From Diadema antillarum (lineage: Eukaryota): DNA of 64,000 nt. The stretch spans positions 558,001 through 622,000 of the forward strand of contig NW_027271025.1 of the NCBI RefSeq assembly GCF_040938485.1. Reading direction: 5' to 3'. Both the position numbers and the translations under genes were made by a program. The notes beneath the pieces are model-generated. The model ran no database searches and was not told where the DNA came from. It was given only the letters and a program-made list of their open reading frames with translations. This document shows, piece after piece, positions 1 to 64,000 of this stretch; within the stretch, counting starts at the first letter, position 1, and every line of letters begins with the position of its first letter.

Positions 1-1488
1 GGGCATACGCTCGAACTGGTAAAACCCCAAAGGACAAGTGAAGGCCGTCTTCTCCTTGTCAGATTCACGCATCGGGATTTGATAGAATCCCGACTTTAAG
101 TCGATAACAGAAAACCATTTACTGCCACTCAGGGAATCAATGGCCTCCTGTATCAGGGGCACTGTGTACTGGTCGGGAATGGTACGAGAATTGAGTGTAC
201 GGTAGTCGACGCACATTCTCAAAGTACCATTCTTTTTCCGAACCAGCACAATTGGAGAGGCATAGGGACTCTTAGACTCCTTAATTATGTTGTTCTCCAA
301 CAGCTGTTGAAGATGTTGCTGCAAGTCCCTAAGATCAGAGGGAGGCACCCTCCGAGACCTCTCACGGAATGGTGTGTCATCGTTAACACGAATCTGATGC
401 TCCGCATAGCCTGTACTGCCTAGGTCAAATTCATGCCTGGAGAACACATCACTCCTCTGCCTGCACTGATTGAGCAGCCTTTCTTTCCACTCCGGGGAAA
501 TCGGGCCCCAATTGATGGGCAGCTCACTAACGTCAACTTGAGGGGAAGGGGTGTTATCGCCTACATTAGCACCTACTTGGGAATGGGTTGCCTCGGTGTA
601 ACTGTGAGGCTGGGTAGGAAAACTACTAGGGGTAGGGAAACACTTGTCGGGGACATAGGCATCTACTATTGGGCAGTTGCCAGGGACAGTGATAGACTCA
701 GGGCTACTATTGGTCACCAGCACCCTTACCTTTCCAATCGCACCACCTGACAATTTTTGTACTCCTGGGGCTATGTGTAACCCACTTGGAAGTCTGCTGT
801 GGGGATTGGACTCTACGAAAACAGTCATTTCTTCTTTCAGGGGATTCCTAATTTGGGCGGTCATTACCAATTTGGAGTGGGGAGGTATTTGCGTGCTATG
901 TCCTTTCTTGGTCCTAGCAGTGCCCAATTTGCCATCAGGGGACACCTTCTCTTGTTTCGATATGCTGGCGTAGATATCCCTGCAGGTAGCACTTATCTGC
1001 AATGACTGGGCAAAGCGTGCTCCAGCCATCCTCCTACAAGATTCAAAACAGTGCCTGAAAAGTCCTGAATTAGTGCCAATAATCACTCTATGGTCACAGG
1101 GACGCTGGGGGTCTGGTACTACAAGAGCCAATGTACTAAACTCAGTCCCTGTGCCAGCAAATGACCGTTCAAAACCTATGTTGACGTAAGCCCAACCCAG
1201 ATAGGGCATAGTCCCATCTCCTCCATGGTACAGGACTAGGTCACTCAGTCCATGCAATTCCCTATCTAGTGTGTCGAAAAGGCTCTTGTGTATAAGAGTG
1301 ACCTGAGACCCACTATCAAGAAGGCATTTTGTCTCCTTTCCATCTATCCAACATTTTGGGTTGATAGCATCTCCTACTAAACCTTCAGGAACATCGTTCT
1401 TGGAAACCTCAACTTTAGAAACAAGTGGGGGAGAATCTATTTTTGGGGCCCCTGGTTTCCCCTTCCCAGGCGCCCTTTCTCGTTTCCC
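1..1488 (-). CDS. pol: Pol of unit 1 (protease and start of RT), cut by the window edge
   Basis: Same sequence as unit 2 at offset 9387. Protease motif LLDSGSQVT is present. Confidence 0.9.
1428..1488 (-). promoter_or_regulatory. -1 ribosomal frameshift signal (G GGA AAC plus predicted pseudoknot); copies at 10815-10875, 20204-20264, 29596-29656
   Basis: In-phase heptamer, 6-nt spacer, stem GGGCGCCUGG/CCAGGGGCCC, and loop GGGGA complementary to downstream UCCCC. pol is in the -1 frame and has no ATG near its start. Confidence 0.8.
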
Positions 1489-2870
1489 TGGTTGCCAAGG
1501 ATGTAGTTGACAAGTCTTTTACTCAGTACGTCAGGGGGAACAGAATTTTGGCAATTTCTACTGATATGGCCCTCCTCTCCACACTTGAAGCAAACAACAC
1601 CAGTATTACTCTGCTGGGACGACTGAGATTTGGGGGGATTATTGGTGGGTTGGGGTGCTGGTGGAGGTGCTGGTTGGGGAAGGACATGGGGTTGAGGGGC
1701 TGCGTGGGGTGGCAGAATAGAGGGCTCTACCTTACGGTGGGCAGCCTGCTTTGGTTTTGGGCTAACGGGGGGTCTCGAGGCAGACAGAGATTTCTTCACC
1801 CTTTCCTCTTCTTCCTGCTTCCTCACTGAAGACAGGAGTTCCAGGAAGGATGGTGGTTTCTCCAGGCGCTCCCTGAGCTGTAGGTTTACTAGGAGCATTT
1901 CATGGTAGAGGATGCCCCTGATGAATTGTCGCAGTCTCACCTTGTTGGCGTCATGTGGCTTGACAACTCCCCGCCTAACCACATGGCGCATGACTTCCTG
2001 TAAGCGAGAAAGATACTCAGAGGGAGACTCACCTTCAGCCTGGACTGTCTGATGAAATCTGACAAACAGTTCATCATCTGTGTCAGTATCGCCAAAAGCC
2101 AGATCCAGAGCCCTGAGGTAGTCTGCAGAGCAGGCCTGGGGATTCTCACGCCTAAGGTCTGTAATGATGCTTGACGCAGGCGGACGCAATGACTCACGAA
2201 TGCGCTTGCGCCGCTCAGCATCATCCAGAGTCTGCCACTCCTCCATCTGGCTCTCAACGTGCTCTATCCAGATGGGGTAGCTATCCTCATCACGCGCTGC
2301 TGTCTTTGCACCAGAGAAGCATCGCAGTTTCCGATACCCTGTGGTCAGCCCACACCGTGCTAGTGAAGCTGCTAAAATTGGGATGTCTCGATCAGGGAAG
2401 GACATGGATGGTTCACTGATACCAGGGGAAGGGGGTGGAAGGTTGTTAGTAGTAGGGATGTCTTGAGACTGGACTTCCTGAGCTCTACGTCCTGCTTTTC
2501 TCCATTCCCTAACTAAACCTCTCTCCCTCAGGTCCTTGACACTGACCCTATTTCCTCTGACTGGTCCTAAACCGTCTAACCTCACTACTCTGCACATAGT
2601 CTCCCCATCTACTGGAATGACAATCTGTGCCTGTAATCCTAACATAGCAACTGCATCTTCGAATTCACACAGGAGCAATGTTTCCCCTGTATCGGGATCA
2701 TCCCGTCTTAACACCTCAAGTAATGTGGGATATAACTCTGACAGTGCCAGTGCAAACACCTCTGTTGGCACAGTCTTTATACCTGTTGCAAGTAGGAGGG
2801 CATTCTCTACTCTAATCTCCTCCTTCTTGCACCAATCCTGACCAATCTGCTTCAAACTTTTACCTGCCAT
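1437..2870 (-). CDS. gag: Gag, PNMA/Ma-like capsid with CCHC zinc knuckle (unit 1, 477 aa)
   Basis: Contains RKLRCFSG...W...LRPPA...YLRALDLAFG...Q..GE..SEYLSRL (PNMA-type capsid) and CFKCGEEGHISRNC. First ATG (MAGKSL, context GCGATGG) is at 2870; the ORF track start at 2960 is a TTG. Confidence 0.93.
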   Translation of the reverse strand: MAGKSLKQIGQDWCKKEEIRVENALLLATGIKTVPTEVFALALSELYPTLLEVLRRDDPDTGETLLLCEFEDAVAMLGLQAQIVIPVDGETMCRVVRLDGLGPVRGNRVSVKDLRERGLVREWRKAGRRAQEVQSQDIPTTNNLPPPSPGISEPSMSFPDRDIPILAASLARCGLTTGYRKLRCFSGAKTAARDEDSYPIWIEHVESQMEEWQTLDDAERRKRIRESLRPPASSIITDLRRENPQACSADYLRALDLAFGDTDTDDELFVRFHQTVQAEGESPSEYLSRLQEVMRHVVRRGVVKPHDANKVRLRQFIRGILYHEMLLVNLQLRERLEKPPSFLELLSSVRKQEEEERVKKSLSASRPPVSPKPKQAAHRKVEPSILPPHAAPQPHVLPQPAPPPAPQPTNNPPKSQSSQQSNTGVVCFKCGEEGHISRNCQNSVPPDVLSKRLVNYILGNQGNEKGRLGRGNQGPQK

Positions 2871-3025
2871 CGCTTTGTTTCCTGCACACGAGTGTTGGCT
2901 CTTTGGTACAATAGAACGAAAATGGTGAATGTAACAGTAACAATCAACAATGATAACCAAGACTCAGTTTCGGTAACATGTGTCACCAAACAAATGCAAT
3001 TATACAATTAAGAAACAATTATAGT

Positions 3026-3042
3026 TCCCGGACAAGCCCCCA
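3026..3042 (-). other. Primer-binding site, tRNA-Pro; copies at 12413-12429, 21802-21818, 31194-31210
   Basis: Minus strand TGGGGGCTTGTCCGGGA is complementary to the 3' end of eukaryotic tRNA-Pro (...UCCCGGACGAGCCCCCA) with one G.U pair, 5 nt after the LTR end. Confidence 0.9.
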
Positions 3043-3047
3043 ATTTA

Positions 3048-6000
3048 TGTAACCCGAATGTTACACTCCCGAGTTCATAAATAAAGAATATCACACCTGG
3101 GATTCAGTTTTGACAAAATAATCCAATGACAAACTTTATTAACTTGTTTGTCGTTCAACAAAGTACATCATTCAATTCAATATGTTCACAGACTCAAATG
3201 TAACCTTTGTTACATTAGCATAATTAAATATTTGCCAGTGTATGACGATATTTCGACTCGTTGCTGTCTCTTTGTCTCTCTCGCCGGTTATCCTGTCGAC
3301 GAGCCCAGAGTAGTCGCAAACCAGTCGTACACGGTAGCTGATGCAATGCTCAGTAGCCGTCAGTCACGCTGAACCAAGCAAAGGCTGGCCAAAGCTCTCG
3401 TCCAAATATGTATCTAGTCAAAAGAATTTATAAGACACAGGACTTTCCTAATATAGTGTCTTTCTAATCAATAATATTTCTTCAGGAGTATGGAAGTCCA
3501 CTCCAAAATCTGATCTGATACATTGTCTCTACATATACATGCCTCATAAACATATATGAGCGCATTAGACAATACAGATACAAATTCCAGTCACATACAT
3601 TCAAATGTTTGTCAATTCATTTTGACATACAGGTGCTAAATACGGTCAGAATAACTTCTCTTCAGTTAAACATTTTCAGCATCCTGAATTATATCCAACA
3701 CTGCTGCCACAAATAAAGCTTTGATCTATCTGATCGACTGGCAGTATAGTTGCTTCATCTGGGGTCGACAAATATTGTGACTCCGATTCAAATATTATAG
3801 TTTGAGTGGAAATAATGCTCCACGCACACAATAATTACACTGAGCAGTTGTACACCTTACCACGCATGTACAGTTAACATGTATACATTCTAAAGAGCAT
3901 GAATGTATAACCTTTTTATATTCACAATGGCACAACTATTCCTCACATTTAGTTCTTTGCAAGGTTCTTCACATCTAGTGGCTAGTCCTCCCCCTCTAGA
4001 GTTAAACATTCCACAATTCAATAGTGCAGTGACCTCTGTCACTCACAGGGAACGGTCAGTGGACATAAATCTGTCAGTTCAGACGAGGGGGGGGGGGTGC
4101 TGCACATTGTAGACCTCAATGTTTACGAGCATAGCCTCACTTTCTCTGAGTGTGAGGGTCTACCGGGCATTTCAATATGTATGTAATCAAATTAAAATCT
4201 GACTTCTAATGCCAAGTCAGTTTCCCAATTTCATCTGTCTAATAATGAACTTGAGTGTATGCCTAATCATGTCCATTCATAAAACATTCGAAGCGCAAAT
4301 ACCTTGAAGTGCATTGCAATATATCTTCAAATAATATACAAGCAACAATCATCAATCATCAATACTTTTGGCATAACATATGATAACTTCGGAATTTATA
4401 TACATGATATCAGAGTCTTCTTCTTAACAAGCAACCTCCATGTCTATGGATTGGGGTTCATAATTACAAACACTCTCCAATGCAATACATAACATGAGAA
4501 ATACAATGACTTACCTAGTCAAAAGAGCCAACACTCGTTTTCACTACAAGTTGCTCCACACGGCAGTCAGTGGATGTACGTGCCACAACCAGTTGTATCA
4601 CAGGCACATAAAAATTGTATATAACAATACAGCTGATGCTTGTGGGGGTCTACCAGTGTTTTGTGGTAACCTCTCAGCAGATAAATGTGTGAAAAAACTT
4701 TCTGGATCACACAGTCGATGTAACAAGCAAAGTGGGTGCAGGCCTCAAAGCGCTGGCAGGAAGCAGATATGCCTATTTGCTCCAAAGCTATGGGCTTTTA
4801 TAATTTTCTGTCTCTCTGTAAAATGTTAATATTACAAACTTTCTCGAGAAAATCAGAAACTTCCAGGAAGTTAACTGACCAGCAGAAATTTCATTGGTTC
4901 ATGTTTCTATGACATCATTCAAAGTCTGCCTCATTGGCTAGAGGTCACTCATTCCCCTTGACTTCCAGGAACATTACTGACGTACTGACCATCCACTTGG
5001 CCAGACAAAGTCTTAACATTGACCAAGGGCAGTAACGACAGGCTTTCCAGTCACTCTCGAGCATTCTGCCTACAGGGCTTTAAAGTTGCACTCCTGTGAC
5101 CTTGGTCACTAGAGCTGCTGCCTAACCAGCATAGCTATATAACACATTGTTTATACTCATGCAAACACCGATCTAGTTAACATACTAGACAAATCGTATA
5201 GCATAAGTCATAAGAGCACTCAATTAGAATATAGAGACATAATTATATCTCATTTGCATAAATGATGTATTAAACATAACCACTGCACATACATATCTCT
5301 TATGCTGAAGTGCGTGGATCACACTTTGTTCTGAACACATGACATATCAAATAATAATCTTGCAAAAAGTCATATCCTTTCAGCCATTGATCATAGTAGC
5401 ACAACAGTATCTGTAATATAAAAGGTAACACGAGCAAAGTAAATCTAGTAATGTATGGAGTTACTCTACTTTAAGGCACACGCAAAGCTAGCCTAAACAG
5501 TTCATTGGAAATTAGGGGGGGGGTATGTGAGAAGAAAGGAATAGGAGGGGACAGAATTTGGGCTAGACGTGCACTCTACGTCATTGTCACAGAAAATGTT
5601 GGTCTACAGTTAGAACCAGTCCACTCTGTATAGGCTTTGCCCATGGTAGGACACTGTCCCTAAATCCCAAAGCAACTACTACTTTGTCCTAGCAAGAATG
5701 ACCTTCCTCTTCTGAGACATGGTCCTTTCGTTTCTCTTGATGTGCCTACACACCAACAAAAGGGAGGGGTGCTTAAAACAATATCCCTAGACTGGCTAGC
5801 TTGCTCCATCCTTGAGTTTTATTACACCTACATAGTCTAACACCAGCAGGGGCGTTTCACAGGGCTTGACCAGTCTCAATACACACAGGCTTACAATTGG
5901 ACATTGGCTATTGGGGTCAAAGGCTGAAGGGGAAATCTTAAGACTAATCTTGGGGGTTACTAGTACACTGGTCGAGGGGTTGTTGGAAAACAGGTGGGGT

Positions 6001-6131
6001 ACGGACGTCAGAGGAGGGATGAATGGAGGGGGTGGTGATAACAGTGACCATGGGTCTTCCAAGGAAGTAGGAATCTAGTCTGACGACATTTCTGGAGAAA
6101 TCTTAGTAACCCAAATTTTGGTGGGGTTACA
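3048..6131 (-). repeat. LTR 1 (3084 bp), shared between units
   Basis: Ends are TGTAACCC...GGGTTACA (8-bp terminal inverted repeat, TG...CA). PBS lies 5 nt outside one end and PPT abuts the other. Confidence 0.95.
4796..4971 (-). promoter_or_regulatory. Probable LTR promoter: TATAAAA, two CCAAT boxes, a CRE-like site and two TTCCAGGAA sites (present in all four LTRs)
   Basis: TATAAAA at 4796-4802 (minus). CCAAT at 4893-4897 and 4933-4937 (minus). TGACATCA at 4910-4917. TTCCAGGAA at 4861-4869 and 4963-4971. Order and orientation fit element-sense transcription. Confidence 0.6.
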
Positions 6132-6143
6132 TCCTCCCCTTTC
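6132..6143 (-). other. Polypurine tract; copies at 15521-15532 and 24913-24924
   Basis: Minus strand GAAAGGGGAGGA lies directly before the LTR TGTAAC. Confidence 0.9.
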
Positions 6144-6173
6144 AAACCAGGGTTCACTCCTGTGAACCTTTGA

Positions 6174-6911
6174 TTAATCAAAGCCAAAGATCTTACGCTT
6201 AAGGTCAGCAAAAAATCCTGATGAAGTTGCTTGCCTAGCACCAGAGGGTTCACCAAGGGTATCGTACTGCATGCGTAGCGGCGGCCTTGAAGAGCGAGTT
6301 GAGCGCCTGATGGATTGCGGGGCAGGCTCTGAATCGATTGCTTGCTTTGCATTTTGCGCTTGCTCAACCTCGGGCTCTGCTAGAGTATGAGGGGCGTTAC
6401 CTCTGGACTCTGCGTCTGGGGGTAAAGGGCTAGTGTGTCTACTCTCTTCCTCCATGCTCTCCCCTCTCAAATCGGGTACTGCATCATCCGGTGTTGCTCT
6501 ACCAGAACCACTGGATGCACTTGTGGCATCTATGCTGATGTCACTGCCAGCCTGGTTCTCTAAGTCTGAGTCGGTTGATGTCTCCTCAGTAGTGGGGTCA
6601 GGGGATAAAACGGAACCGCCGGAAACACCTGTGTCACTCACTACATCAGCTGTGTTGACCTGTTCAGGGGTCTCGCTGGTAGTCTCAGAGGGAATACTGG
6701 GAGGTTGGGAGGGGACAAACTCTGGCGCATTTACGTTAAGTACTGAATGTGGGCGGTTAATGTGCTTGCGTACACCCCTCATCACTTGAGTCTGAACTAT
6801 CAGACTCTTCCTCACTCGGAGGGGCAATGGACCTTTTGGAACGGGTCCGATCAGCTGGATTCCTTTTCTTACCTGGTCTCTGGGTCTCTGAGTTATGGGC
6901 TGGGGCCTCAT
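6174..6911 (-). CDS. 3' tail ORF in the +1 frame to pol, low complexity, with a PAM2-like motif and RRSTR..RPP...Y..LGEP; copies at 15563-16300 and 24955-25692
   Basis: Seen in the ORF track. The terminal motif resembles Pol C-termini of related Gypsy elements, so this may be a frameshifted Pol tail rather than an independent ORF. Confidence 0.6.
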   Translation of the reverse strand: MRPQPITQRPRDQVRKGIQLIGPVPKGPLPLRVRKSLIVQTQVMRGVRKHINRPHSVLNVNAPEFVPSQPPSIPSETTSETPEQVNTADVVSDTGVSGGSVLSPDPTTEETSTDSDLENQAGSDISIDATSASSGSGRATPDDAVPDLRGESMEEESRHTSPLPPDAESRGNAPHTLAEPEVEQAQNAKQAIDSEPAPQSIRRSTRSSRPPLRMQYDTLGEPSGARQATSSGFFADLKRKIFGFD

Positions 6912-7320
6912 TCAAGTACTCTATGGGTAGGAGAAGGTTGCGGTGTAGGGTGCGTGTCCTACCAATCCCGTCTTCAGGTGCAACTTCGTAAACCGGCATA
7001 TCAGGGTTGAGTCGCTTTGTGATGACATAAGGGTTCGCATACCATCTATCAGCTAATTTCTGCTTACCAGTCAGTCCAACGTTCCTGACAAGGACGCGAT
7101 CGCCAGGTTTCAGGCCATTGGCTCGCACTTTCGCATCATAGCGGACCTTGTTGGCACTGGCAGACTTGTTGGATGCAGCTGACGCAAGTTTATACGCCCG
7201 CGTAAGTTGATCGCGCAAACCACTGACGTACTTCACGTGGTCAGTCCCAGTGAAATTGTCAGGGCTTGTGCCAAATCGCAGATCAACAGGCAGTCTAGCT
7301 TCCCTACCGAACATGAGGAA
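6757..7320 (-). pseudogene. Integrase C-terminal part (GPY/F-type module and acidic tail), in frame behind the amber codon; copies at 16146-16709 and 25538-26101
   Basis: GFSP-TAG-FLMFGREARLPVDL...PYVITKR...YEV...RTLHRNLLLP is the normal continuation of Gypsy integrase. Confidence 0.88.
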
Positions 7321-10300
7321 CTAAGGTGAGAAACCAGTACTGTCATTCCTTGAACAATTGTAAGCGTGTACAAGTGCACTTACGTACTTGCTCCAATTTG
7401 CCTTCTTCTCCTCCTCCAGGGTCCCTAGCATGTCCAGTAGCGTTCTGTTGAAACGCTCAGGCTGAGGGTCTCCCTGGGGATGGTAAGGAGTTGTCCTTGA
7501 TTTCTTAATGCCAAGGAGCCTTGACAGCTCATGGATCACTTTACTCTCAAAGTCCCTACCTTGATCAGAATGAAGGCGTTGGGGCAGACCATAATGTACA
7601 AAGAAGTTCTCCCACAGGACCTTGGCGACAGTGGCAGCAGTCTGATCCTTCGTTGGGAAGGCTTGTGCGTATCGTGTGTAGTGATCCGTCACTACCAAGA
7701 TAGACTTCTTATTCGAGCGGTCTGGTTCTAGGGAGAGAAAGTCCATGCAAACCAGCTCCAGGGGGCTGGTTGTGTGAATACTCACCAATGGGGCTGCTGG
7801 CTTTGGAGGAGTCTTTCTTGCTATACAACGAGGGCAATGCTTGACCCACTCCGTAATGTCAGCACTCATCTTTGGCCAGTAGAACCTGTCTCTAGCCAAC
7901 GCTATGGACTTCTCGATTCCAAGGTGGCCAACACTGTCGTGTATGCCCCTCATTGCCTCGACACGGCGCTGGGCAGGCAATACTAACTGGTGATGGCGGT
8001 TCCCTAAGGAGTCAGTGAAAGTTCTGTAGAGGACTCCTTTGCACAGAACTAGCCTGTCGAACTCGCGGAGTATCAGGGCAGCCTCTCTTGAAAGGCCGGT
8101 ATAAGACTGTGGCCTCTCCCCACGTTCAACATAATCCCTGACTAGTTTCAGTTGCGGATCTGCCTTTTGAGCCTGTGCCCAGTCTACTACATTCAGGTCT
8201 GAGCCCTTCGCATACAGACCTGGGATAGACTCTGCACTGGCACACAGGGTCTCAACGTATGGCTGGCTTCTATGAGGAGAGTTGGCTGAAACATAATGCG
8301 TCTGACAGAAGGCAGAGAGTGTGGACACTTTCTCACCTGAGTCTGACGTCTCATGCAGCCTTGCCTCCAGATCACTAATCTTGCACTGCTGGCGAGCCTC
8401 AAACTCCTTGTCGAGGCCGGGAGGATGTGGTTTCCGTGACAGTACATCTGCTTCAATGTTCGTCTTTCCTGGCTTATAATGGATGGAAAAATCAAAGCAG
8501 GAAAGTGCAGCAAGCCATCTATGTCCTGTGGCATCGAGTTTTGCCGATGTCAGGACATATGTTAGTGGGTTATTATCAGTCATAACCCGCGCACCTTTTG
8601 CTGCATACAGATAATCCCTGAACTTGTCGGTAACTGCCCACTTTAGAGCAAGAAATTCCAGCTTGTGGGCTGGATAGTTCTTCTCACTGTGGGACAGTCC
8701 CCGACTTCCATATGCCACTGGACGAAGCTTACCTCCATGATCTTGATACAGGACACCACCCAGTCCATCACGGCTGGCATCAACATGGAGCACAAAGGGC
8801 TTTGACAGGTCTGCGAAGGCTAAGACTGGGGCTGTGACCAGACAATGCTTCAAAGCCTGAAAAGCATTCTCACACTCCTCAGTCCAAGCATCACCAAGGG
8901 GGTCACTTGCCTTTCGTGCATCCGGGCTCGGATCTTTCTTTGGAGGTGGACGTCCTCGCTTCCTGGGGTAAACGCACCCACTTGTAAGTGCGTTCAAAGG
9001 ACGGGAAATCTTGGCATAGTCCTTTATGAATCGCCGGTAATAGCCAGCAAATCCTAAGAAAGACTTGACATGCCTCACTGTCTGTGGCCTGGGCCAGGTT
9101 CTTACATCGGCCACTTTGTCTGGGTCTGTCTGTACCCCAGCCTCGGAGACTACATGACCAAGGTACCTAACCGACTGACAGCAAAATTGGCATTTTTCTG
9201 GGGACACCTTCAAGCCAAATTGCTGCAACCTATCCAGTACCCTAGCCAGGCGCTCCTCCATTTCCTCCAGCGTTTTGGAGAAGATTATCAGGTCATCCAT
9301 GTACACCAACACCTCTAACATGTTCAGACCTGACATGCACTTCTCCATCAGCCTCTGGAAGGTTGCTGGTGCTCCCTTCACCCCTTGGGGCATACGCTCG
9401 AACTGGTAAAACCCCAAAGGACAAGTGAAGGCCGTCTTCTCCTTGTCAGATTCACGCATCGGGATTTGATAGAATCCCGACTTTAAGTCGATAACAGAAA
9501 ACCATTTACTGCCACTCAGGGAATCAATGGCCTCCTGTATCAGGGGCACTGTGTACTGGTCGGGAATGGTACGAGAATTGAGTGTACGGTAGTCGACGCA
9601 CATTCTCAAAGTACCATTCTTTTTCCGAACCAGCACAATTGGAGAGGCATAGGGACTCTTAGACTCCTTAATTATGTTGTTCTCCAACAGCTGTTGAAGA
9701 TGTTGCTGCAAGTCCCTAAGATCAGAGGGAGGCACCCTCCGAGACCTCTCACGGAATGGTGTGTCATCGTTAACACGAATCTGATGCTCCGCATAGCCTG
9801 TACTGCCTAGGTCAAATTCATGCCTGGAGAACACATCACTCCTCTGCCTGCACTGATTGAGCAGCCTTTCTTTCCACTCCGGGGAAATCGGGCCCCAATT
9901 GATGGGCAGCTCACTAACGTCAACTTGAGGGGAAGGGGTGTTATCGCCTACATTAGCACCTACTTGGGAATGGGTTGCCTCGGTGTAACTGTGAGGCTGG
10001 GTAGGAAAACTACTAGGGGTAGGGAAACACTTGTCGGGGACATAGGCATCTACTATTGGGCAGTTGCCAGGGACAGTGATAGACTCAGGGCTACTATTGG
10101 TCACCAGCACCCTTACCTTTCCAATCGCACCACCTGACAATTTTTGTACTCCTGGGGCTATGTGTAACCCACTTGGAAGTCTGCTGTGGGGATTGGACTC
10201 TACGAAAACAGTCATTTCTTCTTTCAGGGGATTCCTAATTTGGGCGGTCATTACCAATTTGGAGTGGGGAGGTATTTGCGTGCTATGTCCTTTCTTGGTC

Positions 10301-10875
10301 CTAGCAGTGCCCAATTTGCCATCAGGGGACACCTTCTCTTGTTTCGATATGCTGGCGTAGATATCCCTGCAGGTAGCACTTATCTGCAATGACTGGGCAA
10401 AGCGTGCTCCAGCCATCCTCCTACAAGATTCAAAACAGTGCCTGAAAAGTCCTGAATTAGTGCCAATAATCACTCTATGGTCACAGGGACGCTGGGGGTC
10501 TGGTACTACAAGAGCCAATGTACTAAACTCAGTCCCTGTGCCAGCAAATGACCGTTCAAAACCTATGTTGACGTAAGCCCAACCCAGATAGGGCATAGTC
10601 CCATCTCCTCCATGGTACAGGACTAGGTCACTCAGTCCATGCAATTCCCTATCTAGTGTGTCGAAAAGGCTCTTGTGTATAAGAGTGACCTGAGACCCAC
10701 TATCAAGAAGGCATTTTGTCTCCTTTCCATCTATCCAACATTTTGGGTTGATAGCATCTCCTACTAAACCTTCAGGAACATCGTTCTTGGAAACCTCAAC
10801 TTTAGAAACAAGTGGGGGAGAATCTATTTTTGGGGCCCCTGGTTTCCCCTTCCCAGGCGCCCTTTCTCGTTTCCC
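7321..10875 (-). CDS. pol: Pol (PR-RT-RNase H-IN) of unit 2, in the -1 frame to gag, ending at an amber codon inside integrase
   Basis: The frame is open from the slippery site. Motifs: protease LLDSGSQVT (upstream of the ORF-track start), RT YMDD, RNase H VDAS...ELFLA-like KLEFLALKWAV, IN zinc finger H..GH...C..C and D,D35E (MDF, SDQG, PERFN). Confidence 0.93.
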   Translation of the reverse strand, partial: GKRERAPGKGKPGAPKIDSPPLVSKVEVSKNDVPEGLVGDAINPKCWIDGKETKCLLDSGSQVTLIHKSLFDTLDRELHGLSDLVLYHGGDGTMPYLGWAYVNIGFERSFAGTGTEFSTLALVVPDPQRPCDHRVIIGTNSGLFRHCFESCRRMAGARFAQSLQISATCRDIYASISKQEKVSPDGKLGTARTKKGHSTQIPPHSKLVMTAQIRNPLKEEMTVFVESNPHSRLPSGLHIAPGVQKLSGGAIGKVRVLVTNSSPESITVPGNCPIVDAYVPDKCFPTPSSFPTQPHSYTEATHSQVGANVGDNTPSPQVDVSELPINWGPISPEWKERLLNQCRQRSDVFSRHEFDLGSTGYAEHQIRVNDDTPFRERSRRVPPSDLRDLQQHLQQLLENNIIKESKSPYASPIVLVRKKNGTLRMCVDYRTLNSRTIPDQYTVPLIQEAIDSLSGSKWFSVIDLKSGFYQIPMRESDKEKTAFTCPLGFYQFERMPQGVKGAPATFQRLMEKCMSGLNMLEVLVYMDDLIIFSKTLEEMEERLARVLDRLQQFGLKVSPEKCQFCCQSVRYLGHVVSEAGVQTDPDKVADVRTWPRPQTVRHVKSFLGFAGYYRRFIKDYAKISRPLNALTSGCVYPRKRGRPPPKKDPSPDARKASDPLGDAWTEECENAFQALKHCLVTAPVLAFADLSKPFVLHVDASRDGLGGVLYQDHGGKLRPVAYGSRGLSHSEKNYPAHKLEFLALKWAVTDKFRDYLYAAKGARVMTDNNPLTYVLTSAKLDATGHRWLAALSCFDFSIHYKPGKTNIEADVLSRKPHPPGLDKEFEARQQCKISDLEARLHETSDSGEKVSTLSAFCQTHYVSANSPHRSQPYVETLCASAESIPGLYAKGSDLNVVDWAQAQKADPQLKLVRDYVERGERPQSYTGLSREAALILREFDRLVLCKGVLYRTFTDSLGNRHHQLVLPAQRRVEAMRGIHDSVGHLGIEKSIALARDRFYWPKMSADITEWVKHCPRCIARKTPPKPAAPLVSIHTTSPLELVCMDFLSLEPDRSNKKSILVVTDHYTRYAQAFPTKDQTAATVAKVLWENFFVHYGLPQRLHSDQGRDFESKVIHELSRLLGIKKSRTTPYHPQGDPQPERFNRTLLDMLGTLEEEKKANWSKYVSALVHAYNCSRNDSTGFSP

Positions 10876-12257
10876 TGGTTGCCAAGGATGTAGTTGACAA
10901 GTCTTTTACTCAGTACGTCAGGGGGAACAGAATTTTGGCAATTTCTACTGATATGGCCCTCCTCTCCACACTTGAAGCAAACAACACCAGTATTACTCTG
11001 CTGGGACGACTGAGATTTGGGGGGATTATTGGTGGGTTGGGGTGCTGGTGGAGGTGCTGGTTGGGGAAGGACATGGGGTTGAGGGGCTGCGTGGGGTGGC
11101 AGAATAGAGGGCTCTACCTTACGGTGGGCAGCCTGCTTTGGTTTTGGGCTAACGGGGGGTCTCGAGGCAGACAGAGATTTCTTCACCCTTTCCTCTTCTT
11201 CCTGCTTCCTCACTGAAGACAGGAGTTCCAGGAAGGATGGTGGTTTCTCCAGGCGCTCCCTGAGCTGTAGGTTTACTAGGAGCATTTCATGGTAGAGGAT
11301 GCCCCTGATGAATTGTCGCAGTCTCACCTTGTTGGCGTCATGTGGCTTGACAACTCCCCGCCTAACCACATGGCGCATGACTTCCTGTAAGCGAGAAAGA
11401 TACTCAGAGGGAGACTCACCTTCAGCCTGGACTGTCTGATGAAATCTGACAAACAGTTCATCATCTGTGTCAGTATCGCCAAAAGCCAGATCCAGAGCCC
11501 TGAGGTAGTCTGCAGAGCAGGCCTGGGGATTCTCACGCCTAAGGTCTGTAATGATGCTTGACGCAGGCGGACGCAATGACTCACGAATGCGCTTGCGCCG
11601 CTCAGCATCATCCAGAGTCTGCCACTCCTCCATCTGGCTCTCAACGTGCTCTATCCAGATGGGGTAGCTATCCTCATCACGCGCTGCTGTCTTTGCACCA
11701 GAGAAGCATCGCAGTTTCCGATACCCTGTGGTCAGCCCACACCGTGCTAGTGAAGCTGCTAAAATTGGGATGTCTCGATCAGGGAAGGACATGGATGGTT
11801 CACTGATAACAGGGGAAGGGGGTGGAAGGTTGTTAGTAGTAGGGATGTCTTGAGACTGGACTTCCTGAGCTCTACGTCCTGCTTTTCTCCATTCCCTAAC
11901 TAAACCTCTCTCCCTCAGGTCCTTGACACTGACCCTATTTCCTCTGACTGGTCCTAAACCGTCTAACCTCACTACTCTGCACATAGTCTCCCCATCTACT
12001 GGAATGACAATCTGTGCCTGTAATCCTAACATAGCAACTGCATCTTCGAATTCACACAGGAGCAATGTTTCCCCTGTATCGGGATCATCCCGTCTTAACA
12101 CCTCAAGTAATGTGGGATATAACTCTGACAGTGCCAGTGCAAACACCTCTGTTGGCACAGTCTTTATACCTGTTGCAAGTAGGAGGGCATTCTCTACTCT
12201 AATCTCCTCCTTCTTGCACCAATCCTGACCAATCTGCTTCAAACTTTTACCTGCCAT
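10824..12257 (-). CDS. gag: Gag (unit 2), with a G>V change in the proline-rich linker
   Basis: Identical to unit 1 except PSPVISE vs PSPGISE (c>a at 11809). Confidence 0.93.
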   Translation of the reverse strand: MAGKSLKQIGQDWCKKEEIRVENALLLATGIKTVPTEVFALALSELYPTLLEVLRRDDPDTGETLLLCEFEDAVAMLGLQAQIVIPVDGETMCRVVRLDGLGPVRGNRVSVKDLRERGLVREWRKAGRRAQEVQSQDIPTTNNLPPPSPVISEPSMSFPDRDIPILAASLARCGLTTGYRKLRCFSGAKTAARDEDSYPIWIEHVESQMEEWQTLDDAERRKRIRESLRPPASSIITDLRRENPQACSADYLRALDLAFGDTDTDDELFVRFHQTVQAEGESPSEYLSRLQEVMRHVVRRGVVKPHDANKVRLRQFIRGILYHEMLLVNLQLRERLEKPPSFLELLSSVRKQEEEERVKKSLSASRPPVSPKPKQAAHRKVEPSILPPHAAPQPHVLPQPAPPPAPQPTNNPPKSQSSQQSNTGVVCFKCGEEGHISRNCQNSVPPDVLSKRLVNYILGNQGNEKGRLGRGNQGPQK

Positions 12258-12434
12258 CGCTTTGTTTCCTGCACACGAGTGTTGGCTCTTTGGTACAATA
12301 GAACGAAAATGGTGAATGTAACAGTAACAATCAACAATGATAACCAAGACTCAGTTTCGGTAACATGTGTCACCAAACAAATGCAATTATACAATTAAGA
12401 AACAATTATAGTTCCCGGACAAGCCCCCAATTTA

Positions 12435-15400
12435 TGTAACCCGAATGTTACACTCCCGAGTTCATAAATAAAGAATATCACACCTGGGATTCAGTTTTGA
12501 CAAAATAATCCAATGACAAACTTTATTAACTTGTTTGTCGTTCAACAAAGTACATCATTCAATTCAATATGTTCACAGACTCAAATGTAACCTTTGTTAC
12601 ATTAGCATAATTAAATATTTGCCAGTGTATGACGATATTTCGACTCGTTGCTGTCTCTTTGTCTCTCTCGCCGGTTATCCTGTCGACGAGCCCAGAGTAG
12701 TCGCAAACCAGTCGTACACGGTAGCTGATGCAATGCTCAGTAGCCGTCAGTCACGCTGAACCAAGCAAAGGCTGGCCAAAGCTCTCGTCCAAATATGTAT
12801 CTAGTCAAAAGAATTTATAAGACACAGGACTTTCCTAATATAGTGTCTTTCTAATCAATAATATTTCTTCAGGAGTATGGAAGTCCACTCCAAAATCTGA
12901 TCTGATACATTGTCTCTACATATACATGCCTCATAAACATATATGAGCGCATTAGACAATACAGATACAAATTCCAGTCACATACATTCAAATGTTTGTC
13001 AATTCATTTTGACATACAGGTGCTAAATACGGTCAGAATAACTTCTCTTCAGTTAAACATTTTCAGCATCCTGAATTATATCCAACACTGCTGCCACAAA
13101 TAAAGCTTTGATCTATCTGATCGACTGGCAGTATAGTTGCTTCATCTGGGGTCGACAAATATTGTGACTCCGATTCAAATATTATAGTTTGAGTGGAAAT
13201 AATGCTCCACGCACACAATAATTACACTGAGCAGTTGTACACCTTACCACGCATGTACAGTTAACATGTATACATTCTAAAGAGCATGAATGTATAACAT
13301 TTTTATATTCACAATGGCACAACTATTCCTCACATTTAGTTCTTTGCAAGGTTCTTCACATCTAGTGGCTAGTCCTCCCCCTCTAGAGTTAAACATTCCA
13401 CAATTCAATAGTGCAGTGACCTCTGTCACTCACAGGGAACGGTCAGTGGACATAAATCTGTCAGTTCAGACGAGGGGGGGGGGGTGCTGCACATTGTAGA
13501 CCTCAATGTTTACGAGCATAGCCTCACTTTCTCTGAGTGTGAGGGTCTACCGGGCATTTCAATATGTATGTAATCAAATTAAAATCTGACTTCTAATGCC
13601 AAGTCAGTTTCCCAATTTCATCTGTCTAATAATGAACTTGAGTGTATGCCTAATCATGTCCATTCATAAAACATTCGAAGCGCAAATACCTTGAAGTGCA
13701 TTGCAATATATCTTCAAATAATATACAAGCAACAATCATCAATCATCAATACTTTTGGCATAACATATGATAACTTCGGAATTTATATACATGATATCAG
13801 AGTCTTCTTCTTAACAAGCAACCTCCATGTCTATGGATTGGGGTTCATAATTACAAACACTCTCCAATGCAATACATAACATGAGAAATACAATGACTTA
13901 CCTAGTCAAAAGAGCCAACACTCGTTTTCACTACAAGTTGCTCCACACGGCAGTCAGTGGATGTACGTGCCACAACCAGTTGTATCACAGGCACATAAAA
14001 ATTGTATATAACAATACAGCTGATGCTTGTGGGGGTCTACCAGTGTTTTGTGGTAACCTCTCAGCAGATAAATGTGTGAAAAAACTTTCTGGATCACACA
14101 GTCGATGTAACAAGCAAAGTGGGTGCAGGCCTCAAAGCGCTGGCAGGAAGCAGATATGCCTATTTGCTCCAAAGCTATGGGCTTTTATAATTTTCTGTCT
14201 CTCTGTAAAATGTTAATATTACAAACTTTCTCGAGAAAATCAGAAACTTCCAGGAAGTTAACTGACCAGCAGAAATTTCATTGGTTCATGTTTCTATGAC
14301 ATCATTCAAAGTCTGCCTCATTGGCTAGAGGTCACTCATTCCCCTTGACTTCCAGGAACATTACTGACGTACTGACCATCCACTTGGCCAGACAAAGTCT
14401 TAACATTGACCAAGGGCAGTAACGACAGGCTTTCCAGTCACTCTCGAGCATTCTGCCTACAGGGCTTTAAAGTTGCACTCCTGTGACCTTGGTCACTAGA
14501 GCTGCTGCCTAACCAGCATAGCTATATAACACATTGTTTATACTCATGCAAACACCGATCTAGTTAACATACTAGACAAATCGTATAGCATAAGTCATAA
14601 AAGCACTCAATTAGAATATAGAGACATAATTATATCTCATTTGCATAAATGATGTATTAAACATAACCACTGCACATACATATCTCTTATGCTGAAGTGC
14701 GTGGATCACACTTTGTTCTGAACACATGACATATCAAATAATAATCTTGCAAAAAGTCATATCCTTTCAGCCATTGATCATAGTAGCACAACAGTATCTG
14801 TAATATAAAAGGTAACACGAGCAAAGTAAATCTAGTAATGTATGGAGTTACTCTACTTTAAGGCACACGCAAAGCTAGCCTAAACAGTTCATTGGAAATT
14901 AGGGGGGGGGGGTATGTGAGAAGAAAGGAATAGGAGGGGACAGAATTTGGGCTAGACGTGCACTCTACGTCATTGTCACAGAAAATGTTGGTCTACAGTT
15001 AGAACCAGTCCACTCTGTATAGGCTTTGCCCATGGTAGGACACTGTCCCTAAATCCCAAAGCAACTACTACTTTGTCCTAGCAAGAATGACCTTCCTCTT
15101 CTGAGACATGGTCCTTTCGTTTCTCTTGATGTGCCTACACACCAACAAAAGGGAGGGGTGCTTAAAACAATATCCCTAGACTGGCTAGCTTGCTCCATCC
15201 TTGAGTTTTATTACACCTACATAGTCTAACACCAGCAGGGGCGTTTCACAGGGCTTGACCAGTCTCAATACACACAGGCTTACAATTGGACATTGGCTAT
15301 TGGGGTCAAAGGCTGAAGGGGAAATCTTAAGACTAATCTTGGGGGTTACTAGTACACTGGTCGAGGGGTTGTTGGAAAACAGGTGGGGTACGGACGTCAG

Positions 15401-15520
15401 AGGAGGGATGAATGGAGGGGGTGGTGATAACAGTGACCATGGGTCTTCCAAGGAAGTAGGAATCTAGTCTGACGACATTTCTGGAGAAATCTTAGTAACC
15501 CAAATTTTGGTGGGGTTACA
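12435..15520 (-). repeat. LTR 2 (3086 bp), shared
   Basis: Same termini and PBS/PPT flanks. Differs from LTR1 by G-tract length and at least two substitutions. Confidence 0.95.
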
Positions 15521-16709
15521 TCCTCCCCTTTCAAACCAGGGTTCACTCCTGTGAACCTTTGATTAATCAAAGCCAAAGATCTTACGCTTAAGGTCAGCAA
15601 AAAATCCTGATGAAGTTGCTTGCCTAGCACCAGAGGGTTCACCAAGGGTATCGTACTGCATGCGTAGCGGCGGCCTTGAAGAGCGAGTTGAGCGCCTGAT
15701 GGATTGCGGGGCAGGCTCTGAATCGATTGCTTGCTTTGCATTTTGCGCTTGCTCAACCTCGGGCTCTGCTAGAGTATGAGGGGCGTTACCTCTGGACTCT
15801 GCGTCTGGGGGTAAAGGGCTAGTGTGTCTACTCTCTTCCTCCATGCTCTCCCCTCTCAAATCGGGTACTGCATCATCCGGTGTTGCTCTACCAGAACCAC
15901 TGGATGCACTTGTGGCATCTATGCTGATGTCACTGCCAGCCTGGTTCTCTAAGTCTGAGTCGGTTGATGTCTCCTCAGTAGTGGGGTCAGGGGATAAAAC
16001 GGAACCGCCGGAAACACCTGTGTCACTCACTACATCAGCTGTGTTGACCTGTTCAGGGGTCTCGCTGGTAGTCTCAGAGGGAATACTGGGAGGTTGGGAG
16101 GGGACAAACTCTGGCGCATTTACGTTAAGTACTGAATGTGGGCGGTTAATGTGCTTGCGTACACCCCTCATCACTTGAGTCTGAACTATCAGACTCTTCC
16201 TCACTCGGAGGGGCAATGGACCTTTTGGAACGGGTCCGATCAGCTGGATTCCTTTTCTTACCTGGTCTCTGGGTCTCTGAGTTATGGGCTGGGGCCTCAT
16301 TCAAGTACTCTATGGGTAGGAGAAGGTTGCGGTGTAGGGTGCGTGTCCTACCAATCCCGTCTTCAGGTGCAACTTCGTAAACCGGCATATCAGGGTTGAG
16401 TCGCTTTGTGATGACATAAGGGTTCGCATACCATCTATCAGCTAATTTCTGCTTACCAGTCAGTCCAACGTTCCTGACAAGGACGCGATCGCCAGGTTTC
16501 AGGCCATTGGCTCGCACTTTCGCATCATAGCGGACCTTGTTGGCACTGGCAGACTTGTTGGATGCAGCTGACGCAAGTTTATACGCCCGCGTAAGTTGAT
16601 CGCGCAAACCACTGACGTACTTCACGTGGTCAGTCCCAGTGAAATTGTCAGGGCTTGTGCCAAATCGCAGATCAACAGGCAGTCTAGCTTCCCTACCGAA
16701 CATGAGGAA

Positions 16710-19700
16710 CTAAGGTGAGAAACCAGTACTGTCATTCCTTGAACAATTGTAAGCGTGTACAAGTGCACTTACGTACTTGCTCCAATTTGCCTTCTTCTCC
16801 TCCTCCAGGGTCCCTAGCATGTCCAGTAGCGTTCTGTTGAAACGCTCAGGCTGAGGGTCTCCCTGGGGATGGTAAGGAGTTGTCCTTGATTTCTTAATGC
16901 CAAGGAGCCTTGACAGCTCATGGATCACTTTACTCTCAAAGTCCCTACCTTGATCAGAATGAAGGCGTTGGGGCAGACCATAATGTACAAAGAAGTTCTC
17001 CCACAGGACCTTGGCGACAGTGGCAGCAGTCTGATCCTTCGTTGGGAAGGCTTGTGCGTATCGTGTGTAGTGATCCGTCACTACCAAGATAGACTTCTTA
17101 TTCGAGCGGTCTGGTTCTAGGGAGAGAAAGTCCATGCAAACCAGCTCCAGGGGGCTGGTTGTGTGAATACTCACCAATGGGGCTGCTGGCTTTGGAGGAG
17201 TCTTTCTTGCTATACAACGAGGGCAATGCTTGACCCACTCCGTAATGTCAGCACTCATCTTTGGCCAGTAGAACCTGTCTCTAGCCAACGCTATGGACTT
17301 CTCGATTCCAAGGTGGCCAACACTGTCGTGTATGCCCCTCATTGCCTCGACACGGCGCTGGGCAGGCAATACTAACTGGTGATGGCGGTTCCCTAAGGAG
17401 TCAGTGAAAGTTCTGTAGAGGACTCCTTTGCACAGAACTAGCCTGTCGAACTCGCGGAGTATCAGGGCAGCCTCTCTTGAAAGGCCGGTATAAGACTGTG
17501 GCCTCTCCCCACGTTCAACATAATCCCTGACTAGTTTCAGTTGCGGATCTGCCTTTTGAGCCTGTGCCCAGTCTACTACATTCAGGTCTGAGCCCTTCGC
17601 ATACAGACCTGGGATAGACTCTGCACTGGCACACAGGGTCTCAACGTATGGCTGGCTTCTATGAGGAGAGTTGGCTGAAACATAATGCGTCTGACAGAAG
17701 GCAGAGAGTGTGGACACTTTCTCACCTGAGTCTGACGTCTCATGCAGCCTTGCCTCCAGATCACTAATCTTGCACTGCTGGCGAGCCTCAAACTCCTTGT
17801 CGAGGCCGGGAGGATGTGGTTTCCGTGACAGTACATCTGCTTCAATGTTCGTCTTTCCTGGCTTATAATGGATGGAAAAATCAAAGCAGGAAAGTGCAGC
17901 AAGCCATCTATGTCCTGTGGCATCGAGTTTTGCCGATGTCAGGACATATGTTAGTGGGTTATTATCAGTCATAACCCGCGCACCTTTTGCTGCATACAGA
18001 TAATCCCTGAACTTGTCGGTAACTGCCCACTTTAGAGCAAGAAATTCCAGCTTGTGGGCTGGATAGTTCTTCTCACTGTGGGACAGTCCCCGACTTCCAT
18101 ATGCCACTGGACGAAGCTTACCTCCATGATCTTGATACAGGACACCACCCAGTCCATCACGGCTGGCATCAACATGGAGCACAAAGGGCTTTGACAGGTC
18201 TGCGAAGGCTAAGACTGGGGCTGTGACCAGACAATGCTTCAAAGCCTGAAAAGCATTCTCACACTCCTCAGTCCAAGCATCACCAAGGGGGTCACTTGCC
18301 TTTCGTGCATCCGGGCTCGGATCTTTCTTTGGAGGTGGACGTCCTCGCTTCCTGGGGTAAACGCACCCACTTGTAAGTGCGTTCAAAGGACGGGAAATCT
18401 TGGCATAGTCCTTTATGAATCGCCGGTAATAGCCAGCAAATCCTAAGAAAGACTTGACATGCCTCACTGTCTGTGGCCTGGGCCAGGTTCTTACATCGGC
18501 CACTTTGTCTGGGTCTGTCTGTACCCCAGCCTCGGAGACTACATGACCAAGGTACCTAACCGACTGACAGCAAAATTGGCATTTTTCTGGGGACACCTTC
18601 AAGCCAAATTGCTGCAACCTATCCAGTACCCTAGCCAGGCGCTCCTCCATTTCCTCCAGCGTTTTGGAGAAGATTATCAGGTCATCCATGTACACCAACA
18701 CCTCTAACATGTTCAGACCTGACATGCACTTCTCCATCAGCCTCTGGAAGGTTGCTGGTGCTCCCTTCACCCCTTGGGGCATACGCTCGAACTGGTAAAA
18801 CCCCAAAGGACAAGTGAAGGCCGTCTTCTCCTTGTCAGATTCACGCATCGGGATTTGATAGAATCCCGACTTTAAGTCGATAACAGAAAACCATTTACTG
18901 CCACTCAGGGAATCAATGGCCTCCTGTATCAGGGGCACTGTGTACTGGTCGGGAATGGTACGAGAATTGAGTGTACGGTAGTCGACGCACATTCTCAAAG
19001 TACCATTCTTTTTCCGAACCAGCACAATTGGAGAGGCATAGGGACTCTTAGACTCCTTAATTATGTTGTTCTCCAACAGCTGTTGAAGATGTTGCTGCAA
19101 GTCCCTAAGATCAGAGGGAGGCACCCTCCGAGACCTCTCACGGAATGGTGTGTCATCGTTAACACGAATCTGATGCTCCGCATAGCCTGTACTGCCTAGG
19201 TCAAATTCATGCCTGGAGAACACATCACTCCTCTGCCTGCACTGATTGAGCAGCCTTTCTTTCCACTCCGGGGAAATCGGGCCCCAATTGATGGGCAGCT
19301 CACTAACGTCAACTTGAGGGGAAGGGGTGTTATCGCCTACATTAGCACCTACTTGGGAATGGGTTGCCTCGGTGTAACTGTGAGGCTGGGTAGGAAAACT
19401 ACTAGGGGTAGGGAAACACTTGTCGGGGACATAGGCATCTACTATTGGGCAGTTGCCAGGGACAGTGATAGACTCAGGGCTACTATTGGTCACCAGCACC
19501 CTTACCTTTCCAATCGCACCACCTGACAATTTTTGTACTCCTGGGGCTATGTGTAACCCACTTGGAAGTCTGCTGTGGGGATTGGACTCTACGAAAACAG
19601 TCATTTCTTCTTTCAGGGGATTCCTAATTTGGGCGGTCATTACCAATTTGGAGTGGGGAGGTATTTGCGTGCTATGTCCTTTCTTGGTCCTAGCAGTGCC

Positions 19701-20264
19701 CAATTTGCCATCAGGGGACACCTTCTCTTGTTTCGATATGCTGGCGTAGATATCCCTGCAGGTAGCACTTATCTGCAATGACTGGGCAAAGCGTGCTCCA
19801 GCCATCCTCCTACAAGATTCAAAACAGTGCCTGAAAAGTCCTGAATTAGTGCCAATAATCACTCTATGGTCACAGGGACGCTGGGGGTCTGGTACTACAA
19901 GAGCCAATGTACTAAACTCAGTCCCTGTGCCAGCAAATGACCGTTCAAAACCTATGTTGACGTAAGCCCAACCCAGATAGGGCATAGTCCCATCTCCTCC
20001 ATGGTACAGGACTAGGTCACTCAGTCCATGCAATTCCCTATCTAGTGTGTCGAAAAGGCTCTTGTGTATAAGAGTGACCTGAGACCCACTATCAAGAAGG
20101 CATTTTGTCTCCTTTCCATCTATCCAACATTTTGGGTTGATAGCATCTCCTACTAAACCTTCAGGAACATCGTTCTTGGAAACCTCAACTTTAGAAACAA
20201 GTGGGGGAGAATCTATTTTTGGGGCCCCTGGTTTCCCCTTCCCAGGCGCCCTTTCTCGTTTCCC
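16710..20264 (-). CDS. pol: Pol of unit 3, same amber codon in integrase
   Basis: The 1107-aa ORF-track translation is identical to unit 2. Confidence 0.93.
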   Translation of the reverse strand, partial: GKRERAPGKGKPGAPKIDSPPLVSKVEVSKNDVPEGLVGDAINPKCWIDGKETKCLLDSGSQVTLIHKSLFDTLDRELHGLSDLVLYHGGDGTMPYLGWAYVNIGFERSFAGTGTEFSTLALVVPDPQRPCDHRVIIGTNSGLFRHCFESCRRMAGARFAQSLQISATCRDIYASISKQEKVSPDGKLGTARTKKGHSTQIPPHSKLVMTAQIRNPLKEEMTVFVESNPHSRLPSGLHIAPGVQKLSGGAIGKVRVLVTNSSPESITVPGNCPIVDAYVPDKCFPTPSSFPTQPHSYTEATHSQVGANVGDNTPSPQVDVSELPINWGPISPEWKERLLNQCRQRSDVFSRHEFDLGSTGYAEHQIRVNDDTPFRERSRRVPPSDLRDLQQHLQQLLENNIIKESKSPYASPIVLVRKKNGTLRMCVDYRTLNSRTIPDQYTVPLIQEAIDSLSGSKWFSVIDLKSGFYQIPMRESDKEKTAFTCPLGFYQFERMPQGVKGAPATFQRLMEKCMSGLNMLEVLVYMDDLIIFSKTLEEMEERLARVLDRLQQFGLKVSPEKCQFCCQSVRYLGHVVSEAGVQTDPDKVADVRTWPRPQTVRHVKSFLGFAGYYRRFIKDYAKISRPLNALTSGCVYPRKRGRPPPKKDPSPDARKASDPLGDAWTEECENAFQALKHCLVTAPVLAFADLSKPFVLHVDASRDGLGGVLYQDHGGKLRPVAYGSRGLSHSEKNYPAHKLEFLALKWAVTDKFRDYLYAAKGARVMTDNNPLTYVLTSAKLDATGHRWLAALSCFDFSIHYKPGKTNIEADVLSRKPHPPGLDKEFEARQQCKISDLEARLHETSDSGEKVSTLSAFCQTHYVSANSPHRSQPYVETLCASAESIPGLYAKGSDLNVVDWAQAQKADPQLKLVRDYVERGERPQSYTGLSREAALILREFDRLVLCKGVLYRTFTDSLGNRHHQLVLPAQRRVEAMRGIHDSVGHLGIEKSIALARDRFYWPKMSADITEWVKHCPRCIARKTPPKPAAPLVSIHTTSPLELVCMDFLSLEPDRSNKKSILVVTDHYTRYAQAFPTKDQTAATVAKVLWENFFVHYGLPQRLHSDQGRDFESKVIHELSRLLGIKKSRTTPYHPQGDPQPERFNRTLLDMLGTLEEEKKANWSKYVSALVHAYNCSRNDSTGFSP

Positions 20265-21646
20265 TGGTTGCCAAGGATGTAGTTGACAAGTCTTTTACTC
20301 AGTACGTCAGGGGGAACAGAATTTTGGCAATTTCTACTGATATGGCCCTCCTCTCCACACTTGAAGCAAACAACACCAGTATTACTCTGCTGGGACGACT
20401 GAGATTTGGGGGGATTATTGGTGGGTTGGGGTGCTGGTGGAGGTGCTGGTTGGGGAAGGACATGGGGTTGAGGGGCTGCGTGGGGTGGCAGAATAGAGGG
20501 CTCTACCTTACGGTGGGCAGCCTGCTTTGGTTTTGGGCTAACGGGGGGTCTCGAGGCAGACAGAGATTTCTTCACCCTTTCCTCTTCTTCCTGCTTCCTC
20601 ACTGAAGACAGGAGTTCCAGGAAGGATGGTGGTTTCTCCAGGCGCTCCCTGAGCTGTAGGTTTACTAGGAGCATTTCATGGTAGAGGATGCCCCTGATGA
20701 ATTGTCGCAGTCTCACCTTGTTGGCGTCATGTGGCTTGACAACTCCCCGCCTAACCACATGGCGCATGACTTCCTGTAAGCGAGAAAGATACTCAGAGGG
20801 AGACTCACCTTCAGCCTGGACTGTCTGATGAAATCTGACAAACAGTTCATCATCTGTGTCAGTATCGCCAAAAGCCAGATCCAGAGCCCTGAGGTAGTCT
20901 GCAGAGCAGGCCTGGGGATTCTCACGCCTAAGGTCTGTAATGATGCTTGACGCAGGCGGACGCAATGACTCACGAATGCGCTTGCGCCGCTCAGCATCAT
21001 CCAGAGTCTGCCACTCCTCCATCTGGCTCTCAACGTGCTCTATCCAGATGGGGTAGCTATCCTCATCACGCGCTGCTGTCTTTGCACCAGAGAAGCATCG
21101 CAGTTTCCGATACCCTGTGGTCAGCCCACACCGTGCTAGTGAAGCTGCTAAAATTGGGATGTCTCGATCAGGGAAGGACATGGATGGTTCACTGATACCA
21201 GGGGAAGGGGGTGGAAGGTTGTTAGTAGTAGGGATGTCTTGAGACTGGACTTCCTGAGCTCTACGTCCTGCTTTTCTCCATTCCCTAACTAAACCTCTCT
21301 CCCTCAGGTCCTTGACACTGACCCTATTTCCTCTGACTGGTCCTAAACCGTCTAACCTCACTACTCTGCACATAGTCTCCCCATCTACTGGAATGACAAT
21401 CTGTGCCTGTAATCCTAACATAGCAACTGCATCTTCGAATTCACACAGGAGCAATGTTTCCCCTGTATCGGGATCATCCCGTCTTAACACCTCAAGTAAT
21501 GTGGGATATAACTCTGACAGTGCCAGTGCAAACACCTCTGTTGGCACAGTCTTTATACCTGTTGCAAGTAGGAGGGCATTCTCTACTCTAATCTCCTCCT
21601 TCTTGCACCAATCCTGACCAATCTGCTTCAAACTTTTACCTGCCAT
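20213..21646 (-). CDS. gag: Gag (unit 3)
   Basis: Translation identical to unit 1. Confidence 0.93.
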   Translation of the reverse strand: MAGKSLKQIGQDWCKKEEIRVENALLLATGIKTVPTEVFALALSELYPTLLEVLRRDDPDTGETLLLCEFEDAVAMLGLQAQIVIPVDGETMCRVVRLDGLGPVRGNRVSVKDLRERGLVREWRKAGRRAQEVQSQDIPTTNNLPPPSPGISEPSMSFPDRDIPILAASLARCGLTTGYRKLRCFSGAKTAARDEDSYPIWIEHVESQMEEWQTLDDAERRKRIRESLRPPASSIITDLRRENPQACSADYLRALDLAFGDTDTDDELFVRFHQTVQAEGESPSEYLSRLQEVMRHVVRRGVVKPHDANKVRLRQFIRGILYHEMLLVNLQLRERLEKPPSFLELLSSVRKQEEEERVKKSLSASRPPVSPKPKQAAHRKVEPSILPPHAAPQPHVLPQPAPPPAPQPTNNPPKSQSSQQSNTGVVCFKCGEEGHISRNCQNSVPPDVLSKRLVNYILGNQGNEKGRLGRGNQGPQK

Positions 21647-21823
21647 CGCTTTGTTTCCTGCACACGAGTGTTGGCTCTTTGGTACAATAGAACGAAAATG
21701 GTGAATGTAACAGTAACAATCAACAATGATAACCAAGACTCAGTTTCGGTAACATGTGTCACCAAACAAATGCAATTATACAATTAAGAAACAATTATAG
21801 TTCCCGGACAAGCCCCCAATTTA

Positions 21824-24800
21824 TGTAACCCGAATGTTACACTCCCGAGTTCATAAATAAAGAATATCACACCTGGGATTCAGTTTTGACAAAATAATCC
21901 AATGACAAACTTTATTAACTTGTTTGTCGTTCAACAAAGTACATCATTCAATTCAATATGTTCACAGACTCAAATGTAACCTTTGTTACATTAGCATAAT
22001 TAAATATTTGCCAGTGTATGACGATATTTCGACTCGTTGCTGTCTCTTTGTCTCTCTCGCCGGTTATCCTGTCGACGAGCCCAGAGTAGTCGCAAACCAG
22101 TCGTACACGGTAGCTGATGCAATGCTCAGTAGCCGTCAGTCACGCTGAACCAAGCAAAGGCTGGCCAAAGCTCTCGTCCAAATATGTATCTAGTCAAAAG
22201 AATTTATAAGACACAGGACTTTCCTAATATAGTGTCTTTCTAATCAATAATATTTCTTCAGGAGTATGGAAGTCCACTCCAAAATCTGATCTGATACATT
22301 GTCTCTACATATACATGCCTCATAAACATATATGAGCGCATTAGACAATACAGATACAAATTCCAGTCACATACATTCAAATGTTTGTCAATTCATTTTG
22401 ACATACAGGTGCTAAATACGGTCAGAATAACTTCTCTTCAGTTAAACATTTTCAGCATCCTGAATTATATCCAACACTGCTGCCACAAATAAAGCTTTGA
22501 TCTATCTGATCGACTGGCAGTATAGTTGCTTCATCTGGGGTCGACAAATATTGTGACTCCGATTCAAATATTATAGTTTGAGTGGAAATAATGCTCCACG
22601 CACACAATAATTACACTGAGCAGTTGTACACCTTACCACGCATGTACAGTTAACATGTATACATTCTAAAGAGCATGAATGTATAACCTTTTTATATTCA
22701 CAATGGCACAACTATTCCTCACATTTAGTTCTTTGCAAGGTTCTTCACATCTAGTGGCTAGTCCTCCCCCTCTAGAGTTAAACATTCCACAATTCAATAG
22801 TGCAGTGACCTCTGTCACTCACAGGGAACGGTCAGTGGACATAAATCTGTCAGTTCAGACGAGGGGGGGGGGGGGTGCTGCACATTGTAGACCTCAATGT
22901 TTACGAGCATAGCCTCACTTTCTCTGAGTGTGAGGGTCTACCGGGCATTTCAATATGTATGTAATCAAATTAAAATCTGACTTCTAATGCCAAGTCAGTT
23001 TCCCAATTTCATCTGTCTAATAATGAACTTGAGTGTATGCCTAATCATGTCCATTCATAAAACATTCGAAGCGCAAATACCTTGAAGTGCATTGCAATAT
23101 ATCTTCAAATAATATACAAGCAACAATCATCAATCATCAATACTTTTGGCATAACATATGATAACTTCGGAATTTATATACATGATATCAGAGTCTTCTT
23201 CTTAACAAGCAACCTCCATGTCTATGGATTGGGGTTCATAATTACAAACACTCTCCAATGCAATACATAACATGAGAAATACAATGACTTACCTAGTCAA
23301 AAGAGCCAACACTCGTTTTCACTACAAGTTGCTCCACACGGCAGTCAGTGGATGTACGTGCCACAACCAGTTGTATCACAGGCACATAAAAATTGTATAT
23401 AACAATACAGCTGATGCTTGTGGGGGTCTACCAGTGTTTTGTGGTAACCTCTCAGCAGATAAATGTGTGAAAAAACTTTCTGGATCACACAGTCGATGTA
23501 ACAAGCAAAGTGGGTGCAGGCCTCAAAGCGCTGGCAGGAAGCAGATATGCCTATTTGCTCCAAAGCTATGGGCTTTTATAATTTTCTGTCTCTCTGTAAA
23601 ATGTTAATATTACAAACTTTCTCGAGAAAATCAGAAACTTCCAGGAAGTTAACTGACCAGCAGAAATTTCATTGGTTCATGTTTCTATGACATCATTCAA
23701 AGTCTGCCTCATTGGCTAGAGGTCACTCATTCCCCTTGACTTCCAGGAACATTACTGACGTACTGACCATCCACTTGGCCAGACAAAGTCTTAACATTGA
23801 CCAAGGGCAGTAACGACAGGCTTTCCAGTCACTCTCGAGCATTCTGCCTACAGGGCTTTAAAGTTGCACTCCTGTGACCTTGGTCACTAGAGCTGCTGCC
23901 TAACCAGCATAGCTATATAACACATTGTTTATACTCATGCAAACACCGATCTAGTTAACATACTAGACAAATCGTATAGCATAAGTCATAAAAGCACTCA
24001 ATTAGAATATAGAGACATAATTATATCTCATTTGCATAAATGATGTATTAAACATAACCACTGCACATACATATCTCTTATGCTGAAGTGCGTGGATCAC
24101 ACTTTGTTCTGAACACATGACATATCAAATAATAATCTTGCAAAAAGTCATATCCTTTCAGCCATTGATCATAGTAGCACAACAGTATCTGTAATATAAA
24201 AGGTAACACGAGCAAAGTAAATCTAGTAATGTATGGAGTTACTCTACTTTAAGGCACACGCAAAGCTAGCCTAAACAGTTCATTGGAAATTAGGGGGGGG
24301 GGGGTATGTGAGAAGAAAGGAATAGGAGGGGACAGAATTTGGGCTAGACGTGCACTCTACGTCATTGTCACAGAAAATGTTGGTCTACAGTTAGAACCAG
24401 TCCACTCTGTATAGGCTTTGCCCATGGTAGGACACTGTCCCTAAATCCCAAAGCAACTACTACTTTGTCCTAGCAAGAATGACCTTCCTCTTCTGAGACA
24501 TGGTCCTTTCGTTTCTCTTGATGTGCCTACACACCAACAAAAGGGAGGGGTGCTTAAAACAATATCCCTAGACTGGCTAGCTTGCTCCATCCTTGAGTTT
24601 TATTACACCTACATAGTCTAACACCAGCAGGGGCGTTTCACAGGGCTTGACCAGTCTCAATACACACAGGCTTACAATTGGACATTGGCTATTGGGGTCA
24701 AAGGCTGAAGGGGAAATCTTAAGACTAATCTTGGGGGTTACTAGTACACTGGTCGAGGGGTTGTTGGAAAACAGGTGGGGTACGGACGTCAGAGGAGGGA

Positions 24801-24912
24801 TGAATGGAGGGGGTGGTGATAACAGTGACCATGGGTCTTCCAAGGAAGTAGGAATCTAGTCTGACGACATTTCTGGAGAAATCTTAGTAACCCAAATTTT
24901 GGTGGGGTTACA
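21824..24912 (-). repeat. LTR 3 (3089 bp), shared
   Basis: Same termini and PBS/PPT flanks. G-tracts are 13 and 12 nt. Confidence 0.95.
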
Positions 24913-26101
24913 TCCTCCCCTTTCAAACCAGGGTTCACTCCTGTGAACCTTTGATTAATCAAAGCCAAAGATCTTACGCTTAAGGTCAGCAAAAAATCCT
25001 GATGAAGTTGCTTGCCTAGCACCAGAGGGTTCACCAAGGGTATCGTACTGCATGCGTAGCGGCGGCCTTGAAGAGCGAGTTGAGCGCCTGATGGATTGCG
25101 GGGCAGGCTCTGAATCGATTGCTTGCTTTGCATTTTGCGCTTGCTCAACCTCGGGCTCTGCTAGAGTATGAGGGGCGTTACCTCTGGACTCTGCGTCTGG
25201 GGGTAAAGGGCTAGTGTGTCTACTCTCTTCCTCCATGCTCTCCCCTCTCAAATCGGGTACTGCATCATCCGGTGTTGCTCTACCAGAACCACTGGATGCA
25301 CTTGTGGCATCTATGCTGATGTCACTGCCAGCCTGGTTCTCTAAGTCTGAGTCGGTTGATGTCTCCTCAGTAGTGGGGTCAGGGGATAAAACGGAACCGC
25401 CGGAAACACCTGTGTCACTCACTACATCAGCTGTGTTGACCTGTTCAGGGGTCTCGCTGGTAGTCTCAGAGGGAATACTGGGAGGTTGGGAGGGGACAAA
25501 CTCTGGCGCATTTACGTTAAGTACTGAATGTGGGCGGTTAATGTGCTTGCGTACACCCCTCATCACTTGAGTCTGAACTATCAGACTCTTCCTCACTCGG
25601 AGGGGCAATGGACCTTTTGGAACGGGTCCGATCAGCTGGATTCCTTTTCTTACCTGGTCTCTGGGTCTCTGAGTTATGGGCTGGGGCCTCATTCAAGTAC
25701 TCTATGGGTAGGAGAAGGTTGCGGTGTAGGGTGCGTGTCCTACCAATCCCGTCTTCAGGTGCAACTTCGTAAACCGGCATATCAGGGTTGAGTCGCTTTG
25801 TGATGACATAAGGGTTCGCATACCATCTATCAGCTAATTTCTGCTTACCAGTCAGTCCAACGTTCCTGACAAGGACGCGATCGCCAGGTTTCAGGCCATT
25901 GGCTCGCACTTTCGCATCATAGCGGACCTTGTTGGCACTGGCAGACTTGTTGGATGCAGCTGACGCAAGTTTATACGCCCGCGTAAGTTGATCGCGCAAA
26001 CCACTGACGTACTTCACGTGGTCAGTCCCAGTGAAATTGTCAGGGCTTGTGCCAAATCGCAGATCAACAGGCAGTCTAGCTTCCCTACCGAACATGAGGA
26101 A

Positions 26102-29100
26102 CTAAGGTGAGAAACCAGTACTGTCATTCCTTGAACAATTGTAAGCGTGTACAAGTGCACTTACGTACTTGCTCCAATTTGCCTTCTTCTCCTCCTCCAG
26201 GGTCCCTAGCATGTCCAGTAGCGTTCTGTTGAAACGCTCAGGCTGAGGGTCTCCCTGGGGATGGTAAGGAGTTGTCCTTGATTTCTTAATGCCAAGGAGC
26301 CTTGACAGCTCATGGATCACTTTACTCTCAAAGTCCCTACCTTGATCAGAATGAAGGCGTTGGGGCAGACCATAATGTACAAAGAAGTTCTCCCACAGGA
26401 CCTTGGCGACAGTGGCAGCAGTCTGATCCTTCGTTGGGAAGGCTTGTGCGTATCGTGTGTAGTGATCCGTCACTACCAAGATAGACTTCTTATTCGAGCG
26501 GTCTGGTTCTAGGGAGAGAAAGTCCATGCAAACCAGCTCCAGGGGGCTGGTTGTGTGAATACTCACCAATGGGGCTGCTGGCTTTGGAGGAGTCTTTCTT
26601 GCTATACAACGAGGGCAATGCTTGACCCACTCCGTAATGTCAGCACTCATCTTTGGCCAGTAGAACCTGTCTCTAGCCAACGCTATGGACTTCTCGATTC
26701 CAAGGTGGCCAACACTGTCGTGTATGCCCCTCATTGCCTCGACACGGCGCTGGGCAGGCAATACTAACTGGTGATGGCGGTTCCCTAAGGAGTCAGTGAA
26801 AGTTCTGTAGAGGACTCCTTTGCACAGAACTAGCCTGTCGAACTCGCGGAGTATCAGGGCAGCCTCTCTTGAAAGGCCGGTATAAGACTGTGGCCTCTCC
26901 CCACGTTCAACATAATCCCTGACTAGTTTCAGTTGCGGATCTGCCTTTTGAGCCTGTGCCCAGTCTACTACATTCAGGTCTGAGCCCTTCGCATACAGAC
27001 CTGGGATAGACTCTGCACTGGCACACAGGGTCTCAACGTATGGCTGGCTTCTATGAGGAGAGTTGGCTGAAACATAATGCGTCTGACAGAAGGCAGAGAG
27101 TGTGGACACTTTCTCACCTGAGTCTGACGTCTCATGCAGCCTTGCCTCCAGATCACTAATCTTGCACTGCTAGCGAGCCTCAAACTCCTTGTCGAGGCCG
27201 GGAGGATGTGGTTTCCGTGACAGTACATCTGCTTCAATGTTCGTCTTTCCTGGCTTATAATGGATGGAAAAATCAAAGCAGGAAAGTGCAGCAAGCCATC
27301 TATGTCCTGTGGCATCGAGTTTTGCCGATGTCAGGACATATGTTAGTGGGTTATTATCAGTCATAACCCGCGCACCTTTTGCTGCATACAGATAATCCCT
27401 GAACTTGTCGGTAACTGCCCACTTTAGAGCAAGAAATTCCAGCTTGTGGGCTGGATAGTTCTTCTCACTGTGGGACAGTCCCCGACTTCCATATGCCACT
27501 GGACGAAGCTTACCTCCATGATCTTGATACAGGACACCACCCAGTCCATCACGGCTGGCATCAACATGGAGCACAAAGGGCTTTGACAGGTCTGCGAAGG
27601 CTAAGACTGGGGCTGTGACCAGACAATGCTTCAAAGCCTGAAAAGCATTCTCACACTCCTCAGTCCAAGCATCACCAAGGGGGTCACTTGCCTTTCGTGC
27701 ATCCGGGCTCGGATCTTTCTTTGGAGGTGGACGTCCTCGCTTCCTGGGGTAAACGCACCCACTTGTAAGTGCGTTCAAAGGACGGGAAATCTTGGCATAG
27801 TCCTTTATGAATCGCCGGTAATAGCCAGCAAATCCTAAGAAAGACTTGACATGCCTCACTGTCTGTGGCCTGGGCCAGGTTCTTACATCGGCCACTTTGT
27901 CTGGGTCTGTCTGTACCCCAGCCTCGGAGACTACATGACCAAGGTACCTAACCGACTGACAGCAAAATTGGCATTTTTCTGGGGACACCTTCAAGCCAAA
28001 TTGCTGCAACCTATCCAGTACCCTAGCCAGGCGCTCCTCCATTTCCTCCAGCGTTTTGGAGAAGATTATCAGGTCATCCATGTACACCAACACCTCTAAC
28101 ATGTTCAGACCTGACATGCACTTCTCCATCAGCCTCTGGAAGGTTGCTGGTGCTCCCTTCACCCCTTGGGGCATACGCTCGAACTGGTAAAACCCCAAAG
28201 GACAAGTGAAGGCCGTCTTCTCCTTGTCAGATTCACGCATCGGGATTTGATAGAATCCCGACTTTAAGTCGATAACAGAAAACCATTTACTGCCACTCAG
28301 GGAATCAATGGCCTCCTGTATCAGGGGCACTGTGTACTGGTCGGGAATGGTACGAGAATTGAGTGTACGGTAGTCGACGCACATTCTCAAAGTACCATTC
28401 TTTTTCCGAACCAGCACAATTGGAGAGGCATAGGGACTCTTAGACTCCTTAATTATGTTGTTCTCCAACAGCTGTTGAAGATGTTGCTGCAAGTCCCTAA
28501 GATCAGAGGGAGGCACCCTCCGAGACCTCTCACGGAATGGTGTGTCATCGTTAACACGAATCTGATGCTCCGCATAGCCTGTACTGCCTAGGTCAAATTC
28601 ATGCCTGGAGAACACATCACTCCTCTGCCTGCACTGATTGAGCAGCCTTTCTTTCCACTCCGGGGAAATCGGGCCCCAATTGATGGGCAGCTCACTAACG
28701 TCAACTTGAGGGGAAGGGGTGTTATCGCCTACATTAGCACCTACTTGGGAATGGGTTGCCTCGGTGTAACTGTGAGGCTGGGTAGGAAAACTACTAGGGG
28801 TAGGGAAACACTTGTCGGGGACATAGGCATCTACTATTGGGCAGTTGCCAGGGACAGTGATAGACTCAGGGCTACTATTGGTCACCAGCACCCTTACCTT
28901 TCCAATCGCACCACCTGACAATTTTTGTACTCCTGGGGCTATGTGTAACCCACTTGGAAGTCTGCTGTGGGGATTGGACTCTACGAAAACAGTCATTTCT
29001 TCTTTCAGGGGATTCCTAATTTGGGCGGTCATTACCAATTTGGAGTGGGGAGGTATTTGCGTGCTATGTCCTTTCTTGGTCCTAGCAGTGCCCAATTTGC

Positions 29101-29656
29101 CATCAGGGGACACCTTCTCTTGTTTCGATATGCTGGCGTAGATATCCCTGCAGGTAGCACTTATCTGCAATGACTGGGCAAAGCGTGCTCCAGCCATCCT
29201 CCTACAAGATTCAAAACAGTGCCTGAAAAGTCCTGAATTAGTGCCAATAATCACTCTATGGTCACAGGGACGCTGGGGGTCTGGTACTACAAGAGCCAAT
29301 GTACTAAACTCAGTCCCTGTGCCAGCAAATGACCGTTCAAAACCTATGTTGACGTAAGCCCAACCCAGATAGGGCATAGTCCCATCTCCTCCATGGTACA
29401 GGACTAGGTCACTCAGTCCATGCAATTCCCTATCTAGTGTGTCGAAAAGGCTCTTGTGTATAAGAGTGACCTGAGACCCACTATCAAGAAGGCATTTTGT
29501 CTCCTTTCCATCTATCCAACATTTTGGGTTGATAGCATCTCCTACTAAACCTTCAGGAACATCGTTCTTGGAAACCTCAACTTTAGAAACAAGTGGGGGA
29601 GAATCTATTTTTGGGGCCCCTGGTTTCCCCTTCCCAGGCGCCCTTTCTCGTTTCCC
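26102..29656 (-). pseudogene. pol: Pol of unit 4 with a private CAG>TAG nonsense codon between RNase H and integrase
   Basis: g>a at 27172 splits the ORF into 751 aa and 335 aa. Confidence 0.92.
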
Positions 29657-31038
29657 TGGTTGCCAAGGATGTAGTTGACAAGTCTTTTACTCAGTACGTC
29701 AGGGGGAACAGAATTTTGGCAATTTCTACTGATATGGCCCTCCTCTCCACACTTGAAGCAAACAACACCAGTATTACTCTGCTGGGACGACTGAGATTTG
29801 GGGGGATTATTGGTGGGTTGGGGTGCTGGTGGAGGTGCTGGTTGGGGAAGGACATGGGGTTGAGGGGCTGCGTGGGGTGGCAGAATAGAGGGCTCTACCT
29901 TACGGTGGGCAGCCTGCTTTGGTTTTGGGCTAACGGGGGGTCTCGAGGCAGACAGAGATTTCTTCACCCTTTCCTCTTCTTCCTGCTTCCTCACTGAAGA
30001 CAGGAGTTCCAGGAAGGATGGTGGTTTCTCCAGGCGCTCCCTGAGCTGTAGGTTTACTAGGAGCATTTCATGGTAGAGGATGCCCCTGATGAATTGTCGC
30101 AGTCTCACCTTGTTGGCGTCATGTGGCTTGACAACTCCCCGCCTAACCACATGGCGCATGACTTCCTGTAAGCGAGAAAGATACTCAGAGGGAGACTCAC
30201 CTTCAGCCTGGACTGTCTGATGAAATCTGACAAACAGTTCATCATCTGTGTCAGTATCGCCAAAAGCCAGATCCAGAGCCCTGAGGTAGTCTGCAGAGCA
30301 GGCCTGGGGATTCTCACGCCTAAGGTCTGTAATGATGCTTGACGCAGGCGGACGCAATGACTCACGAATGCGCTTGCGCCGCTCAGCATCATCCAGAGTC
30401 TGCCACTCCTCCATCTGGCTCTCAACGTGCTCTATCCAGATGGGGTAGCTATCCTCATCACGCGCTGCTGTCTTTGCACCAGAGAAGCATCGCAGTTTCC
30501 GATACCCTGTGGTCAGCCCACACCGTGCTAGTGAAGCTGCTAAAATTGGGATGTCTCGATCAGGGAAGGACATGGATGGTTCACTGATACCAGGGGAAGG
30601 GGGTGGAAGGTTGTTAGTAGTAGGGATGTCTTGAGACTGGACTTCCTGAGCTCTACGTCCTGCTTTTCTCCATTCCCTAACTAAACCTCTCTCCCTCAGG
30701 TCCTTGACACTGACCCTATTTCCTCTGACTGGTCCTAAACCGTCTAACCTCACTACTCTGCACATAGTCTCCCCATCTACTGGAATGACAATCTGTGCCT
30801 GTAATCCTAACATAGCAACTGCATCTTCGAATTCACACAGGAGCAATGTTTCCCCTGTATCGGGATCATCCCGTCTTAACACCTCAAGTAATGTGGGATA
30901 TAACTCTGACAGTGCCAGTGCAAACACCTCTGTTGGCACAGTCTTTATACCTGTTGCAAGTAGGAGGGCATTCTCTACTCTAATCTCCTCCTTCTTGCAC
31001 CAATCCTGACCAATCTGCTTCAAACTTTTACCTGCCAT
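29605..31038 (-). CDS. gag: Gag (unit 4)
   Basis: Translation identical to unit 1. Confidence 0.93.
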   Translation of the reverse strand: MAGKSLKQIGQDWCKKEEIRVENALLLATGIKTVPTEVFALALSELYPTLLEVLRRDDPDTGETLLLCEFEDAVAMLGLQAQIVIPVDGETMCRVVRLDGLGPVRGNRVSVKDLRERGLVREWRKAGRRAQEVQSQDIPTTNNLPPPSPGISEPSMSFPDRDIPILAASLARCGLTTGYRKLRCFSGAKTAARDEDSYPIWIEHVESQMEEWQTLDDAERRKRIRESLRPPASSIITDLRRENPQACSADYLRALDLAFGDTDTDDELFVRFHQTVQAEGESPSEYLSRLQEVMRHVVRRGVVKPHDANKVRLRQFIRGILYHEMLLVNLQLRERLEKPPSFLELLSSVRKQEEEERVKKSLSASRPPVSPKPKQAAHRKVEPSILPPHAAPQPHVLPQPAPPPAPQPTNNPPKSQSSQQSNTGVVCFKCGEEGHISRNCQNSVPPDVLSKRLVNYILGNQGNEKGRLGRGNQGPQK

Positions 31039-31215
31039 CGCTTTGTTTCCTGCACACGAGTGTTGGCTCTTTGGTACAATAGAACGAAAATGGTGAATGT
31101 AACAGTAACAATCAACAATGATAACCAAGACTCAGTTTCGGTAACATGTGTCACCAAACAAATGCAATTATACAATTAAGAAACAATTATAGTTCCCGGA
31201 CAAGCCCCCAATTTA

Positions 31216-34200
31216 TGTAACCCGAATGTTACACTCCCGAGTTCATAAATAAAGAATATCACACCTGGGATTCAGTTTTGACAAAATAATCCAATGACAA
31301 ACTTTATTAACTTGTTTGTCGTTCAACAAAGTACATCATTCAATTCAATATGTTCACAGACTCAAATGTAACCTTTGTTACATTAGCATAATTAAATATT
31401 TGCCAGTGTATGACGATATTTCGACTCGTTGCTGTCTCTTTGTCTCTCTCGCCGGTTATCCTGTCGACGAGCCCAGAGTAGTCGCAAACCAGTCGTACAC
31501 GGTAGCTGATGCAATGCTCAGTAGCCGTCAGTCACGCTGAACCAAGCAAAGGCTGGCCAAAGCTCTCGTCCAAATATGTATCTAGTCAAAAGAATTTATA
31601 AGACACAGGACTTTCCTAATATAGTGTCTTTCTAATCAATAATATTTCTTCAGGAGTATGGAAGTCCACTCCAAAATCTGATCTGATACATTGTCTCTAC
31701 ATATACATGCCTCATAAACATATATGAGTGCATTAGACAATACAGATACAAATTCCAGTCACATACATTCAAATGTTTGTCAATTCATTTTGACATACAG
31801 GTGCTAAATACGGTCAGAATAACTTCTCTTCAGTTAAACATTTTCAGCATCCTGAATTATATCCAACACTGCTGCCACAAATAAAGCTTTGATCTATCTG
31901 ATCGACTGGCAGTATAGTTGCTTCATCTGGGGTCGACAAATATTGTGACTCCGATTCAAATATTATAGTTTGAGTGGAAATAATGCTCCACGCACACAAT
32001 AATTACACTGAGCAGTTGTACACCTTACCACGCATGTACAGTTAACATGTATACATTCTAAAGAGCATGAATGTATAACCCTTTTATATTCACAATGGCA
32101 CAACTATTCCTCACATTTAGTTCTTTGCAAGGTTCTTCACATCTAGTGGCTAGTCCTCCCCCTCTAGAGTTAAACATTCCACAATTCAATAGTGCAGTGA
32201 CCTCTGTCACTCACAGGGAACGGTCAGTGGACATAAATCTGTCAGTTCAGACGAGGGGGGGGGGTGCTGCACATTGTAGACCTCAATGTTTACGAGCATA
32301 GCCTCACTTTCTCTGAGTGTGAGGGTCTACCGGGCATTTCAATATGTATGTAATCAAATTAAAATCTGACTTCTAATGCCAAGTCAGTTTCCCAATTTCA
32401 TCTGTCTAATAATGAACTTGAGTGTATGCCTAATCATGTCCATTCATAAAACATTCGAAGCGCAAATACCTTGAAGTGCATTGCAATATATCTTCAAATA
32501 ATATACAAGCAACAATCATCAATCATCAATACTTTTGGCATAACATATGATAACTTCGGAATTTATATACATGATATCAGAGTCTTCTTCTTAACAAGCA
32601 ACCTCCATGTCTATGGATTGGGGTTCATAACTACAAACACTCTCCAATGCAATACATAACATGAGAAATACAATGACTTACCTAGTCAAAAGAGCCAACA
32701 CTCGTTTTCACTACAAGTTGCTCCACACGGCAGTCAGTGGATGTACGTGCCACAACCAGTTGTATCACAGGCACATAAAAATTGTATATAACAATACAGC
32801 TGATGCTTGTGGGGGTCTACCAGTGTTTTGTGGTAACCTCTCAGCAGATAAATGTGTGAAAAAACTTTCTGGATCACACAGTCGATGTAACAAGCAAAGT
32901 GGGTGCAGGCCTCAAAGCGCTGGCAGGAAGCAGATATGCCTATTTGCTCCAAAGCTATGGGCTTTTATAATTTTCTGTCTCTCTGTAAAATGTTAATATT
33001 ACAAACTTTCTCGAGAAAATCAGAAACTTCCAGGAAGTTAACTGACCAGCAGAAATTTCATTGGTTCATGTTTCTATGACATCATTCAAAGTCTGCCTCA
33101 TTGGCTAGAGGTCACTCATTCCCCTTGACTTCCAGGAACATTACTGACGTACTGACCATCCACTTGGCCAGACAAAGTCTTAACATTGACCAAGGGCAGT
33201 AACGACAGGCTTTCCAGTCACTCTCGAGCATTCTGCCTACAGGGCTTTAAAGTTGCACTCCTGTGACCTTGGTCACTAGAGCTGCTGCCTAACCAGCATA
33301 GCTATATAACACATTGTTTATACTCATGCAAACACCGATCTAGTTAACATACTAGACAAATCGTATAGCATAAGTCATAAAAGCACTCAATTAGAATATA
33401 GAGACATAATTATATCTCATTTGCATAAATGATGTATTAAACATAACCACTGCACATACATATCTCTTATGCTGAAGTGCGTGGATCACACTTTGTTCTG
33501 AACACATGACATATCAAATAATAATCTTGCAAAAAGTCATATCCTTTCAGCCATTGATCATAGTAGCACAACAGTATCTGTAATATAAAAGGTAACACGA
33601 GCAAAGTAAATCTAGTAATGTATGGAGTTACTCTACTTTAAGGCACACGCAAAGCTAGCCTAAACAGTTCATTGGAAATTAGGGGGGGGGGGGTATGTGA
33701 GAAGAAAGGAATAGGAGGGGGCAGAATTTGGGCTAGACGTGCACTCTACGTCATTGTCACAGAAAATGTTGGTCTACAGTTAGAACCAGTCCACTCTGTA
33801 TAGGCTTTGCCCATGGTAGGACACTGTCCCTAAATCCCAAAGCAACTACTACTTTGTCCTAGCAAGAATGACCTTCCTCTTCTGAGACATGGTCCTTTCG
33901 TTTCTCTTGATGTGCCTACACACCAACAAAAGGGAGGGGTGCTTAAAACAATATCCCTAGACTGGCTAGCTTGCTCCATCCTTGAGTTTTATTACACCTA
34001 CATAGTCTAACACCAGCAGGGGCGTTTCACAGGGCTTGACCAGTCTCAATACACACAGGCTTACAATTGGACATTGGCTATTGGGGTCAAAGGCTGAAGG
34101 GGAAATCTTAAGACTAATCTTGGGGGTTACTAGTACACTGGTCGAGGGGTTGTTGGAAAACAGGTGGGGTACGGACGTCAGAGGAGGGATGAATGGAGGG

Positions 34201-34301
34201 GGTGGTGATAACAGTGACCATGGGTCTTCCAAGGAAGTAGGTATCTAGTCTGACGACATTTCTGGAGAAATCTTAGTAACCCAAATTTTGGTGGGGTTAC
34301 A
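31216..34301 (-). repeat. LTR 4 (3086 bp), outermost 5' LTR of the array
   Basis: Same termini. PBS is on the inner side, but the outer side is unrelated MITE sequence (catgcaaaac...) instead of a PPT. Confidence 0.95.
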
Positions 34302-34627
34302 CATGCAAAACTCTTTCCGGGTGAGTCGCGGGGTTTGCCCGCGGAGGTACACGCAGAACACCAGTAGGAGGCCTTTGAGCGGCAGCACCTCAAAGGCGAC
34401 TCCCACGCAGGTACTTCGCAGTCCCCGTGTGTCGCTCGTAACTGAAAACGGGTCGATTTCGAAGCTCTCACGCAGGTCACACGGAATACACGCAAGTAGC
34501 ACGCGTCTAGCAGTAAGGCACAAGTAGGAAACTCGCAAACATACTTTTCCGCCCGCAGAAAATTCTCCTGCGTGCTGGAAAATCCCTACTCGCAACAGGC
34601 CCGCGCATCTTCTCCACACTAGGCTTT
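34302..34627. mobile_element. Right-hand part of a MITE interrupted by the Gypsy array (same family as 55988-57101)
   Basis: gcaggtacttcgcagt...cgtaac.gaaaac...gcccgcagaaaattctcctgc.tgctggaaaatccctactcg matches 56860-57065. Confidence 0.8.
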
Positions 34628-34891
34628 TTGTTGGGACCTATAAACACCAAGCTTTGCTTTTTAGTAGGTAAAATTGTATTTCTCTATATCAACTTTCAAC
34701 TTTATTTTCACCTCCATCAAAATGAACAAAGAACTTTATGTACATTGCGTATACACAGGACATTTGTGATACAGAACAAAACTTGAAAAGGTACATAAGA
34801 AAATTATGAAAGTGAAAAGTAGATGTGATTACATCTTTGTTAAATACATAAAGCGTATAATACAAGTCAACTAAGGATGAGGATGGAAGTG

Positions 34892-34935
34892 GAGGGTCCC
34901 ACTAAGAAGCAAAGCTTGTACGATATGGGACCCTC
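34892..34935 (-). other. 3' UTR stem-loop of LINE A
   Basis: GAGGGTCCCA / TGGGACCCTC is a perfect 10-bp stem with a 24-nt loop. Confidence 0.6.
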
Positions 34936-35328
34936 AGAAAAATACACAAAACATCAATATAAAACACAATAAACGAACCGATGTCAACTGACATCAAAAT
35001 GATTGGGAAGAGGAAAAAGAGAGAAAAGGAAAGGAAAAAGAAGAGGAAAAAAAGAGAGGAAAAAAAGGGAGAAAAAAGAGGGAACTACAGCATGTGCCAT
35101 CGTGGACGCAAGCAATCTGGATTTCATAATGTAAAATAAGTGATAAAATACAAGCTGGATTGAATGTAATGCAAAACATTTTTTATACGTAGTTATGTTG
35201 GTAAGAATGCAGGAGAAAAAAAAACCACATCGTTATATTTAGAACACAGAGAGGGACATAGTTTAATAGGAGGACTTATGTAAAAAAAAAAAAAAAAATG
35301 ATGACTTGACTGAGATGATAAAGGGAAA

Positions 35329-38300
35329 CTAACTCTGTTGGATGTTGTAAAGTTTCAATAAAAATGGTTTTAATTTATTCTTAAAGAAATTCAGAGATTG
35401 AGCAGTAGTAATGTTACTGGGAAGTGAATTCCAGTACTTTGGCCCGTCGTAAATAAATGTGTTTTGAGCCAACAAAGTTCTCAGAAATGGCAAATGGAAA
35501 TCATTTGATCGCCGTGTTGGATAATTATGAATGGATTGATTTCTTTGAAACATTGTTTCAAATATATTTGGGAGATTATTTTTATTATAATTATACATAA
35601 ATTGTCCTAGATTAAACAAATACAAATCATTAATTTTCAATATTTTATGCTCATAAAATAGTGGGTCAGTATGGGACAAAAATGCAGTATGACATATAAC
35701 ACGGAGTGATTTCTTTTGCAATAAAAGTAATTTATCTAAGAATGTTTTATATGTATTTCCCCACGCGAGAATACCGTAACTTAAATGTGGCAATATTAAG
35801 GATGAATATAATACGAGCAGGGACGACAAAGGAAAACAAAACTTAAGCTTATTAATTATACCAATATTACGTGAAATAATTTTACATATACTGTCAATAT
35901 GAAATTTCCAGGACAGCTTATTGTCAACTGTTACTCCAAGAAATTTTATATGGGAGACATTTTCGAGTGGAGTACCATCTAAAACAATATCAACAGGTAA
36001 TGCCTCAGTAGAATTACTAAAGAGCATATATTTTGTTTTTTGAAGGTTAAGAGATAGCTTATTTGCTTTTATCCACTGGGCAACATTTTCTAATTCTAAA
36101 TTTATTGTATTAACAAGGGTAAAAAGATTATTGTGTGAAAAAAATAGATTTGAGTCGTCTGCAAAAAGAATAAAAGAAAGAACATCTGATGATCTACAAA
36201 AATCATTTATGTAAACAGTAAACAACAGTGGACCTAATAAACTTCCCTGTGGCACCCCACATTTAATATTTAATATTTGTGAATTACAACCATTTAAAGA
36301 AACATATTGTTTCCTGTTCATGAGGTAGCTCCTGAACCACTCCAAGGCCTTCCCACGAACTCCATAATGGTGTAATTTGTTAAGTAAAATATCATGATTG
36401 ATGGTGTCGAAGGCCTTGGAGAAGTCCAGGAACAAACCTATCAAATGAGAAGATTTATCGATAGCATGTGCCACTTTTTCTATAAAACTCAATAATGCAT
36501 GTGTGGTGCTATGTTTCTCCCTAAATCCAAATTGAGAATTCGTAAATATATGATTAAATTTAAAGAAATTAATAGTTCTTTTATAAATAATTTTTTCAAG
36601 AATTTTTGACAATGCACTTAACAAAGAAATTGGTCGGTAATTATTTACATCTAATTTGTCACCTTTTTTAAACAAGGGGATGACTTTTGCTATTTTCATA
36701 CTTTCGGGGAAGGTGCCATTAAAAAGGGATAGATTAAATATATGAGCTAAGGGATCCGCAATTGACGATATTACCCCCTTTAAAAGAAAATTGCTGATGT
36801 CATCGTGTCCAGCACTTTTTTTGGAACTGAAATCAGAGACAATATTAATTATCTCCTGAGTGTATGTTGGATTAAAAAATATTGAACTAGAATTTGGGGG
36901 ACCCAAAAATTCGGAAAAATGTTTTGTGGAGGGAGGAATATTACTTGCCAGGCTTTCCCCAATTGAAGAAAAATGGTTATTCAAAACATCACAAATTTGT
37001 TGAGAATCTTCAAGAATTTCACCATCAAATCTAATTTTTGTAATATTTGACTTAACATTTGATATATTCATGGCTTGCTTTAAAACTTTCCATGTATTTT
37101 GCATATCATGCCTGTAAAATTGTAACTGATTAGTATAATATTTTTTCTTTTCTATTCGTATAATTTTCGTCAAAGTATTTTTATAACTAGTGTATTTCAA
37201 CTTTGATTGCTCAGTACGTTTCATTTTAAATCTGTAATATAAATTATTCTTTCTATTTATTGAACGCAGGAGCGATTTTGAAATCCATGGGAGCCTGGGT
37301 ATTTTTTTTTGTAATTAGCTGATTTTTCTCTACGTTTTGGAATACAAATGTCCAAATGTTGGATAAAAATCTTCATAAAATATTCATAAGACAAATTAAC
37401 ATCATCTGTATCAAAGATACAGGACCAGTCTGCGGTGTCTAAGCTAGCACCTAGCCTGGCTATACTTTCATGAGTAATTCTTCGTTTAAATATATTGTTG
37501 TTTTTATTATTAACTGTTCCATTTAAAGAAAAACCAGTCGAGATGGGGAAATGATCGGTGATATCTGAGAGTACTATAAAAGAATCAGGAGGAGGAAGAA
37601 TGTTACAAAAAATGTTATCAATTAAAGAAACAGATTCATTAACTATACGTGTGGGTTTAGATATTAAGGGTAAAAAAGAGGCAGACAAAAATATTTCCAA
37701 AAAATCTTGCGACATATTATTCTGTTTTAGCAAATCTATATTAAAATCACCCATTATAAAACAATTTTTGTTGATAAAAAGTGGGTTTTTAACCAGATCC
37801 GAAAAATAATCTAAAAATGATTTAGTATTCGCGTTTGGTGGTCTATATACTACACCTATGATTATATTTTTGCTGCCTGGAACTGTGATTTCAATAAATA
37901 AAGACTCAAAAAAATCAGTCATACTGGTGAACTCATCGCGGACTACATAATCATAATTTTGTTTAACATATATGGCAACGCCTCCACCTACCCTATTTTG
38001 TCTGTTATTAACCACTAAATCGTACCCGTCGAGAGCGAAGGGAAGACTGGAGTCATGAGAGAGCCAGGTTTCGGTTAAACCTACCGCCGAGATATTATGC
38101 ATGATGGGACTATTTAAAAATAACCTCAATTCTTCAAAATGCTTATTAATACTTCTAATATTAAAATGTAAAAGAGAAAAAGTAGTACTATCATATTCCT
38201 TGACAACATTGGTAAATTGGGATTGAGTAAGATATTCAGAAGACGGACTTTGCAATTGGTTCTCTGTGTCAAAATCATAGTCTAATTCTTGCGGCGATGA

Positions 38301-38534
38301 ATTAAAACTGTCAGAAACATAATTATCAAAAAAAATGTCATTTTGATTGATATTTGATTCGTTTTGTTCAAAAGAAGGTCCTGCCAAATCAAAAAAGTCA
38401 TCATCATTAATTGAATTGAATGCTGTGTCTATAGAATTGCGTATGAAAGGGTGAGCGTGTTGTCCGTTGCTTGAGTCCACGAGGGCACCTGTAGAGGGCA
38501 GTATAGAACAATTTGACTGTGGAGATTGTTGCAA
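35329..38534 (-). pseudogene. LINE A ORF2 (APE endonuclease and RT), one frameshift at an A9 run (37302-37310)
   Basis: APE motifs NIRS, ETWL, GDFN, IDNI, DHFP. RT motifs GVPQGSLLGP and FADD. Correcting the A-run gives NYKK(K)IPRLPWISKSLLRSINRKN, which matches LINE B. Confidence 0.9.
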
Positions 38535-38884
38535 TATTGCAGTTACACATTTTATCGTTGTCTCTTAATATAACGTTGTCTACAAAGGAAAATAGGATCG
38601 TCCTATACATAACATTAATACGATCTAAGTAGGCACAAACATAAAGAGAACAGTTTGTCATAAGCATGAATACTGATATTCAAAATAGCATTCTTTTACT
38701 CTGATAAAGACACATCGACCGCTATTTTGTATTTTTTGGGTATTATATCCAAGCTGGACATTCTCTATTATTATAATATATTCTTATATTTTAAGTATTT
38801 TGCATCGAGAAATACGAAAATAAAATTGAAGTCCTTATACGTATTATGATTGAAGTCCTTATTATGTGATTGCTTTCCGTGCTT

Positions 38885-38941
38885 GTCATTTTGCCTCTGA
38901 CGAAGATTCTGCTAGGATCGAAAGCTCAGGCCCCTTTTGAC
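38885..38941 (+). ncRNA. Minimal type I hammerhead ribozyme, copy 1
   Basis: Stem I GCCU/AGGC (extended by GUCA/UGAC), core CUGACGA, stem II GAUUC/GGAUC, GAAA, palindromic AGCU in place of stem III, predicted cleavage after C38927. Confidence 0.75.
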
Positions 38942-39198
38942 TCCATTTTACTCCATTGGCTCGCCTTTATTGGATAGGCAGTTTTCAGCAGTTTTTTTGC
39001 CACATTTAGTTCATTTTCTGCTGTTGCATCACGCCCACGTGATCCTCCTTATCCTCTTTGTCTTCTCTGTTCTGTTTTAATTGTTTTAACTGTTTTATTG
39101 CTTTGTTCCAGTTCAGTCTCCTTCCTAGCCCTCTTTCACTCCCACTTCTGTTCCTGTTGTGTGAAGTCCTTATATGTGATTGCTTTCCCTGCTTGTTT

Positions 39199-39255
39199 GT
39201 CATTTTGCCTCTGACGAAGATTCTGCTAGGATCGAAAGCTCAGGCCCCTTTTGAC
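39199..39255 (+). ncRNA. Minimal type I hammerhead ribozyme, copy 2
   Basis: Identical motif; predicted cleavage after C39241. Confidence 0.75.
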
Positions 39256-39274
39256 TCCAAAATAGAATTGATAT

Positions 39275-39640
39275 TGAAATTGAATTGTCACCTGAAGCCA
39301 GGAACTGCGCCGTGATGGCCAGCTTAAAGCCCGGAGTTAGTGCGTTCCTCATCTATTATTCCTGCTTCTGTATCCTTGGCCCCACTCATCGAACATAACA
39401 GGCTCCATCCTGAAGTTTTTAAAGAAGGGCTTAGGATTTCAACTCTAAGCTTCTCCGTTAGCCTGGGATAATGTCTCTACAGCCTCCTGCTCTCCTCTGG
39501 CGGCCATGGTTGAGTGCGATATTTTCAGGGTCTTCTCCATCTGTTCCTTCTCTTTGCCTTCTCTACGTCTCTCTATCAAGTAGGTCGTGCTCAGGACAGC
39601 AATCTGCAGCAAAGCAACATGGTCCAAACGGTCCATACTC
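39275..39640 (-). pseudogene. PIF/Harbinger transposase N-terminal relic
   Basis: Across stops and frameshifts: FFKNFRMEPVMFDE / VGPRIQKQE**MRNALTPGFKLAITAQFLASGD, which resembles the Harbinger helix-turn-helix region. A possible terminus lies near 40210-40222. Confidence 0.7.
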
Positions 39641-40280
39641 TATCATGGCTGGGCTGAGACTCATGAAAATGCTCGATTCACCAGTACTTGAAACCTTATC
39701 GCAGACCATTCCGGCGGGATTCTTGATGCACATCATGGAATATTCGTTTTACATTATGAGTACATTCTAAATATTCGCGTTGCATTCTGTTTGAATTCTT
39801 GAACATTCAAATCATGTTTATTAGCTATTCCCGGAGCCTTTTGACTGCATTCGAGATAAATTTGTACAATGTACTTCATTCGGGACGCTTTCAGACCTGC
39901 TAACCAGACTTCGAGCAGCTACAATCGGTCGGCATTCGTACGGCATTCGAAGTGCTTTTGAAATATTCTGACTGCATTTTAATAGCATTCTTAATATTCC
40001 TATTGTGTTCCAACTACATTCGAACCACACTCGAGAGCTAAACGGAATATCACATTAGAATGATTCGATACAAAGCTGTTCCAAGTATTAGAACAACAAT
40101 TCTCAACAAACTGTAGGAATTTTAAATTCTTTCCCGAATGTGGCACGAATTTTGAAAATCTTTCATTCGAGTCACTTCTGCTTGATTCGTGCTATATATA
40201 ATACTATTCTGTGACGGGGATATAAGAATGACTGTTCACAGCTATGTCACTGATGCAGGCTGTTGTTGCAGCAATGTTAT

Positions 40281-40560
40281 TGAATTGAATTGAATTGAAT
40301 TGAATTTATTTATTCAGCATAAAAACAACAGAGAAAGACATTGATGAACAGTCATGACAGACACAGAGAAAAAAAAACATAACTTTATAAAGCTGAAGGG
40401 AAGCAGCCAACGAGGAATTAAGTTTCCTTAAAATCTGGCCGACCCAGAAAATCAATTTAAAAAAATGCATGGGTGGTAAATTATTTCATATTTATAAAAA
40501 AAAAAATGAGATGAACACATATACCGATGCAAGAACAAAACATAAAGCAATACAGCATGA
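40281..40560 (-). mobile_element. 3' end fragment of a LINE
   Basis: Minus strand AATAAATAAA followed by (TTCAA)n, the same tail architecture as LINE A and B. The upper boundary is approximate. Confidence 0.45.
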
Positions 40561-40606
40561 TACACACTACATTTACATTCTGAAGACAATACGACGAAAG
40601 TGAGTT

Positions 40607-41037
40607 ACACGGATAGTGTATTGACGTGTATTTCATCTCAGTTTACTTAATTATTTGGTTATCCCTCATGTTGGGCGACAAAATAGGCGGTTGCTATACA
40701 CAGGCGTTTTAGTTCATAAGCTGGTCGTGGGGAAATTATCTGTGGTCGTTAAATATAGACAGGTGGTAATATAAGACAAGATTGACTGTATTAGACACGG
40801 ACAGTGTATTGACTTGTATTTCATCTCAGTTTACTTAATTAGTTTGGTTATCCCTCATGTTGGGCGACAAAATAGGCGGTTGCTATACACAGGCGTTTTA
40901 GTTCATAAGTTGGTTGTGGGGAAATTATCTGTGGTCGTTAAATATAGACAGTGGTAATATAAGACAGGATTGACTGTATTAGACACGGACAGTGTATTGA
41001 CTTGTATTTCATCTCAGTTTGCTTAATTATTTGGTTA
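40607..41037. repeat. 188-bp tandem repeat, about 2.3 copies
   Basis: gtgtattgac...catctcagttt recurs at 40616, 40804 and 40992. Confidence 0.85.
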
Positions 41038-41323
41038 GGTGACAGATTAGCAAAAAACAGTAGATTTCTTTAAAAAACGGTAGGCGACTGAAATCTCTCA
41101 AAAGAGGCAGTCTTTACCGGTAGAGCATGTCATGCTTTAACCACTGAGTACCTCTCATCTTTAACAATTAGTGAAGGCGAACAGTAATTACAATAAAAAC
41201 GACATAATGAAGCCTGCAAATGTTGAAAAGATGGGGCTTTGTACCGGTACTCGACACGAACGACTTATATGTATTCTGATATGTATTCTGTTGTAGGGGC
41301 TATCCTGGGGAAAATCTCGCCTC

Positions 41324-42485
41324 GGACCCCGTTTACAGTGCGAGGCTCGGCCGCGGCCGAGCCGCGGCCTGGCCCAGCCCCGCTTCAGTGTAAACGCGCA
41401 AAAGGCCAAATGCGAGGCCAAAATTGGCCTCGCATTTGGCCTCGCTCTGGAGGTGGTCTCGGCCGCGGCCGAGCCGCGGCCGAGCCCGGCCTTTTCTCAG
41501 ACCCCGTTTACAGTGCGGGGCTGGGCCGAGCCGCGGCCGAGCCGCGGCCGAGCCCAGCCTCAATTGCGAGGCCGGGCTCCGCAATTTGTCCGTTTACACT
41601 GCCGGGCTCGGCCGCGCTTTTGATTCAAACCTTTCAATATTTTGTCGTAGTGGCGCTCTGCTTGTAAACAAATGCAATTTGGTATTGTCTGGTTTTCAGA
41701 CCCTTTGCCAATTGAATTCCGTGGCGACGAAGTCGCCGTTCGGGCAAAGGCCTTTGCCGAAGGAAAGAATCCTTTGCAGGACAAAACCACCTTAAACTAT
41801 ACTAGTTTTCGACGTTGAGGGGGTTAATATCCTGAATAGCGAAAGATACAGGCAGAGGGTTTGGAAGCCAGACTAAAATTGGCCGCGCAATTGGCCGCGC
41901 ATTTGGCCCAGCTTGCGTTTACACCAAGAAAAGGCCGGGCTCGGCCGCGGCTCGGCCGCGGCCGAGACCACCTCCAGAGCGAGGCCAAATGCGAGGCCAA
42001 TTTTGGCCTCGCATTTGGCCTTTTGCGCGTTTACACTGAAGCGGGGCTGGGCACGGCCGCGGCTCGGCCGCGGCCGAGCCTCGCACTGTAAACGGGGTCT
42101 AAGTGTAAACGCAAACTGGGCCAAATGCGCGGCCAATTTTAGTCTGGCTTCCAAACCCTCTGCCTGTACTATTTCACTTATCAGGATATTAACCCCCTCA
42201 ACGTCGAAAACTAGTATAGTTTAAGGTGGTTTTGTCCTGCAAAGGATTTTTTCCTTCGACAAAGGCCTTTGCCCGAACGGCGAATTCGTCGCCGCGGTAT
42301 TCAGTTGGCAAAGGGTGTGAAAACCAGACAATACCAAATTGGGTTTGTTTACAAGCAGAGCGCCACTACGACAAAATATTGAAAGGTTTTGATTAAAAGC
42401 GCGGCCGAGCCCAGCAGTGTAAACGGACAAAATTGCGGGGCTCGGCCGCACAATTGAGGCCGGGCCCGCACTGTAAACGGGGTCC
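41324..42485. mobile_element. Two interleaved GC-rich palindromic MITEs (Harbinger-like termini RGACCCCGTTTACAGTGCG)
   Basis: 41325-41496 is the reverse complement of 41928-42099. 41500-41924 is the reverse complement of 42103-42484. Junctions have 3-nt spacers (tca, caa, taa). Confidence 0.8.
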
Positions 42486-44040
42486 TACACACCTGCTCTT
42501 GCGAATACGTCTCAGGGAGCGGGGATATTTGAATGCTTTTTCAAGTTTAAAAACAAAAAGCATGACAGAAAGACTTTAACAGAAATGACTTTGTCATCCA
42601 TTCTTTTGTGACACTCGTCGCTTAATCCTTTGCTTTCCAGAGCGGTAAAATGCTTACTGAGATTCCCAAATGACAATCCACAAGCAAAGAAAGTTTGCAC
42701 CCAAGAGCAGCCCTTTTAGGTACGAAATGGACGACTTTGGTGCACTTTGAATTGGCTTGGCTGGTCTGGCTTTGTAGACTGGTAACTGAGTGAAAAGGGA
42801 CTGTTCAGCCAGAAATTGAGCAATGACAGAATTTTCCGGATTGTTACTTTGTTCAAGGGTGCAGACTTCCGACACTTATAGCCCATTTATCTGCCACGTG
42901 TTGCTGTACTTTGATCGTTCATGTTTTATATGATATCATAGCAGATATCGAGGTATTTAGGCAGACGTGCATAGCACAGTGCATTCAGATCGTATTCAGG
43001 TGGCGGTTATTTGCGTTACAGCCGTTGTTGTACCCATGCATCAAAAGAACGTGTATTATGGATCTAAGTTGCGGTGAGTCAGTAGGCCTACTAACACGAA
43101 ATGAATGATACGTTGATATAAACAATGGCGCCAGTGGTGCTGTGGTACGTACATCAAATTGATTTTTCTCACTTACTTAAGAACATTCGTAGAAATAAGG
43201 TGTTGCATGAAGAACGATCTACCGAATGTTATATTGACTATATCCAATGTTGAAAACAGCAAACTGCGCGTTCCTTGATTGCTTGAAGACAAAGTGATAT
43301 GGCAACATGATTAAAGAGTTTAGGCTACTTCACGTAAACGATGGGATACTATAGTCTTCATTAGTGTTTGAATACTTTCACTCTCTGCGATTTTGACAAG
43401 TGTGAGGATGTCAAAACGGCTTAATGAAACAACTATATACAGTGTGTCAAATATTCAGCCTTATTTCGATCAAATGATTAGAATAATATGATAGAATGTG
43501 ATAAGCAATGCTACCTTTTACTCAAAGTTAGCAATTTTACTGATAGAATATGATCTACAATACATTATAGTTTGACACAAAGTTGATAGGGTGGGAGTTG
43601 AAATACAGAGGGTCGTGCAAAAAGAAAGTGTTACATGTTTCATTTGAATCTCGATTTGACCGAATATTCTTCATTTTCCTCCATCATTTTTAGCCTTCCT
43701 TGATCTTTTGGGCTTAAAAGATATCATAGAGATCATAGGTTTACTTTACAACTTAATTCGTGTTTTGTTTTGTGTTAAATGTGTTGTTTATTCTTATTGT
43801 TATAAGGAAGAGCACCTACGCATGAATGACAACTTGCTCAGTTTTGCAATTTTTACTTTTGTGCCCTGGAAGAGAAAAACAAAGGTGTTCACTCATGTAT
43901 AAAGTTTTCCTTTTTTGTTGACATACCAAGTTGATAGCCAATTAAATTATCTTTGATATGGTATATAATACATCAACTTTTAGCCAAATAATCTATGAGA
44001 AATATAATCTTGAAAAAGTGTTTACTTTTTTTTTTGCTGA

Positions 44041-44043
<3 letters not shown>

Positions 44044-44071
<28 letters not shown>
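44044..44071. repeat. (TA)14 microsatellite
   Basis: Direct reading. Confidence 0.95.
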
Positions 44072-44075
<4 letters not shown>

Positions 44076-44196
44076 TATATGTACATATAGTATACACATA
44101 CAGTGTATATATGTATATATACAAATTAACAAAATTTACTAAAAGTATGCACCAGACCTTTACACTTCAATTCCCAAAATGCTATTTAAAGCAGCC

Positions 44197-44430
44197 TGTT
44201 TGTTTGTTTGTTCATTTCCTTCTGAGAAGATGGCTGAATAGCCCATATTCAGCTACACTAAGCTGGTCTTCCTTGGTGTCCAGTTGGATGTGAGGTGGAA
44301 CCACTTTACTGGGTTAAACACCCTGTTCTTTGCGATGAATGAATGAAGCGGGATCTTTTGCGTGCATGAGTTGTGCCTCTCTCATACACGGGATCTCTAT
44401 TTATGTCCTATCCGAGGGACAGAGTGTTTT
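44197..44430 (-). mobile_element. SINE-like relic with (AAAC)n tail
   Basis: Minus strand ccctcggataggacataaa...gcacgcaaaagatccc resembles conserved central SINE domains and ends in GAACAAACAAACAAAC. Confidence 0.4.
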
Positions 44431-46004
44431 TCATCTTGCTCGAGGGGATAGTGATCCTATGATTACAGACAACATTGCTTGCCTCGATTGCGTGTTAACT
44501 CTTCGACCTTTTATACAGGTATCCTTGCCCTCTCAACCCCCGAAAAACAAAGAAAAAATCTACGGCTATGATTATTTTGGTCTAATGGGATGTTTGAATA
44601 ATGTGACTGCTAGGGAAATTTTAGAGTAAAATACTACTTTTTTCTTAGTTGCATAATGTATGTAGAGTTAAAAAAAAAAAAACGGTTCCCTATAAAACGT
44701 CATTCTATAGTGCAAGCCCATTAATTTGCATAAACGAAATGGCTGCCAAATCATTTTCCATTCTTCTAGGCGATTCCCGGAAATTCGCCACAAAACTCAT
44801 GGGTCTTGTTTTTCTATTGCAGAAATTCATGGGCTTTATTTGCCCTGTGAAACACAAGCACTTTGTGTAATATTAATGGTACTTTTCAAGTCTCTTCATG
44901 GATGCAGAGAGAGCAGATACAATTATTCCGCTATTATGACGACACGACAAAATACAATCAGATTTTGGCGTTGATAACATCCAATATGATTAAACTGTTT
45001 AACTGCTTCTTCAGGGTCTTAAAATGTAACATCTTAGTTCTATTCTGCAGAAAACTCTATTCAATTTGGTTAAGCGGTCACAGAAAAATGTGAATTGTTG
45101 TAAAGCATGTCATGAGGCTGATTCTTCCAAGTATAGCACTTGGATGTTCTTGTGTGTGAACACAATAGACAGAACTTGGAGGGAAGAGATTCCTGACATG
45201 CTCAACAAAATTCCTCATTTCTCGTTGACCGCTGAAGCAAACCGAATGGGGTTTTCTGTAAGATGTGGGCAATGAGTTATAGTTTCATACCCTGAAACTG
45301 TATTTGGATTGATTGACTATTTTTAAAGTTATCATTGAGGAGGTTCCCATTGTATGTTTTTTTAGGACTATCAATGACCACTATTTCAGCAAAATATTTA
45401 CTCGGTGATATACCCTTAGATTGTGTACTAATGTTGATTTTGTGTCGTTTCGGAGGCATCCAAAAGGCATCAATCAAAGTTTGAAGTCAAAATGTTTGAG
45501 CGAGTTCTATGTGTCTCGTTTGGCCTAGTGTGATCATCTCCATGTTGTACAGTAGTTGAGTCGACTCTGATTTTCGTATTCAGTATCTCAATGGGTTTGA
45601 CACAACTGCTTATACGTACTGGTGTGAAATATGTGAGGCAGATCTCTCCATTATGTCTTGATCCGCGTTCGTCTTTACTCTTATTCTTCTTGGGGCTCTC
45701 TAGGAAGATGTGATCAAAACGTGTCTGACATAACTGCTGTTTCAAAGGAGTCAATCCCATTCTTTCACTTGTTCTTGTGAGAGAGCTACGCACTTTTCAG
45801 TTCACTCCTACTTAATAGCTTTAGCAATCCGCAGTGCAGTCTAGCTCCTTTCGTAATTGATCTGAGGAAACTGAGTTCCGTTACTCCCGCTATTTATAGT
45901 ATGTGCCTATAAACATACACACCAGAAGTCAGAGTTCTGCTTTGACTTCAGCCGGCATCAGGTGACTCACATGTAAGGGGTAGAGATGTTCAGCGAGAGA
46001 TGAT

Positions 46005-46590
46005 CAGTTCAGTACAGTTTATTTCATTTTATTTAATCACGGCAATTTGTTTCAGCAAAGCTGTTCTTCTGCAAATCCGTGAACAATATAAAAATAGCAG
46101 AAATACATACAAAGTGCAAATACAATAATAAAGAAATGAACAAGTGTCAGGTAGCAGCAAAAGCAACGAAACATTATGAAAAGTGCAGCAAAGAAAAAAA
46201 AGGAAAACGAAGCAAATACCCTAAGAAACAAAAAAGTATCAAGATGATGATGATCCTCAGTATATGTGTAGCGACATACACGTATATCTGTTGCAGAAAT
46301 ATTCAAAGGCGCAGACTCCTTCAAGAGATCGAGTAGCAATTGAATGCCTAGTGAATAATGTGAGTCTTGAGGGAGGCTTTGAAGTGTTCCAGTTTGTCAA
46401 TTTCACAGAGAAAAGATGGCAGGGAGTTCTATAGACTATGAGCGATAGTCTCCATATCCCTTGAGATGTGTAATGGGCGTCTGGAGAGTAATGCCATATG
46501 AACGGAGTACAGAACGAGGCTGACGCCGCTCGATGGAACGCAAGTATCCTGAGGCCTGCAATTACGCAATGCGGGGATTCCCCGGATGAT
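46005..46590 (-). mobile_element. Old L2/CR1 3' fragment
   Basis: Relic translation ...NSLPSFLCEIDKLEHFKASLKTH, and a minus-strand tail AATAAACTGTACTGAACTGA. Confidence 0.6.
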
Positions 46591-47144
46591 TTTTTTTTTT
46601 CTTGTCCGAAAAAGTTTGAACAATGGGCCTATCATTTCAGTTCAGTTCAAATTTATTTCATATTTCCATTTTCTCAATGATGACATTACAAAATTATTGA
46701 CAACAAAACAAGAGTACAAAATATATACAATCATGTCTTTTGATTGTAGAAGAAAAAGAAAAAGAAAATATACTTGACACAAATGTACATGGTCACATCG
46801 TATGAAAATGTCACTAGTAAGTATAAGAAATATGATGGGGCCTACATAAAAGCTTTAAAGTTTGTAAAACTGTAGGTTCCCGAGTTCATAGGCATATAAC
46901 TTTACACGGAGAACGGATATGTTTGTCTTGACCAACTAAAATTACACCAGTACAAAAAAAAAAATAGATGAGTAATAAACTAATGAACCACATAGATATC
47001 GCACAAACCAGACTGCATACAAATCTCGCAGTGTTTGAATAACAAAAAATGCTGTATTATTAAAAGATGTATCGGTACCATGAAATAACTTAAGTAACTC
47101 GGTGCTGCGGACAAGGACAAAAGACTGGGAGCATAAAAAGGTTG

Positions 47145-50100
47145 CTAAGGGCTTGGTAGTGTGTATCCACTAAGTAATAACTGTTTTAATTTGCGTTTGA
47201 AGGTGAATAAAGATAAGGAAGAAGTGATATCTAGAGGGAGATCATTCCAATATCTGGGTCCAGTAAATATAATTGTCTTCTTTGCAAAAATAGTGCGAGT
47301 ACGGGGAAGGTGATAGGCGTCACTCTGGCGAGTGGGATAACAGTGGATAGAACGATTCCTTTTGAACATGTGGATAAAAACAGATGGTAATTCATTAGTT
47401 GTTAGTTTATACATGAAAATTCCGAGATTATAATAATATAAGTCTGAAATTTTCAGAATTCTGTTTTGATGGAAAAAACAATTGGTATGGGCAAAATATC
47501 CGGCGTGGTTTATGATTCTTATTGCACGCTTTTGAATACGGAGAAGGGAATCTAGTAATGAGTGAATTGCATTTCCCCACGCCAAAATTCCATAATTGAA
47601 GTGTGGAGATATTAAACAAGAATATATACTCTGCAAAATATGAACAGGAAAAAAATGTTTTAGCTTATTCAAGATCCCAATATTTCTAGACAAAATTTTA
47701 CTTACAAAATTAACATGAGTTTTCCAGGATAATTCTTGGTCAATCCAAAGCCCTAAAAACTTTGTGTTATTAACCTGCTTTAAACATAAATCATTTATTT
47801 TGATATCATATGGAACAACATTCAAAGAATTACTAAATACCATATAATGAGTTTTTTTCTATGTTCAAGGACAATTTGTTCGCATAAATCCAGGATTGCA
47901 CGGACCTGAGCTCAGTATTCATCATATTCATTAATGCATTAGGGTCTCGATGTGAAAAAAACAAGCTTGTGTCATCGGCGAAACAAATGAATGACAAAAT
48001 TTGCGATGATTTTGGAAGATCGTTTATGTATACTATAAATAAAAGTGGGCCCAAGAGGGAGCCCTGCGGGACTCCACATGAAATAGGCTTTAATTGCGAA
48101 TCATGGCTATTGATATTAACAAATTGCTTTCTTTCTGTTAAATAACTCTTAAACCATTCTAAGGGGGTACCGCGGATTCCATAGTGACACAATTTATAAA
48201 ACAAGATTTCATGATCTATCGTGTCGAAAGCTTTAGAAAAATCAAGAAAAACTCCAATTGTATGTTCAAAACTATCTATAGCATGAGCTACCTTGTCTAT
48301 AAAAGTAAGTAAAGCATGGGTTGTGTTGTAATGTTTTCTAAAACCAAACTGAGAATCCGACAGAATGTTATGATTTGTGAGAAATTTTAATAATCGTGTG
48401 TAAACCACCCTTTCGAGAATTTTAGAGATTGAAGTCAACAAAGAAATTGGTCGGTAATTATTCACCAAATCTTTCTGTCCCTTCTTAAAGATAGGGACAA
48501 CTTTTGCGACCTTCATCTTATTGGGGACTTTGCCATTAAATAAGGATTGATTGAAAATGTATGTGAGAGGAGTAATGATTTCGTTTAAAACATTTTTTAA
48601 AAGAAAATTTGTAATTCCATCATATCCTGAACTTTTTTTATCGTTCAAATTCTTAATAATATCTATAATTTCTTCTTCAGCAATAGGTTAAAAAAATATT
48701 GATTGAGAATTCCTATTACCTAAGTATCTATAAAATTCAGTTGATGATTTCGGGATTTTACTGGCAAGATGTGGACCAAGAGTTGCAAAATAATCATTGA
48801 AAGATTCCGCCATATTGACCGGGTCGTTAATCTGGCGGCCGTCCACTGAAATATATTTAGGAGGATCAGTATTGTTTTTATGTTTGAGCGCCTCATTAAT
48901 CACCTTCCACGTACTCTTCACATCAGATTTATATTTAACAAACTGTCGGGAAAAATAATTTCGCTTGGCTATACGTATTATGGATGTCAATATATTCCGA
49001 TAACGAACATATCTTAATTTGTTTAAAGGGGATGGATCTTTACGATACTTATGAAAAAATTTATTCTTGCGGTTAATGGACCTGAGAAGAGATTTTGTAA
49101 CCCATGGTTGTCGTGGTACTTTTTTATAATTAGAATGGTGAGGTCTTCGGAGAGGAACACAAGAATCATAATTAGCCATCAAAATATTCATAAAATTTTC
49201 AAAGGCTAAATCAATGTCGCTTTGACTGTATACGGTGGACCAATCCTCTGAACTTAATTTCTCCCTAAGTTTATTAAGGTTGGATTCCGACATTACACGA
49301 ATACCTGGGTTATGGGTGTGAGAAGCATTAGCAGTCATAAACTGGACACAAGGGCGTAAATTGGGAAATGATCAGTAACGTCAGAAACTATTATGCCAGA
49401 TGTAATGTCAGAAAATGAATCATTTACAAAAATGTTGTCAATAAGAGTAGATACATCATCAGTTATTCGAGTCGGTTTCCTTATAAGGGGAATAAATGAT
49501 TTCGACAACATAAGATTAAGAAAATCTGCGCATAAGTGATTATCACTGTAATTAAGGAGATTGAGATTAAAATCACCCATGACAAAACATGTCTTACTGT
49601 CAAAGTAAGTGTTCGAGATAAGGCCGCAGAATAACTCTAAAAATTCAGCAGGGTTTGAGCTTGGGGGTCGATAAATCTCCCCAATTATAATATTACCTTT
49701 GTTTGAAGTTTTGACCTCGATAAATACACTCTCAAATGTATCTGACATCACGCTGTATTTTTCTAAGAAGACACAGTCTAAATTCTGTGACACATAAAAT
49801 CCGACTCCCCCACCTTTCTTCCATGTTCTATTATTTGTTATGAGTTTAAAACCGTCTATAGTAAGCAGCGAAGAGGGTGATGTCTCCTTCAACCAAGTTT
49901 CACTGAGCCCGATAATATTATATTTGGATTTTAATATACTCACAAAAGAAAGAAATTGATCAAAGTTTTTATTTAAGCTTCTGATATTAAAATGTGAAAT
50001 AAACAGTTGATTTTCGTCGGTATGAGTGAGTGAAGTAAGCTCATCCTCTGTGTGGTAGTGAGTGAATACATTTTGGACTGCTGTATCGCTACAGTCAAAA

Positions 50101-50267
50101 TCCAGTCTTAATTCAGGAGTTTGCATATTTAAGAAAGTGACGATGTCGGAATCCTCACCCTCTTCGCTGTCTACTGAAATTACTGGTGTCATATCAGCAA
50201 ATGACTGAGGATAAAGGGTGGCAACTGATGCGGCATTCGAGTTTACAGTAGTATTTGAATTCATCAT
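47145..50267 (-). pseudogene. LINE B ORF2 (APE and RT) with three lesions
   Basis: Frameshift at ~49337, in-frame TAA at 48688-48690, and an extra A in an A7 run at 47852-47858. Motifs ETWL, GDFN, DHFP, GVPQGSLLGP and FADD are present. Confidence 0.9.
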
Positions 50268-51418
50268 TGTGACTGATACAAGGCAGGTGAATATGAAGAC
50301 AGGCTGTAAACAGGAAATAACTTCTTAAAAACACATCTGCTGCTTGGTTTTATAGGGAGACAAGTGGGAGAACATTCACCCTGATAATATATGGGAAAAG
50401 AATGTCCAATGGCCATACATAAAACAATGCATGCCAAAAATGCAAAGGTAACTGCACCAGTATAGTAAGTAGGGAATGAGGTTGTTGCTAGGCTATATGA
50501 GGCCAGAATTGCACTGAAGAGTTCAGAGAAGCGAATGCCAGAGCAAACAGACAACAAATAATTGGGGGTGAACAAAAACACCATAGCAACACATTTATGC
50601 CTACACAATGATAACAGTTTGCAGAGGGTAGGAGGCAAATTACGTAGAGGAGTCAGAAGCACCGGGATGACACATTTTTGCATAAACATTGATAACAAAT
50701 CACTGAGAGGAGTCGGAAGTACCGTGGTAACACGTCTTTGCATGTACAATAACAAATAGCTGAGAACAGGTAGTGAATTGATTTGCGAGGTCAAAAACAC
50801 CGGAATAATGCATTTTTGGATACACAAGGATGACAGATTGCTCAAAGCTGATGACAAATTGATAGCGGTCGAGAGCACCGGCATAACACATTTTTGCATA
50901 CACAATAGGAAGTTCATTAACACTGTTATGTAAATTTTTGTGAATTTCGCCAGGAGAGAAAGCACAGTGAGCGTGCATAGAACAATGTAAAAAGGTATAC
51001 CGAGTACTGGTTCTTTACATAGTGGATATGGTAATACAGTTCTCAGTTCAAATCTAAACATACGAGTGGTTATACGTACGTTCATAAGTATGCACTTGGC
51101 AGAATTGTGAAAAATCAAATTAATATATCCAGGTAAGACAGATTTTGATGTTGCGTACATGGAATGTATGTCAAGGCAAAATGCAAACACTGCTGAGCAC
51201 ATAACAAAATCTAAGTTGAAATGAATATCAATCGCTGTGTCGTGTGCGTACTTAAAGCACACAGAAAGATACATAATCAATAAAAAATTACTTACATACA
51301 TGTCTTCTTTAGACCGTTTTCTCCAGATGTTACCCGCAGCCACCCTCCCTCCCTCACCCTTGAAAAATCCCTTTGCAATCAAAGTACAGACATTATTGCG
51401 ATTTACTTCTTTTCGCAT
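50264..51418 (-). CDS. Hydrophobic Cys-rich 384-aa ORF upstream of LINE B ORF2 (atypical ORF1 or detached ORF2 N-terminus)
   Basis: Open for 384 codons from an ATG. The stop overlaps the ORF2 ATG (ATGA). It contains internal 19-27-aa repeats. No domain recognised. Confidence 0.5.
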   Translation of the reverse strand: MRKEVNRNNVCTLIAKGFFKGEGGRVAAGNIWRKRSKEDMYVSNFLLIMYLSVCFKYAHDTAIDIHFNLDFVMCSAVFAFCLDIHSMYATSKSVLPGYINLIFHNSAKCILMNVRITTRMFRFELRTVLPYPLCKEPVLGIPFYIVLCTLTVLSLLAKFTKIYITVLMNFLLCMQKCVMPVLSTAINLSSALSNLSSLCIQKCIIPVFLTSQINSLPVLSYLLLYMQRRVTTVLPTPLSDLLSMFMQKCVIPVLLTPLRNLPPTLCKLLSLCRHKCVAMVFLFTPNYLLSVCSGIRFSELFSAILASYSLATTSFPTYYTGAVTFAFLACIVLCMAIGHSFPIYYQGECSPTCLPIKPSSRCVFKKLFPVYSLSSYSPALYQSQ

Positions 51419-53133
51419 TACGTGTAAATTATAATTTTGTTATCATTTTCATGGAATTGTGAAGAAAAAAGACAAAAGGTTATAATAGTTTCAGTCATAA
51501 CACAGTACAGACTATTTCATGTCGGATATACTATAATCACAGATTGCGATAAAAAGCATATCACATTTTACATGTTTTTTCTCCAATAGCCGAGTATTGG
51601 GACATAATGGGAAAAATAGAGGAATTAAGAAACATTCTTCCTACCAGTAAACAGACCAAATCTGTTGAACAGTAAATTAGATCATTACTTTTCAATCACA
51701 TAATTTAAACGTGTTATGAAGTCAGAGGTTAAGTTCCAGTCGTAGCATAGTGCAAGCCATCTCGTGCTGGATATGGTAGTCTAAGATTACGAGAAAAACA
51801 ATTTTCCATTTGCCGAATATTAGAGCAGATGTAGAAGAAAGAAAGAAAATGTACAGGAAGACGCTTACTTCCAATCAATATATATACCAAATCTGTTGGG
51901 CAGTAAACTTCAGAGTTCAATCATTGCCATTCAATCCCATAAACGTATAATGAGCGCACTGTTTATATTTAAAATCAATTCAACCAAAATGAATAATTGA
52001 CTGTGTGAGCCGCTGCATCGGCCTCATACACTTAGTATAATTGTTGAGTGCTTTGTTTGAATAACATGACATAATGTTTGAATAACATGACACAAAAAAG
52101 AAGGAAAAGGAACGAACACAACTCGTGGTAGCTATTTGAAATTTGCGAGTGGTGCTATATCAGTGAGAATAAATTTACGTAGTCTTCTATCAGCCAATCT
52201 TCTATCTTCTATCAGCCAATTCTATCAGCCAATCGTTGAGTGTTTTGTTCGTACATGCATGATTCGTACATGCATGATACTGACGTTGTGATACAGTTTA
52301 CTGTATTTGGGCAGAGTGCAAGGTTCATTGTTAATCAAAACAGGCCTGCTCCCGCCATCTGGAATTCTCTCTCTGAAATCTGTTGTCTTAAATATAAGAA
52401 GGTGAATTATGGACTTCAGCACCGGTGAGCACTAACACAAAATGTACCATACGACGACAGTAAACATTAACATCAGCGGTACTGTGGTGTACATTGCTCG
52501 CCGACTCTAATATTTGTAGAAATTTACTATAGGAAGCATTCATGTGCAGACCATTCACTAGGCCTATACTGTTTGAGAACATTCTCAGAGCAAACCGTGC
52601 CCTTCCCTTGGTTGTGGACATGCGACGTGCCTACCTACATGAAAGAGTTTATGTTACTCTTTGTAAACTCCGGGTAGTAGATATCTGCTTGAACACTAAC
52701 TCTCCAGATTTATCGTATGTGGATGCCATACCGTTTCAATCACTCAAATATATATATTTTTTTTCGAAAGAATCTGAATCATCGGAATACCTTGGAAGGT
52801 ATTAAGCAGTGATATCTGTACTGCGGAGAAAGCTAACAATACATGTAACTTAGGCAAAATATAAACTTCTGACATGAAGAAATATATCAAATTGTTTTCT
52901 TTAAGGTTTAAGGTGAGACAAGAAAAGGGTGATGTTGTATTCAGGTTATTGCCTATAGGGACGCCTTCAAAGTAAAGTGACCTATAGTGACTGTGACGGA
53001 GAACCGTGATGTGCCTTGGTGAAACCAGGGTGGGGTGTAATAAAAGTGTCCATTCGGGACATGAGAGTTGGAGTTGGCAAACATGGCGTGAACAGCTGTA
53101 CTCATTCGGTGCTGATCCAAGAATGTTTTGTCG

Positions 53134-53166
53134 GCCTTTGATGCTGAAGTTTGGTAATGCAGTTCT
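53134..53166 (-). pseudogene. VPS26C: First 11 codons of the next VPS26C exon (RTALPNFSIKG); homology then stops
   Basis: Good acceptor (ttttccccttttttctggcacag|AGA). Matches human RALLPKFLLRG. The following sequence does not match HLNSTNCVITQPLTGE and there is no consensus donor. Confidence 0.65.
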
Positions 53167-53677
53167 CTGTGCCAGAAAAAAAGGGGAAAAAATCATGTTT
53201 AATAGCTAAATGAGAATATTACATCCAAGAGTAGATGCATACATCACCCTCCCTTTAAGTTTTCAACTGGCATACAAATGTTCTTCAGTTCATTAGACAA
53301 TAGAGTTCCATCTTGGAATCAAGTTATAAGAATGCTATGACAGAGCACAATATAACAAAGGACTTGTTATTTCTCAAAGTGGGGATTACTATTAAACTTA
53401 TCACTTTTAAGCCTTCAAATGGTATACCAGTAAACACAATGTTCAATAGAATTTACAGGCCGTTATTATCTTTTCTTAGAATCATTTAATTGAAAAAAAA
53501 ATACAAATTTTCAATGAACATTTATCATTTTGACCTTCATATGTGAGTAAATCTATGTCAGTCTAGCATTACATATGTTCACCCAAAAGTTCTCATTTTG
53601 TATAAATTCTAATAGATTGCTTGCTTGAAGAAATTTTGGGGCAAAGTTATCCTCTATTAAAGTGTTTTGAAAGATAA

Positions 53678-54372
53678 TATGTGACACTGCACCTCAAAAC
53701 AAACAAAAAGTCGCCAGACATGAATTTTAAGTTGAGACCATATTCTGAAAGAGCAGACTTTAAGCTTTAAAATGATATATAACTTTACTCAAATAGACTC
53801 TCCTAACCTATCTAAATATTGGAAAGAATGCACAAACACAGGAAAAGTGGGAACTGAGAAAAGAGGCTCTGAAGTACAGTGTCTATTCAAGCGCTTAATC
53901 TTTACCAAACCGTGCTGGCTGTGCAATGAATGGGACAAAAAACAGGAAGTAAACCACCAGAGTAACAACAATGAAGGGATTATCAGATTAAACTGAAATT
54001 AAGCATGCCTCATTGACACATTCTGTCCATAAATAATGCCAACTTTCAAAGCAGTAGCACTATCCTTTCAAAAGTTATTAGAGTCGAAGGTGAAGAGTGT
54101 GGACAAGGTTTTTCAGAAATGAAAAATGGATTCTAAAGACACACCTAATCACACTATTCTACAAAAAAATGTTCGAGATAAACTGCTAAAAAACACACTT
54201 TCCTGCCCGTTTTATGATCCCAAATTTTAGCATAATATCAAAGAAGACTAGTTCTTTCAGAAAATATGAAAAAGTCAAGTTCGGCTAGGTTGACCCATTT
54301 CACTTATTTTCAGTCCTCACGCAAAATCAGTGTGTGCGACTTTATGTTCGTTTTGAGGTGCACGGTCACATA
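53678..54372. mobile_element. MITE with ~37-bp terminal inverted repeats
   Basis: tatgtgacactgcacctcaaaacaaacaaaaagtcgc versus gcgactttatgttcgttttgaggtgcacggtcacata. Confidence 0.75.
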
Positions 54373-54559
54373 TTGCATTGGGGGCAATGCACATTGGAAA
54401 CATAAAATGACCTAACATCCCTGATTAAGTACCCTTTTGCTGTGGATGTATCCTAATGCATTTTCAAGAAGATGAAAATTGAATCCCAATTTGGTATTCC
54501 CTTCCCCAACCCTAAAGGGGGGGGGGGGGGGGTGGGCAAACCCTAGATCTGCCATGAAC

Positions 54560-55100
54560 AAACCTTAAACTAAAGTCACTGATATGCTTACTTGTAGCAT
54601 TAACTAGATTTTATCACTCATGGTTCTGGAGAAAAAAATGTATACAGATTCCACAACTTTTTTTGGGGGGGGGGCAGGAGCATCGCACCTCTTTATACAA
54701 ATAAAAAATGTATCATCCTAACGATAACATTTGCCAAGTTTGGTGAAAATGTACAGCGACCATGCATTTTTCAGAAGAAAAAAATGTAAAAATTGGGCCC
54801 CAACTTGGTGCCCCCTTGGGGCTTGGATTTTGGTGCCCCCCCCCCCCCCCCATTCCATCAAAAACAAAGTTGAAATTACAGTCTCCAGTGTACTCATAAC
54901 AATTCTAGCACATGTGGTTCTAGATAAGAAGATTTTCACAGTTTTTTTTTTTTTCAAATTGGGGGCTTCTGTGCCCCCTCAGGGCCCCTACAGGAGTATG
55001 GTGCCAATGTGAACAAACTGAGATCCTATCACCCAAAGGATGGCACCTGCCAACTTTGGTGAAAATCTGTCATGACTTTTTCAAGAAGAAGCTAAAAATG
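54560..55100. repeat. Degenerate pearl/Tsp-like repeat core
   Basis: Recurring tttggtgaaaat...agaagaa and ggttct.gagaa/ataagaagatttt motifs with C/G tracts. Boundaries are approximate. Confidence 0.4.
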
Positions 55101-55146
55101 TACCAAGTTTACATGCAATGCATGACAGAGCTAGAAAAGGCCTTAC

Positions 55147-55302
55147 ATCTTTGACATTCTGCAGTGACTCTGGTGTGATATGGAATGGTACTGGTTTGAG
55201 CTCTGCCTTGTCCTTCTGTGCCTTGTACTCTATGATGAATTCAATGGTCTTGGCCAAATCCTTGGCAAGAAGGGATCGTTTCACTTCTGCTTTCAAGGTA
55301 TA
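55147..55302 (-). CDS. VPS26C: VPS26C exon (156 nt): YTLKAEVKRSLLAKDLAKTIEFIIEYKAQKDKAELKPVPFHITPESLQNVKD
   Basis: KRSLLAKDL.KT.EFI and PV.F.ITPE.LQNVK. Borders are a T-rich tract cacag|...|gtaagg. Confidence 0.95.
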
Positions 55303-55987
55303 CTGTGAAAAAAAAAAAAACGGAAAAAAAAAAACATAGTTACACAGATATGAAATGAAACTGTATGAACAAAAACAAAAACAAAAAAATCTGCTGTGAT
55401 AGTGTCAAGAAGACACCCAGAACCAGAATCAGACAACCAGAATGTTGATGTGTGAAGTGGATTAAGATGTAATCTGCAATATCTTTGTTACGCATAGCAA
55501 TCATCTTGCTGCCCAGACACGACTTTGTCAAGCACAATACAGTATTCAGTTTTGTAATATGAGAGTTGTAATCAGCAGCATCAGTGGAATGGGCTTCATG
55601 AAAACCATACTTATCAGGATTATGCAATTTATTGCATGTGAAAACATTATCAACTCTGTTGTACTCAATTTTTTCAAGTATCTCTGAAAAGTTAGGCAGA
55701 GTAGAAATAGGGCGGTAATTGAATATATTTGAGGCAGCGCTGCACATTGGTACTGGTCCGACGGTCCCTGACCAGTAAAAATCACTGTCAGACCATACAC
55801 TTTTTCAGGAATGGACCGGTAACAAATGGAAAAACTGGGTACCTTCCTACTGGTCCGACAGAAAGGTCAGACAAGTATAAACTACATGTAGAAAAGCACT
55901 CTGAGATCACAGACCTCCACCAAGCACATGCTGAAAATCGTCCGATTTCACAATATACAGTATGTTTCAAAAATTTTACAGATTTTT

Positions 55988-57101
55988 AGGCCCTGTCACA
56001 CTTTCCAGTCAAGCTACACAGGCTTGTTACGTGTGGGGATTTTCCAGCATACCAGACAATTTCTGAGGGCGGACAAGGATTTGGGCGAGTCAGTGTATGT
56101 GTCTTACTTGCTGGACACGTTCTACTTAAGTTCTACTTGCAGGTATACTGTACGAGCTGAAATTTTCGCGTACAGATATTTTCGCGAATTGCTACTTGGA
56201 GGACATTTTCGCGTGTTGTTAATTTCGCGGTTGCGAGGGTCTAACTGAACTTAGTATTCGCGCGTTGTTATTTTCACATGTTGTTATTTTCACGGTCCAA
56301 AGGCGATTCGCGAAAATAAAACCACCGCGAAAATTTCAGCTCGTACAGTACTGTGTGACCTGAGTGCCAGGTGCGTGGGAGCTGACAACTCAGTGAAGGA
56401 ATTCCTCTGAAGGAATGGCAGAAGTCCCACAGAATATCATTATCTTGGCCGCATACAGGGACTGCGAAGTACCTGCGTAGGAGTTGCCTGCCAGGTGCTG
56501 CCGCTAAGGGCCTCCTACTGGCGTTCTGCATGGACCTCTGCGGGCAATCCCCGCGACTCACCCGGAAAAAGTTTTGGTCATGCTTAAAACTTGGCTGTGG
56601 GTAAATCGGACTTGCGTGCGCACCTCCGGGCAACTACACATGAGATACGCGCTAGGTACTGTCAGGTGCGGACCAACTGTGGAGAGCTCCGGGTAGCAAA
56701 CTTGTTTCCCCTCAAGTCAACCCGCAAAACTTCCCCAGACATGGTACAACAAGGCCTTGAGCATGTTCAAAACTTGTTCCAAGTGAGTCATGGGGGTTCG
56801 CTTGCAGAGTTGCATGCAGTAGGAGACCCTTACCGGCAGCACCTCGCAGGCAACTCCAACGCAGGTACTTCGCAGTACCCGTAAGTCGCTCGTAACAGAA
56901 AACAGATCGATTTCAAAGCTCTCATGGAGGTCACATGGAATACACGCAAGTAGAAGGTAAGTAACACATGTCTAGCATGTAAGACACAAGTGCGAAACTC
57001 GCAAACATTCTTGTCCGCCCGCAGAAAATTCTCCTGCTTGCTGGAAAATCCCTACTCGTAACAAGCCCACGTAGCTTGCTCCCAAAGGTGTGACACGGCC
57101 T
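55988..57101. mobile_element. Non-autonomous DNA transposon (MITE) with long internal inverted arms, Harbinger- or Kolobok-like termini
   Basis: Termini aggccctgtcacacttt...aaggtgtgacacggcct. gactgcgaagtacctgcg (56460-56477) is inverted to cgcaggtacttcgcagt (56860-56876). The TSD is ambiguous. Confidence 0.8.
56148..56348. mobile_element. 201-bp TA-flanked MITE nested in the previous element
   Basis: Perfect 25-nt inverted repeat TACTGTACGAGCTGAAATTTTCGCG including the TA on each side. Confidence 0.85.
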
Positions 57102-57122
57102 TTAAGAAGGAACAAGTCTCAC

Positions 57123-57272
57123 CTGCACATTGACAAACACACCATGGTATGTTTCATAGAGAGTTCTGTTTAATTTGGCTTTGAGGGGCACTTCAAAAGG
57201 AATCTCTGTCTTTCCAGCAGGTATCTTTCCGGGCTTTGCTGCATTCAGGGACACACTCAACAGTTGAATTGG
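57123..57272 (-). CDS. VPS26C: VPS26C exon (150 nt): PIQLLSVSLNAAKPGKIPAGKTEIPFEVPLKAKLNRTLYETYHGVFVNVQ
   Basis: KPGK.P.GKTEIPFE.PL......LYETYHGVFVN.Q. Borders are ggcag|...|gtgaga. Confidence 0.95.
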
Positions 57273-57887
57273 CTGCCAGTTGAATTTCCACCAGAAAGAA
57301 AAGATAAATCACATTAGGATTAACAGTGGCAGTAATCCCTTACATTCACACTATCATACTTAAAATCATACTATAGATCCAAATGGTGGTACCATATATG
57401 CCAATATATTTGAAAAGTACTCCACTTGTTCAATAACTCTTTGAAAACATATTTGACATAAGAGACAAGCAGTTTAAGACTAAAATGAAAGTGTACCTGG
57501 ATCACAAAACCAACAAAAGGTCACCAAGCAAAATCTATGGGATAAAGAAAAATGCTGAAAGTGGAAGCTTTTTGCTTTAGAATTATAACTCACTAAATTT
57601 GAGAGACCCTACCCTTATCCAGCAAAATACATGATGGGGAATCTTGCCAGTAAAAATGCAGCTTTAAGCAAATAGGCTTTGAAGGCAAGGGTCCATTCAC
57701 ATGGACCAACTTACCTCTTATTGTATGTGGAACAAATGAGGAATTCTAATGCAATGGCAGCTGCTATCAAGAAATCATCAACAGTGTCTTTCAAACCTGC
57801 AGTCATTAGCAACATTCCATGTCAGTGTAATCATTAAAAGAAAAAGAAATTCAAACTGGTGACTGTTTTCTGTTTGGTTTCTATGTA

Positions 57888-58819
57888 CAGTGCACTCCCA
57901 TTATAACAAATAATAACAATAATAAATAACACTTATACATGTATAGCACTTTATACCGACGTTTCTAAGCTCATTAATATGGGGAAAAAATGAAACCAAA
58001 ATAGAACACTTTATAACAACAATGATTAGGATTGGGTAAATAAAACTTTTCAGCAATGATTTAAACATATCAACATTTCTGCATTTTGGATACAAAGAAG
58101 GAGTTTGATCCAAAGAGATGGAGAAACAACAGAAAAAGCCCTATCACCATAACAGGTACTGGTGCGTGGACCATGGGATAGTTGCAAAGTGGAGGAAAAA
58201 CGGAGAGAATAGGTGGAAGTAAAGGAGTGGAGAGAAATCGGGTCTTTGAGATGAGATGGGGCAAGATTATTACATATCTTACAAACAACGAGAAGGGTTT
58301 TAAAAGTGATACTTTGATGTATGGGGAGCCTGTGGAGGGACTGGAGAACTGGAGTAATGTGATCAGATCTTTTTGTGAGGGTCACAAGCCTAGCAGCTGT
58401 ATTTTGATTTCTTTGTAGTGGTGTGATACTAAAAGCAGGGAGGCCAACACGAAGAGAATTACAGTAATCAAAATGAGAAGATACAAATGCATGAATAAGA
58501 CGTTACAGTGATAGACTGATCCATAACAAACACAGTTATAACAAAATGCTTCTTTTTCATCTTCTTCTTCTTTTATGGTATACATATTTTCAGTCTTTCT
58601 GCTGTGGTGTAAAGCACCTTGTGCATTTAGTCAGAATGGAAAATGGCACTATAGAAATTGTATGTATGTATTATTATTATTACTAGTAATGGTCATTAAA
58701 GCGAAGTAAAAATTCAGGTCAAAAGATTAGCAGCTATATACATATGTCCTGTACTATTCAGCCAAAGAAATAAAGAAAACAGCCAGTTCCGAGGACTTTG
58801 TTATAACGGGAGTGCACTG
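57888..58819. mobile_element. Tc1/pogo-like MITE (CAGTG termini, TA target duplication) containing L2 fragments
   Basis: TA|cagtgcactcccattataac ... gttataacgggagtgcactg|TA. Confidence 0.8.
57905..58400 (-). mobile_element. L2 LINE 3' fragment
   Basis: DHITPVLQSLHRLP...FKTLL...LAPSHL...YGDRAFSVVSPSLW is the typical L2 ORF2 C-terminus, followed by an ATT-rich tail. Confidence 0.8.
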
Positions 58820-58982
58820 TACACTGTTACATGCTTCATGTGAGAAAACTGAGAAAACCAACCTTAGACAATCTGGCCTTCAAACGGTTGCAACGTCTGG
58901 ATTCAATTAGCACAATAAGCACAATTCATACCACAAATAAGGAAACCACTGGCACAAAGGCTACTCCTTCATATTGCTTTAC

Positions 58983-59126
58983 CTTGATTGAGTTGTAAAA
59001 GGCTTCAAAGAGCCCCACGCTCTTGCTGCTGAGCTGAAGGTTGACAGATCCATCAGCAGTGAGTGTGATTCCCTGATGTTGGAACTCAGTTTTGGTCTGA
59101 ATCACAATAACACCTGCGAGAACCTC
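58983..59126 (-). CDS. VPS26C: VPS26C/DSCR3 exon (144 nt): EVLAGVIVIQTKTEFQHQGITLTADGSVNLQLSSKSVGLFEAFYNSIK
   Basis: Clear match to human EVLSGVVVISSKDSVQHQGVSLTMEGTVNLQLSAKSVGVFEAFYNSVK. Borders are tgtag|...|gtaaag, phase 0. Confidence 0.93.
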
Positions 59127-59644
59127 CTACATTGAAAAAAGTTGCACAACAAACTTTGCTAACACTCTTGAAAGTATAATGAGTCACATACAAAAAATAA
59201 TTATTGAAAATAACCACTCTCACATGTAGATAAAAACTCTAGATAAGTTTTTGCAACATACAGTACAAATATGCTATGATCAGTTCTTCAACAGATTGTT
59301 GTCCATTCTGCATAACATAGTTTGATTTAATTGGTGTTACATATTTAGCACTATAACTTGAAAGTTAGGATAATGTGTGCTGTCATTCTCCACACATTAA
59401 AAGCCACTTTCTGTGTAAAGATGGGATCCTATCCATCATCCATCAGTTGCCCAGGCAAATACTGAAAATGTTCACACTTACTACATTTACAGCCAGATCA
59501 ATGGCAACATTATTAAGAAAGTATGACAGATATTCCATTCTCCTTCTGTCCATGCCAGCAGTTCATGGTTTCTCCCAGCAGGAATAATTGGACAAAAATA
59601 TGAGAAAATAGTACACAATGATAGTAATATTACTTGGTCATTTC

Positions 59645-59835
59645 AGGTGTATCAGGGCAATTAACTCCCAAGGAAATTACCACCCCCCCCCCCCCCCCCC
59701 GACTAAATACTAGTTAGTGATAATTTTAGAGTAAAGATTAGGGTTAAGATTAGGTTCAGGATTAGGATTAGGGTTAGGGTCAGGGGAATAATGTGGGGTA
59801 ATTGTCCAGGGGGTAATTGCCCTAGACCTATTTCA
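59645..59835. repeat. Short non-autonomous element with degenerate TTAGGG-like internal repeats
   Basis: gggcaattaactcc..aattaccaccccc at the left and ggggtaattgtcc twice at the right (subterminal inverted motif), with ttagggttaagattaggttcaggattaggattagggttaggg inside. Confidence 0.5.
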
Positions 59836-60178
59836 GGGTACTCCTCATTACTAATTACCCTTGCTATCTACTATACCCATATTGCTGATGCTTGTGACTC
59901 TGGCAACATGATCCCAGATGGTACAGTCTTCATTTTTACCTGATACGTAGCACAATCTGTTTATTCGCGCATCCTCCTGTCTGTACCACCTACCTTTCAT
60001 AAGAAGGGTAGCGAAAAGTAATTACCATCACAAACACATATCTTCCTTTAAAAGTGGCTGGTGATTATGCAATGAGACATAGGTCAATTGTCTTCCTATC
60101 TGCGCGGCAGATCCTGTTTGGCATATGCTTCAAATATGTTTGAGCAGCGGCATCGAACATCTAGCAAAAGTAGATTGA

Positions 60179-61138
60179 AACAAGGAAAAGTAGAAATTAC
60201 GCGGTGCGTAATATATGTCCCCGCCGGAAGTAGCATTTAGTAGCAAAATGTACAATATAGGTAAAAAGATCAAGGTCAAAGGTCAAAGAAGTCAAAGGTC
60301 AAAATTCTATGTAGAAGTTTTGAAGCCCTCACCTAGTGCCATCACATAAAGCAAACGGAATCGAAATCGGGTTAGAAATGGCGAAGGAGTAGGATTTTGT
60401 AGCCAATGTACAATATAGGTCAAAAATCAAGGTCAAAGGTCAAAGAAGTCAAAGGTCAAAATTCTGTGTAGAAGTTTTGAAGCCCTAACCTAGTGCCATC
60501 ACATAAAGCAAACGGAATCGAAATCGGGTTAGAAATGGCGAAGGAGTAGCATTTGGTAGCAAAATGTACAATACAGGTCAAAAATCAAGGTCAGAGGTCA
60601 ATGAAGTCAAAGGTCAAAATTCTGTGTAGAAGTTTTGAAGCCCTCACCTAGTGCCATCATATAAAGCAAACGGAAGCAAAATCGGGTTAGAAATGGCGAA
60701 GGAGTAGCATTTTGAAGCAAAATGTACAATATAGGTCAAAGGTCAAGGTCAAAGGTCACAACTGAAATTCTGTATAGAAGTTTCAAAGCTCCCATGTAGT
60801 GCTATCATATAAAGCAAACAGAATCAAAATCGGGTTAGAAATGGCGAAGGAGTAGCATTTTGAAGCAAAATGTACAATACAGGTCAAAGGTCAAGGTCAA
60901 AGGTCACAACTGAAATTCTGTGTAGAAGTTTTGAAGCTCCCATGTAGTGCTATCATATAAAGCAAACAGAATCGAAATCGGGTTAGAAATGGCGAAGGAG
61001 TAGCATTTTGAACATTTTGATCACACACGGACGCACGGACAGACACACGGACGCACGGACGGACAGACACACGGACACACACACGTACGGAGCCCGTTTC
61101 ATAGTCCCCTGCTCGAACTCGTTCGGCGGGGACAATAA
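60179..61138 (+). mobile_element. Pearl/Tsp/HINE-like (Helentron-associated) non-autonomous element with five internal tandem repeats
   Basis: Starts AACAAG. Subterminal gtccccgccg / cggcggggac inverted repeat. Core units start at 60231, 60390, 60547, 60705, 60853 and 61001. Then an (ACGG/ACAC)n microsatellite, a 3' hairpin and the end ACAATAA. Confidence 0.8.
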
Positions 61139-61379
61139 GATGGTTGTGACTCCTTTCTCTCGAACCTCCTTGGTCTGATCATGTCAGACATATCTACTCC
61201 CATAGCATACAACATGGGTGCTTTACATAAATTACAATATTATCTTCCGATGAAAACTCTTTTTATGTTGTTTAAAGGGACATTCTAGACGATTTTCATA
61301 ATTTCACATGATGTAGTACATAACTCGACAACTCCATGTATAGATTTGTGGAATTTATTGTGGTTCTTGAGAAGAGAAA

Positions 61380-61640
61380 CAATACTTTGAAAAACCTTAT
61401 TAAGCAAATTGTACTGAACAAGGATGATGACTTAGGAGGTTCACATATTTGAGAAATGTAGCAGTGTAATTCCATTACAATACCGCTTGCTTGCGAGTTC
61501 ACCTGTGTATAATCTATGCATGCCTTCTTCTTTTGTTCTGCTTCCTTGAGCCCCAACTCATGCATTCTTATGGTGACTCTGCCATGTCATCATCCTTGTT
61601 CATTGCAATTTGTTCTAAATTTTGAAAATATTCTTATTCT
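61380..61640. repeat. Degenerate fold-back repeat
   Basis: aaattgtactgaacaaggatgatgac (~61405-61430) is inverted to gtcatcatccttgttcattgcaattt (~61586-61611). Outer ends are unclear. Confidence 0.5.
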
Positions 61641-63630
61641 TCATCCCAATTATCGCAAATTCTGAAACTCTGTCCTCAGTATGTCTAATTTATAGATTAT
61701 CAAATGTAAAAATCTGAAAATCATCCGGACTAAAGTCACTCATTTACTCACTGCCTTACTCAATCAGTATCTGCCATGTCTACTGCAATATTGTCTGGGC
61801 AACTTCATACAGTTCCAAAAGAAAGCTATGCATATCTGTGCTGGAACTAATCATAGAGCTAACAAGGACCCAATATTTCAATAACATAAGATTTTGAAAG
61901 TTAACAACAATAATTTCTTACAGACTGTTACCTTCTTGTTTTCCTAAAATTCTCAGTGTGTACTCCCCTCACCACTTTTTTGCACCTGTACACAGGAATA
62001 CATATACAACTGTAGGGTGTCACCACTTTGCCCCCCCATTTTTTACCCAAGAAGTGGCAGTAGGAAAAAAATAAAAGAAAACAGAATAAAACCCTAACCT
62101 TTGAGCCCGGTAATGTGCTGAAGACCATTTTGTTTTTCTTTGTTTGTTTTTTTGTTGTTGTTGTTGTTTGTTTGTTAGTTTGTTTTTTTGCTTGCCAACT
62201 GAAGAAACCCGGAAGTGGAATGAGAAAGTTGAGCTGAAGACCATTTTTTTGTGTTTAATATTTCATTGTCACCTGAAGAAATGCCACTGAAGTGCCACAA
62301 GAAGTTGCGCTGAAGGCCTTTTCAAACTCAATAAACAAACTCACTCTTACCCAACAAGAAACATCTCCAATATTCATCTAATCAGGCGCAGCGATACAGT
62401 GCAATTAACTCGGCAAAAGCATATGAGCTCGAAGCCTCATTTGCATAAAGTAAACAGCTTGTGTACGCAAAACCACTGGGGAAGTTTTGCAGGACAATCA
62501 CAATATCTCACCTCAGAAGCCATCAAATGATTAAATCTATACAGCAAATTGAAGAAGAAAGTATTCTCTAACTCGTAATGTCAGTTATTTGGGGTTTTAT
62601 TGAGGATAAACATGTGAAAATAATGTCAAAACTTAGCTTCAAAAACAGAAAATTTGGTCTCAAAACAAGTGTTATTTTCTCACGTTTTCCTTCATTGCAC
62701 AAAAATGAAACTTCAGTATATGACTTATGGTAGTATATCCATACCGAGTTCCAAATATCTTTTTCTGTATCATTTGGCGCACGGTTATGTCTGGAAAAAA
62801 TTGAGATCACTGTCACTTGTGATCCACGTAAAATCCATAGCGTAAGCAGTACGCAGTCCAATGTATCGGTTTGTGTGCCGCATGAAACAGTTGCAGCACA
62901 TTGCAAGGTTCCTCTCTTGCCCACTCACCACCCTGTGGACTGAAAACCGAACCCTGTCGCATTGCGCCAAACCGGACACCGATGATTGGCTAAGCGTGCA
63001 CTGACCAGTAGAGAACACATGCGCAGGAGGATGATCTAGTTGTGCATGTCCAGTATTTTCTCTTAAATTCGGTTGTCTTTTTGCTCTTATTTTCACCTAA
63101 CTACTAACTGCACAAACACAAAACTTCGCAGGTATGGGTCTGGTGTATACAGACTAGTAATATGTTAATTCACTGCATATTCATGCAGGCGCAGACTTAT
63201 GTCTGGAAAAAATTGTAACCCTTTCCCACGGTCGACTCAAACAGAAAAATACACATATCTTGAAAGATACATCAGCATTTTCGCCCAAAAATCATATGAA
63301 GGATGATATATCCATATTAGATATTTGTGTGAAGTTTCAAAGGATTTGGGGGTAAAATAAGGGTGATACGAGGAGGTGAACTTTCGAGATTTTTTTTCCT
63401 TCCCTCCACACAGTGCTTTGATGACCGTTAAGAATTCAAAAGCTTTGGCCTCTTATCACTTATCAGTGAGTTAATTGCACCGTATCGCTGGGCCTGTAAT
63501 AAATCTCAGAACTTTTTAAGCTAAAAATCACTTCAACACACAGGTCCAGACGTATGGAATTCTTTACCATCTCAGTTTTGACACAATTCATTAAATTGGT
63601 TAAACATATAATGCTTGTTGCCAAATATTA

Positions 63631-63705
63631 GAGCCCATTTACAGTGAGTGAAAAGGCCGGGTTCAGCCGCGGCCGAGCTCGGCCTTCATTTCACTGTAAA
63701 CGGGC
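63631..63705. mobile_element. Short relic of the 41.3-kb MITE family
   Basis: gcccatttacagtga...gccgcggccgag...tcactgtaaacgggc. Confidence 0.5.
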
Positions 63706-64000
63706 AAAAATGCGGAGGTCTCGGGTTCAAATCCCGATGGAATCCCATTTTCTTTGCTCAATTTTCCACTAATAAATAAATTCCTTTCTGGTCAGTTTTT
63801 GCTTGCGTTTGTTACATACTCAAAAGCTGCATCACTTCGGTGATCCCTCGCATTTATCCCCAAGTTGAATTATCTTTCGGTTTTATGCCAGGTTCAAGTG
63901 CGTATACGTATGTGTCACACACAAAAACACTGTTATAGCTTCTGACCATTCGAGCATTGAGAATTTAGGGTTTCTGGGACGAACACTGAACTAGGGCTTT

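What the first reader, a model, noticed from the sequence alone, without database searches (positions are those of the whole stretch)
1..34301. At least four Gypsy units in a head-to-tail array sharing single LTRs
Seen: exact LTR-internal alternation with 6303-bp internal regions and only one LTR between units. Each inner LTR has a PBS on one side and a PPT on the other, so it serves as both 3' and 5' LTR. Established: normal integrase-mediated insertion gives LTR-internal-LTR. Shared-LTR multimers arise by unequal LTR-LTR exchange, by recombination of cDNA or 1-LTR circles into an existing LTR, or by rolling-circle amplification. Inference: more than 34 kb of near-identical copies means very recent or ongoing amplification. 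Non-homopolymer private substitutions (11809, 13299, 5214, 27172) argue against a pure assembly artefact, but do not exclude it.
Basis: partly seen in the sequence, partly recalled or inferred. Interest (0 to 1): 0.8.

Follow-up and report, generated by a model that had tools for sequence, protein, structure and literature searches.

The report
Shared-LTR tandem array of Gypsy retrotransposon
One Gypsy-type retrotransposon insertion in what is probably a sea-urchin genome has been copied side by side into four or five units that share single LTRs; this is a clean animal example of a process already known from yeasts, flies and plants.

Summary
The element lies on the minus strand. The array spans window -6343 to 34301 (40,645 bp). 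It holds five 3.09-kb LTRs and four 6,303-bp internal regions, and one 4-bp target-site duplication (CATG) brackets the whole array.

Other copies of the family in this genome are mostly ordinary LTR-internal-LTR pairs about 9.4 kb apart, so the 3.09-kb block is a true LTR.

A second contig (C447) holds the same insertion site with six LTRs and five internal regions. It is most likely the other haplotype, because the assembly keeps both haplotypes.

The inner LTRs are chimeras. They match the 5' LTR on the R-U5 side and the 3' LTR on the U3 side, switching between LTR columns 509 and 514. One derived base is shared only by the 5' LTR and the inner LTRs.

A derived amber codon in integrase is missing from the unit next to the 3' LTR and present in all other units on both contigs. 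So growth was stepwise.

The best reading is one insertion followed by out-of-register homologous exchange. Recombination of cDNA without integrase is not excluded. The unit count is uncertain, because HiFi reads averaged 6.8 kb. This is a known kind of structure.

The parts
1..3047 (-). Window part of internal region 1, the 3'-most unit. The whole region is window -3255..3047. Its pol frame is uninterrupted (1,382 codons).
3048..6131 (-). Inner LTR 2 (3,084 bp), a chimera. It has one private substitution at 5214.
6132..12434 (-). Internal region 2 (6,303 bp). It holds gag at 10824-12347 (PNMA plus zf-CCHC), pol running from about 10905 down to 7324 (RT, RNase H, integrase), a further open frame 6757-7314 in the pol frame, and a 245-aa ORF at 6174-6911.
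7321..7323 (-). Derived amber codon in the integrase part of pol, after the catalytic core. The same codon lies at 16710-16712 and 26102-26104. The 3'-most unit has a sense codon here.
12413..12429 (-). Primer-binding site (minus strand TGGGGGCTTGTCCGGGA), 5 nt after the LTR end. It is repeated next to every LTR except the 3'-terminal one.
12435..15520 (-). Inner LTR 3 (3,086 bp). It has one private substitution at 13299. An AATAAA signal lies about 90 nt before its 3' end.
12943..12948 (.). Switch interval of the chimeric LTR (LTR columns 509-514). Left of it the inner LTRs match the 5' LTR, and right of it they match the 3' LTR. The same interval lies at 3556-3561 and 22332-22337.
15521..15532 (-). 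Polypurine tract (minus strand GAAAGGGGAGGA) abutting the 5' end of the LTR.
15521..21823 (-). Internal region 3 (6,303 bp). It has no private substitution.
21824..24912 (-). Inner LTR 4 (3,089 bp). It differs only in poly-G length.
24913..31215 (-). Internal region 4 (6,303 bp), the 5'-most unit. It has the amber codon plus a second nonsense codon at 27170-27172.
31216..34301 (-). 5'-terminal LTR (L5). Its private derived bases at LTR cols 514, 1419 and 2509 are shared with contig C447. Those at cols 866 and 3030 occur in this contig only.
34302..34305 (.). Target-site duplication CATG. The other copy lies directly left of the array at window -6347..-6344.

Best explanation
A Ty3/Gypsy LTR retrotransposon was inserted once by integrase at a CATG site. 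It has 3.09-kb LTRs, a PNMA-like gag with a CCHC knuckle, and pol in the order RT, RNase H, integrase.

After its two LTRs had diverged by about 0.2%, the 5' LTR of one copy of the locus paired with the 3' LTR of another. The partner was a sister chromatid or the homologue. A crossover between LTR columns 509 and 514 produced a dimer with one chimeric middle LTR.

An amber mutation then arose in the integrase region of the upstream unit. With 9.4 kb of perfect out-of-register homology now available, further unequal exchanges copied that unit. This gave 4 units on one haplotype and 5 on the other, as assembled.

Shown here: the structure, the single TSD, the chimeric LTRs, the polarity of the amber mutation, and the presence of the array on two contigs.
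Inferred: that the exchanges were chromosomal crossovers rather than cDNA events, and the order of events.
For: 1. Extent and ends. The array spans window -6343..34301 with a complete LTR at each end, and CATG lies on both sides. The chance of a 4-bp match is 1/256.

2. True LTR. Other copies of the family, at 92-98% identity, occur mostly as LTR pairs 9.39-9.43 kb apart or as single hits, for example on C63, C350, C785 and C383.

3. Chimeric inner LTRs. The 3' LTR (L1) differs from all other LTRs at cols 95, 152, 409 and 509. The 5' LTR (L5) differs from all others at cols 514, 1419 and 2509, on both contigs. So the inner LTRs show one switch in the orientation that a 5'LTR x 3'LTR exchange predicts. 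The chance of such complete segregation is 1/35.

4. Shared derived base. At col 95 every outgroup copy and L1 carry G. L5 and all inner LTRs on both contigs carry A. This rules out the inner LTRs being simply the unmutated ancestral sequence.

5. Timing. The inner LTRs are identical to L5 over cols 1-509 and to L1 over cols 514-3086, apart from two singletons. L1 and L5 differ at 7-9 sites. So the first duplication is much younger than the insertion.

6. Stepwise growth. At internal col 1190, all outgroup copies and the L1-adjacent unit have the sense base. The other 3 units in C137 and 4 units in C447 have the amber codon.

7. Second contig. C447:644374-694272 has the same junctions. Its right flank is 100% identical over 2 kb and its left flank has about 3 differences in 2 kb. 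It holds 6 LTRs, and a 141-bp deletion marks one of them. The assembly is reported to retain both haplotypes.

8. Independent sample. In run X2, a different sample and study, a Logan contig runs from the left flank 27 nt into the LTR without mismatch. Its word depth is 7.3, against 33-45 for internal-region contigs. The tool warns against reading depth as copy number, so this is weak evidence.
Against: - No raw long reads could be laid, because every run was available only as Logan contigs. No read spanning internal-LTR-internal was seen, and no proper depth was measured.
- The mean HiFi read (6.8 kb, about 11x per haplotig) is shorter than one unit. About 13.9 kb (13299-27172) carries no unit-specific substitution. 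The counts of 4 and 5 could therefore be wrong.
- The sequence cannot tell a chromosomal crossover from cDNA recombination, because both give the same chimera.
- All five right-hand differences are derived on L5 and none on L1 (one-sided p about 0.03). The R-U5 side carries an excess of differences, 4 in 509 bp against 3 in 2,572 bp (p about 0.02). The simple model explains neither.
It is known only through BLAST coordinates and pattern hits.
Confidence: 0.62

Rival explanations
1. Growth by cDNA without integrase. Reverse-transcribed copies of the element's own RNA, or 1-LTR circles, recombined with the resident element and added units upstream of it. This is what happens for Tf1 lacking integrase, Ty1 with mutant integrase, and Ty5.
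For: - A cDNA LTR is by construction U3 of the 3' LTR plus R-U5 of the 5' LTR. That is the chimera observed.
- The unit with the ancestral sense codon is the 3'-most one. All units upstream of it carry an integrase-truncating amber codon.
- In S. pombe, integrase-defective Tf1 inserts immediately upstream of resident elements and forms tandems separated by one LTR (PMC11042837).
- Gag, RT and RNase H frames are open in units 1-3.
Against: - The 3'-most unit keeps an uninterrupted pol frame, so integrase could be supplied in trans.
- No TATA-like motif lies 25-35 nt upstream of the switch point. The nearest TATAAA (element position 2702) would put the transcription start downstream of it. This is weak evidence.
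- No RNA run or eccDNA data are available.
- Unequal exchange explains the same pattern without extra assumptions.
Confidence: 0.2
2. One-step origin. A multimeric cDNA, a read-through tandem transcript or a rolling-circle concatemer was inserted as a block.
For: - A single TSD brackets the array.
- The units are nearly identical.
- Insertion of a ready-made tandem is raised as a possibility for plant tandems (PMC11899658).
Against: - The two outer LTRs carry 7 fixed differences, while the inner LTRs are clean chimeras of them.
- The amber codon is derived and absent from one unit.
- The two contigs differ in unit number.
- A block copied from one template at one time predicts none of these.
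Confidence: 0.04
3. Assembly artefact. The real locus is a single element or a dimer, and hifiasm over-expanded it. C447 would then be a redundant mis-assembly.
For: - Reads average 6.8 kb, shorter than the 9.39-kb unit, at about 11x per haplotig. The assembly was patched with ONT reads and polished with Illumina reads.
- Most length differences sit in poly-G runs.
Against: - C137 alone holds at least 4 distinct internal-region sequences and 5 distinct LTR sequences, defined by substitutions outside homopolymers.
- C447 independently reproduces the outer-LTR markers and the amber distribution. It adds its own markers: a 141-bp deletion, and different bases at cols 866 and 3030.
- The variants form a coherent genealogy.
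- In run X2 the depth ratio of internal region to junction is about 5 (weak).
Confidence: 0.06
4. Entry into an older solo LTR. A young element DNA recombined once, at cols 509-514, into a pre-existing solo LTR. The outer halves of L1 and L5 would then be the two halves of that old LTR.
For: - Five of six polarised markers are derived on the outer halves: cols 409 and 509 on L1, and cols 514, 1419 and 2509 on L5.
- One crossover would explain why the two sets abut within 5 bp.
Against: - No donor copy closer than 97-98% exists elsewhere in the assembly.
- Col 95 shows that the inner lineage also carries a derived base.
- Five of six is not significant (p about 0.11).
- Further units would still need extra events.
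Confidence: 0.05

Closest known systems
Tandem LTR-retrotransposon structures in rice and other plants (Morales-Diaz et al. 2025, PMC11899658)
   Same: Alternating LTR and internal regions share the inner LTRs. One TSD flanks the whole structure. The elements are mostly Gypsy, and unit number varies between haplotypes.
   Different: The host here is an animal, probably an echinoderm, not a plant. That study could not decide between insertion of a ready-made tandem and illegitimate recombination. Here the chimeric inner LTR and the derived amber codon show a post-insertion, stepwise origin.
Shared-LTR tandems of Drosophila LTR elements (McGurk and Barbash 2018, PMC5932611)
   Same: Ectopic recombination between LTRs yields adjacent elements that share one LTR. 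This is proposed as the first step toward TE-derived satellites.
   Different: Those tandems were inferred from short-read junctions, and families with long LTRs were under-detected. Here a full 40-50 kb array with 3.1-kb LTRs is seen in an assembly. It has only 4-5 units, so it is not a satellite.
Integrase-independent tandem formation by cDNA: Tf1 (PMC11042837), and Ty1 and Ty5 (cited in that paper)
   Same: The tandems are separated by a single LTR. New copies are added upstream of a resident element, and the process is favoured when integrase is defective. Here the upstream units carry a truncated integrase.
   Different: The yeast cases are experimental and Rad52-dependent. Nothing here shows that cDNA was involved, and an uninterrupted pol frame remains in one unit.
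Cassandra TRIM tandem arrays in plants (PMC7215508)
   Same: Arrays of LTR-internal-LTR-internal with variable copy number. Unequal crossing-over is invoked for copy-number change.
   Different: Cassandra is a tiny non-autonomous element (about 13 LTRs plus 12 internal domains give a ~6-kb PCR fragment) that carries 5S sequences. Here the unit is a 9.4-kb coding Gypsy element.

Membership tests
Ty3/Gypsy (Metaviridae) LTR retrotransposon | pol domain order RT, RNase H, integrase | tested here: met
   In the 1,107-aa pol ORF, Pfam finds RVT_1 at 339-498, RT_RNaseH_2 at 587-682, Integrase_H2C2 at 890-945 and rve at 960-1056. No protease family reached E<=0.01.
Ty3/Gypsy (Metaviridae) LTR retrotransposon | Gag with a capsid-like domain and a CCHC zinc knuckle | tested here: met
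   PNMA domain (E 7e-38) and zf-CCHC (E 5e-7) in the 507-aa ORF. The nearest Atlas clusters are PNMA-family proteins.
Ty3/Gypsy (Metaviridae) LTR retrotransposon | LTRs ending TG...CA with short inverted termini, a PBS after the 5' LTR, a PPT before the 3' LTR, and a short TSD | tested here: met
   TGTAACCC...GGGTTACA termini, a TGG-type PBS 5 nt downstream, the PPT GAAAGGGGAGGA, and a 4-bp TSD CATG. The primer tRNA was not identified. A resemblance to tRNA-Pro is from memory only, and no such gene lay in the 264 kb scanned.
Shared-LTR tandem LTR-retrotransposon array | Exactly one LTR between successive internal regions, head to tail | tested here: met
   Five LTRs and four internal regions with no LTR-LTR junction.
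Shared-LTR tandem LTR-retrotransposon array | One target-site duplication around the whole array and none inside it | tested here: met
   CATG on both outer sides. The inner junctions are PPT|LTR and LTR|PBS only.
Shared-LTR tandem LTR-retrotransposon array | Inner LTR recombinant between the 5' and 3' LTRs of the founder | tested here: met
   A single switch between cols 509 and 514 across 7 markers present on both contigs. The derived A at col 95 is shared by L5 and the inner LTRs only.
Shared-LTR tandem LTR-retrotransposon array | Unit number polymorphic between haplotypes or individuals | tested here: inconclusive
   Assembled as 4 units (C137) and 5 units (C447) with identical junctions. 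Read length of 6.8 kb makes the counts unsafe, and no raw reads were available.
Integrase-independent cDNA-recombination tandems (Tf1/Ty1/Ty5 type) | Integrase defective in the copies that were added | tested here: inconclusive
   The added units carry a derived amber codon after the integrase core. One unit keeps the full frame and could act in trans. Loss of function of the truncated protein was not tested.
Integrase-independent cDNA-recombination tandems (Tf1/Ty1/Ty5 type) | cDNA intermediate, with the LTR switch at or 5' of the U3/R boundary | not testable with these tools
   No RNA runs or raw reads were available. The transcription start is unknown, and motif inspection alone is weak.
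TE-derived satellite DNA | Expansion to tens to thousands of units, often with loss of coding capacity | tested here: not met
   Only 4-5 units, no further copies within 200 kb upstream, and the coding frames are largely open.

The most novel reading that the evidence does not exclude
The array was built in an animal germ line by the integrase-independent pathway known from fission yeast. Under this reading, cDNA from units with truncated integrase could not integrate elsewhere. It repeatedly recombined just upstream of its own founder copy, so the locus acts as a self-enlarging reservoir.
Probability: 0.15. Interest if true: 0.7.

Novelty: new member of a known kind. Interest (0 to 1): 0.35.

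Why it matters
Shared-LTR tandems are thought to be the first step from a dispersed retrotransposon to a satellite, and they are a source of structural polymorphism. In most described cases it could not be decided whether the tandem was inserted ready-made or arose afterwards. Here the markers in the two outer LTRs, the outgroup copies and a second haplotype allow the order of events to be read directly: insertion, then a 5'LTR x 3'LTR exchange, then a nonsense mutation, then further copying. The locus would also be a good natural test of whether the integrase-independent pathway seen in yeast operates in animals. The kind of structure itself is not new.

Tried and rejected
- A whole-unit DNA search of the genome failed with too many candidates. 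It was replaced by a 700-bp LTR probe.
C447 and the outgroup copies could therefore not be read. I did not try to obtain them through another tool. They were genotyped marker by marker with 25-26-nt pattern searches.
- Read laying gave only Logan contigs. There are no spanning reads, no usable depth profile and no molecule ends. The array's own markers mostly fall at contig ends and so were not listed.
- I considered that the inner LTRs might simply be the unmutated ancestral sequence, with both outer LTRs mutating independently. Col 95 and the spatial segregation of markers (1/35) reject this.
- I considered an edge effect of long-term concerted evolution. It does not fit. L1 is identical to the inner LTRs over 2,572 bp, yet the region of internal unit 1 just beyond it still differs from the other units.
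- A tRNA scan of 264 kb found no gene matching the PBS.
Full report
**What is there**

The window is G000:C137:558001-622000. Self-comparison shows a tandem repeat over 1-34301 with a period of 9387-9392 bp and 99.84-99.92% identity between copies. No part of a unit is repeated within that unit. All long ORFs lie on the minus strand.

In each unit Pfam finds:
- a gag ORF of 507 aa with a PNMA domain and a CCHC knuckle;
- a pol ORF with RVT_1, RNase H, Integrase_H2C2 and rve, in that order.

This is the Ty3/Gypsy arrangement. The nearest Atlas clusters for gag are PNMA-family proteins.

Read on the minus strand, each 3.09-kb block starts TGTAACCC and ends GGGTTACA. It is preceded directly by the PPT GAAAGGGGAGGA. 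Five nt after it comes TGGGGGCTTGTCCGGGA, a PBS of the usual TGG type.

**The left end**

I fetched the 200 kb upstream of the window. The unit matches only once more there, and the match stops exactly at an LTR end.

The array therefore spans window -6343..34301 (C137:551657-592301), which is 40,645 bp. It has five LTRs (3,088, 3,084, 3,086, 3,089 and 3,086 bp) and four internal regions of exactly 6,303 bp. The flanks read ...AAGCATG|TGTAAC on the left and GGTTACA|CATGCAA on the right. A single 4-bp duplication, CATG, brackets the whole array.

**Is the 3.09-kb block a true LTR?**

A 700-bp LTR probe finds other copies of the family at 89-98% identity. Many occur as pairs 9.39-9.43 kb apart (C63, C350, C785, C383), and others as single hits. 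So the ordinary form of this element is LTR-internal-LTR, and the array is the exception.

There is one further exception. On C1016, hits for three LTR markers and two internal markers alternate. This indicates an LTR-internal-LTR-internal-LTR dimer of an older subfamily.

**A second copy of the locus**

The same probe finds six LTRs on contig C447, spaced 9250, 9391, 9391, 9391 and 9389 bp.
- The 2 kb right of the array match C447 at 100%, ending exactly at the junction.
- The 2 kb left of the array match with about three differences.

So C447:644374-694272 is the same insertion with five internal regions. Its second LTR from the 5' end lacks about 141 bp, including col 2509.

G000 has 1,754,659,819 bases in 2,963 contigs. 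Two papers describe a hifiasm assembly of the sea urchin Diadema antillarum with 1.75 Gb and 2,964 contigs. It has 84% duplicated BUSCOs, and the later paper shows that it retains both haplotypes of one animal. I take the identification as probable and C447 as the other haplotype.

The flanks differ by about 0.075%, against a reported 2.5% genome-wide heterozygosity. This is expected if both haplotypes descend from the one chromosome that received this young insertion.

**Variation inside the array (+ strand columns)**

L1 is the leftmost LTR and the 3' LTR of the element. L5 is the rightmost LTR and the 5' LTR.
- L1 alone differs at LTR cols 95, 152, 409 and 509.
- L5 alone differs at cols 514, 866, 1419, 2509 and 3030.
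- The three inner LTRs agree with L5 at the first set and with L1 at the second set. They carry only two singletons (cols 865 and 2169).

Pattern searches that print the matched letters let me genotype C447 and the outgroup copies:

| LTR col | Outgroup copies | Which LTRs differ | Seen on |
|---|---|---|---|
| 95 | G | L1 keeps G; L5 and all inner LTRs have the derived A | both contigs |
| 409 | G | derived in L1 | both contigs |
| 509 | A | derived in L1 | both contigs |
| 514 | C | derived in L5 | both contigs |
| 1419 | T | derived in L5 | both contigs |
| 2509 | A | derived in L5 | both contigs |
| 866 | T | derived in L5 | C137 only |
| 3030 | A | derived in L5 | C137 only |

So the inner LTRs are chimeras. 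On the element strand, their U3 side comes from the 3' LTR and their R-U5 side from the 5' LTR, with one switch between cols 509 and 514. This is the product expected from pairing the 5' LTR of one copy of the locus with the 3' LTR of another. It is also what reverse transcription produces.

Complete segregation of 4 against 3 markers has a chance of 1/35. The shared derived base at col 95 excludes the idea that the inner LTRs are simply unmutated.

**Timing, in relative terms only**

L1 and L5 differ at 7 sites shared by both contigs, which is 0.23%. The inner LTRs show no difference from their parental halves apart from the two singletons. The internal regions differ pairwise by 1-3 substitutions in 6,303 bp. 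The first duplication therefore happened late, at roughly a tenth of the element's residence time, with wide error.

**Stepwise growth**

Internal col 1190 is the third base of a codon in the integrase part of pol.
- All outgroup copies, and the unit next to L1 on both contigs, have the sense base.
- The other three units on C137 and four units on C447 have an amber codon.

The frame continues for 187 more codons after the amber, so the stop is derived. The 5'-most unit on C137 has a second nonsense codon at 27170-27172.

The order of events is therefore: insertion, first duplication, amber mutation in the upstream unit, then further copying of that unit. The unit that lacks it lies mostly outside the window.

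**Mechanism**

Out-of-register homologous exchange explains everything with known steps and is the textbook route (PMC5932611). Once a dimer exists, 9.4 kb of perfect offset homology makes further gain and loss easy. A difference of 4 against 5 units between haplotypes would follow from this.

The cDNA route cannot be excluded. It gives the same chimera. In fission yeast, integrase-defective Tf1 adds copies immediately upstream of a resident element, separated by one LTR (PMC11042837). Here the ancestral unit is the 3'-most one and the truncated units lie upstream of it. Against this route, a full pol frame is still present in one unit. Also, no promoter motif sits in the right place for the switch point to be the U3/R boundary (weak evidence).

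A one-shot concatemer is disfavoured by the outer-LTR differences, by the derived amber codon missing from one unit, and by the different unit numbers on the two contigs.

**Reliability**

Only Logan contigs were available for the public runs. In run X2, from another sample and study of the same organism, a contig runs from the left flank 27 nt into the LTR without mismatch. Its word depth is 7.3. An 801-bp internal-region contig identical to the array has depth 35.9. The ratio of about 5 fits several units per junction, but the tool warns against using depth as copy number.

HiFi reads averaged 6.8 kb at about 11x per haplotig. About 13.9 kb of the C137 array carries no unit-specific substitution. 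The tandem structure is therefore secure, because it rests on at least 4 distinct internal sequences and 5 distinct LTR sequences here and is reproduced with extra private markers on C447. The exact unit numbers are not secure.

**Unexplained**

- All five right-hand differences are derived on L5 and none on L1.
- The 509-bp R-U5 side holds 4 of the 7 shared differences (p about 0.02).

An alternative in which a young element recombined into an older solo LTR would explain the first point. It lacks a donor copy in the assembly, because the closest other copy is 97-98% identical.

**Comparison with what is known**

Shared-LTR tandems flanked by one TSD, polymorphic in unit number and mostly of Gypsy type, are documented in rice and other plants (PMC11899658). 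They are also documented in Drosophila (PMC5932611), in yeasts (PMC11042837) and for Cassandra (PMC7215508). The first of these papers also mentions them in kangaroo centromeres, and the yeast paper mentions them in bivalves.

This is a new member of a known kind. Its value lies in how clearly the history can be read and as a candidate test locus for the integrase-independent route in an animal.

I observed and compared the copies only.

Noticed in passing
G000:C1016:230118-252849 (not fetched): Marker hits alternate as LTR, internal, LTR, internal, LTR. LTR col 3030 hits lie at 230118, 240064 and 249340. LTR col 95 hits lie at 234357, 242935 and 252825. Internal col 1190 hits lie at 238798 and 248074. 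This is a second shared-LTR tandem (a dimer) of an older subfamily about 92% identical, so tandem formation recurs in this family.
   Followed up: partly
window 34689-36301 and beyond: The right flank, from 388 bp past the array onward, is a very abundant young repeat. There were 9,155 first-look candidates, and all 38 scored full-length copies outside this locus are 99% identical over about 1.6 kb. This family has amplified very recently in this genome.
   Followed up: no
G000:C447, second LTR from the 5' end (about 653811-656710): This LTR is about 141 bp shorter than the others and lacks the col 2509 marker. The deletion is private to the second contig and is useful as a unit-specific tag.
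   Followed up: partly
L001:3714 (LTR column 58; same column in all five LTRs): All five assembled LTRs read C here. The Logan contigs of all four runs laid at 98% or more read only A, at high depth. These are probably more abundant related copies, but it was not resolved.
   Followed up: no
LTR columns 1-509 (for example window 12435-12943): The R-U5 side of the LTR holds 4 of the 7 differences between the outer LTRs, in one sixth of the length (p about 0.02). Col 95 lies immediately upstream of the AATAAA signal.
   Followed up: partly
window 41549-42468 and 60229-61012: An inverted repeat about 920 bp long at 85.5% identity, and a short tandem array with offsets of about 158 bp at 83-92% identity. 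Both are outside the finding.
   Followed up: no

What the first reader, a model, noticed from the sequence alone, without database searches (positions are those of the whole stretch)
6711..6746. A retrotransposon-encoded PAM2 (poly(A)-binding-protein-interacting) motif
Seen: SVLNVNAPEFVP in the otherwise low-complexity tail ORF, also at 16100-16135 and 25492-25527. Established: the PAM2 consensus xxLNxxAxEFxP (Paip1, Paip2, eRF3, ataxin-2, Tob) binds the MLLE domain of PABPC, sits in disordered regions, and depends on the L, A and F positions, all present here. Inference: the Pol/IN tail may recruit PABP to capture polyadenylated genomic RNA, influence termination or frameshifting, or compete with host PAM2 proteins. 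I do not know of this being described for Gypsy Pol, but could not search.
Basis: partly seen in the sequence, partly recalled or inferred. Interest (0 to 1): 0.72.

Follow-up and report, generated by a model that had tools for sequence, protein, structure and literature searches.

The report
PABP-docking motif in Gypsy Pol tail
A family of Gypsy-type jumping genes carries, in the floppy tail behind its integrase, a textbook copy of the short peptide that cell proteins use to dock onto the poly(A)-binding protein; about a third of related elements from sea urchin to frogs and fish keep it, although the copies in this window are themselves broken.

Summary
SVLNVNAPEFVP is encoded on the minus strand at 6711-6746, 16100-16135 and 25492-25527. 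These are three units of a 9.39-kb tandem LTR-internal-LTR array of a Ty3/Gypsy element. The motif passes Pfam PAM2 (22.9 bits, cut-off 20).

The window copies are defective. An in-frame amber sits in integrase, and a 17-nt gap just upstream puts the motif out of frame. Elsewhere in the genome, intact copies encode one 1582-aa Pol (PR-RT-RH-IN plus a ~250-aa disordered tail) with the PAM2 in frame.

The motif is not chance. A matrix built only from the host's own PAM2 genes finds it in 38 of 118 Pol tails of relatives chosen without regard to the tail (1.2 expected). It always lies 50-125 residues behind the integrase C-terminal domain, and its flanks do not align. Positions that did not define the search also match the PAM2 consensus.

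Binding to the PABPC MLLE domain is inferred only: the co-fold score is 0.41 against 0.02 for the best control, which the tool rates as weak support.

I found no paper describing PAM2 in LTR retrotransposons. PAM2 mimicry by RNA viruses and a different PABPC1 contact in LINE-1 ORF2p are known. The scan noted the same motif on another piece of this genome (s1-229859).

The parts
6711..6746 (-). PAM2 motif SVLNVNAPEFVP, unit 1 (residues 56-67 of the 245-aa tail ORF)
16100..16135 (-). PAM2 motif, unit 2 (identical 36 nt)
25492..25527 (-). PAM2 motif, unit 3 (identical 36 nt)
6174..6911 (-). Tail ORF (245 aa plus stop). From about residue 47 on it corresponds to the Pol C-terminal tail of intact family members. 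Residues 1-46 are an out-of-frame reading of the end of integrase.
6768..6786 (-). Junction where the window copies lack 17 nt present in other copies and in a sister species, which puts the PAM2 out of frame with integrase. The same junction occurs at 16157-16175 and 25549-25567.
6246..6308 (-). Second conserved tail motif, RRSTRSSRPPLRMQYDTLGEP, near the C-terminus
6177..6218 (-). C-terminal predicted helix GFFADLKRKIFGFD, the only secondary structure predicted in the tail
6757..7320 (-). Integrase C-terminal domain and acidic Ser/Asp/Glu patch, in the same frame as Pol but cut off from it by the amber codon
7321..7323 (-). In-frame TAG inside integrase, present in every unit (also at about 16710-16712 and 26102-26104)
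7324..10905 (-). Pol open frame: protease (LLDSGS), RT, RNase H, integrase zinc finger and core
10824..12347 (-). Gag with a PNMA-type capsid domain and a CCHC zinc knuckle
12412..12429 (-). Primer-binding site TGGGGGCTTGTCCGGGAA. The assignment to tRNA-Pro is from memory.
12435..15520 (-). 5' LTR of the unit that holds the 6711-6746 motif (3086 bp, ends TGTAACCC...GGGTTACA), shared with the next unit as its 3' LTR
6132..6142 (-). Polypurine tract AAAGGGGAGGA, directly upstream of the 3' LTR
3048..6131 (-). 3' LTR of that unit
1..34301 (-). Tandem LTR-internal-LTR array, 3.65 units in the window. The outermost LTR ends at 34301 and the array continues beyond the window start.

Best explanation
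The motif is a genuine PAM2 short linear motif, kept by selection, in the disordered C-terminal tail of the Pol (integrase) protein of a deuterostome Ty3/Gypsy lineage with a PNMA-type Gag. In intact family members Pol is one 1582-aa protein (PR-RT-RH-IN-tail). The PAM2 lies about 60 residues behind the integrase C-terminal domain, after an acidic Ser/Asp/Glu patch. Those points are shown. The most likely mechanism is inferred. [quoted passage not shown] This ties newly made Gag-Pol or integrase to PABPC-coated poly(A) tails. Because the tail is the last part of Pol to leave the ribosome, the nearest PABPC is on the RNA that encoded it. The element would thereby be helped to assemble particles on, or stabilise and translate, its own polyadenylated genomic RNA. 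This is a route to cis-preference that parallels the PABPC1 contact of LINE-1 ORF2p but uses a different PABPC domain. The three copies in this window are relics. An amber codon in integrase and a 17-nt gap upstream of the motif mean they cannot make a Pol-PAM2 protein, and they multiplied as DNA in a tandem array.
For: The motif matches the curated profile: 22.9 bits in the window ORF and 22.4 bits in an intact Pol, against a cut-off of 20. In a whole-genome scan the element copies score 26.4 bits; the host's own hits score 27.3, 26.9, 22.8 and 22.2 bits (27.3 ataxin-2-like, 22.8 eRF3-like), and 21 of the 29 hits are this element. The only PDB sequence hit of the 40-aa tail piece is the Paip1 PAM2 peptide (1JH4_B/3NTW). 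Five independent genomic copies have the motif in frame in Pol ORFs of 1582-2064 aa. Conservation: the core pattern occurs in 23 of 120 homologue tails against 0.48 in shuffled tails, 0 in 164,000 residues of Pol bodies and 1 in reversed tails. A matrix built only from host PAM2 genes flags 28 of 120 tails (1.2 expected). In a set chosen without the tail it flags 38 of 118 (1.2 expected), including 24 of 67 new proteins. The motif always lies 50-125 residues after the integrase C-terminal domain, and its flanks carry no signal above noise. Positions not fixed by the search match the PAM2 consensus (N4, P5, E9, V/I11). All 8 members of the query's own clade have it. Among 10 genomic copies the key residues vary only by one L-to-F change, while the next 133 codons show 87 replacement against 25 silent changes. 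A sister species shows only a change at a free position and a silent change in the motif. The tail is predicted to be disordered, with mean pLDDT 53 and a local rise at the motif. The host encodes a PABPC-type MLLE. The co-fold of the tail piece with a PABPC MLLE scored 0.41 against 0.02 for the best control; the runs agreed in at least 88% of contacts and the partner pLDDT was at least 55. Precedents exist: LINE-1 ORF2p binds PABPC1 and this is proposed to give cis-preference (PMC7617806), and RNA-virus proteins mimic PAM2 and bind the PABP1 C-terminal domain (PMC10132805).
Against: No binding was measured. The tool rates the co-fold pass as weak (at 0.60 or under, such passes are more often wrong than right unless the guess was likely beforehand), and it may reflect memory of solved PAM2-MLLE complexes. 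The Pfam model itself flags only 5 of 120 homologue tails at E <= 0.1. About two thirds of relatives lack the motif, and some carry other tail motifs instead, so it is dispensable for the lineage as a whole. PAM2 also fits the MLLE of the nuclear ligase UBR5, which the host has. No RNA run holding the element was found. The window copies are out of frame. The downstream role (cis-capture of genomic RNA) rests on analogy only.
Confidence: 0.6

Rival explanations
1. The motif is functional, but its partner is the MLLE domain of the HECT ubiquitin ligase UBR5, a mainly nuclear protein, rather than PABPC. It would control integrase turnover or link the pre-integration complex to chromatin or DNA-damage factors.
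For: The host genome encodes a UBR5-type MLLE (L040/L041). The MLLE of UBR5 is a known second MLLE domain (reference 66 of PMC10132805, seen; its binding of PAM2 peptides is from my own knowledge). Integrase tails are typically nuclear tethering modules (established knowledge for Ty5, Tf1 and MLV).
Against: The motif matches PABPC ligands of high affinity (Paip1, ataxin-2, eRF3). From my own knowledge UBR5 binds PAM2 more weakly. PABPC is far more abundant.
Confidence: 0.12
2. The conserved L...A..F.P island serves another purpose, such as another host partner, a protease site or an intramolecular contact, and its likeness to PAM2 is incidental.
For: Binding is unmeasured. The Pfam model reaches E <= 0.1 in only 5 of 120 tails. 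The tails hold several other conserved motifs of unknown function.
Against: The positions left free by the search independently reproduce PAM2 preferences (N4, P5, acidic 6, P8, E9, V/I11). A matrix built from host PAM2 genes alone recovers the motifs. The co-fold pass is specific against three controls.
Confidence: 0.15
3. The motif is a chance match in a Pro/Glu/Ser-rich, low-complexity tail, with no function.
For: A loose ELM-style pattern is expected 0.35 times per 39 kb in six frames. The window copies are pseudogenes.
Against: The strict match was never seen in shuffles. The excess over composition-matched shuffles in relatives is more than 30-fold, at a constant position, and survives tail-blind sampling.
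Confidence: 0.03

Closest known systems
Cellular PAM2 proteins (Paip1, Paip2, ataxin-2, eRF3, Tob, PAN3; Pfam PF07145, ELM LIG_PAM2_1)
   Same: It has the same 12-residue consensus, xxLNxxAxEFxP, in a disordered region. The closest solved peptide is Paip1 (SKLSVNAPEFYPSG against SVLNVNAPEFVPSQ). It scores like the host's ataxin-2-like and eRF3-like motifs.
   Different: The carrier is a retrotransposon Pol/integrase, not an mRNA-metabolism factor. There is no PAM1 or other PABP-binding module, and binding is not measured.
Viral PAM2 mimics: Hendra/Nipah P/V/C (LNPAAVPFVP), HCoV-229E N, Berne virus N (PMC10132805)
   Same: A parasitic genetic element copies the host PAM2 to reach the PABP C-terminal (MLLE) domain, and the motif sits in a disordered stretch.
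   Different: Those are cytoplasmic RNA viruses, with measured affinities and a crystal structure. Here it is an LTR retrotransposon whose Pol also acts in the nucleus, and the evidence is comparative only.
LINE-1 ORF2p PIE element binding PABPC1 (PMC7617806)
   Same: A retrotransposon polymerase makes direct contact with PABPC, and this is proposed to give co-translational cis-preference for its own polyadenylated RNA.
   Different: PIE is an N-terminal linker segment that binds RRM1, not a PAM2 that binds MLLE. LINE-1 uses the poly(A) tail as its priming site, whereas an LTR element primes from tRNA at the PBS.
Integrase C-terminal tethering modules (chromodomain of chromoviruses, MLV IN tail binding BET proteins, Ty5 IN binding Sir4; from established knowledge)
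   Same: A short host-binding module is appended behind the integrase C-terminal domain, in a variable tail that swaps motifs between clades.
   Different: Those modules tether to chromatin and steer integration. A PAM2 points to a cytoplasmic mRNA-bound protein (or UBR5), so the step served is probably not target-site choice.

Membership tests
PAM2 motif (Pfam PF07145 / MLLE ligands) | Sequence match to the PAM2 profile above the curated cut-off | tested here: met
   22.9 bits (window ORF) and 22.4 bits (intact Pol) against a cut-off of 20; 26.4 bits in the genome scan.
PAM2 motif (Pfam PF07145 / MLLE ligands) | Key residues Leu3, Ala7, Phe10 and Pro12 present | tested here: met
   SVLNVNAPEFVP. 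In 10 genomic copies these residues change only by one L-to-F.
PAM2 motif (Pfam PF07145 / MLLE ligands) | Lies in an intrinsically disordered, accessible region | tested here: met
   The tail is 84% polar or disorder-promoting residues, with 14% order-promoting residues against 31% in the Pol body. The AF2 model has mean pLDDT 53 and no secondary structure except the last helix. These are predictions only.
PAM2 motif (Pfam PF07145 / MLLE ligands) | Conserved relative to its flanks across homologues | tested here: met
   38 of 118 tail-blind relatives against 1.2 expected, with flanks at noise level.
PAM2 motif (Pfam PF07145 / MLLE ligands) | Host has an MLLE-domain partner | tested here: met
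   PF00658 hits in the genome are a PABPC-type exon (94.6 bits), a UBR5-type MLLE and a third MLLE.
PAM2 motif (Pfam PF07145 / MLLE ligands) | Direct, motif-dependent binding to MLLE | tested here: inconclusive
   The co-fold score was 0.41 against 0.02 for the best of 3 controls. The tool rates this as weak support, possibly from memory of solved complexes. No measurement is possible with these tools.
PAM2 motif (Pfam PF07145 / MLLE ligands) | Expressed as part of a protein (for the copies in this window) | tested here: not met
   The window copies have an amber codon in integrase and a 17-nt gap that puts the motif out of frame. This feature is met by other genomic copies.
Ty3/Gypsy LTR retrotransposon | LTRs with TG...CA ends, PBS, PPT, and gene order gag then PR-RT-RH-IN | tested here: met
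   3086-bp LTRs with TGTAACCC...GGGTTACA ends, a PBS and a PPT. Pfam finds PNMA, zf-CCHC, Asp_protease_2 (weak), RVT_1, RT_RNaseH, Integrase_H2C2 and rve in that order.

The most novel reading that the evidence does not exclude
Direct capture of PABPC through a PAM2 in the integrase tail is an old, recurrently retained strategy of a large deuterostome Ty3/Gypsy clade. It serves the same end as the unrelated PABPC1-binding element of LINE-1 ORF2p. If so, LTR and non-LTR retrotransposons converged on PABPC as the handle that couples a freshly translated polymerase to its own polyadenylated RNA.
Probability: 0.3. Interest if true: 0.75.

Novelty: new member of a known kind. Interest (0 to 1): 0.6.

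Why it matters
How LTR retrotransposons pick their own RNA for packaging, and what the long variable tails behind their integrases do, is poorly understood outside a few yeast and retroviral models. A canonical, selectively retained PABP-docking motif in Pol gives a concrete hypothesis that can be tested with peptides. It links LTR elements to the same host factor that LINE-1 needs. It extends PAM2 mimicry from RNA viruses to genomic parasites. It also shows that in this genome most PAM2-coding sequences belong to a transposon (21 of 29 hits). Host PAM2-MLLE networks could therefore face competition whenever the family is expressed.

Tried and rejected
- **Plus-strand reading:** it gives GDKLWRIYVKY*, so the motif is on the minus strand.
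- **Separate ORF3:** I considered that the tail is a separate third ORF. Other genomic copies read from integrase into the tail in one frame, and the window copy has a 17-nt gap there, so this was rejected.
- **Pfam PAM2 scan of homologue tails:** only 5 of 120 reach E <= 0.1. The short model is too strict to measure prevalence. I used a pattern with shuffles and a matrix from host PAM2 genes instead.
- **Selection bias in the first homologue set:** that set could have been enriched for the motif because the query region included the tail. I repeated the search with a tail-free query region and the signal rose, so the bias was rejected.
- **Single origin of the motif:** on an integrase tree the label needs at least 8-11 changes, so gain and loss cannot be told apart.
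- **Host PABPC MLLE for co-folding:** the host exon stops inside the last helix and gene models read into the intron. I used the MLLE of a full-length invertebrate-like PABPC from the representative search instead.
- **Complex prediction:** the result was weak support only.
- **Host organism from cluster names:** none are given. The closest named relative is a Strongylocentrotus purpuratus protein, 66% identical over Pol.
- **RNA evidence:** no RNA run holds the stretch, which does not show that it is silent.
- **Literature:** searches for PAM2 or MLLE with retrotransposon, Gypsy, Ty3 or integrase found nothing relevant. Two searches failed on term syntax.

Full report
**1. The observation**

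The reverse strand of 6711-6746 translates to SVLNVNAPEFVP. The plus strand does not. The same 36 nt recur at 16100-16135 and 25492-25527. The motif lies in a 245-aa ORF (6174-6911, minus).

Pfam's PAM2 model (PF07145) scores this ORF at 22.9 bits, E 6e-5, above its curated cut-off of 20. The strict pattern LN.NA.EF.P never occurred in 200 shuffles of the non-redundant window. A loose ELM-style pattern would occur 0.35 times by chance. So it is the quality of the match, not the pattern class alone, that is unusual.

**2. What surrounds it**

Window 1-34301 is 3.65 tandem units of 9387-9392 bp at 99.9% identity. Each unit is one LTR plus one internal region of a minus-strand Ty3/Gypsy element:
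- LTR of 3086 bp with TGTAACCC...GGGTTACA ends.
- PBS TGGGGGCTTGTCCGGGAA. The tRNA-Pro assignment is from memory.
- Gag with a PNMA-type capsid domain and a CCHC knuckle.
- Pol with protease (LLDSGS), RT, RNase H, integrase zinc finger and core.
- Polypurine tract AAAGGGGAGGA directly before the next LTR.

The array ends exactly at an LTR 5' end (34301).

The window copies are defective in two ways, and every unit shares both defects:
- An in-frame TAG at 7321-7323 splits integrase. This agrees with the scan's note s1-208699.
- The integrase frame stops at 6757-6759, while the PAM2 is in another frame.

Alignment with other genomic copies shows why the frames differ. The window copy lacks 17 nt immediately upstream of the motif (junction 6768-6786). 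Contigs of a sister species carry those 17 letters. The array therefore grew as DNA, not by retrotransposition of these units.

**3. The family has intact members with the motif in frame**

A six-frame search of the whole genome with the tail ORF found about 20 further copies at 87-95% identity. In these, residues 43-245 of the tail lie in long open frames. Five loci that I fetched have a Gag of 504-508 aa. In four of them a 1582-1593-aa Pol overlaps Gag in the -1 frame; at the fifth, Gag and Pol read as one 2064-aa open frame.

These copies read ...SSDSSDEEITLLFDVRKHINRPHSGLNVNAPEFVPSQPP..., continuous with integrase. Pfam on one such Pol gives PR (weak), RT, RNase H, integrase zinc and core, and PAM2 at residues 1393-1405 (22.4 bits). 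A further 178 residues follow the motif, and the stop lies about 45 nt before the polypurine tract.

**4. Is the motif conserved more than its flanks?**

*Across species.* The first homologue set used the query region 1150-1582.
- The closest named relative is a Strongylocentrotus purpuratus protein, 66% identical over Pol.
- All 120 listed hits have tails of 95-360 residues (two outliers at 731 and 804) behind the integrase C-terminal domain.
- The minimal PAM2 core [LFMIV]...A..F.P occurs in 23 of 120 tails. It occurs in 0.48 of composition-matched shuffled tails on average (maximum 4 in 500 shuffles), in 0 of 164,000 residues of Pol bodies, and in 1 reversed tail.
- It always lies 52-124 residues behind the integrase domain.
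- In an alignment of the nearest relatives the motif is an island, next to a second island at the C-terminus, in otherwise unalignable sequence.
- When 22 non-redundant tails are anchored on the motif, the flanks carry 0.5-0.9 bits per position, which is the noise level. The positions that the pattern left free are enriched as in cellular PAM2s: always Leu at 3, Asn at 4 (12 of 22), Pro at 5 (13 of 22), acidic or amide at 6, Pro at 8, Glu at 9, Val or Ile at 11.

*An independent matrix.* I built a matrix from the host's own PAM2 genes only (ataxin-2-like, eRF3-like double motif and two others). It flags 28 of 120 tails above the 1% per-tail null (1.2 expected) and 17 above the 0.1% null.

*A check for selection bias.* The first query region included the tail, so the sample could have been biased towards the motif. 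I repeated the search with residues 620-1330 only. In this tail-blind set, 38 of 118 tails pass (1.2 expected). Among the 67 proteins new to this set, 24 pass (0.67 expected).

*Carriers.* They include sea urchin, Xenopus, Hyperolius, Rana, Caretta, Latimeria, Acipenser and several teleosts. On an integrase tree the carriers are spread over both halves (at least 8-11 changes). All 8 members of the query's clade carry the motif. Some clades without it have near-variants, or other motifs at the same place such as EPFSLDLD.

*Within the genome.* Ten copies were compared:

| Region | Replacement changes | Silent changes |
|---|---|---|
| 12 motif codons | 7 | 6 |
| Next 133 codons | 87 | 25 |
| Last 45 codons | 3 | 15 |

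The replacements in the motif fall at free positions, apart from one conservative L-to-F change. The sister species shows only a free-position change and a silent change inside the motif.

The motif is far better conserved than the neighbouring disordered residues.

**5. Does it fit the partner?**

- The host genome encodes a PABPC-type MLLE exon, a UBR5-type MLLE and a third MLLE domain.
- Genome-wide, 29 sites pass the PAM2 cut-off. Of these, 21 are copies of this element (21.4-26.4 bits, most 24.5-26.4) and 8 are four host loci each listed twice (27.3, 26.9, 22.8 and 22.2 bits).
- The only PDB sequence matched by the 40-residue tail piece is the Paip1 PAM2 peptide solved with the PABP MLLE (1JH4_B, 3NTW; E 1.2, 14 aligned residues).
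- The tail is predicted to be disordered: composition, and an AF2 model with mean pLDDT 53, no secondary structure except a terminal helix, and local rises at the motif and at the C-terminus.
- I co-folded window tail residues 46-85 with the MLLE of a full-length PABPC (P0159:318-412). The score was 0.41 in three runs, against 0.02 for the best of three controls. The runs agreed in at least 88% of contacts, and the partner pLDDT was at least 55.
- The tool rates this as weak support. At or below 0.60, only 5 of 78 solved complexes and all 4 passing mismatches fell in that range, and a pass may come from memory of solved PAM2-MLLE complexes.

Binding is therefore plausible but not shown.

**6. 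Mechanism**

*Shown:*
- The architecture of the element and its Pol.
- The in-frame position of the motif in intact copies.
- Predicted disorder of the tail.
- Selective retention of the motif.
- The presence of MLLE partners in the host.

*Inferred:* docking on the PABPC MLLE ties Gag-Pol or integrase to poly(A)-bound PABPC. The tail leaves the ribosome last, so the PABPC on the template RNA is the nearest one. This would favour assembly on the element's own genomic RNA, or prolong its translation or stability.

The precedent is LINE-1. Its ORF2p contacts PABPC1 RRM1 through its PIE element, and this is proposed to give cis-preference (PMC7617806).

*Alternatives:*
- The partner is UBR5.
- The tail acts like Paip1 or Paip2 on translation, or competes with eRF3 at termination. 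These are sub-variants that my data cannot separate.
- The motif has another, unrelated partner.

**7. Comparison with what is known, and novelty**

PAM2 mimicry is established for RNA viruses (Hendra/Nipah P/V/C, HCoV-229E N, Berne virus N), with measured affinities and a crystal structure (PMC10132805). Searches of the held library for PAM2 or MLLE together with retrotransposon, Gypsy, Ty3, integrase or polyprotein found no description in LTR retroelements. That library lacks most subscription journals.

I file the finding as a new member of a known kind: a canonical PAM2 in a new class of carrier. The scan noted the same motif on another piece of this genome (s1-229859).

**8. Limits**

- No binding or expression data exist. 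No RNA run holds the stretch.
A marine-metagenome run holds a small share of the stretch's words (0.13), a weak hint that the host is marine.
- The homologue sets are the best 120 of thousands of hits.
- The tree was made with FastTree on one region.

Noticed in passing
window 6246-6308 (-); L031 Pol about 1538-1558: A second tail motif near the C-terminus is even better conserved: [RK][RK]S.R(3-5)P(2-5)[YF], here RRSTRSSRPPLRMQYDTLGEP. It matches 56 of 120 homologue tails against 0.065 in shuffles, and the last 45 codons show 3 replacement against 15 silent changes among genomic copies. From memory it resembles arginine-anchor or CENP-C-motif-like binders of the nucleosome acidic patch. That idea is untested.
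   Followed up: partly
tails of homologues P0010, P0011, P0018, P0027, P0054, P0063, P0070, P0079, P0090, P0091, P0097, P0106; and P0014, P0029, P0039, P0044: Clades that lack the PAM2 carry other short conserved motifs at about the same place in the tail (EPFSLDLD in 11 tails; DILLALDLLADHLSG in another clade). The tail seems to be a platform on which linear motifs are swapped.
   Followed up: no
window 1-34301; also G000 C447:652984-691141: The defective element forms LTR-internal-LTR tandem arrays with at least 4 internal units on this contig. A second array of at least 5 units, with an identical tail ORF, lies on contig C447; it may be the other haplotype. All units share the amber codon and the 17-nt gap, so the amplification happened at the DNA level.
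   Followed up: partly
window 7321-7323, about 16710-16712 and about 26102-26104 (-): The same in-frame TAG in integrase is present in every unit, as in the scan's note s1-208699. Other genomic copies read through this place.
   Followed up: partly
G000 loci L036/L037, L043/L044, L045/L046, L067/L068, L069/L070: Single-copy host exons (PABPC MLLE, ataxin-2-like PAM2, eRF3-like PAM2) each appear twice on different contigs with identical scores. This suggests that the assembly holds both haplotypes.
   Followed up: no
L038 (G000:C876:582383-582622): A third MLLE domain (73.6 bits) is encoded whole in one 80-aa open frame. It is distinct from the PABPC-type and UBR5-type domains, and its gene was not identified.
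   Followed up: no
window 3048-6131 (-): The LTR is unusually long (3086 bp) and AT-richer than the coding part (GC 0.41-0.43 against 0.50). Its content was not examined.
   Followed up: no

What the first reader, a model, noticed from the sequence alone, without database searches (positions are those of the whole stretch)
38885..39255. Paired minimal hammerhead ribozymes 314 nt apart: dimer-activated self-cleaving unit and possible circular RNA
Seen: two identical motifs GCCU-CUGACGA-A-GAUUC(UGCUA)GGAUC-GAA-AGCU-C/AGGC with an outer GUCA/UGAC helix. Stem III is replaced by the palindrome AGCU. Established: Penelope-like elements and metazoan retrozymes carry such minimal type I hammerheads, which cleave efficiently as dimers through the palindromic loop 3, and tandem copies release monomers that can circularise. 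Inference: a plus-strand transcript would be cut after 38927 and 39241, releasing a 314-nt non-coding RNA. No Penelope RT or GIY-YIG ORF is nearby, so this is either a truncated insertion or a non-autonomous retrozyme family. The extra A after CUGACGA departs from the canonical core.
Basis: partly seen in the sequence, partly recalled or inferred. Interest (0 to 1): 0.75.

Follow-up and report, generated by a model that had tools for sequence, protein, structure and literature searches.

The report
Deleted Penelope retrotransposon with hammerhead repeats
The two hammerhead ribozyme motifs are real, but they are the terminal repeats of one internally deleted copy of a Penelope-like retrotransposon that is abundant and young in this animal genome, which is a known arrangement.

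Summary
Two identical 57-nt minimal type I hammerhead motifs lie at 38885-38941 and 39199-39255 (+), 314 nt apart. The predicted cut sites are after 38927 and 39241.

They are not a free-standing retrozyme. The same 31-nt core occurs about 1,170 times in this 1.75-Gb genome. [quoted passage not shown] That is a Penelope-like element (PLE) with the ribozyme in its pseudo-LTRs, as described by Cervera & de la Peña (2014).

The window holds a 433-bp copy (38827-39259) that has lost about 3.8 kb between the 5'UTR and the last ~50 nt of the 3'UTR. The deletion junction at 39149/39150 is found only here and in a near-identical second contig. A scan for same-strand core pairs with 0-371 nt between them found no dispersed short family.

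The "extra A" is the bulged nucleotide typical of PLE hammerheads, not an anomaly. Self-cleavage, transcription and a 314-nt circle remain untested, because only assembled contigs were available, not raw RNA reads.

Verdict: an ordinary new member of a known kind, of low interest.

The parts
38827..39259 (+). Whole PLE-derived insertion (433 bp). It is a partial tandem: 3'UTR end + HHR, then a 5'UTR segment, then 3'UTR end + HHR + 18-nt tail.
   Evidence: Alignment with full-length elements L061 and L062. The 3' end GACTCCA| is shared with about 15 other copies.
38818..38826 (.). Putative target-site duplication, left copy (AAATAAAAT)
   Evidence: Read. It matches 39260-39268 at 8 of 9 positions. 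The context is AT-rich, so this is only suggestive.
39260..39268 (.). Putative target-site duplication, right copy (AAATAGAAT)
   Evidence: Read.
38827..38884 (+). End of the PLE 3'UTR from the upstream, 5'-truncated unit. It carries a local 24-nt duplication (38825-38848 and 38849-38866).
   Evidence: (families D3 and D5).
38885..38941 (+). Hammerhead motif 1. Core 38897-38927; predicted cleavage after C 38927.
38942..39149 (+). First ~208 nt of the PLE 5'UTR. It is 92-97% identical to the same part of full-length copies.
39149..39150 (+). Internal deletion junction (5'UTR joined to the last ~49 nt of the 3'UTR, with TCT microhomology). About 3.8 kb, including the RT/GIY-YIG ORF, is missing.
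   Evidence: The junction 31-mer occurs only at C137 and C447.
39150..39198 (+). Last ~49 nt of the PLE 3'UTR
39199..39255 (+). Hammerhead motif 2. Core 39211-39241; predicted cleavage after C 39241.
39256..39259 (+). Terminal TCCA. This is the common 3' terminus of insertions of this family, 18 nt past the cleavage site.
   Evidence: Contig ends in run X22 cluster at 39259/39260 (table 7).

Best explanation
The locus is a single, internally deleted copy of a young Penelope-like retrotransposon. The two hammerhead motifs are that element's pseudo-LTR ribozymes.

Shown:
- Full-length units in this genome are about 4.1 kb. They read HHR, ~500-nt 5'UTR, 908-911-aa RT + GIY-YIG ORF, ~840-nt 3'UTR, HHR.
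- The window copy keeps the end of an upstream unit (3'UTR end + HHR), the first ~208 nt of the 5'UTR, and then jumps to the last ~49 nt of the 3'UTR + HHR + 18 nt.
- The junction is single-locus.

Inferred:
- The ~3.8-kb loss arose either by template switching of the reverse transcriptase at TCT microhomology during insertion, or by a later genomic deletion.
- In the parent element, the hammerhead has a 1-bp helix III and the palindrome AGCU. It is built to pair with a second copy as a double hammerhead and to cut tandem or read-through PLE transcripts, probably slowly and with protein help.
- The relic has no coding capacity and no shown promoter, so it is most likely inert DNA. If it were transcribed through, its two intact motifs could in principle release a 314-nt RNA.
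For: - Motif and spacing.
- Copy number: 587 + 582 genomic core matches against 0 for the reversed control, with many same-strand pairs about 4.1 kb apart.
- Full-length loci L061 and L062 have the core at both ends of a 911/908-aa ORF. The ORF hits RVT_1 at 3e-10 and 5e-11, and GIY-YIG at about 1e-3.
- The motif VVY...YVGET is visible in the ORF's C-terminus.
- The nearest Atlas clusters carry HTH_animal + DUF8422 + RVT_1 + GIY-YIG.
- The alignment shows 5'UTR up to 39149, then the 3'UTR end.
- The junction occurs only at C137 and C447. The C447 flanks are identical over 2.8 kb apart from one mismatch.
- The gap scan shows the 314-nt arrangement is unique.
- At least 20 ORF copies are about 99-100% identical to the query ORF and carry no stops over the RT-EN segment searched; about 15 have full ~910-aa open frames.
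- The HHR is about 4-fold less substituted than the adjacent UTR: 13/988 against 224/3898.
- PLE hallmarks appear in other copies: inverted HHR fragments abutting the 5' end, and discrete 3' termini.
- Literature: PMC4209133, PMC8557442, PMC11167929.
Against: - No Rfam hit.
- The GIY-YIG Pfam score is below the curated cut-off (19.9 against 22.6 bits).
- There are no compensatory double changes in the helices among copies, only a few wobble-preserving C-to-U changes. The copies are too alike for a covariation test.
- There is no evidence of transcription or cleavage. All runs were assembled contigs, and none bridges the 39149 junction.
- The TSD is 8 of 9 in AT-rich DNA and could be chance.
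- No empty site was found.
Confidence: 0.88

Rival explanations
1. Non-autonomous non-LTR retrozyme. The 314-nt unit would be a member of a mobile family that is transcribed, self-cleaved at both hammerheads, circularised and copied back by PLE machinery.
For: - Two intact same-strand type I HHRs lie 314 nt apart, within the published size range of metazoan retrozymes (PMC7229834).
- Retrozymes are reported to derive from PLE pLTRs (bioRxiv 10.64898/2026.07.22.740005).
- An apparently active helper family is present.
- The whole unit may be TSD-flanked.
Against: - The junction 31-mer and the 279-309-nt gap class occur only at this locus and its twin contig.
- No other same-strand core pairs exist for gaps of 0-371 nt, except two tight pairs and one ~130-nt local array with a different spacer.
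- There are only 1.4 units, not an array.
- No RNA evidence was obtained.
Confidence: 0.06
2. The motifs are sequence look-alikes without catalytic competence. The conserved block in the pLTR would serve another role, for example protein binding or reverse-transcription initiation, and never cleave.
For: - PLE min-HHRs cleave poorly in vitro (PMC4209133).
- HHR mutants did not affect insertion in vitro, and no RNA-seq ends were seen at the cut site for the Anolis element (PMC11167929).
- Here, nearly all insertion 3' ends lie 18 or about 90 nt past the cut site. The templates were therefore uncut at that HHR.
- PLE clades without HHRs proliferate well (PMC8557442).
Against: - All 11 core nucleotides, G10.1-C11.1, the bulge, H17 = C and the palindromic helix III are present.
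- The variable positions among copies are N7 and the bulge, exactly those the hammerhead tolerates.
- Related PLE HHRs do cleave as dimers or with protein (PMC4209133, PMC11167929).
Confidence: 0.1
3. Chance occurrence of hammerhead-like strings inside an unrelated direct repeat.
For: There is no Rfam hit, and the fold is no more stable than shuffles.
Against: - The descriptor gives 0 hits in 20 shuffled windows.
- The reversed-pattern control gives 0 against 1,169.
- The motif sits in the pLTRs of RT + GIY-YIG elements, as published for PLEs.
Confidence: 0.01

Closest known systems
Minimal hammerhead ribozymes in the pseudo-LTRs of metazoan Penelope-like elements (Cervera & de la Peña 2014, PMC4209133; Lünse, Weinberg & Breaker 2016, cited in PMC6765202 and not held in the library)
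   Same: - Type I topology and a short helix I.
- Helix II longer than the canonical 4 bp (5-6 bp here).
- An unpaired nucleotide between A9 and G10.1, and a G10.1-C11.1 pair.
- Helix III reduced to a palindrome (AGCU).
- Location in both flanking repeats of an RT + GIY-YIG element.
- Most genomic motifs are solitary or in truncated copies, and inverted pairs lie 60-1,600 nt apart.
   Different: - This is a family-specific sequence in what is probably an echinoderm genome.
- The motifs are very uniform, like the D. virilis case of a recent invasion, rather than heterogeneous as in most metazoans.
- The window copy lacks the ORF through internal deletion.
Metazoan non-LTR retrozymes (Cervera & de la Peña 2020, PMC7229834; Li, Clavereau & Pollet 2026 preprint)
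   Same: Same-strand type I HHRs lie a few hundred nt apart, the spacer is non-coding with low GC, there is sequence kinship to PLE pLTRs, and a TSD longer than 4 bp is possible.
   Different: This is a single locus with 1.4 units, not a multicopy tandem family. No circRNA evidence was obtained. The spacer is plainly PLE 5'UTR plus 3'UTR joined by a deletion.
Poseidon element PAc of Anolis carolinensis (Frangieh et al. 2024, PMC11167929)
   Same: - The domain order is N-terminal nucleic-acid-binding region, then RT, then C-terminal GIY-YIG.
- Organisation is tandem or partial-tandem.
- Insertions end at discrete sites downstream of the HHR cut site, which fits internal initiation of reverse transcription on uncleaved RNA.
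- The target is AT-rich.
   Different: In PAc the ORF starts inside the HHR, whereas here the ORF starts about 500 nt downstream. Initiation sites and protein dependence were not tested here.
Double-hammerhead satellites (newt satellite 2, ASBVd; Forster et al. 1988, as cited in PMC4209133)
   Same: An unstable helix III with a palindromic loop, predicted to be active only when two copies pair.
   Different: Those have a 2-3-bp helix III with a loop and documented dimer cleavage. Here helix III is 1 bp with a 2-nt loop, or none, and activity is unknown.

Membership tests
Hammerhead ribozyme, type I minimal (PLE) variant | Core nucleotides C3 U4 G5 A6 N7 G8 A9, G12 A13 A14, A15.1-U16.1 and H17 (not G) | tested here: met
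   The core reads CUGACGA ... GAA-A..U-C in both copies.
Hammerhead ribozyme, type I minimal (PLE) variant | Helices I and II base-paired, with a G10.1-C11.1 closing pair and an open helix I | tested here: met
   Helix I is GCCU/AGGC plus the outer GUCA/UGAC. Helix II is GAUUCU/AGGAUC. The MFE fold reproduces both.
Hammerhead ribozyme, type I minimal (PLE) variant | An unpaired nucleotide between A9 and G10.1, and a palindromic 15.x-16.x segment in place of a stable helix III | tested here: met
   The extra A (C in a few copies) and AGCU are both present. The criteria are from PMC4209133.
Hammerhead ribozyme, type I minimal (PLE) variant | Covariation supporting the helices | tested here: inconclusive
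   The copies are nearly identical. Only wobble-preserving C-to-U changes occur in helix I, and older copies simply decay.
Hammerhead ribozyme, type I minimal (PLE) variant | Match to a curated Rfam hammerhead model | tested here: not met
   No hit at the gathering score or at E <= 10. No family model supports the call, which therefore rests on the motif descriptor and the pLTR context. I assume, but did not test, that the 1-bp helix III and the bulged nucleotide cost the score.
Hammerhead ribozyme, type I minimal (PLE) variant | Site-specific self-cleavage after H17 | not testable with these tools
   Only assembled contigs were available, with no read ends.
Penelope-like element (EN+, C-terminal GIY-YIG) | A single ORF with a reverse transcriptase followed by a GIY-YIG endonuclease | tested here: met
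   This holds for the full-length relatives L061 and L062: RVT_1 at 3e-10, and GIY-YIG at 9e-4, which is below Pfam's cut-off. The VVY...YVGET motif is visible. Atlas neighbours share the architecture. The window copy itself has no ORF.
Penelope-like element (EN+, C-terminal GIY-YIG) | Partial-tandem structure giving pseudo-LTRs with the HHR, plus inverted 5'-truncated copies or tails | tested here: met
   Same-strand core pairs lie about 4.1 kb apart. Inverted cores lie 61-122 nt apart, and inverted HHR fragments abut copies in L033, L036 and L051.
Metazoan non-LTR retrozyme | A multicopy family of short (about 170-400 nt) tandem units, each with a type I HHR | tested here: not met
   The junction and spacing occur at one locus only. 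The other gap classes are empty or local.
Metazoan non-LTR retrozyme | Accumulation of unit-length circular RNA | not testable with these tools
   No raw RNA reads of this organism were on offer.

The most novel reading that the evidence does not exclude
The 433-bp, possibly TSD-flanked copy would be a newborn retrozyme caught at the one-copy stage. In this reading, a template-switch product of an active PLE kept both hammerheads and the 3' initiation site. If transcribed, it would yield a 314-nt self-cleaved and ligated circle that the active PLE family could mobilise. That would show directly how animal retrozymes arise from PLEs.
Probability: 0.05. Interest if true: 0.45.

Novelty: new member of a known kind. 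Interest (0 to 1): 0.18.

Why it matters
The finding adds little new biology. Hammerheads in Penelope pseudo-LTRs, their dimer-prone architecture and their scattering as solo or truncated copies have been published since 2014.

The case is useful in three smaller ways:
- As an annotation lesson: Rfam misses these motifs.
- As a clean example of an internal-deletion derivative that has the layout of a retrozyme. This fits the recent proposal that animal retrozymes derive from PLEs.
- As a pointer to a young, probably active PLE family. Its insertion ends lie beyond the ribozyme cut site, in line with internal initiation of reverse transcription on uncleaved RNA.

Tried and rejected
- Rfam at the gathering score and at E <= 10 gave nothing.
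- Fold stability against shuffles was uninformative (z = -0.35).
- RNAcofold of two 57-mers only swapped the helix II strands and says nothing about a double hammerhead.
- All 24 public runs were Logan contigs with small shares. Four were laid. They hold the PLE family, including two "echinoderm metagenome" RNA-seq libraries, but none crosses the 39149 junction, and contigs cannot show RNA ends or circles. The "goes back" joints in run X22 carry extra letters and reflect other genomic arrangements of copies, not circles.
- I tried to fetch divergent PLE families (45-82% protein identity) to test helix covariation between families. The ~130-nt array at C404/C481 and the tight pairs at C202/C1054 were therefore only counted, not read.
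- No PDB relative of the ORF was found by sequence.
- Lünse et al. 2016 is not held in the library.
- No empty target site was found. The left flank is unique DNA next to a young LINE, and the right flank is an older repeat.
- A majority-rule line over a 287-nt non-coding stretch was used only to count substitutions. No consensus of the element or its ORF was built.

Full report
**1. Observation**

Two identical 57-nt blocks lie at 38885-38941 and 39199-39255. In hammerhead numbering each block reads as follows:
- Helix I, 5' strand: outer GUCA, internal loop UUUU, inner GCCU.
- C3-A9: CUGACGA.
- One unpaired A.
- Helix II: GAUUCU/AGGAUC, with a GCU loop (or 5 bp with a 5-nt loop).
- G12-A14: GAA.
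- AGCU, which is A15.1 and U16.1 around GC.
- C17.
- Helix I, 3' strand: AGGC, loop CCCUUU, outer UGAC.

The predicted scissile bonds are after 38927 and 39241.

The statistical checks were these:
- The 31-nt core matches exactly twice and never in 100 shuffles. The spacing is 314 nt.
- A descriptor I wrote finds only these two sites in the window and none in 20 shuffled windows. It requires the core boxes, a fully paired helix II closed by G-C, a palindromic 15.x-16.x segment, H17 and a 4-bp helix I.
- The MFE fold of the 57-mer is exactly helices I and II.
- Its energy is unremarkable (z = -0.35).
- Rfam 15 has no hit even at E <= 10. No family model supports the call, so it rests on the motif and its context.

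**2. What the motif belongs to**

The core, with N at position 7 and at the bulge, occurs 587 + 582 times in this 1.75-Gb, 2,963-contig genome. The reversed control gives 0. The listed places include many same-strand pairs about 4.1 kb apart, and inverted pairs 61-1,640 nt apart.

I fetched six of the 4.1-kb pairs. In L061 and L062 the cores flank a 911-aa and a 908-aa ORF. The evidence on that ORF is:
- The nuclease motif VVY...(10 aa)...YVGET is visible.
- The nearest ESM Atlas clusters share HTH_animal + DUF8422 + RVT_1 + GIY-YIG.
- There is no PDB relative by sequence.

This is the architecture of EN+ Penelope-like elements, with the hammerhead in the pseudo-LTRs (PMC4209133, PMC8557442).

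The family is young. At least 20 ORF copies are about 99-100% identical to the query ORF and carry no stops over the RT-EN segment searched, and about 15 have full ~910-aa open frames. Two RNA-seq-labelled "echinoderm metagenome" libraries hold pieces of the family. The host is therefore probably an echinoderm, though this is inferred only from those run labels.

**3. Anatomy of the window copy**

I aligned the window to L061 and L062. The segments are:
- 38827-38884: the end of the PLE 3'UTR.
- 38885-38941: the first HHR.
- 38942-39149: the first ~208 nt of the 5'UTR, 92-97% identical to other copies.
- 39150-39198: again the last ~49 nt of the 3'UTR.
- 39199-39255: the second HHR.
- 39259: the end of the element, at GACTCCA|.

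About 3.8 kb, including the whole ORF, is therefore missing. The junction shows TCT microhomology.

The 31-mer spanning the junction occurs only here and on contig C447. The C447 flanks are identical to the window's over 2.8 kb apart from one mismatch. C447 is thus a second haplotype or a duplicated assembly of the same locus.

The insertion is bracketed by AAATAAAAT (38818-38826) and AAATAGAAT (39260-39268). This is a possible 9-bp target-site duplication in AT-rich DNA (read; suggestive only). A 24-nt local duplication sits at the 5' edge.

The neighbours are other repeats:
- A young APE + RT LINE lies on the minus strand. Its ORFs span 35329-38534. Its 5' end is at 38687, because at least 38 copies at 97-99% identity all stop there.
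- An older repeat starts at about 39286.

**4. Is there a retrozyme family?**

I scanned the whole genome for same-strand pairs, using the core's end, a gap, then the core's start, with exact matching. The gap classes together covered 0-371 nt.
- The window's class (279-309) contains only C137 and C447.
- Gaps of 0-30 give two loci, C202 and C1054.
- Classes 93-123, 217-247 and 341-371 pick up one local array of four units with a ~130-nt period at C404:1130649-1131070, and its sister at C481. The array has a different spacer and only 9 hits in all.
- All other classes are empty.

The 314-nt arrangement is therefore not a dispersed non-autonomous family. Exact matching misses decayed copies, so this is a lower bound. 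Even so, an active family would have shown up.

**5. Conservation**

I compared 19 distinct copies selected by overall similarity, not by the core. The 57-nt HHR carries 13 changes in 988 cells (1.3%). The adjacent 5'UTR carries 224 in 3,898 (5.75%). The copies are related, so this is not an independent-sample test.

The changes seen fit hammerhead tolerance. N7 is C, U or G, and the bulge is A or C. Several helix I changes are C to U and keep a G-U pair. The oldest copies (86-88% identity) carry disabling changes, such as C3U or G8A alone, as expected for neutral decay after insertion. No compensatory double changes were seen, so covariation is inconclusive.

**6. How it most likely works**

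From the literature:
- PLE min-HHRs lack a stable helix III and are thought to act as double hammerheads when two copies are on one RNA.
- Their activity in vitro is low even as dimers (PMC4209133, PMC6765202).
- In the one PLE reconstituted in vitro, cleavage needed the element's protein and was dispensable for insertion. Reverse transcription started internally on uncleaved RNA (PMC11167929).

Shown here:
- Insertions of this family end at two discrete sites. About 15 of the copies read end 18 nt past the cut site (GACTCCA|), the window copy among them. About 15 end roughly 90 nt past it, at the T-run followed by GCTAC|.
- Contig ends in run X22 pile up at the same place as the first site (table 7).
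- The templates were therefore not cut at their 3' HHR, which fits internal initiation.

Inferred for the window copy:
- It is an inert relic.
- If read-through transcription occurs, its two intact motifs could pair and release a 314-nt RNA with 5'-OH and 2',3'-cyclic phosphate ends. Nothing here shows that this happens.

**7. Comparison and verdict**

It fails the multicopy criterion of a retrozyme.

It is a new member (family and host) of a known kind. The most novel reading still open is a newborn retrozyme at the one-copy stage, which I put at about 5%.

Confidence in the structural explanation is about 0.88. Catalytic activity in vivo remains unknown.

Noticed in passing
G000:C404:1130649-1131070 and G000:C481:954135-954425 (not fetched): A four-unit (three-unit at C481) tandem array with a period of about 129-138 nt. 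It has the same hammerhead 3' half but a different spacer (AGGTCAATCTTT...). There are two further single units on C404. It is a retrozyme-like mini-array with only 9 hits genome-wide.
   Followed up: partly
loci L009, L030, L039, L040, L048, L053, L054, L058, L059, L062 against L011, L035, L045, L049, L052, L061, L064-L066: Insertions of this PLE family end at two discrete sites, 18 nt and about 90 nt downstream of the predicted ribozyme cut. One copy (L047) ends 2 nt after it. This fits internal initiation of reverse transcription on uncleaved RNA.
   Followed up: partly
G000, many contigs: At least 20 copies of the PLE ORF are about 99-100% identical to the query ORF and have no stops over the RT-EN segment searched, and about 15 have full ~910-aa open frames. 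The family looks recently or currently active. More distant PLE lineages (45-82% protein identity) also exist.
   Followed up: partly
window 35329-38687 (-): A LINE with an APE endonuclease ORF (37257-38534) and an RT ORF (35329-37224). Its 5' end is at 38687. At least 38 other copies at 97-99% identity end at the same base, so this is a very young LINE family.
   Followed up: partly
G000:C447:637916-641316 against window 37360-40760: A second contig repeats this locus almost base for base, with 1 mismatch in 2.8 kb. It is an uncollapsed haplotype or a very recent segmental duplication in the assembly.
   Followed up: partly
L033:1430-1500, L036:1414-1618, L051:1430-1500; G000:C9, C146 and C202 pairs: Inverted hammerhead fragments lie directly upstream of forward copies, 61-122 nt apart. 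This is the inverted 5'-truncated copy or tail signature described for PLEs.
   Followed up: no
window 38825-38866: A 24-nt local tandem duplication (ATTGAAGTCCTTAT...) sits at the 5' edge of the insertion. Its origin is unclear: either 5' end-joining or later slippage.
   Followed up: no
run X22 (organism E) laid on window 38700-39400: More than 2,000 contigs of one run match the hammerhead region at 88-100% identity, and the unique flank matches at about 93%. The same PLE family is highly abundant in a related organism or a divergent individual.
   Followed up: no
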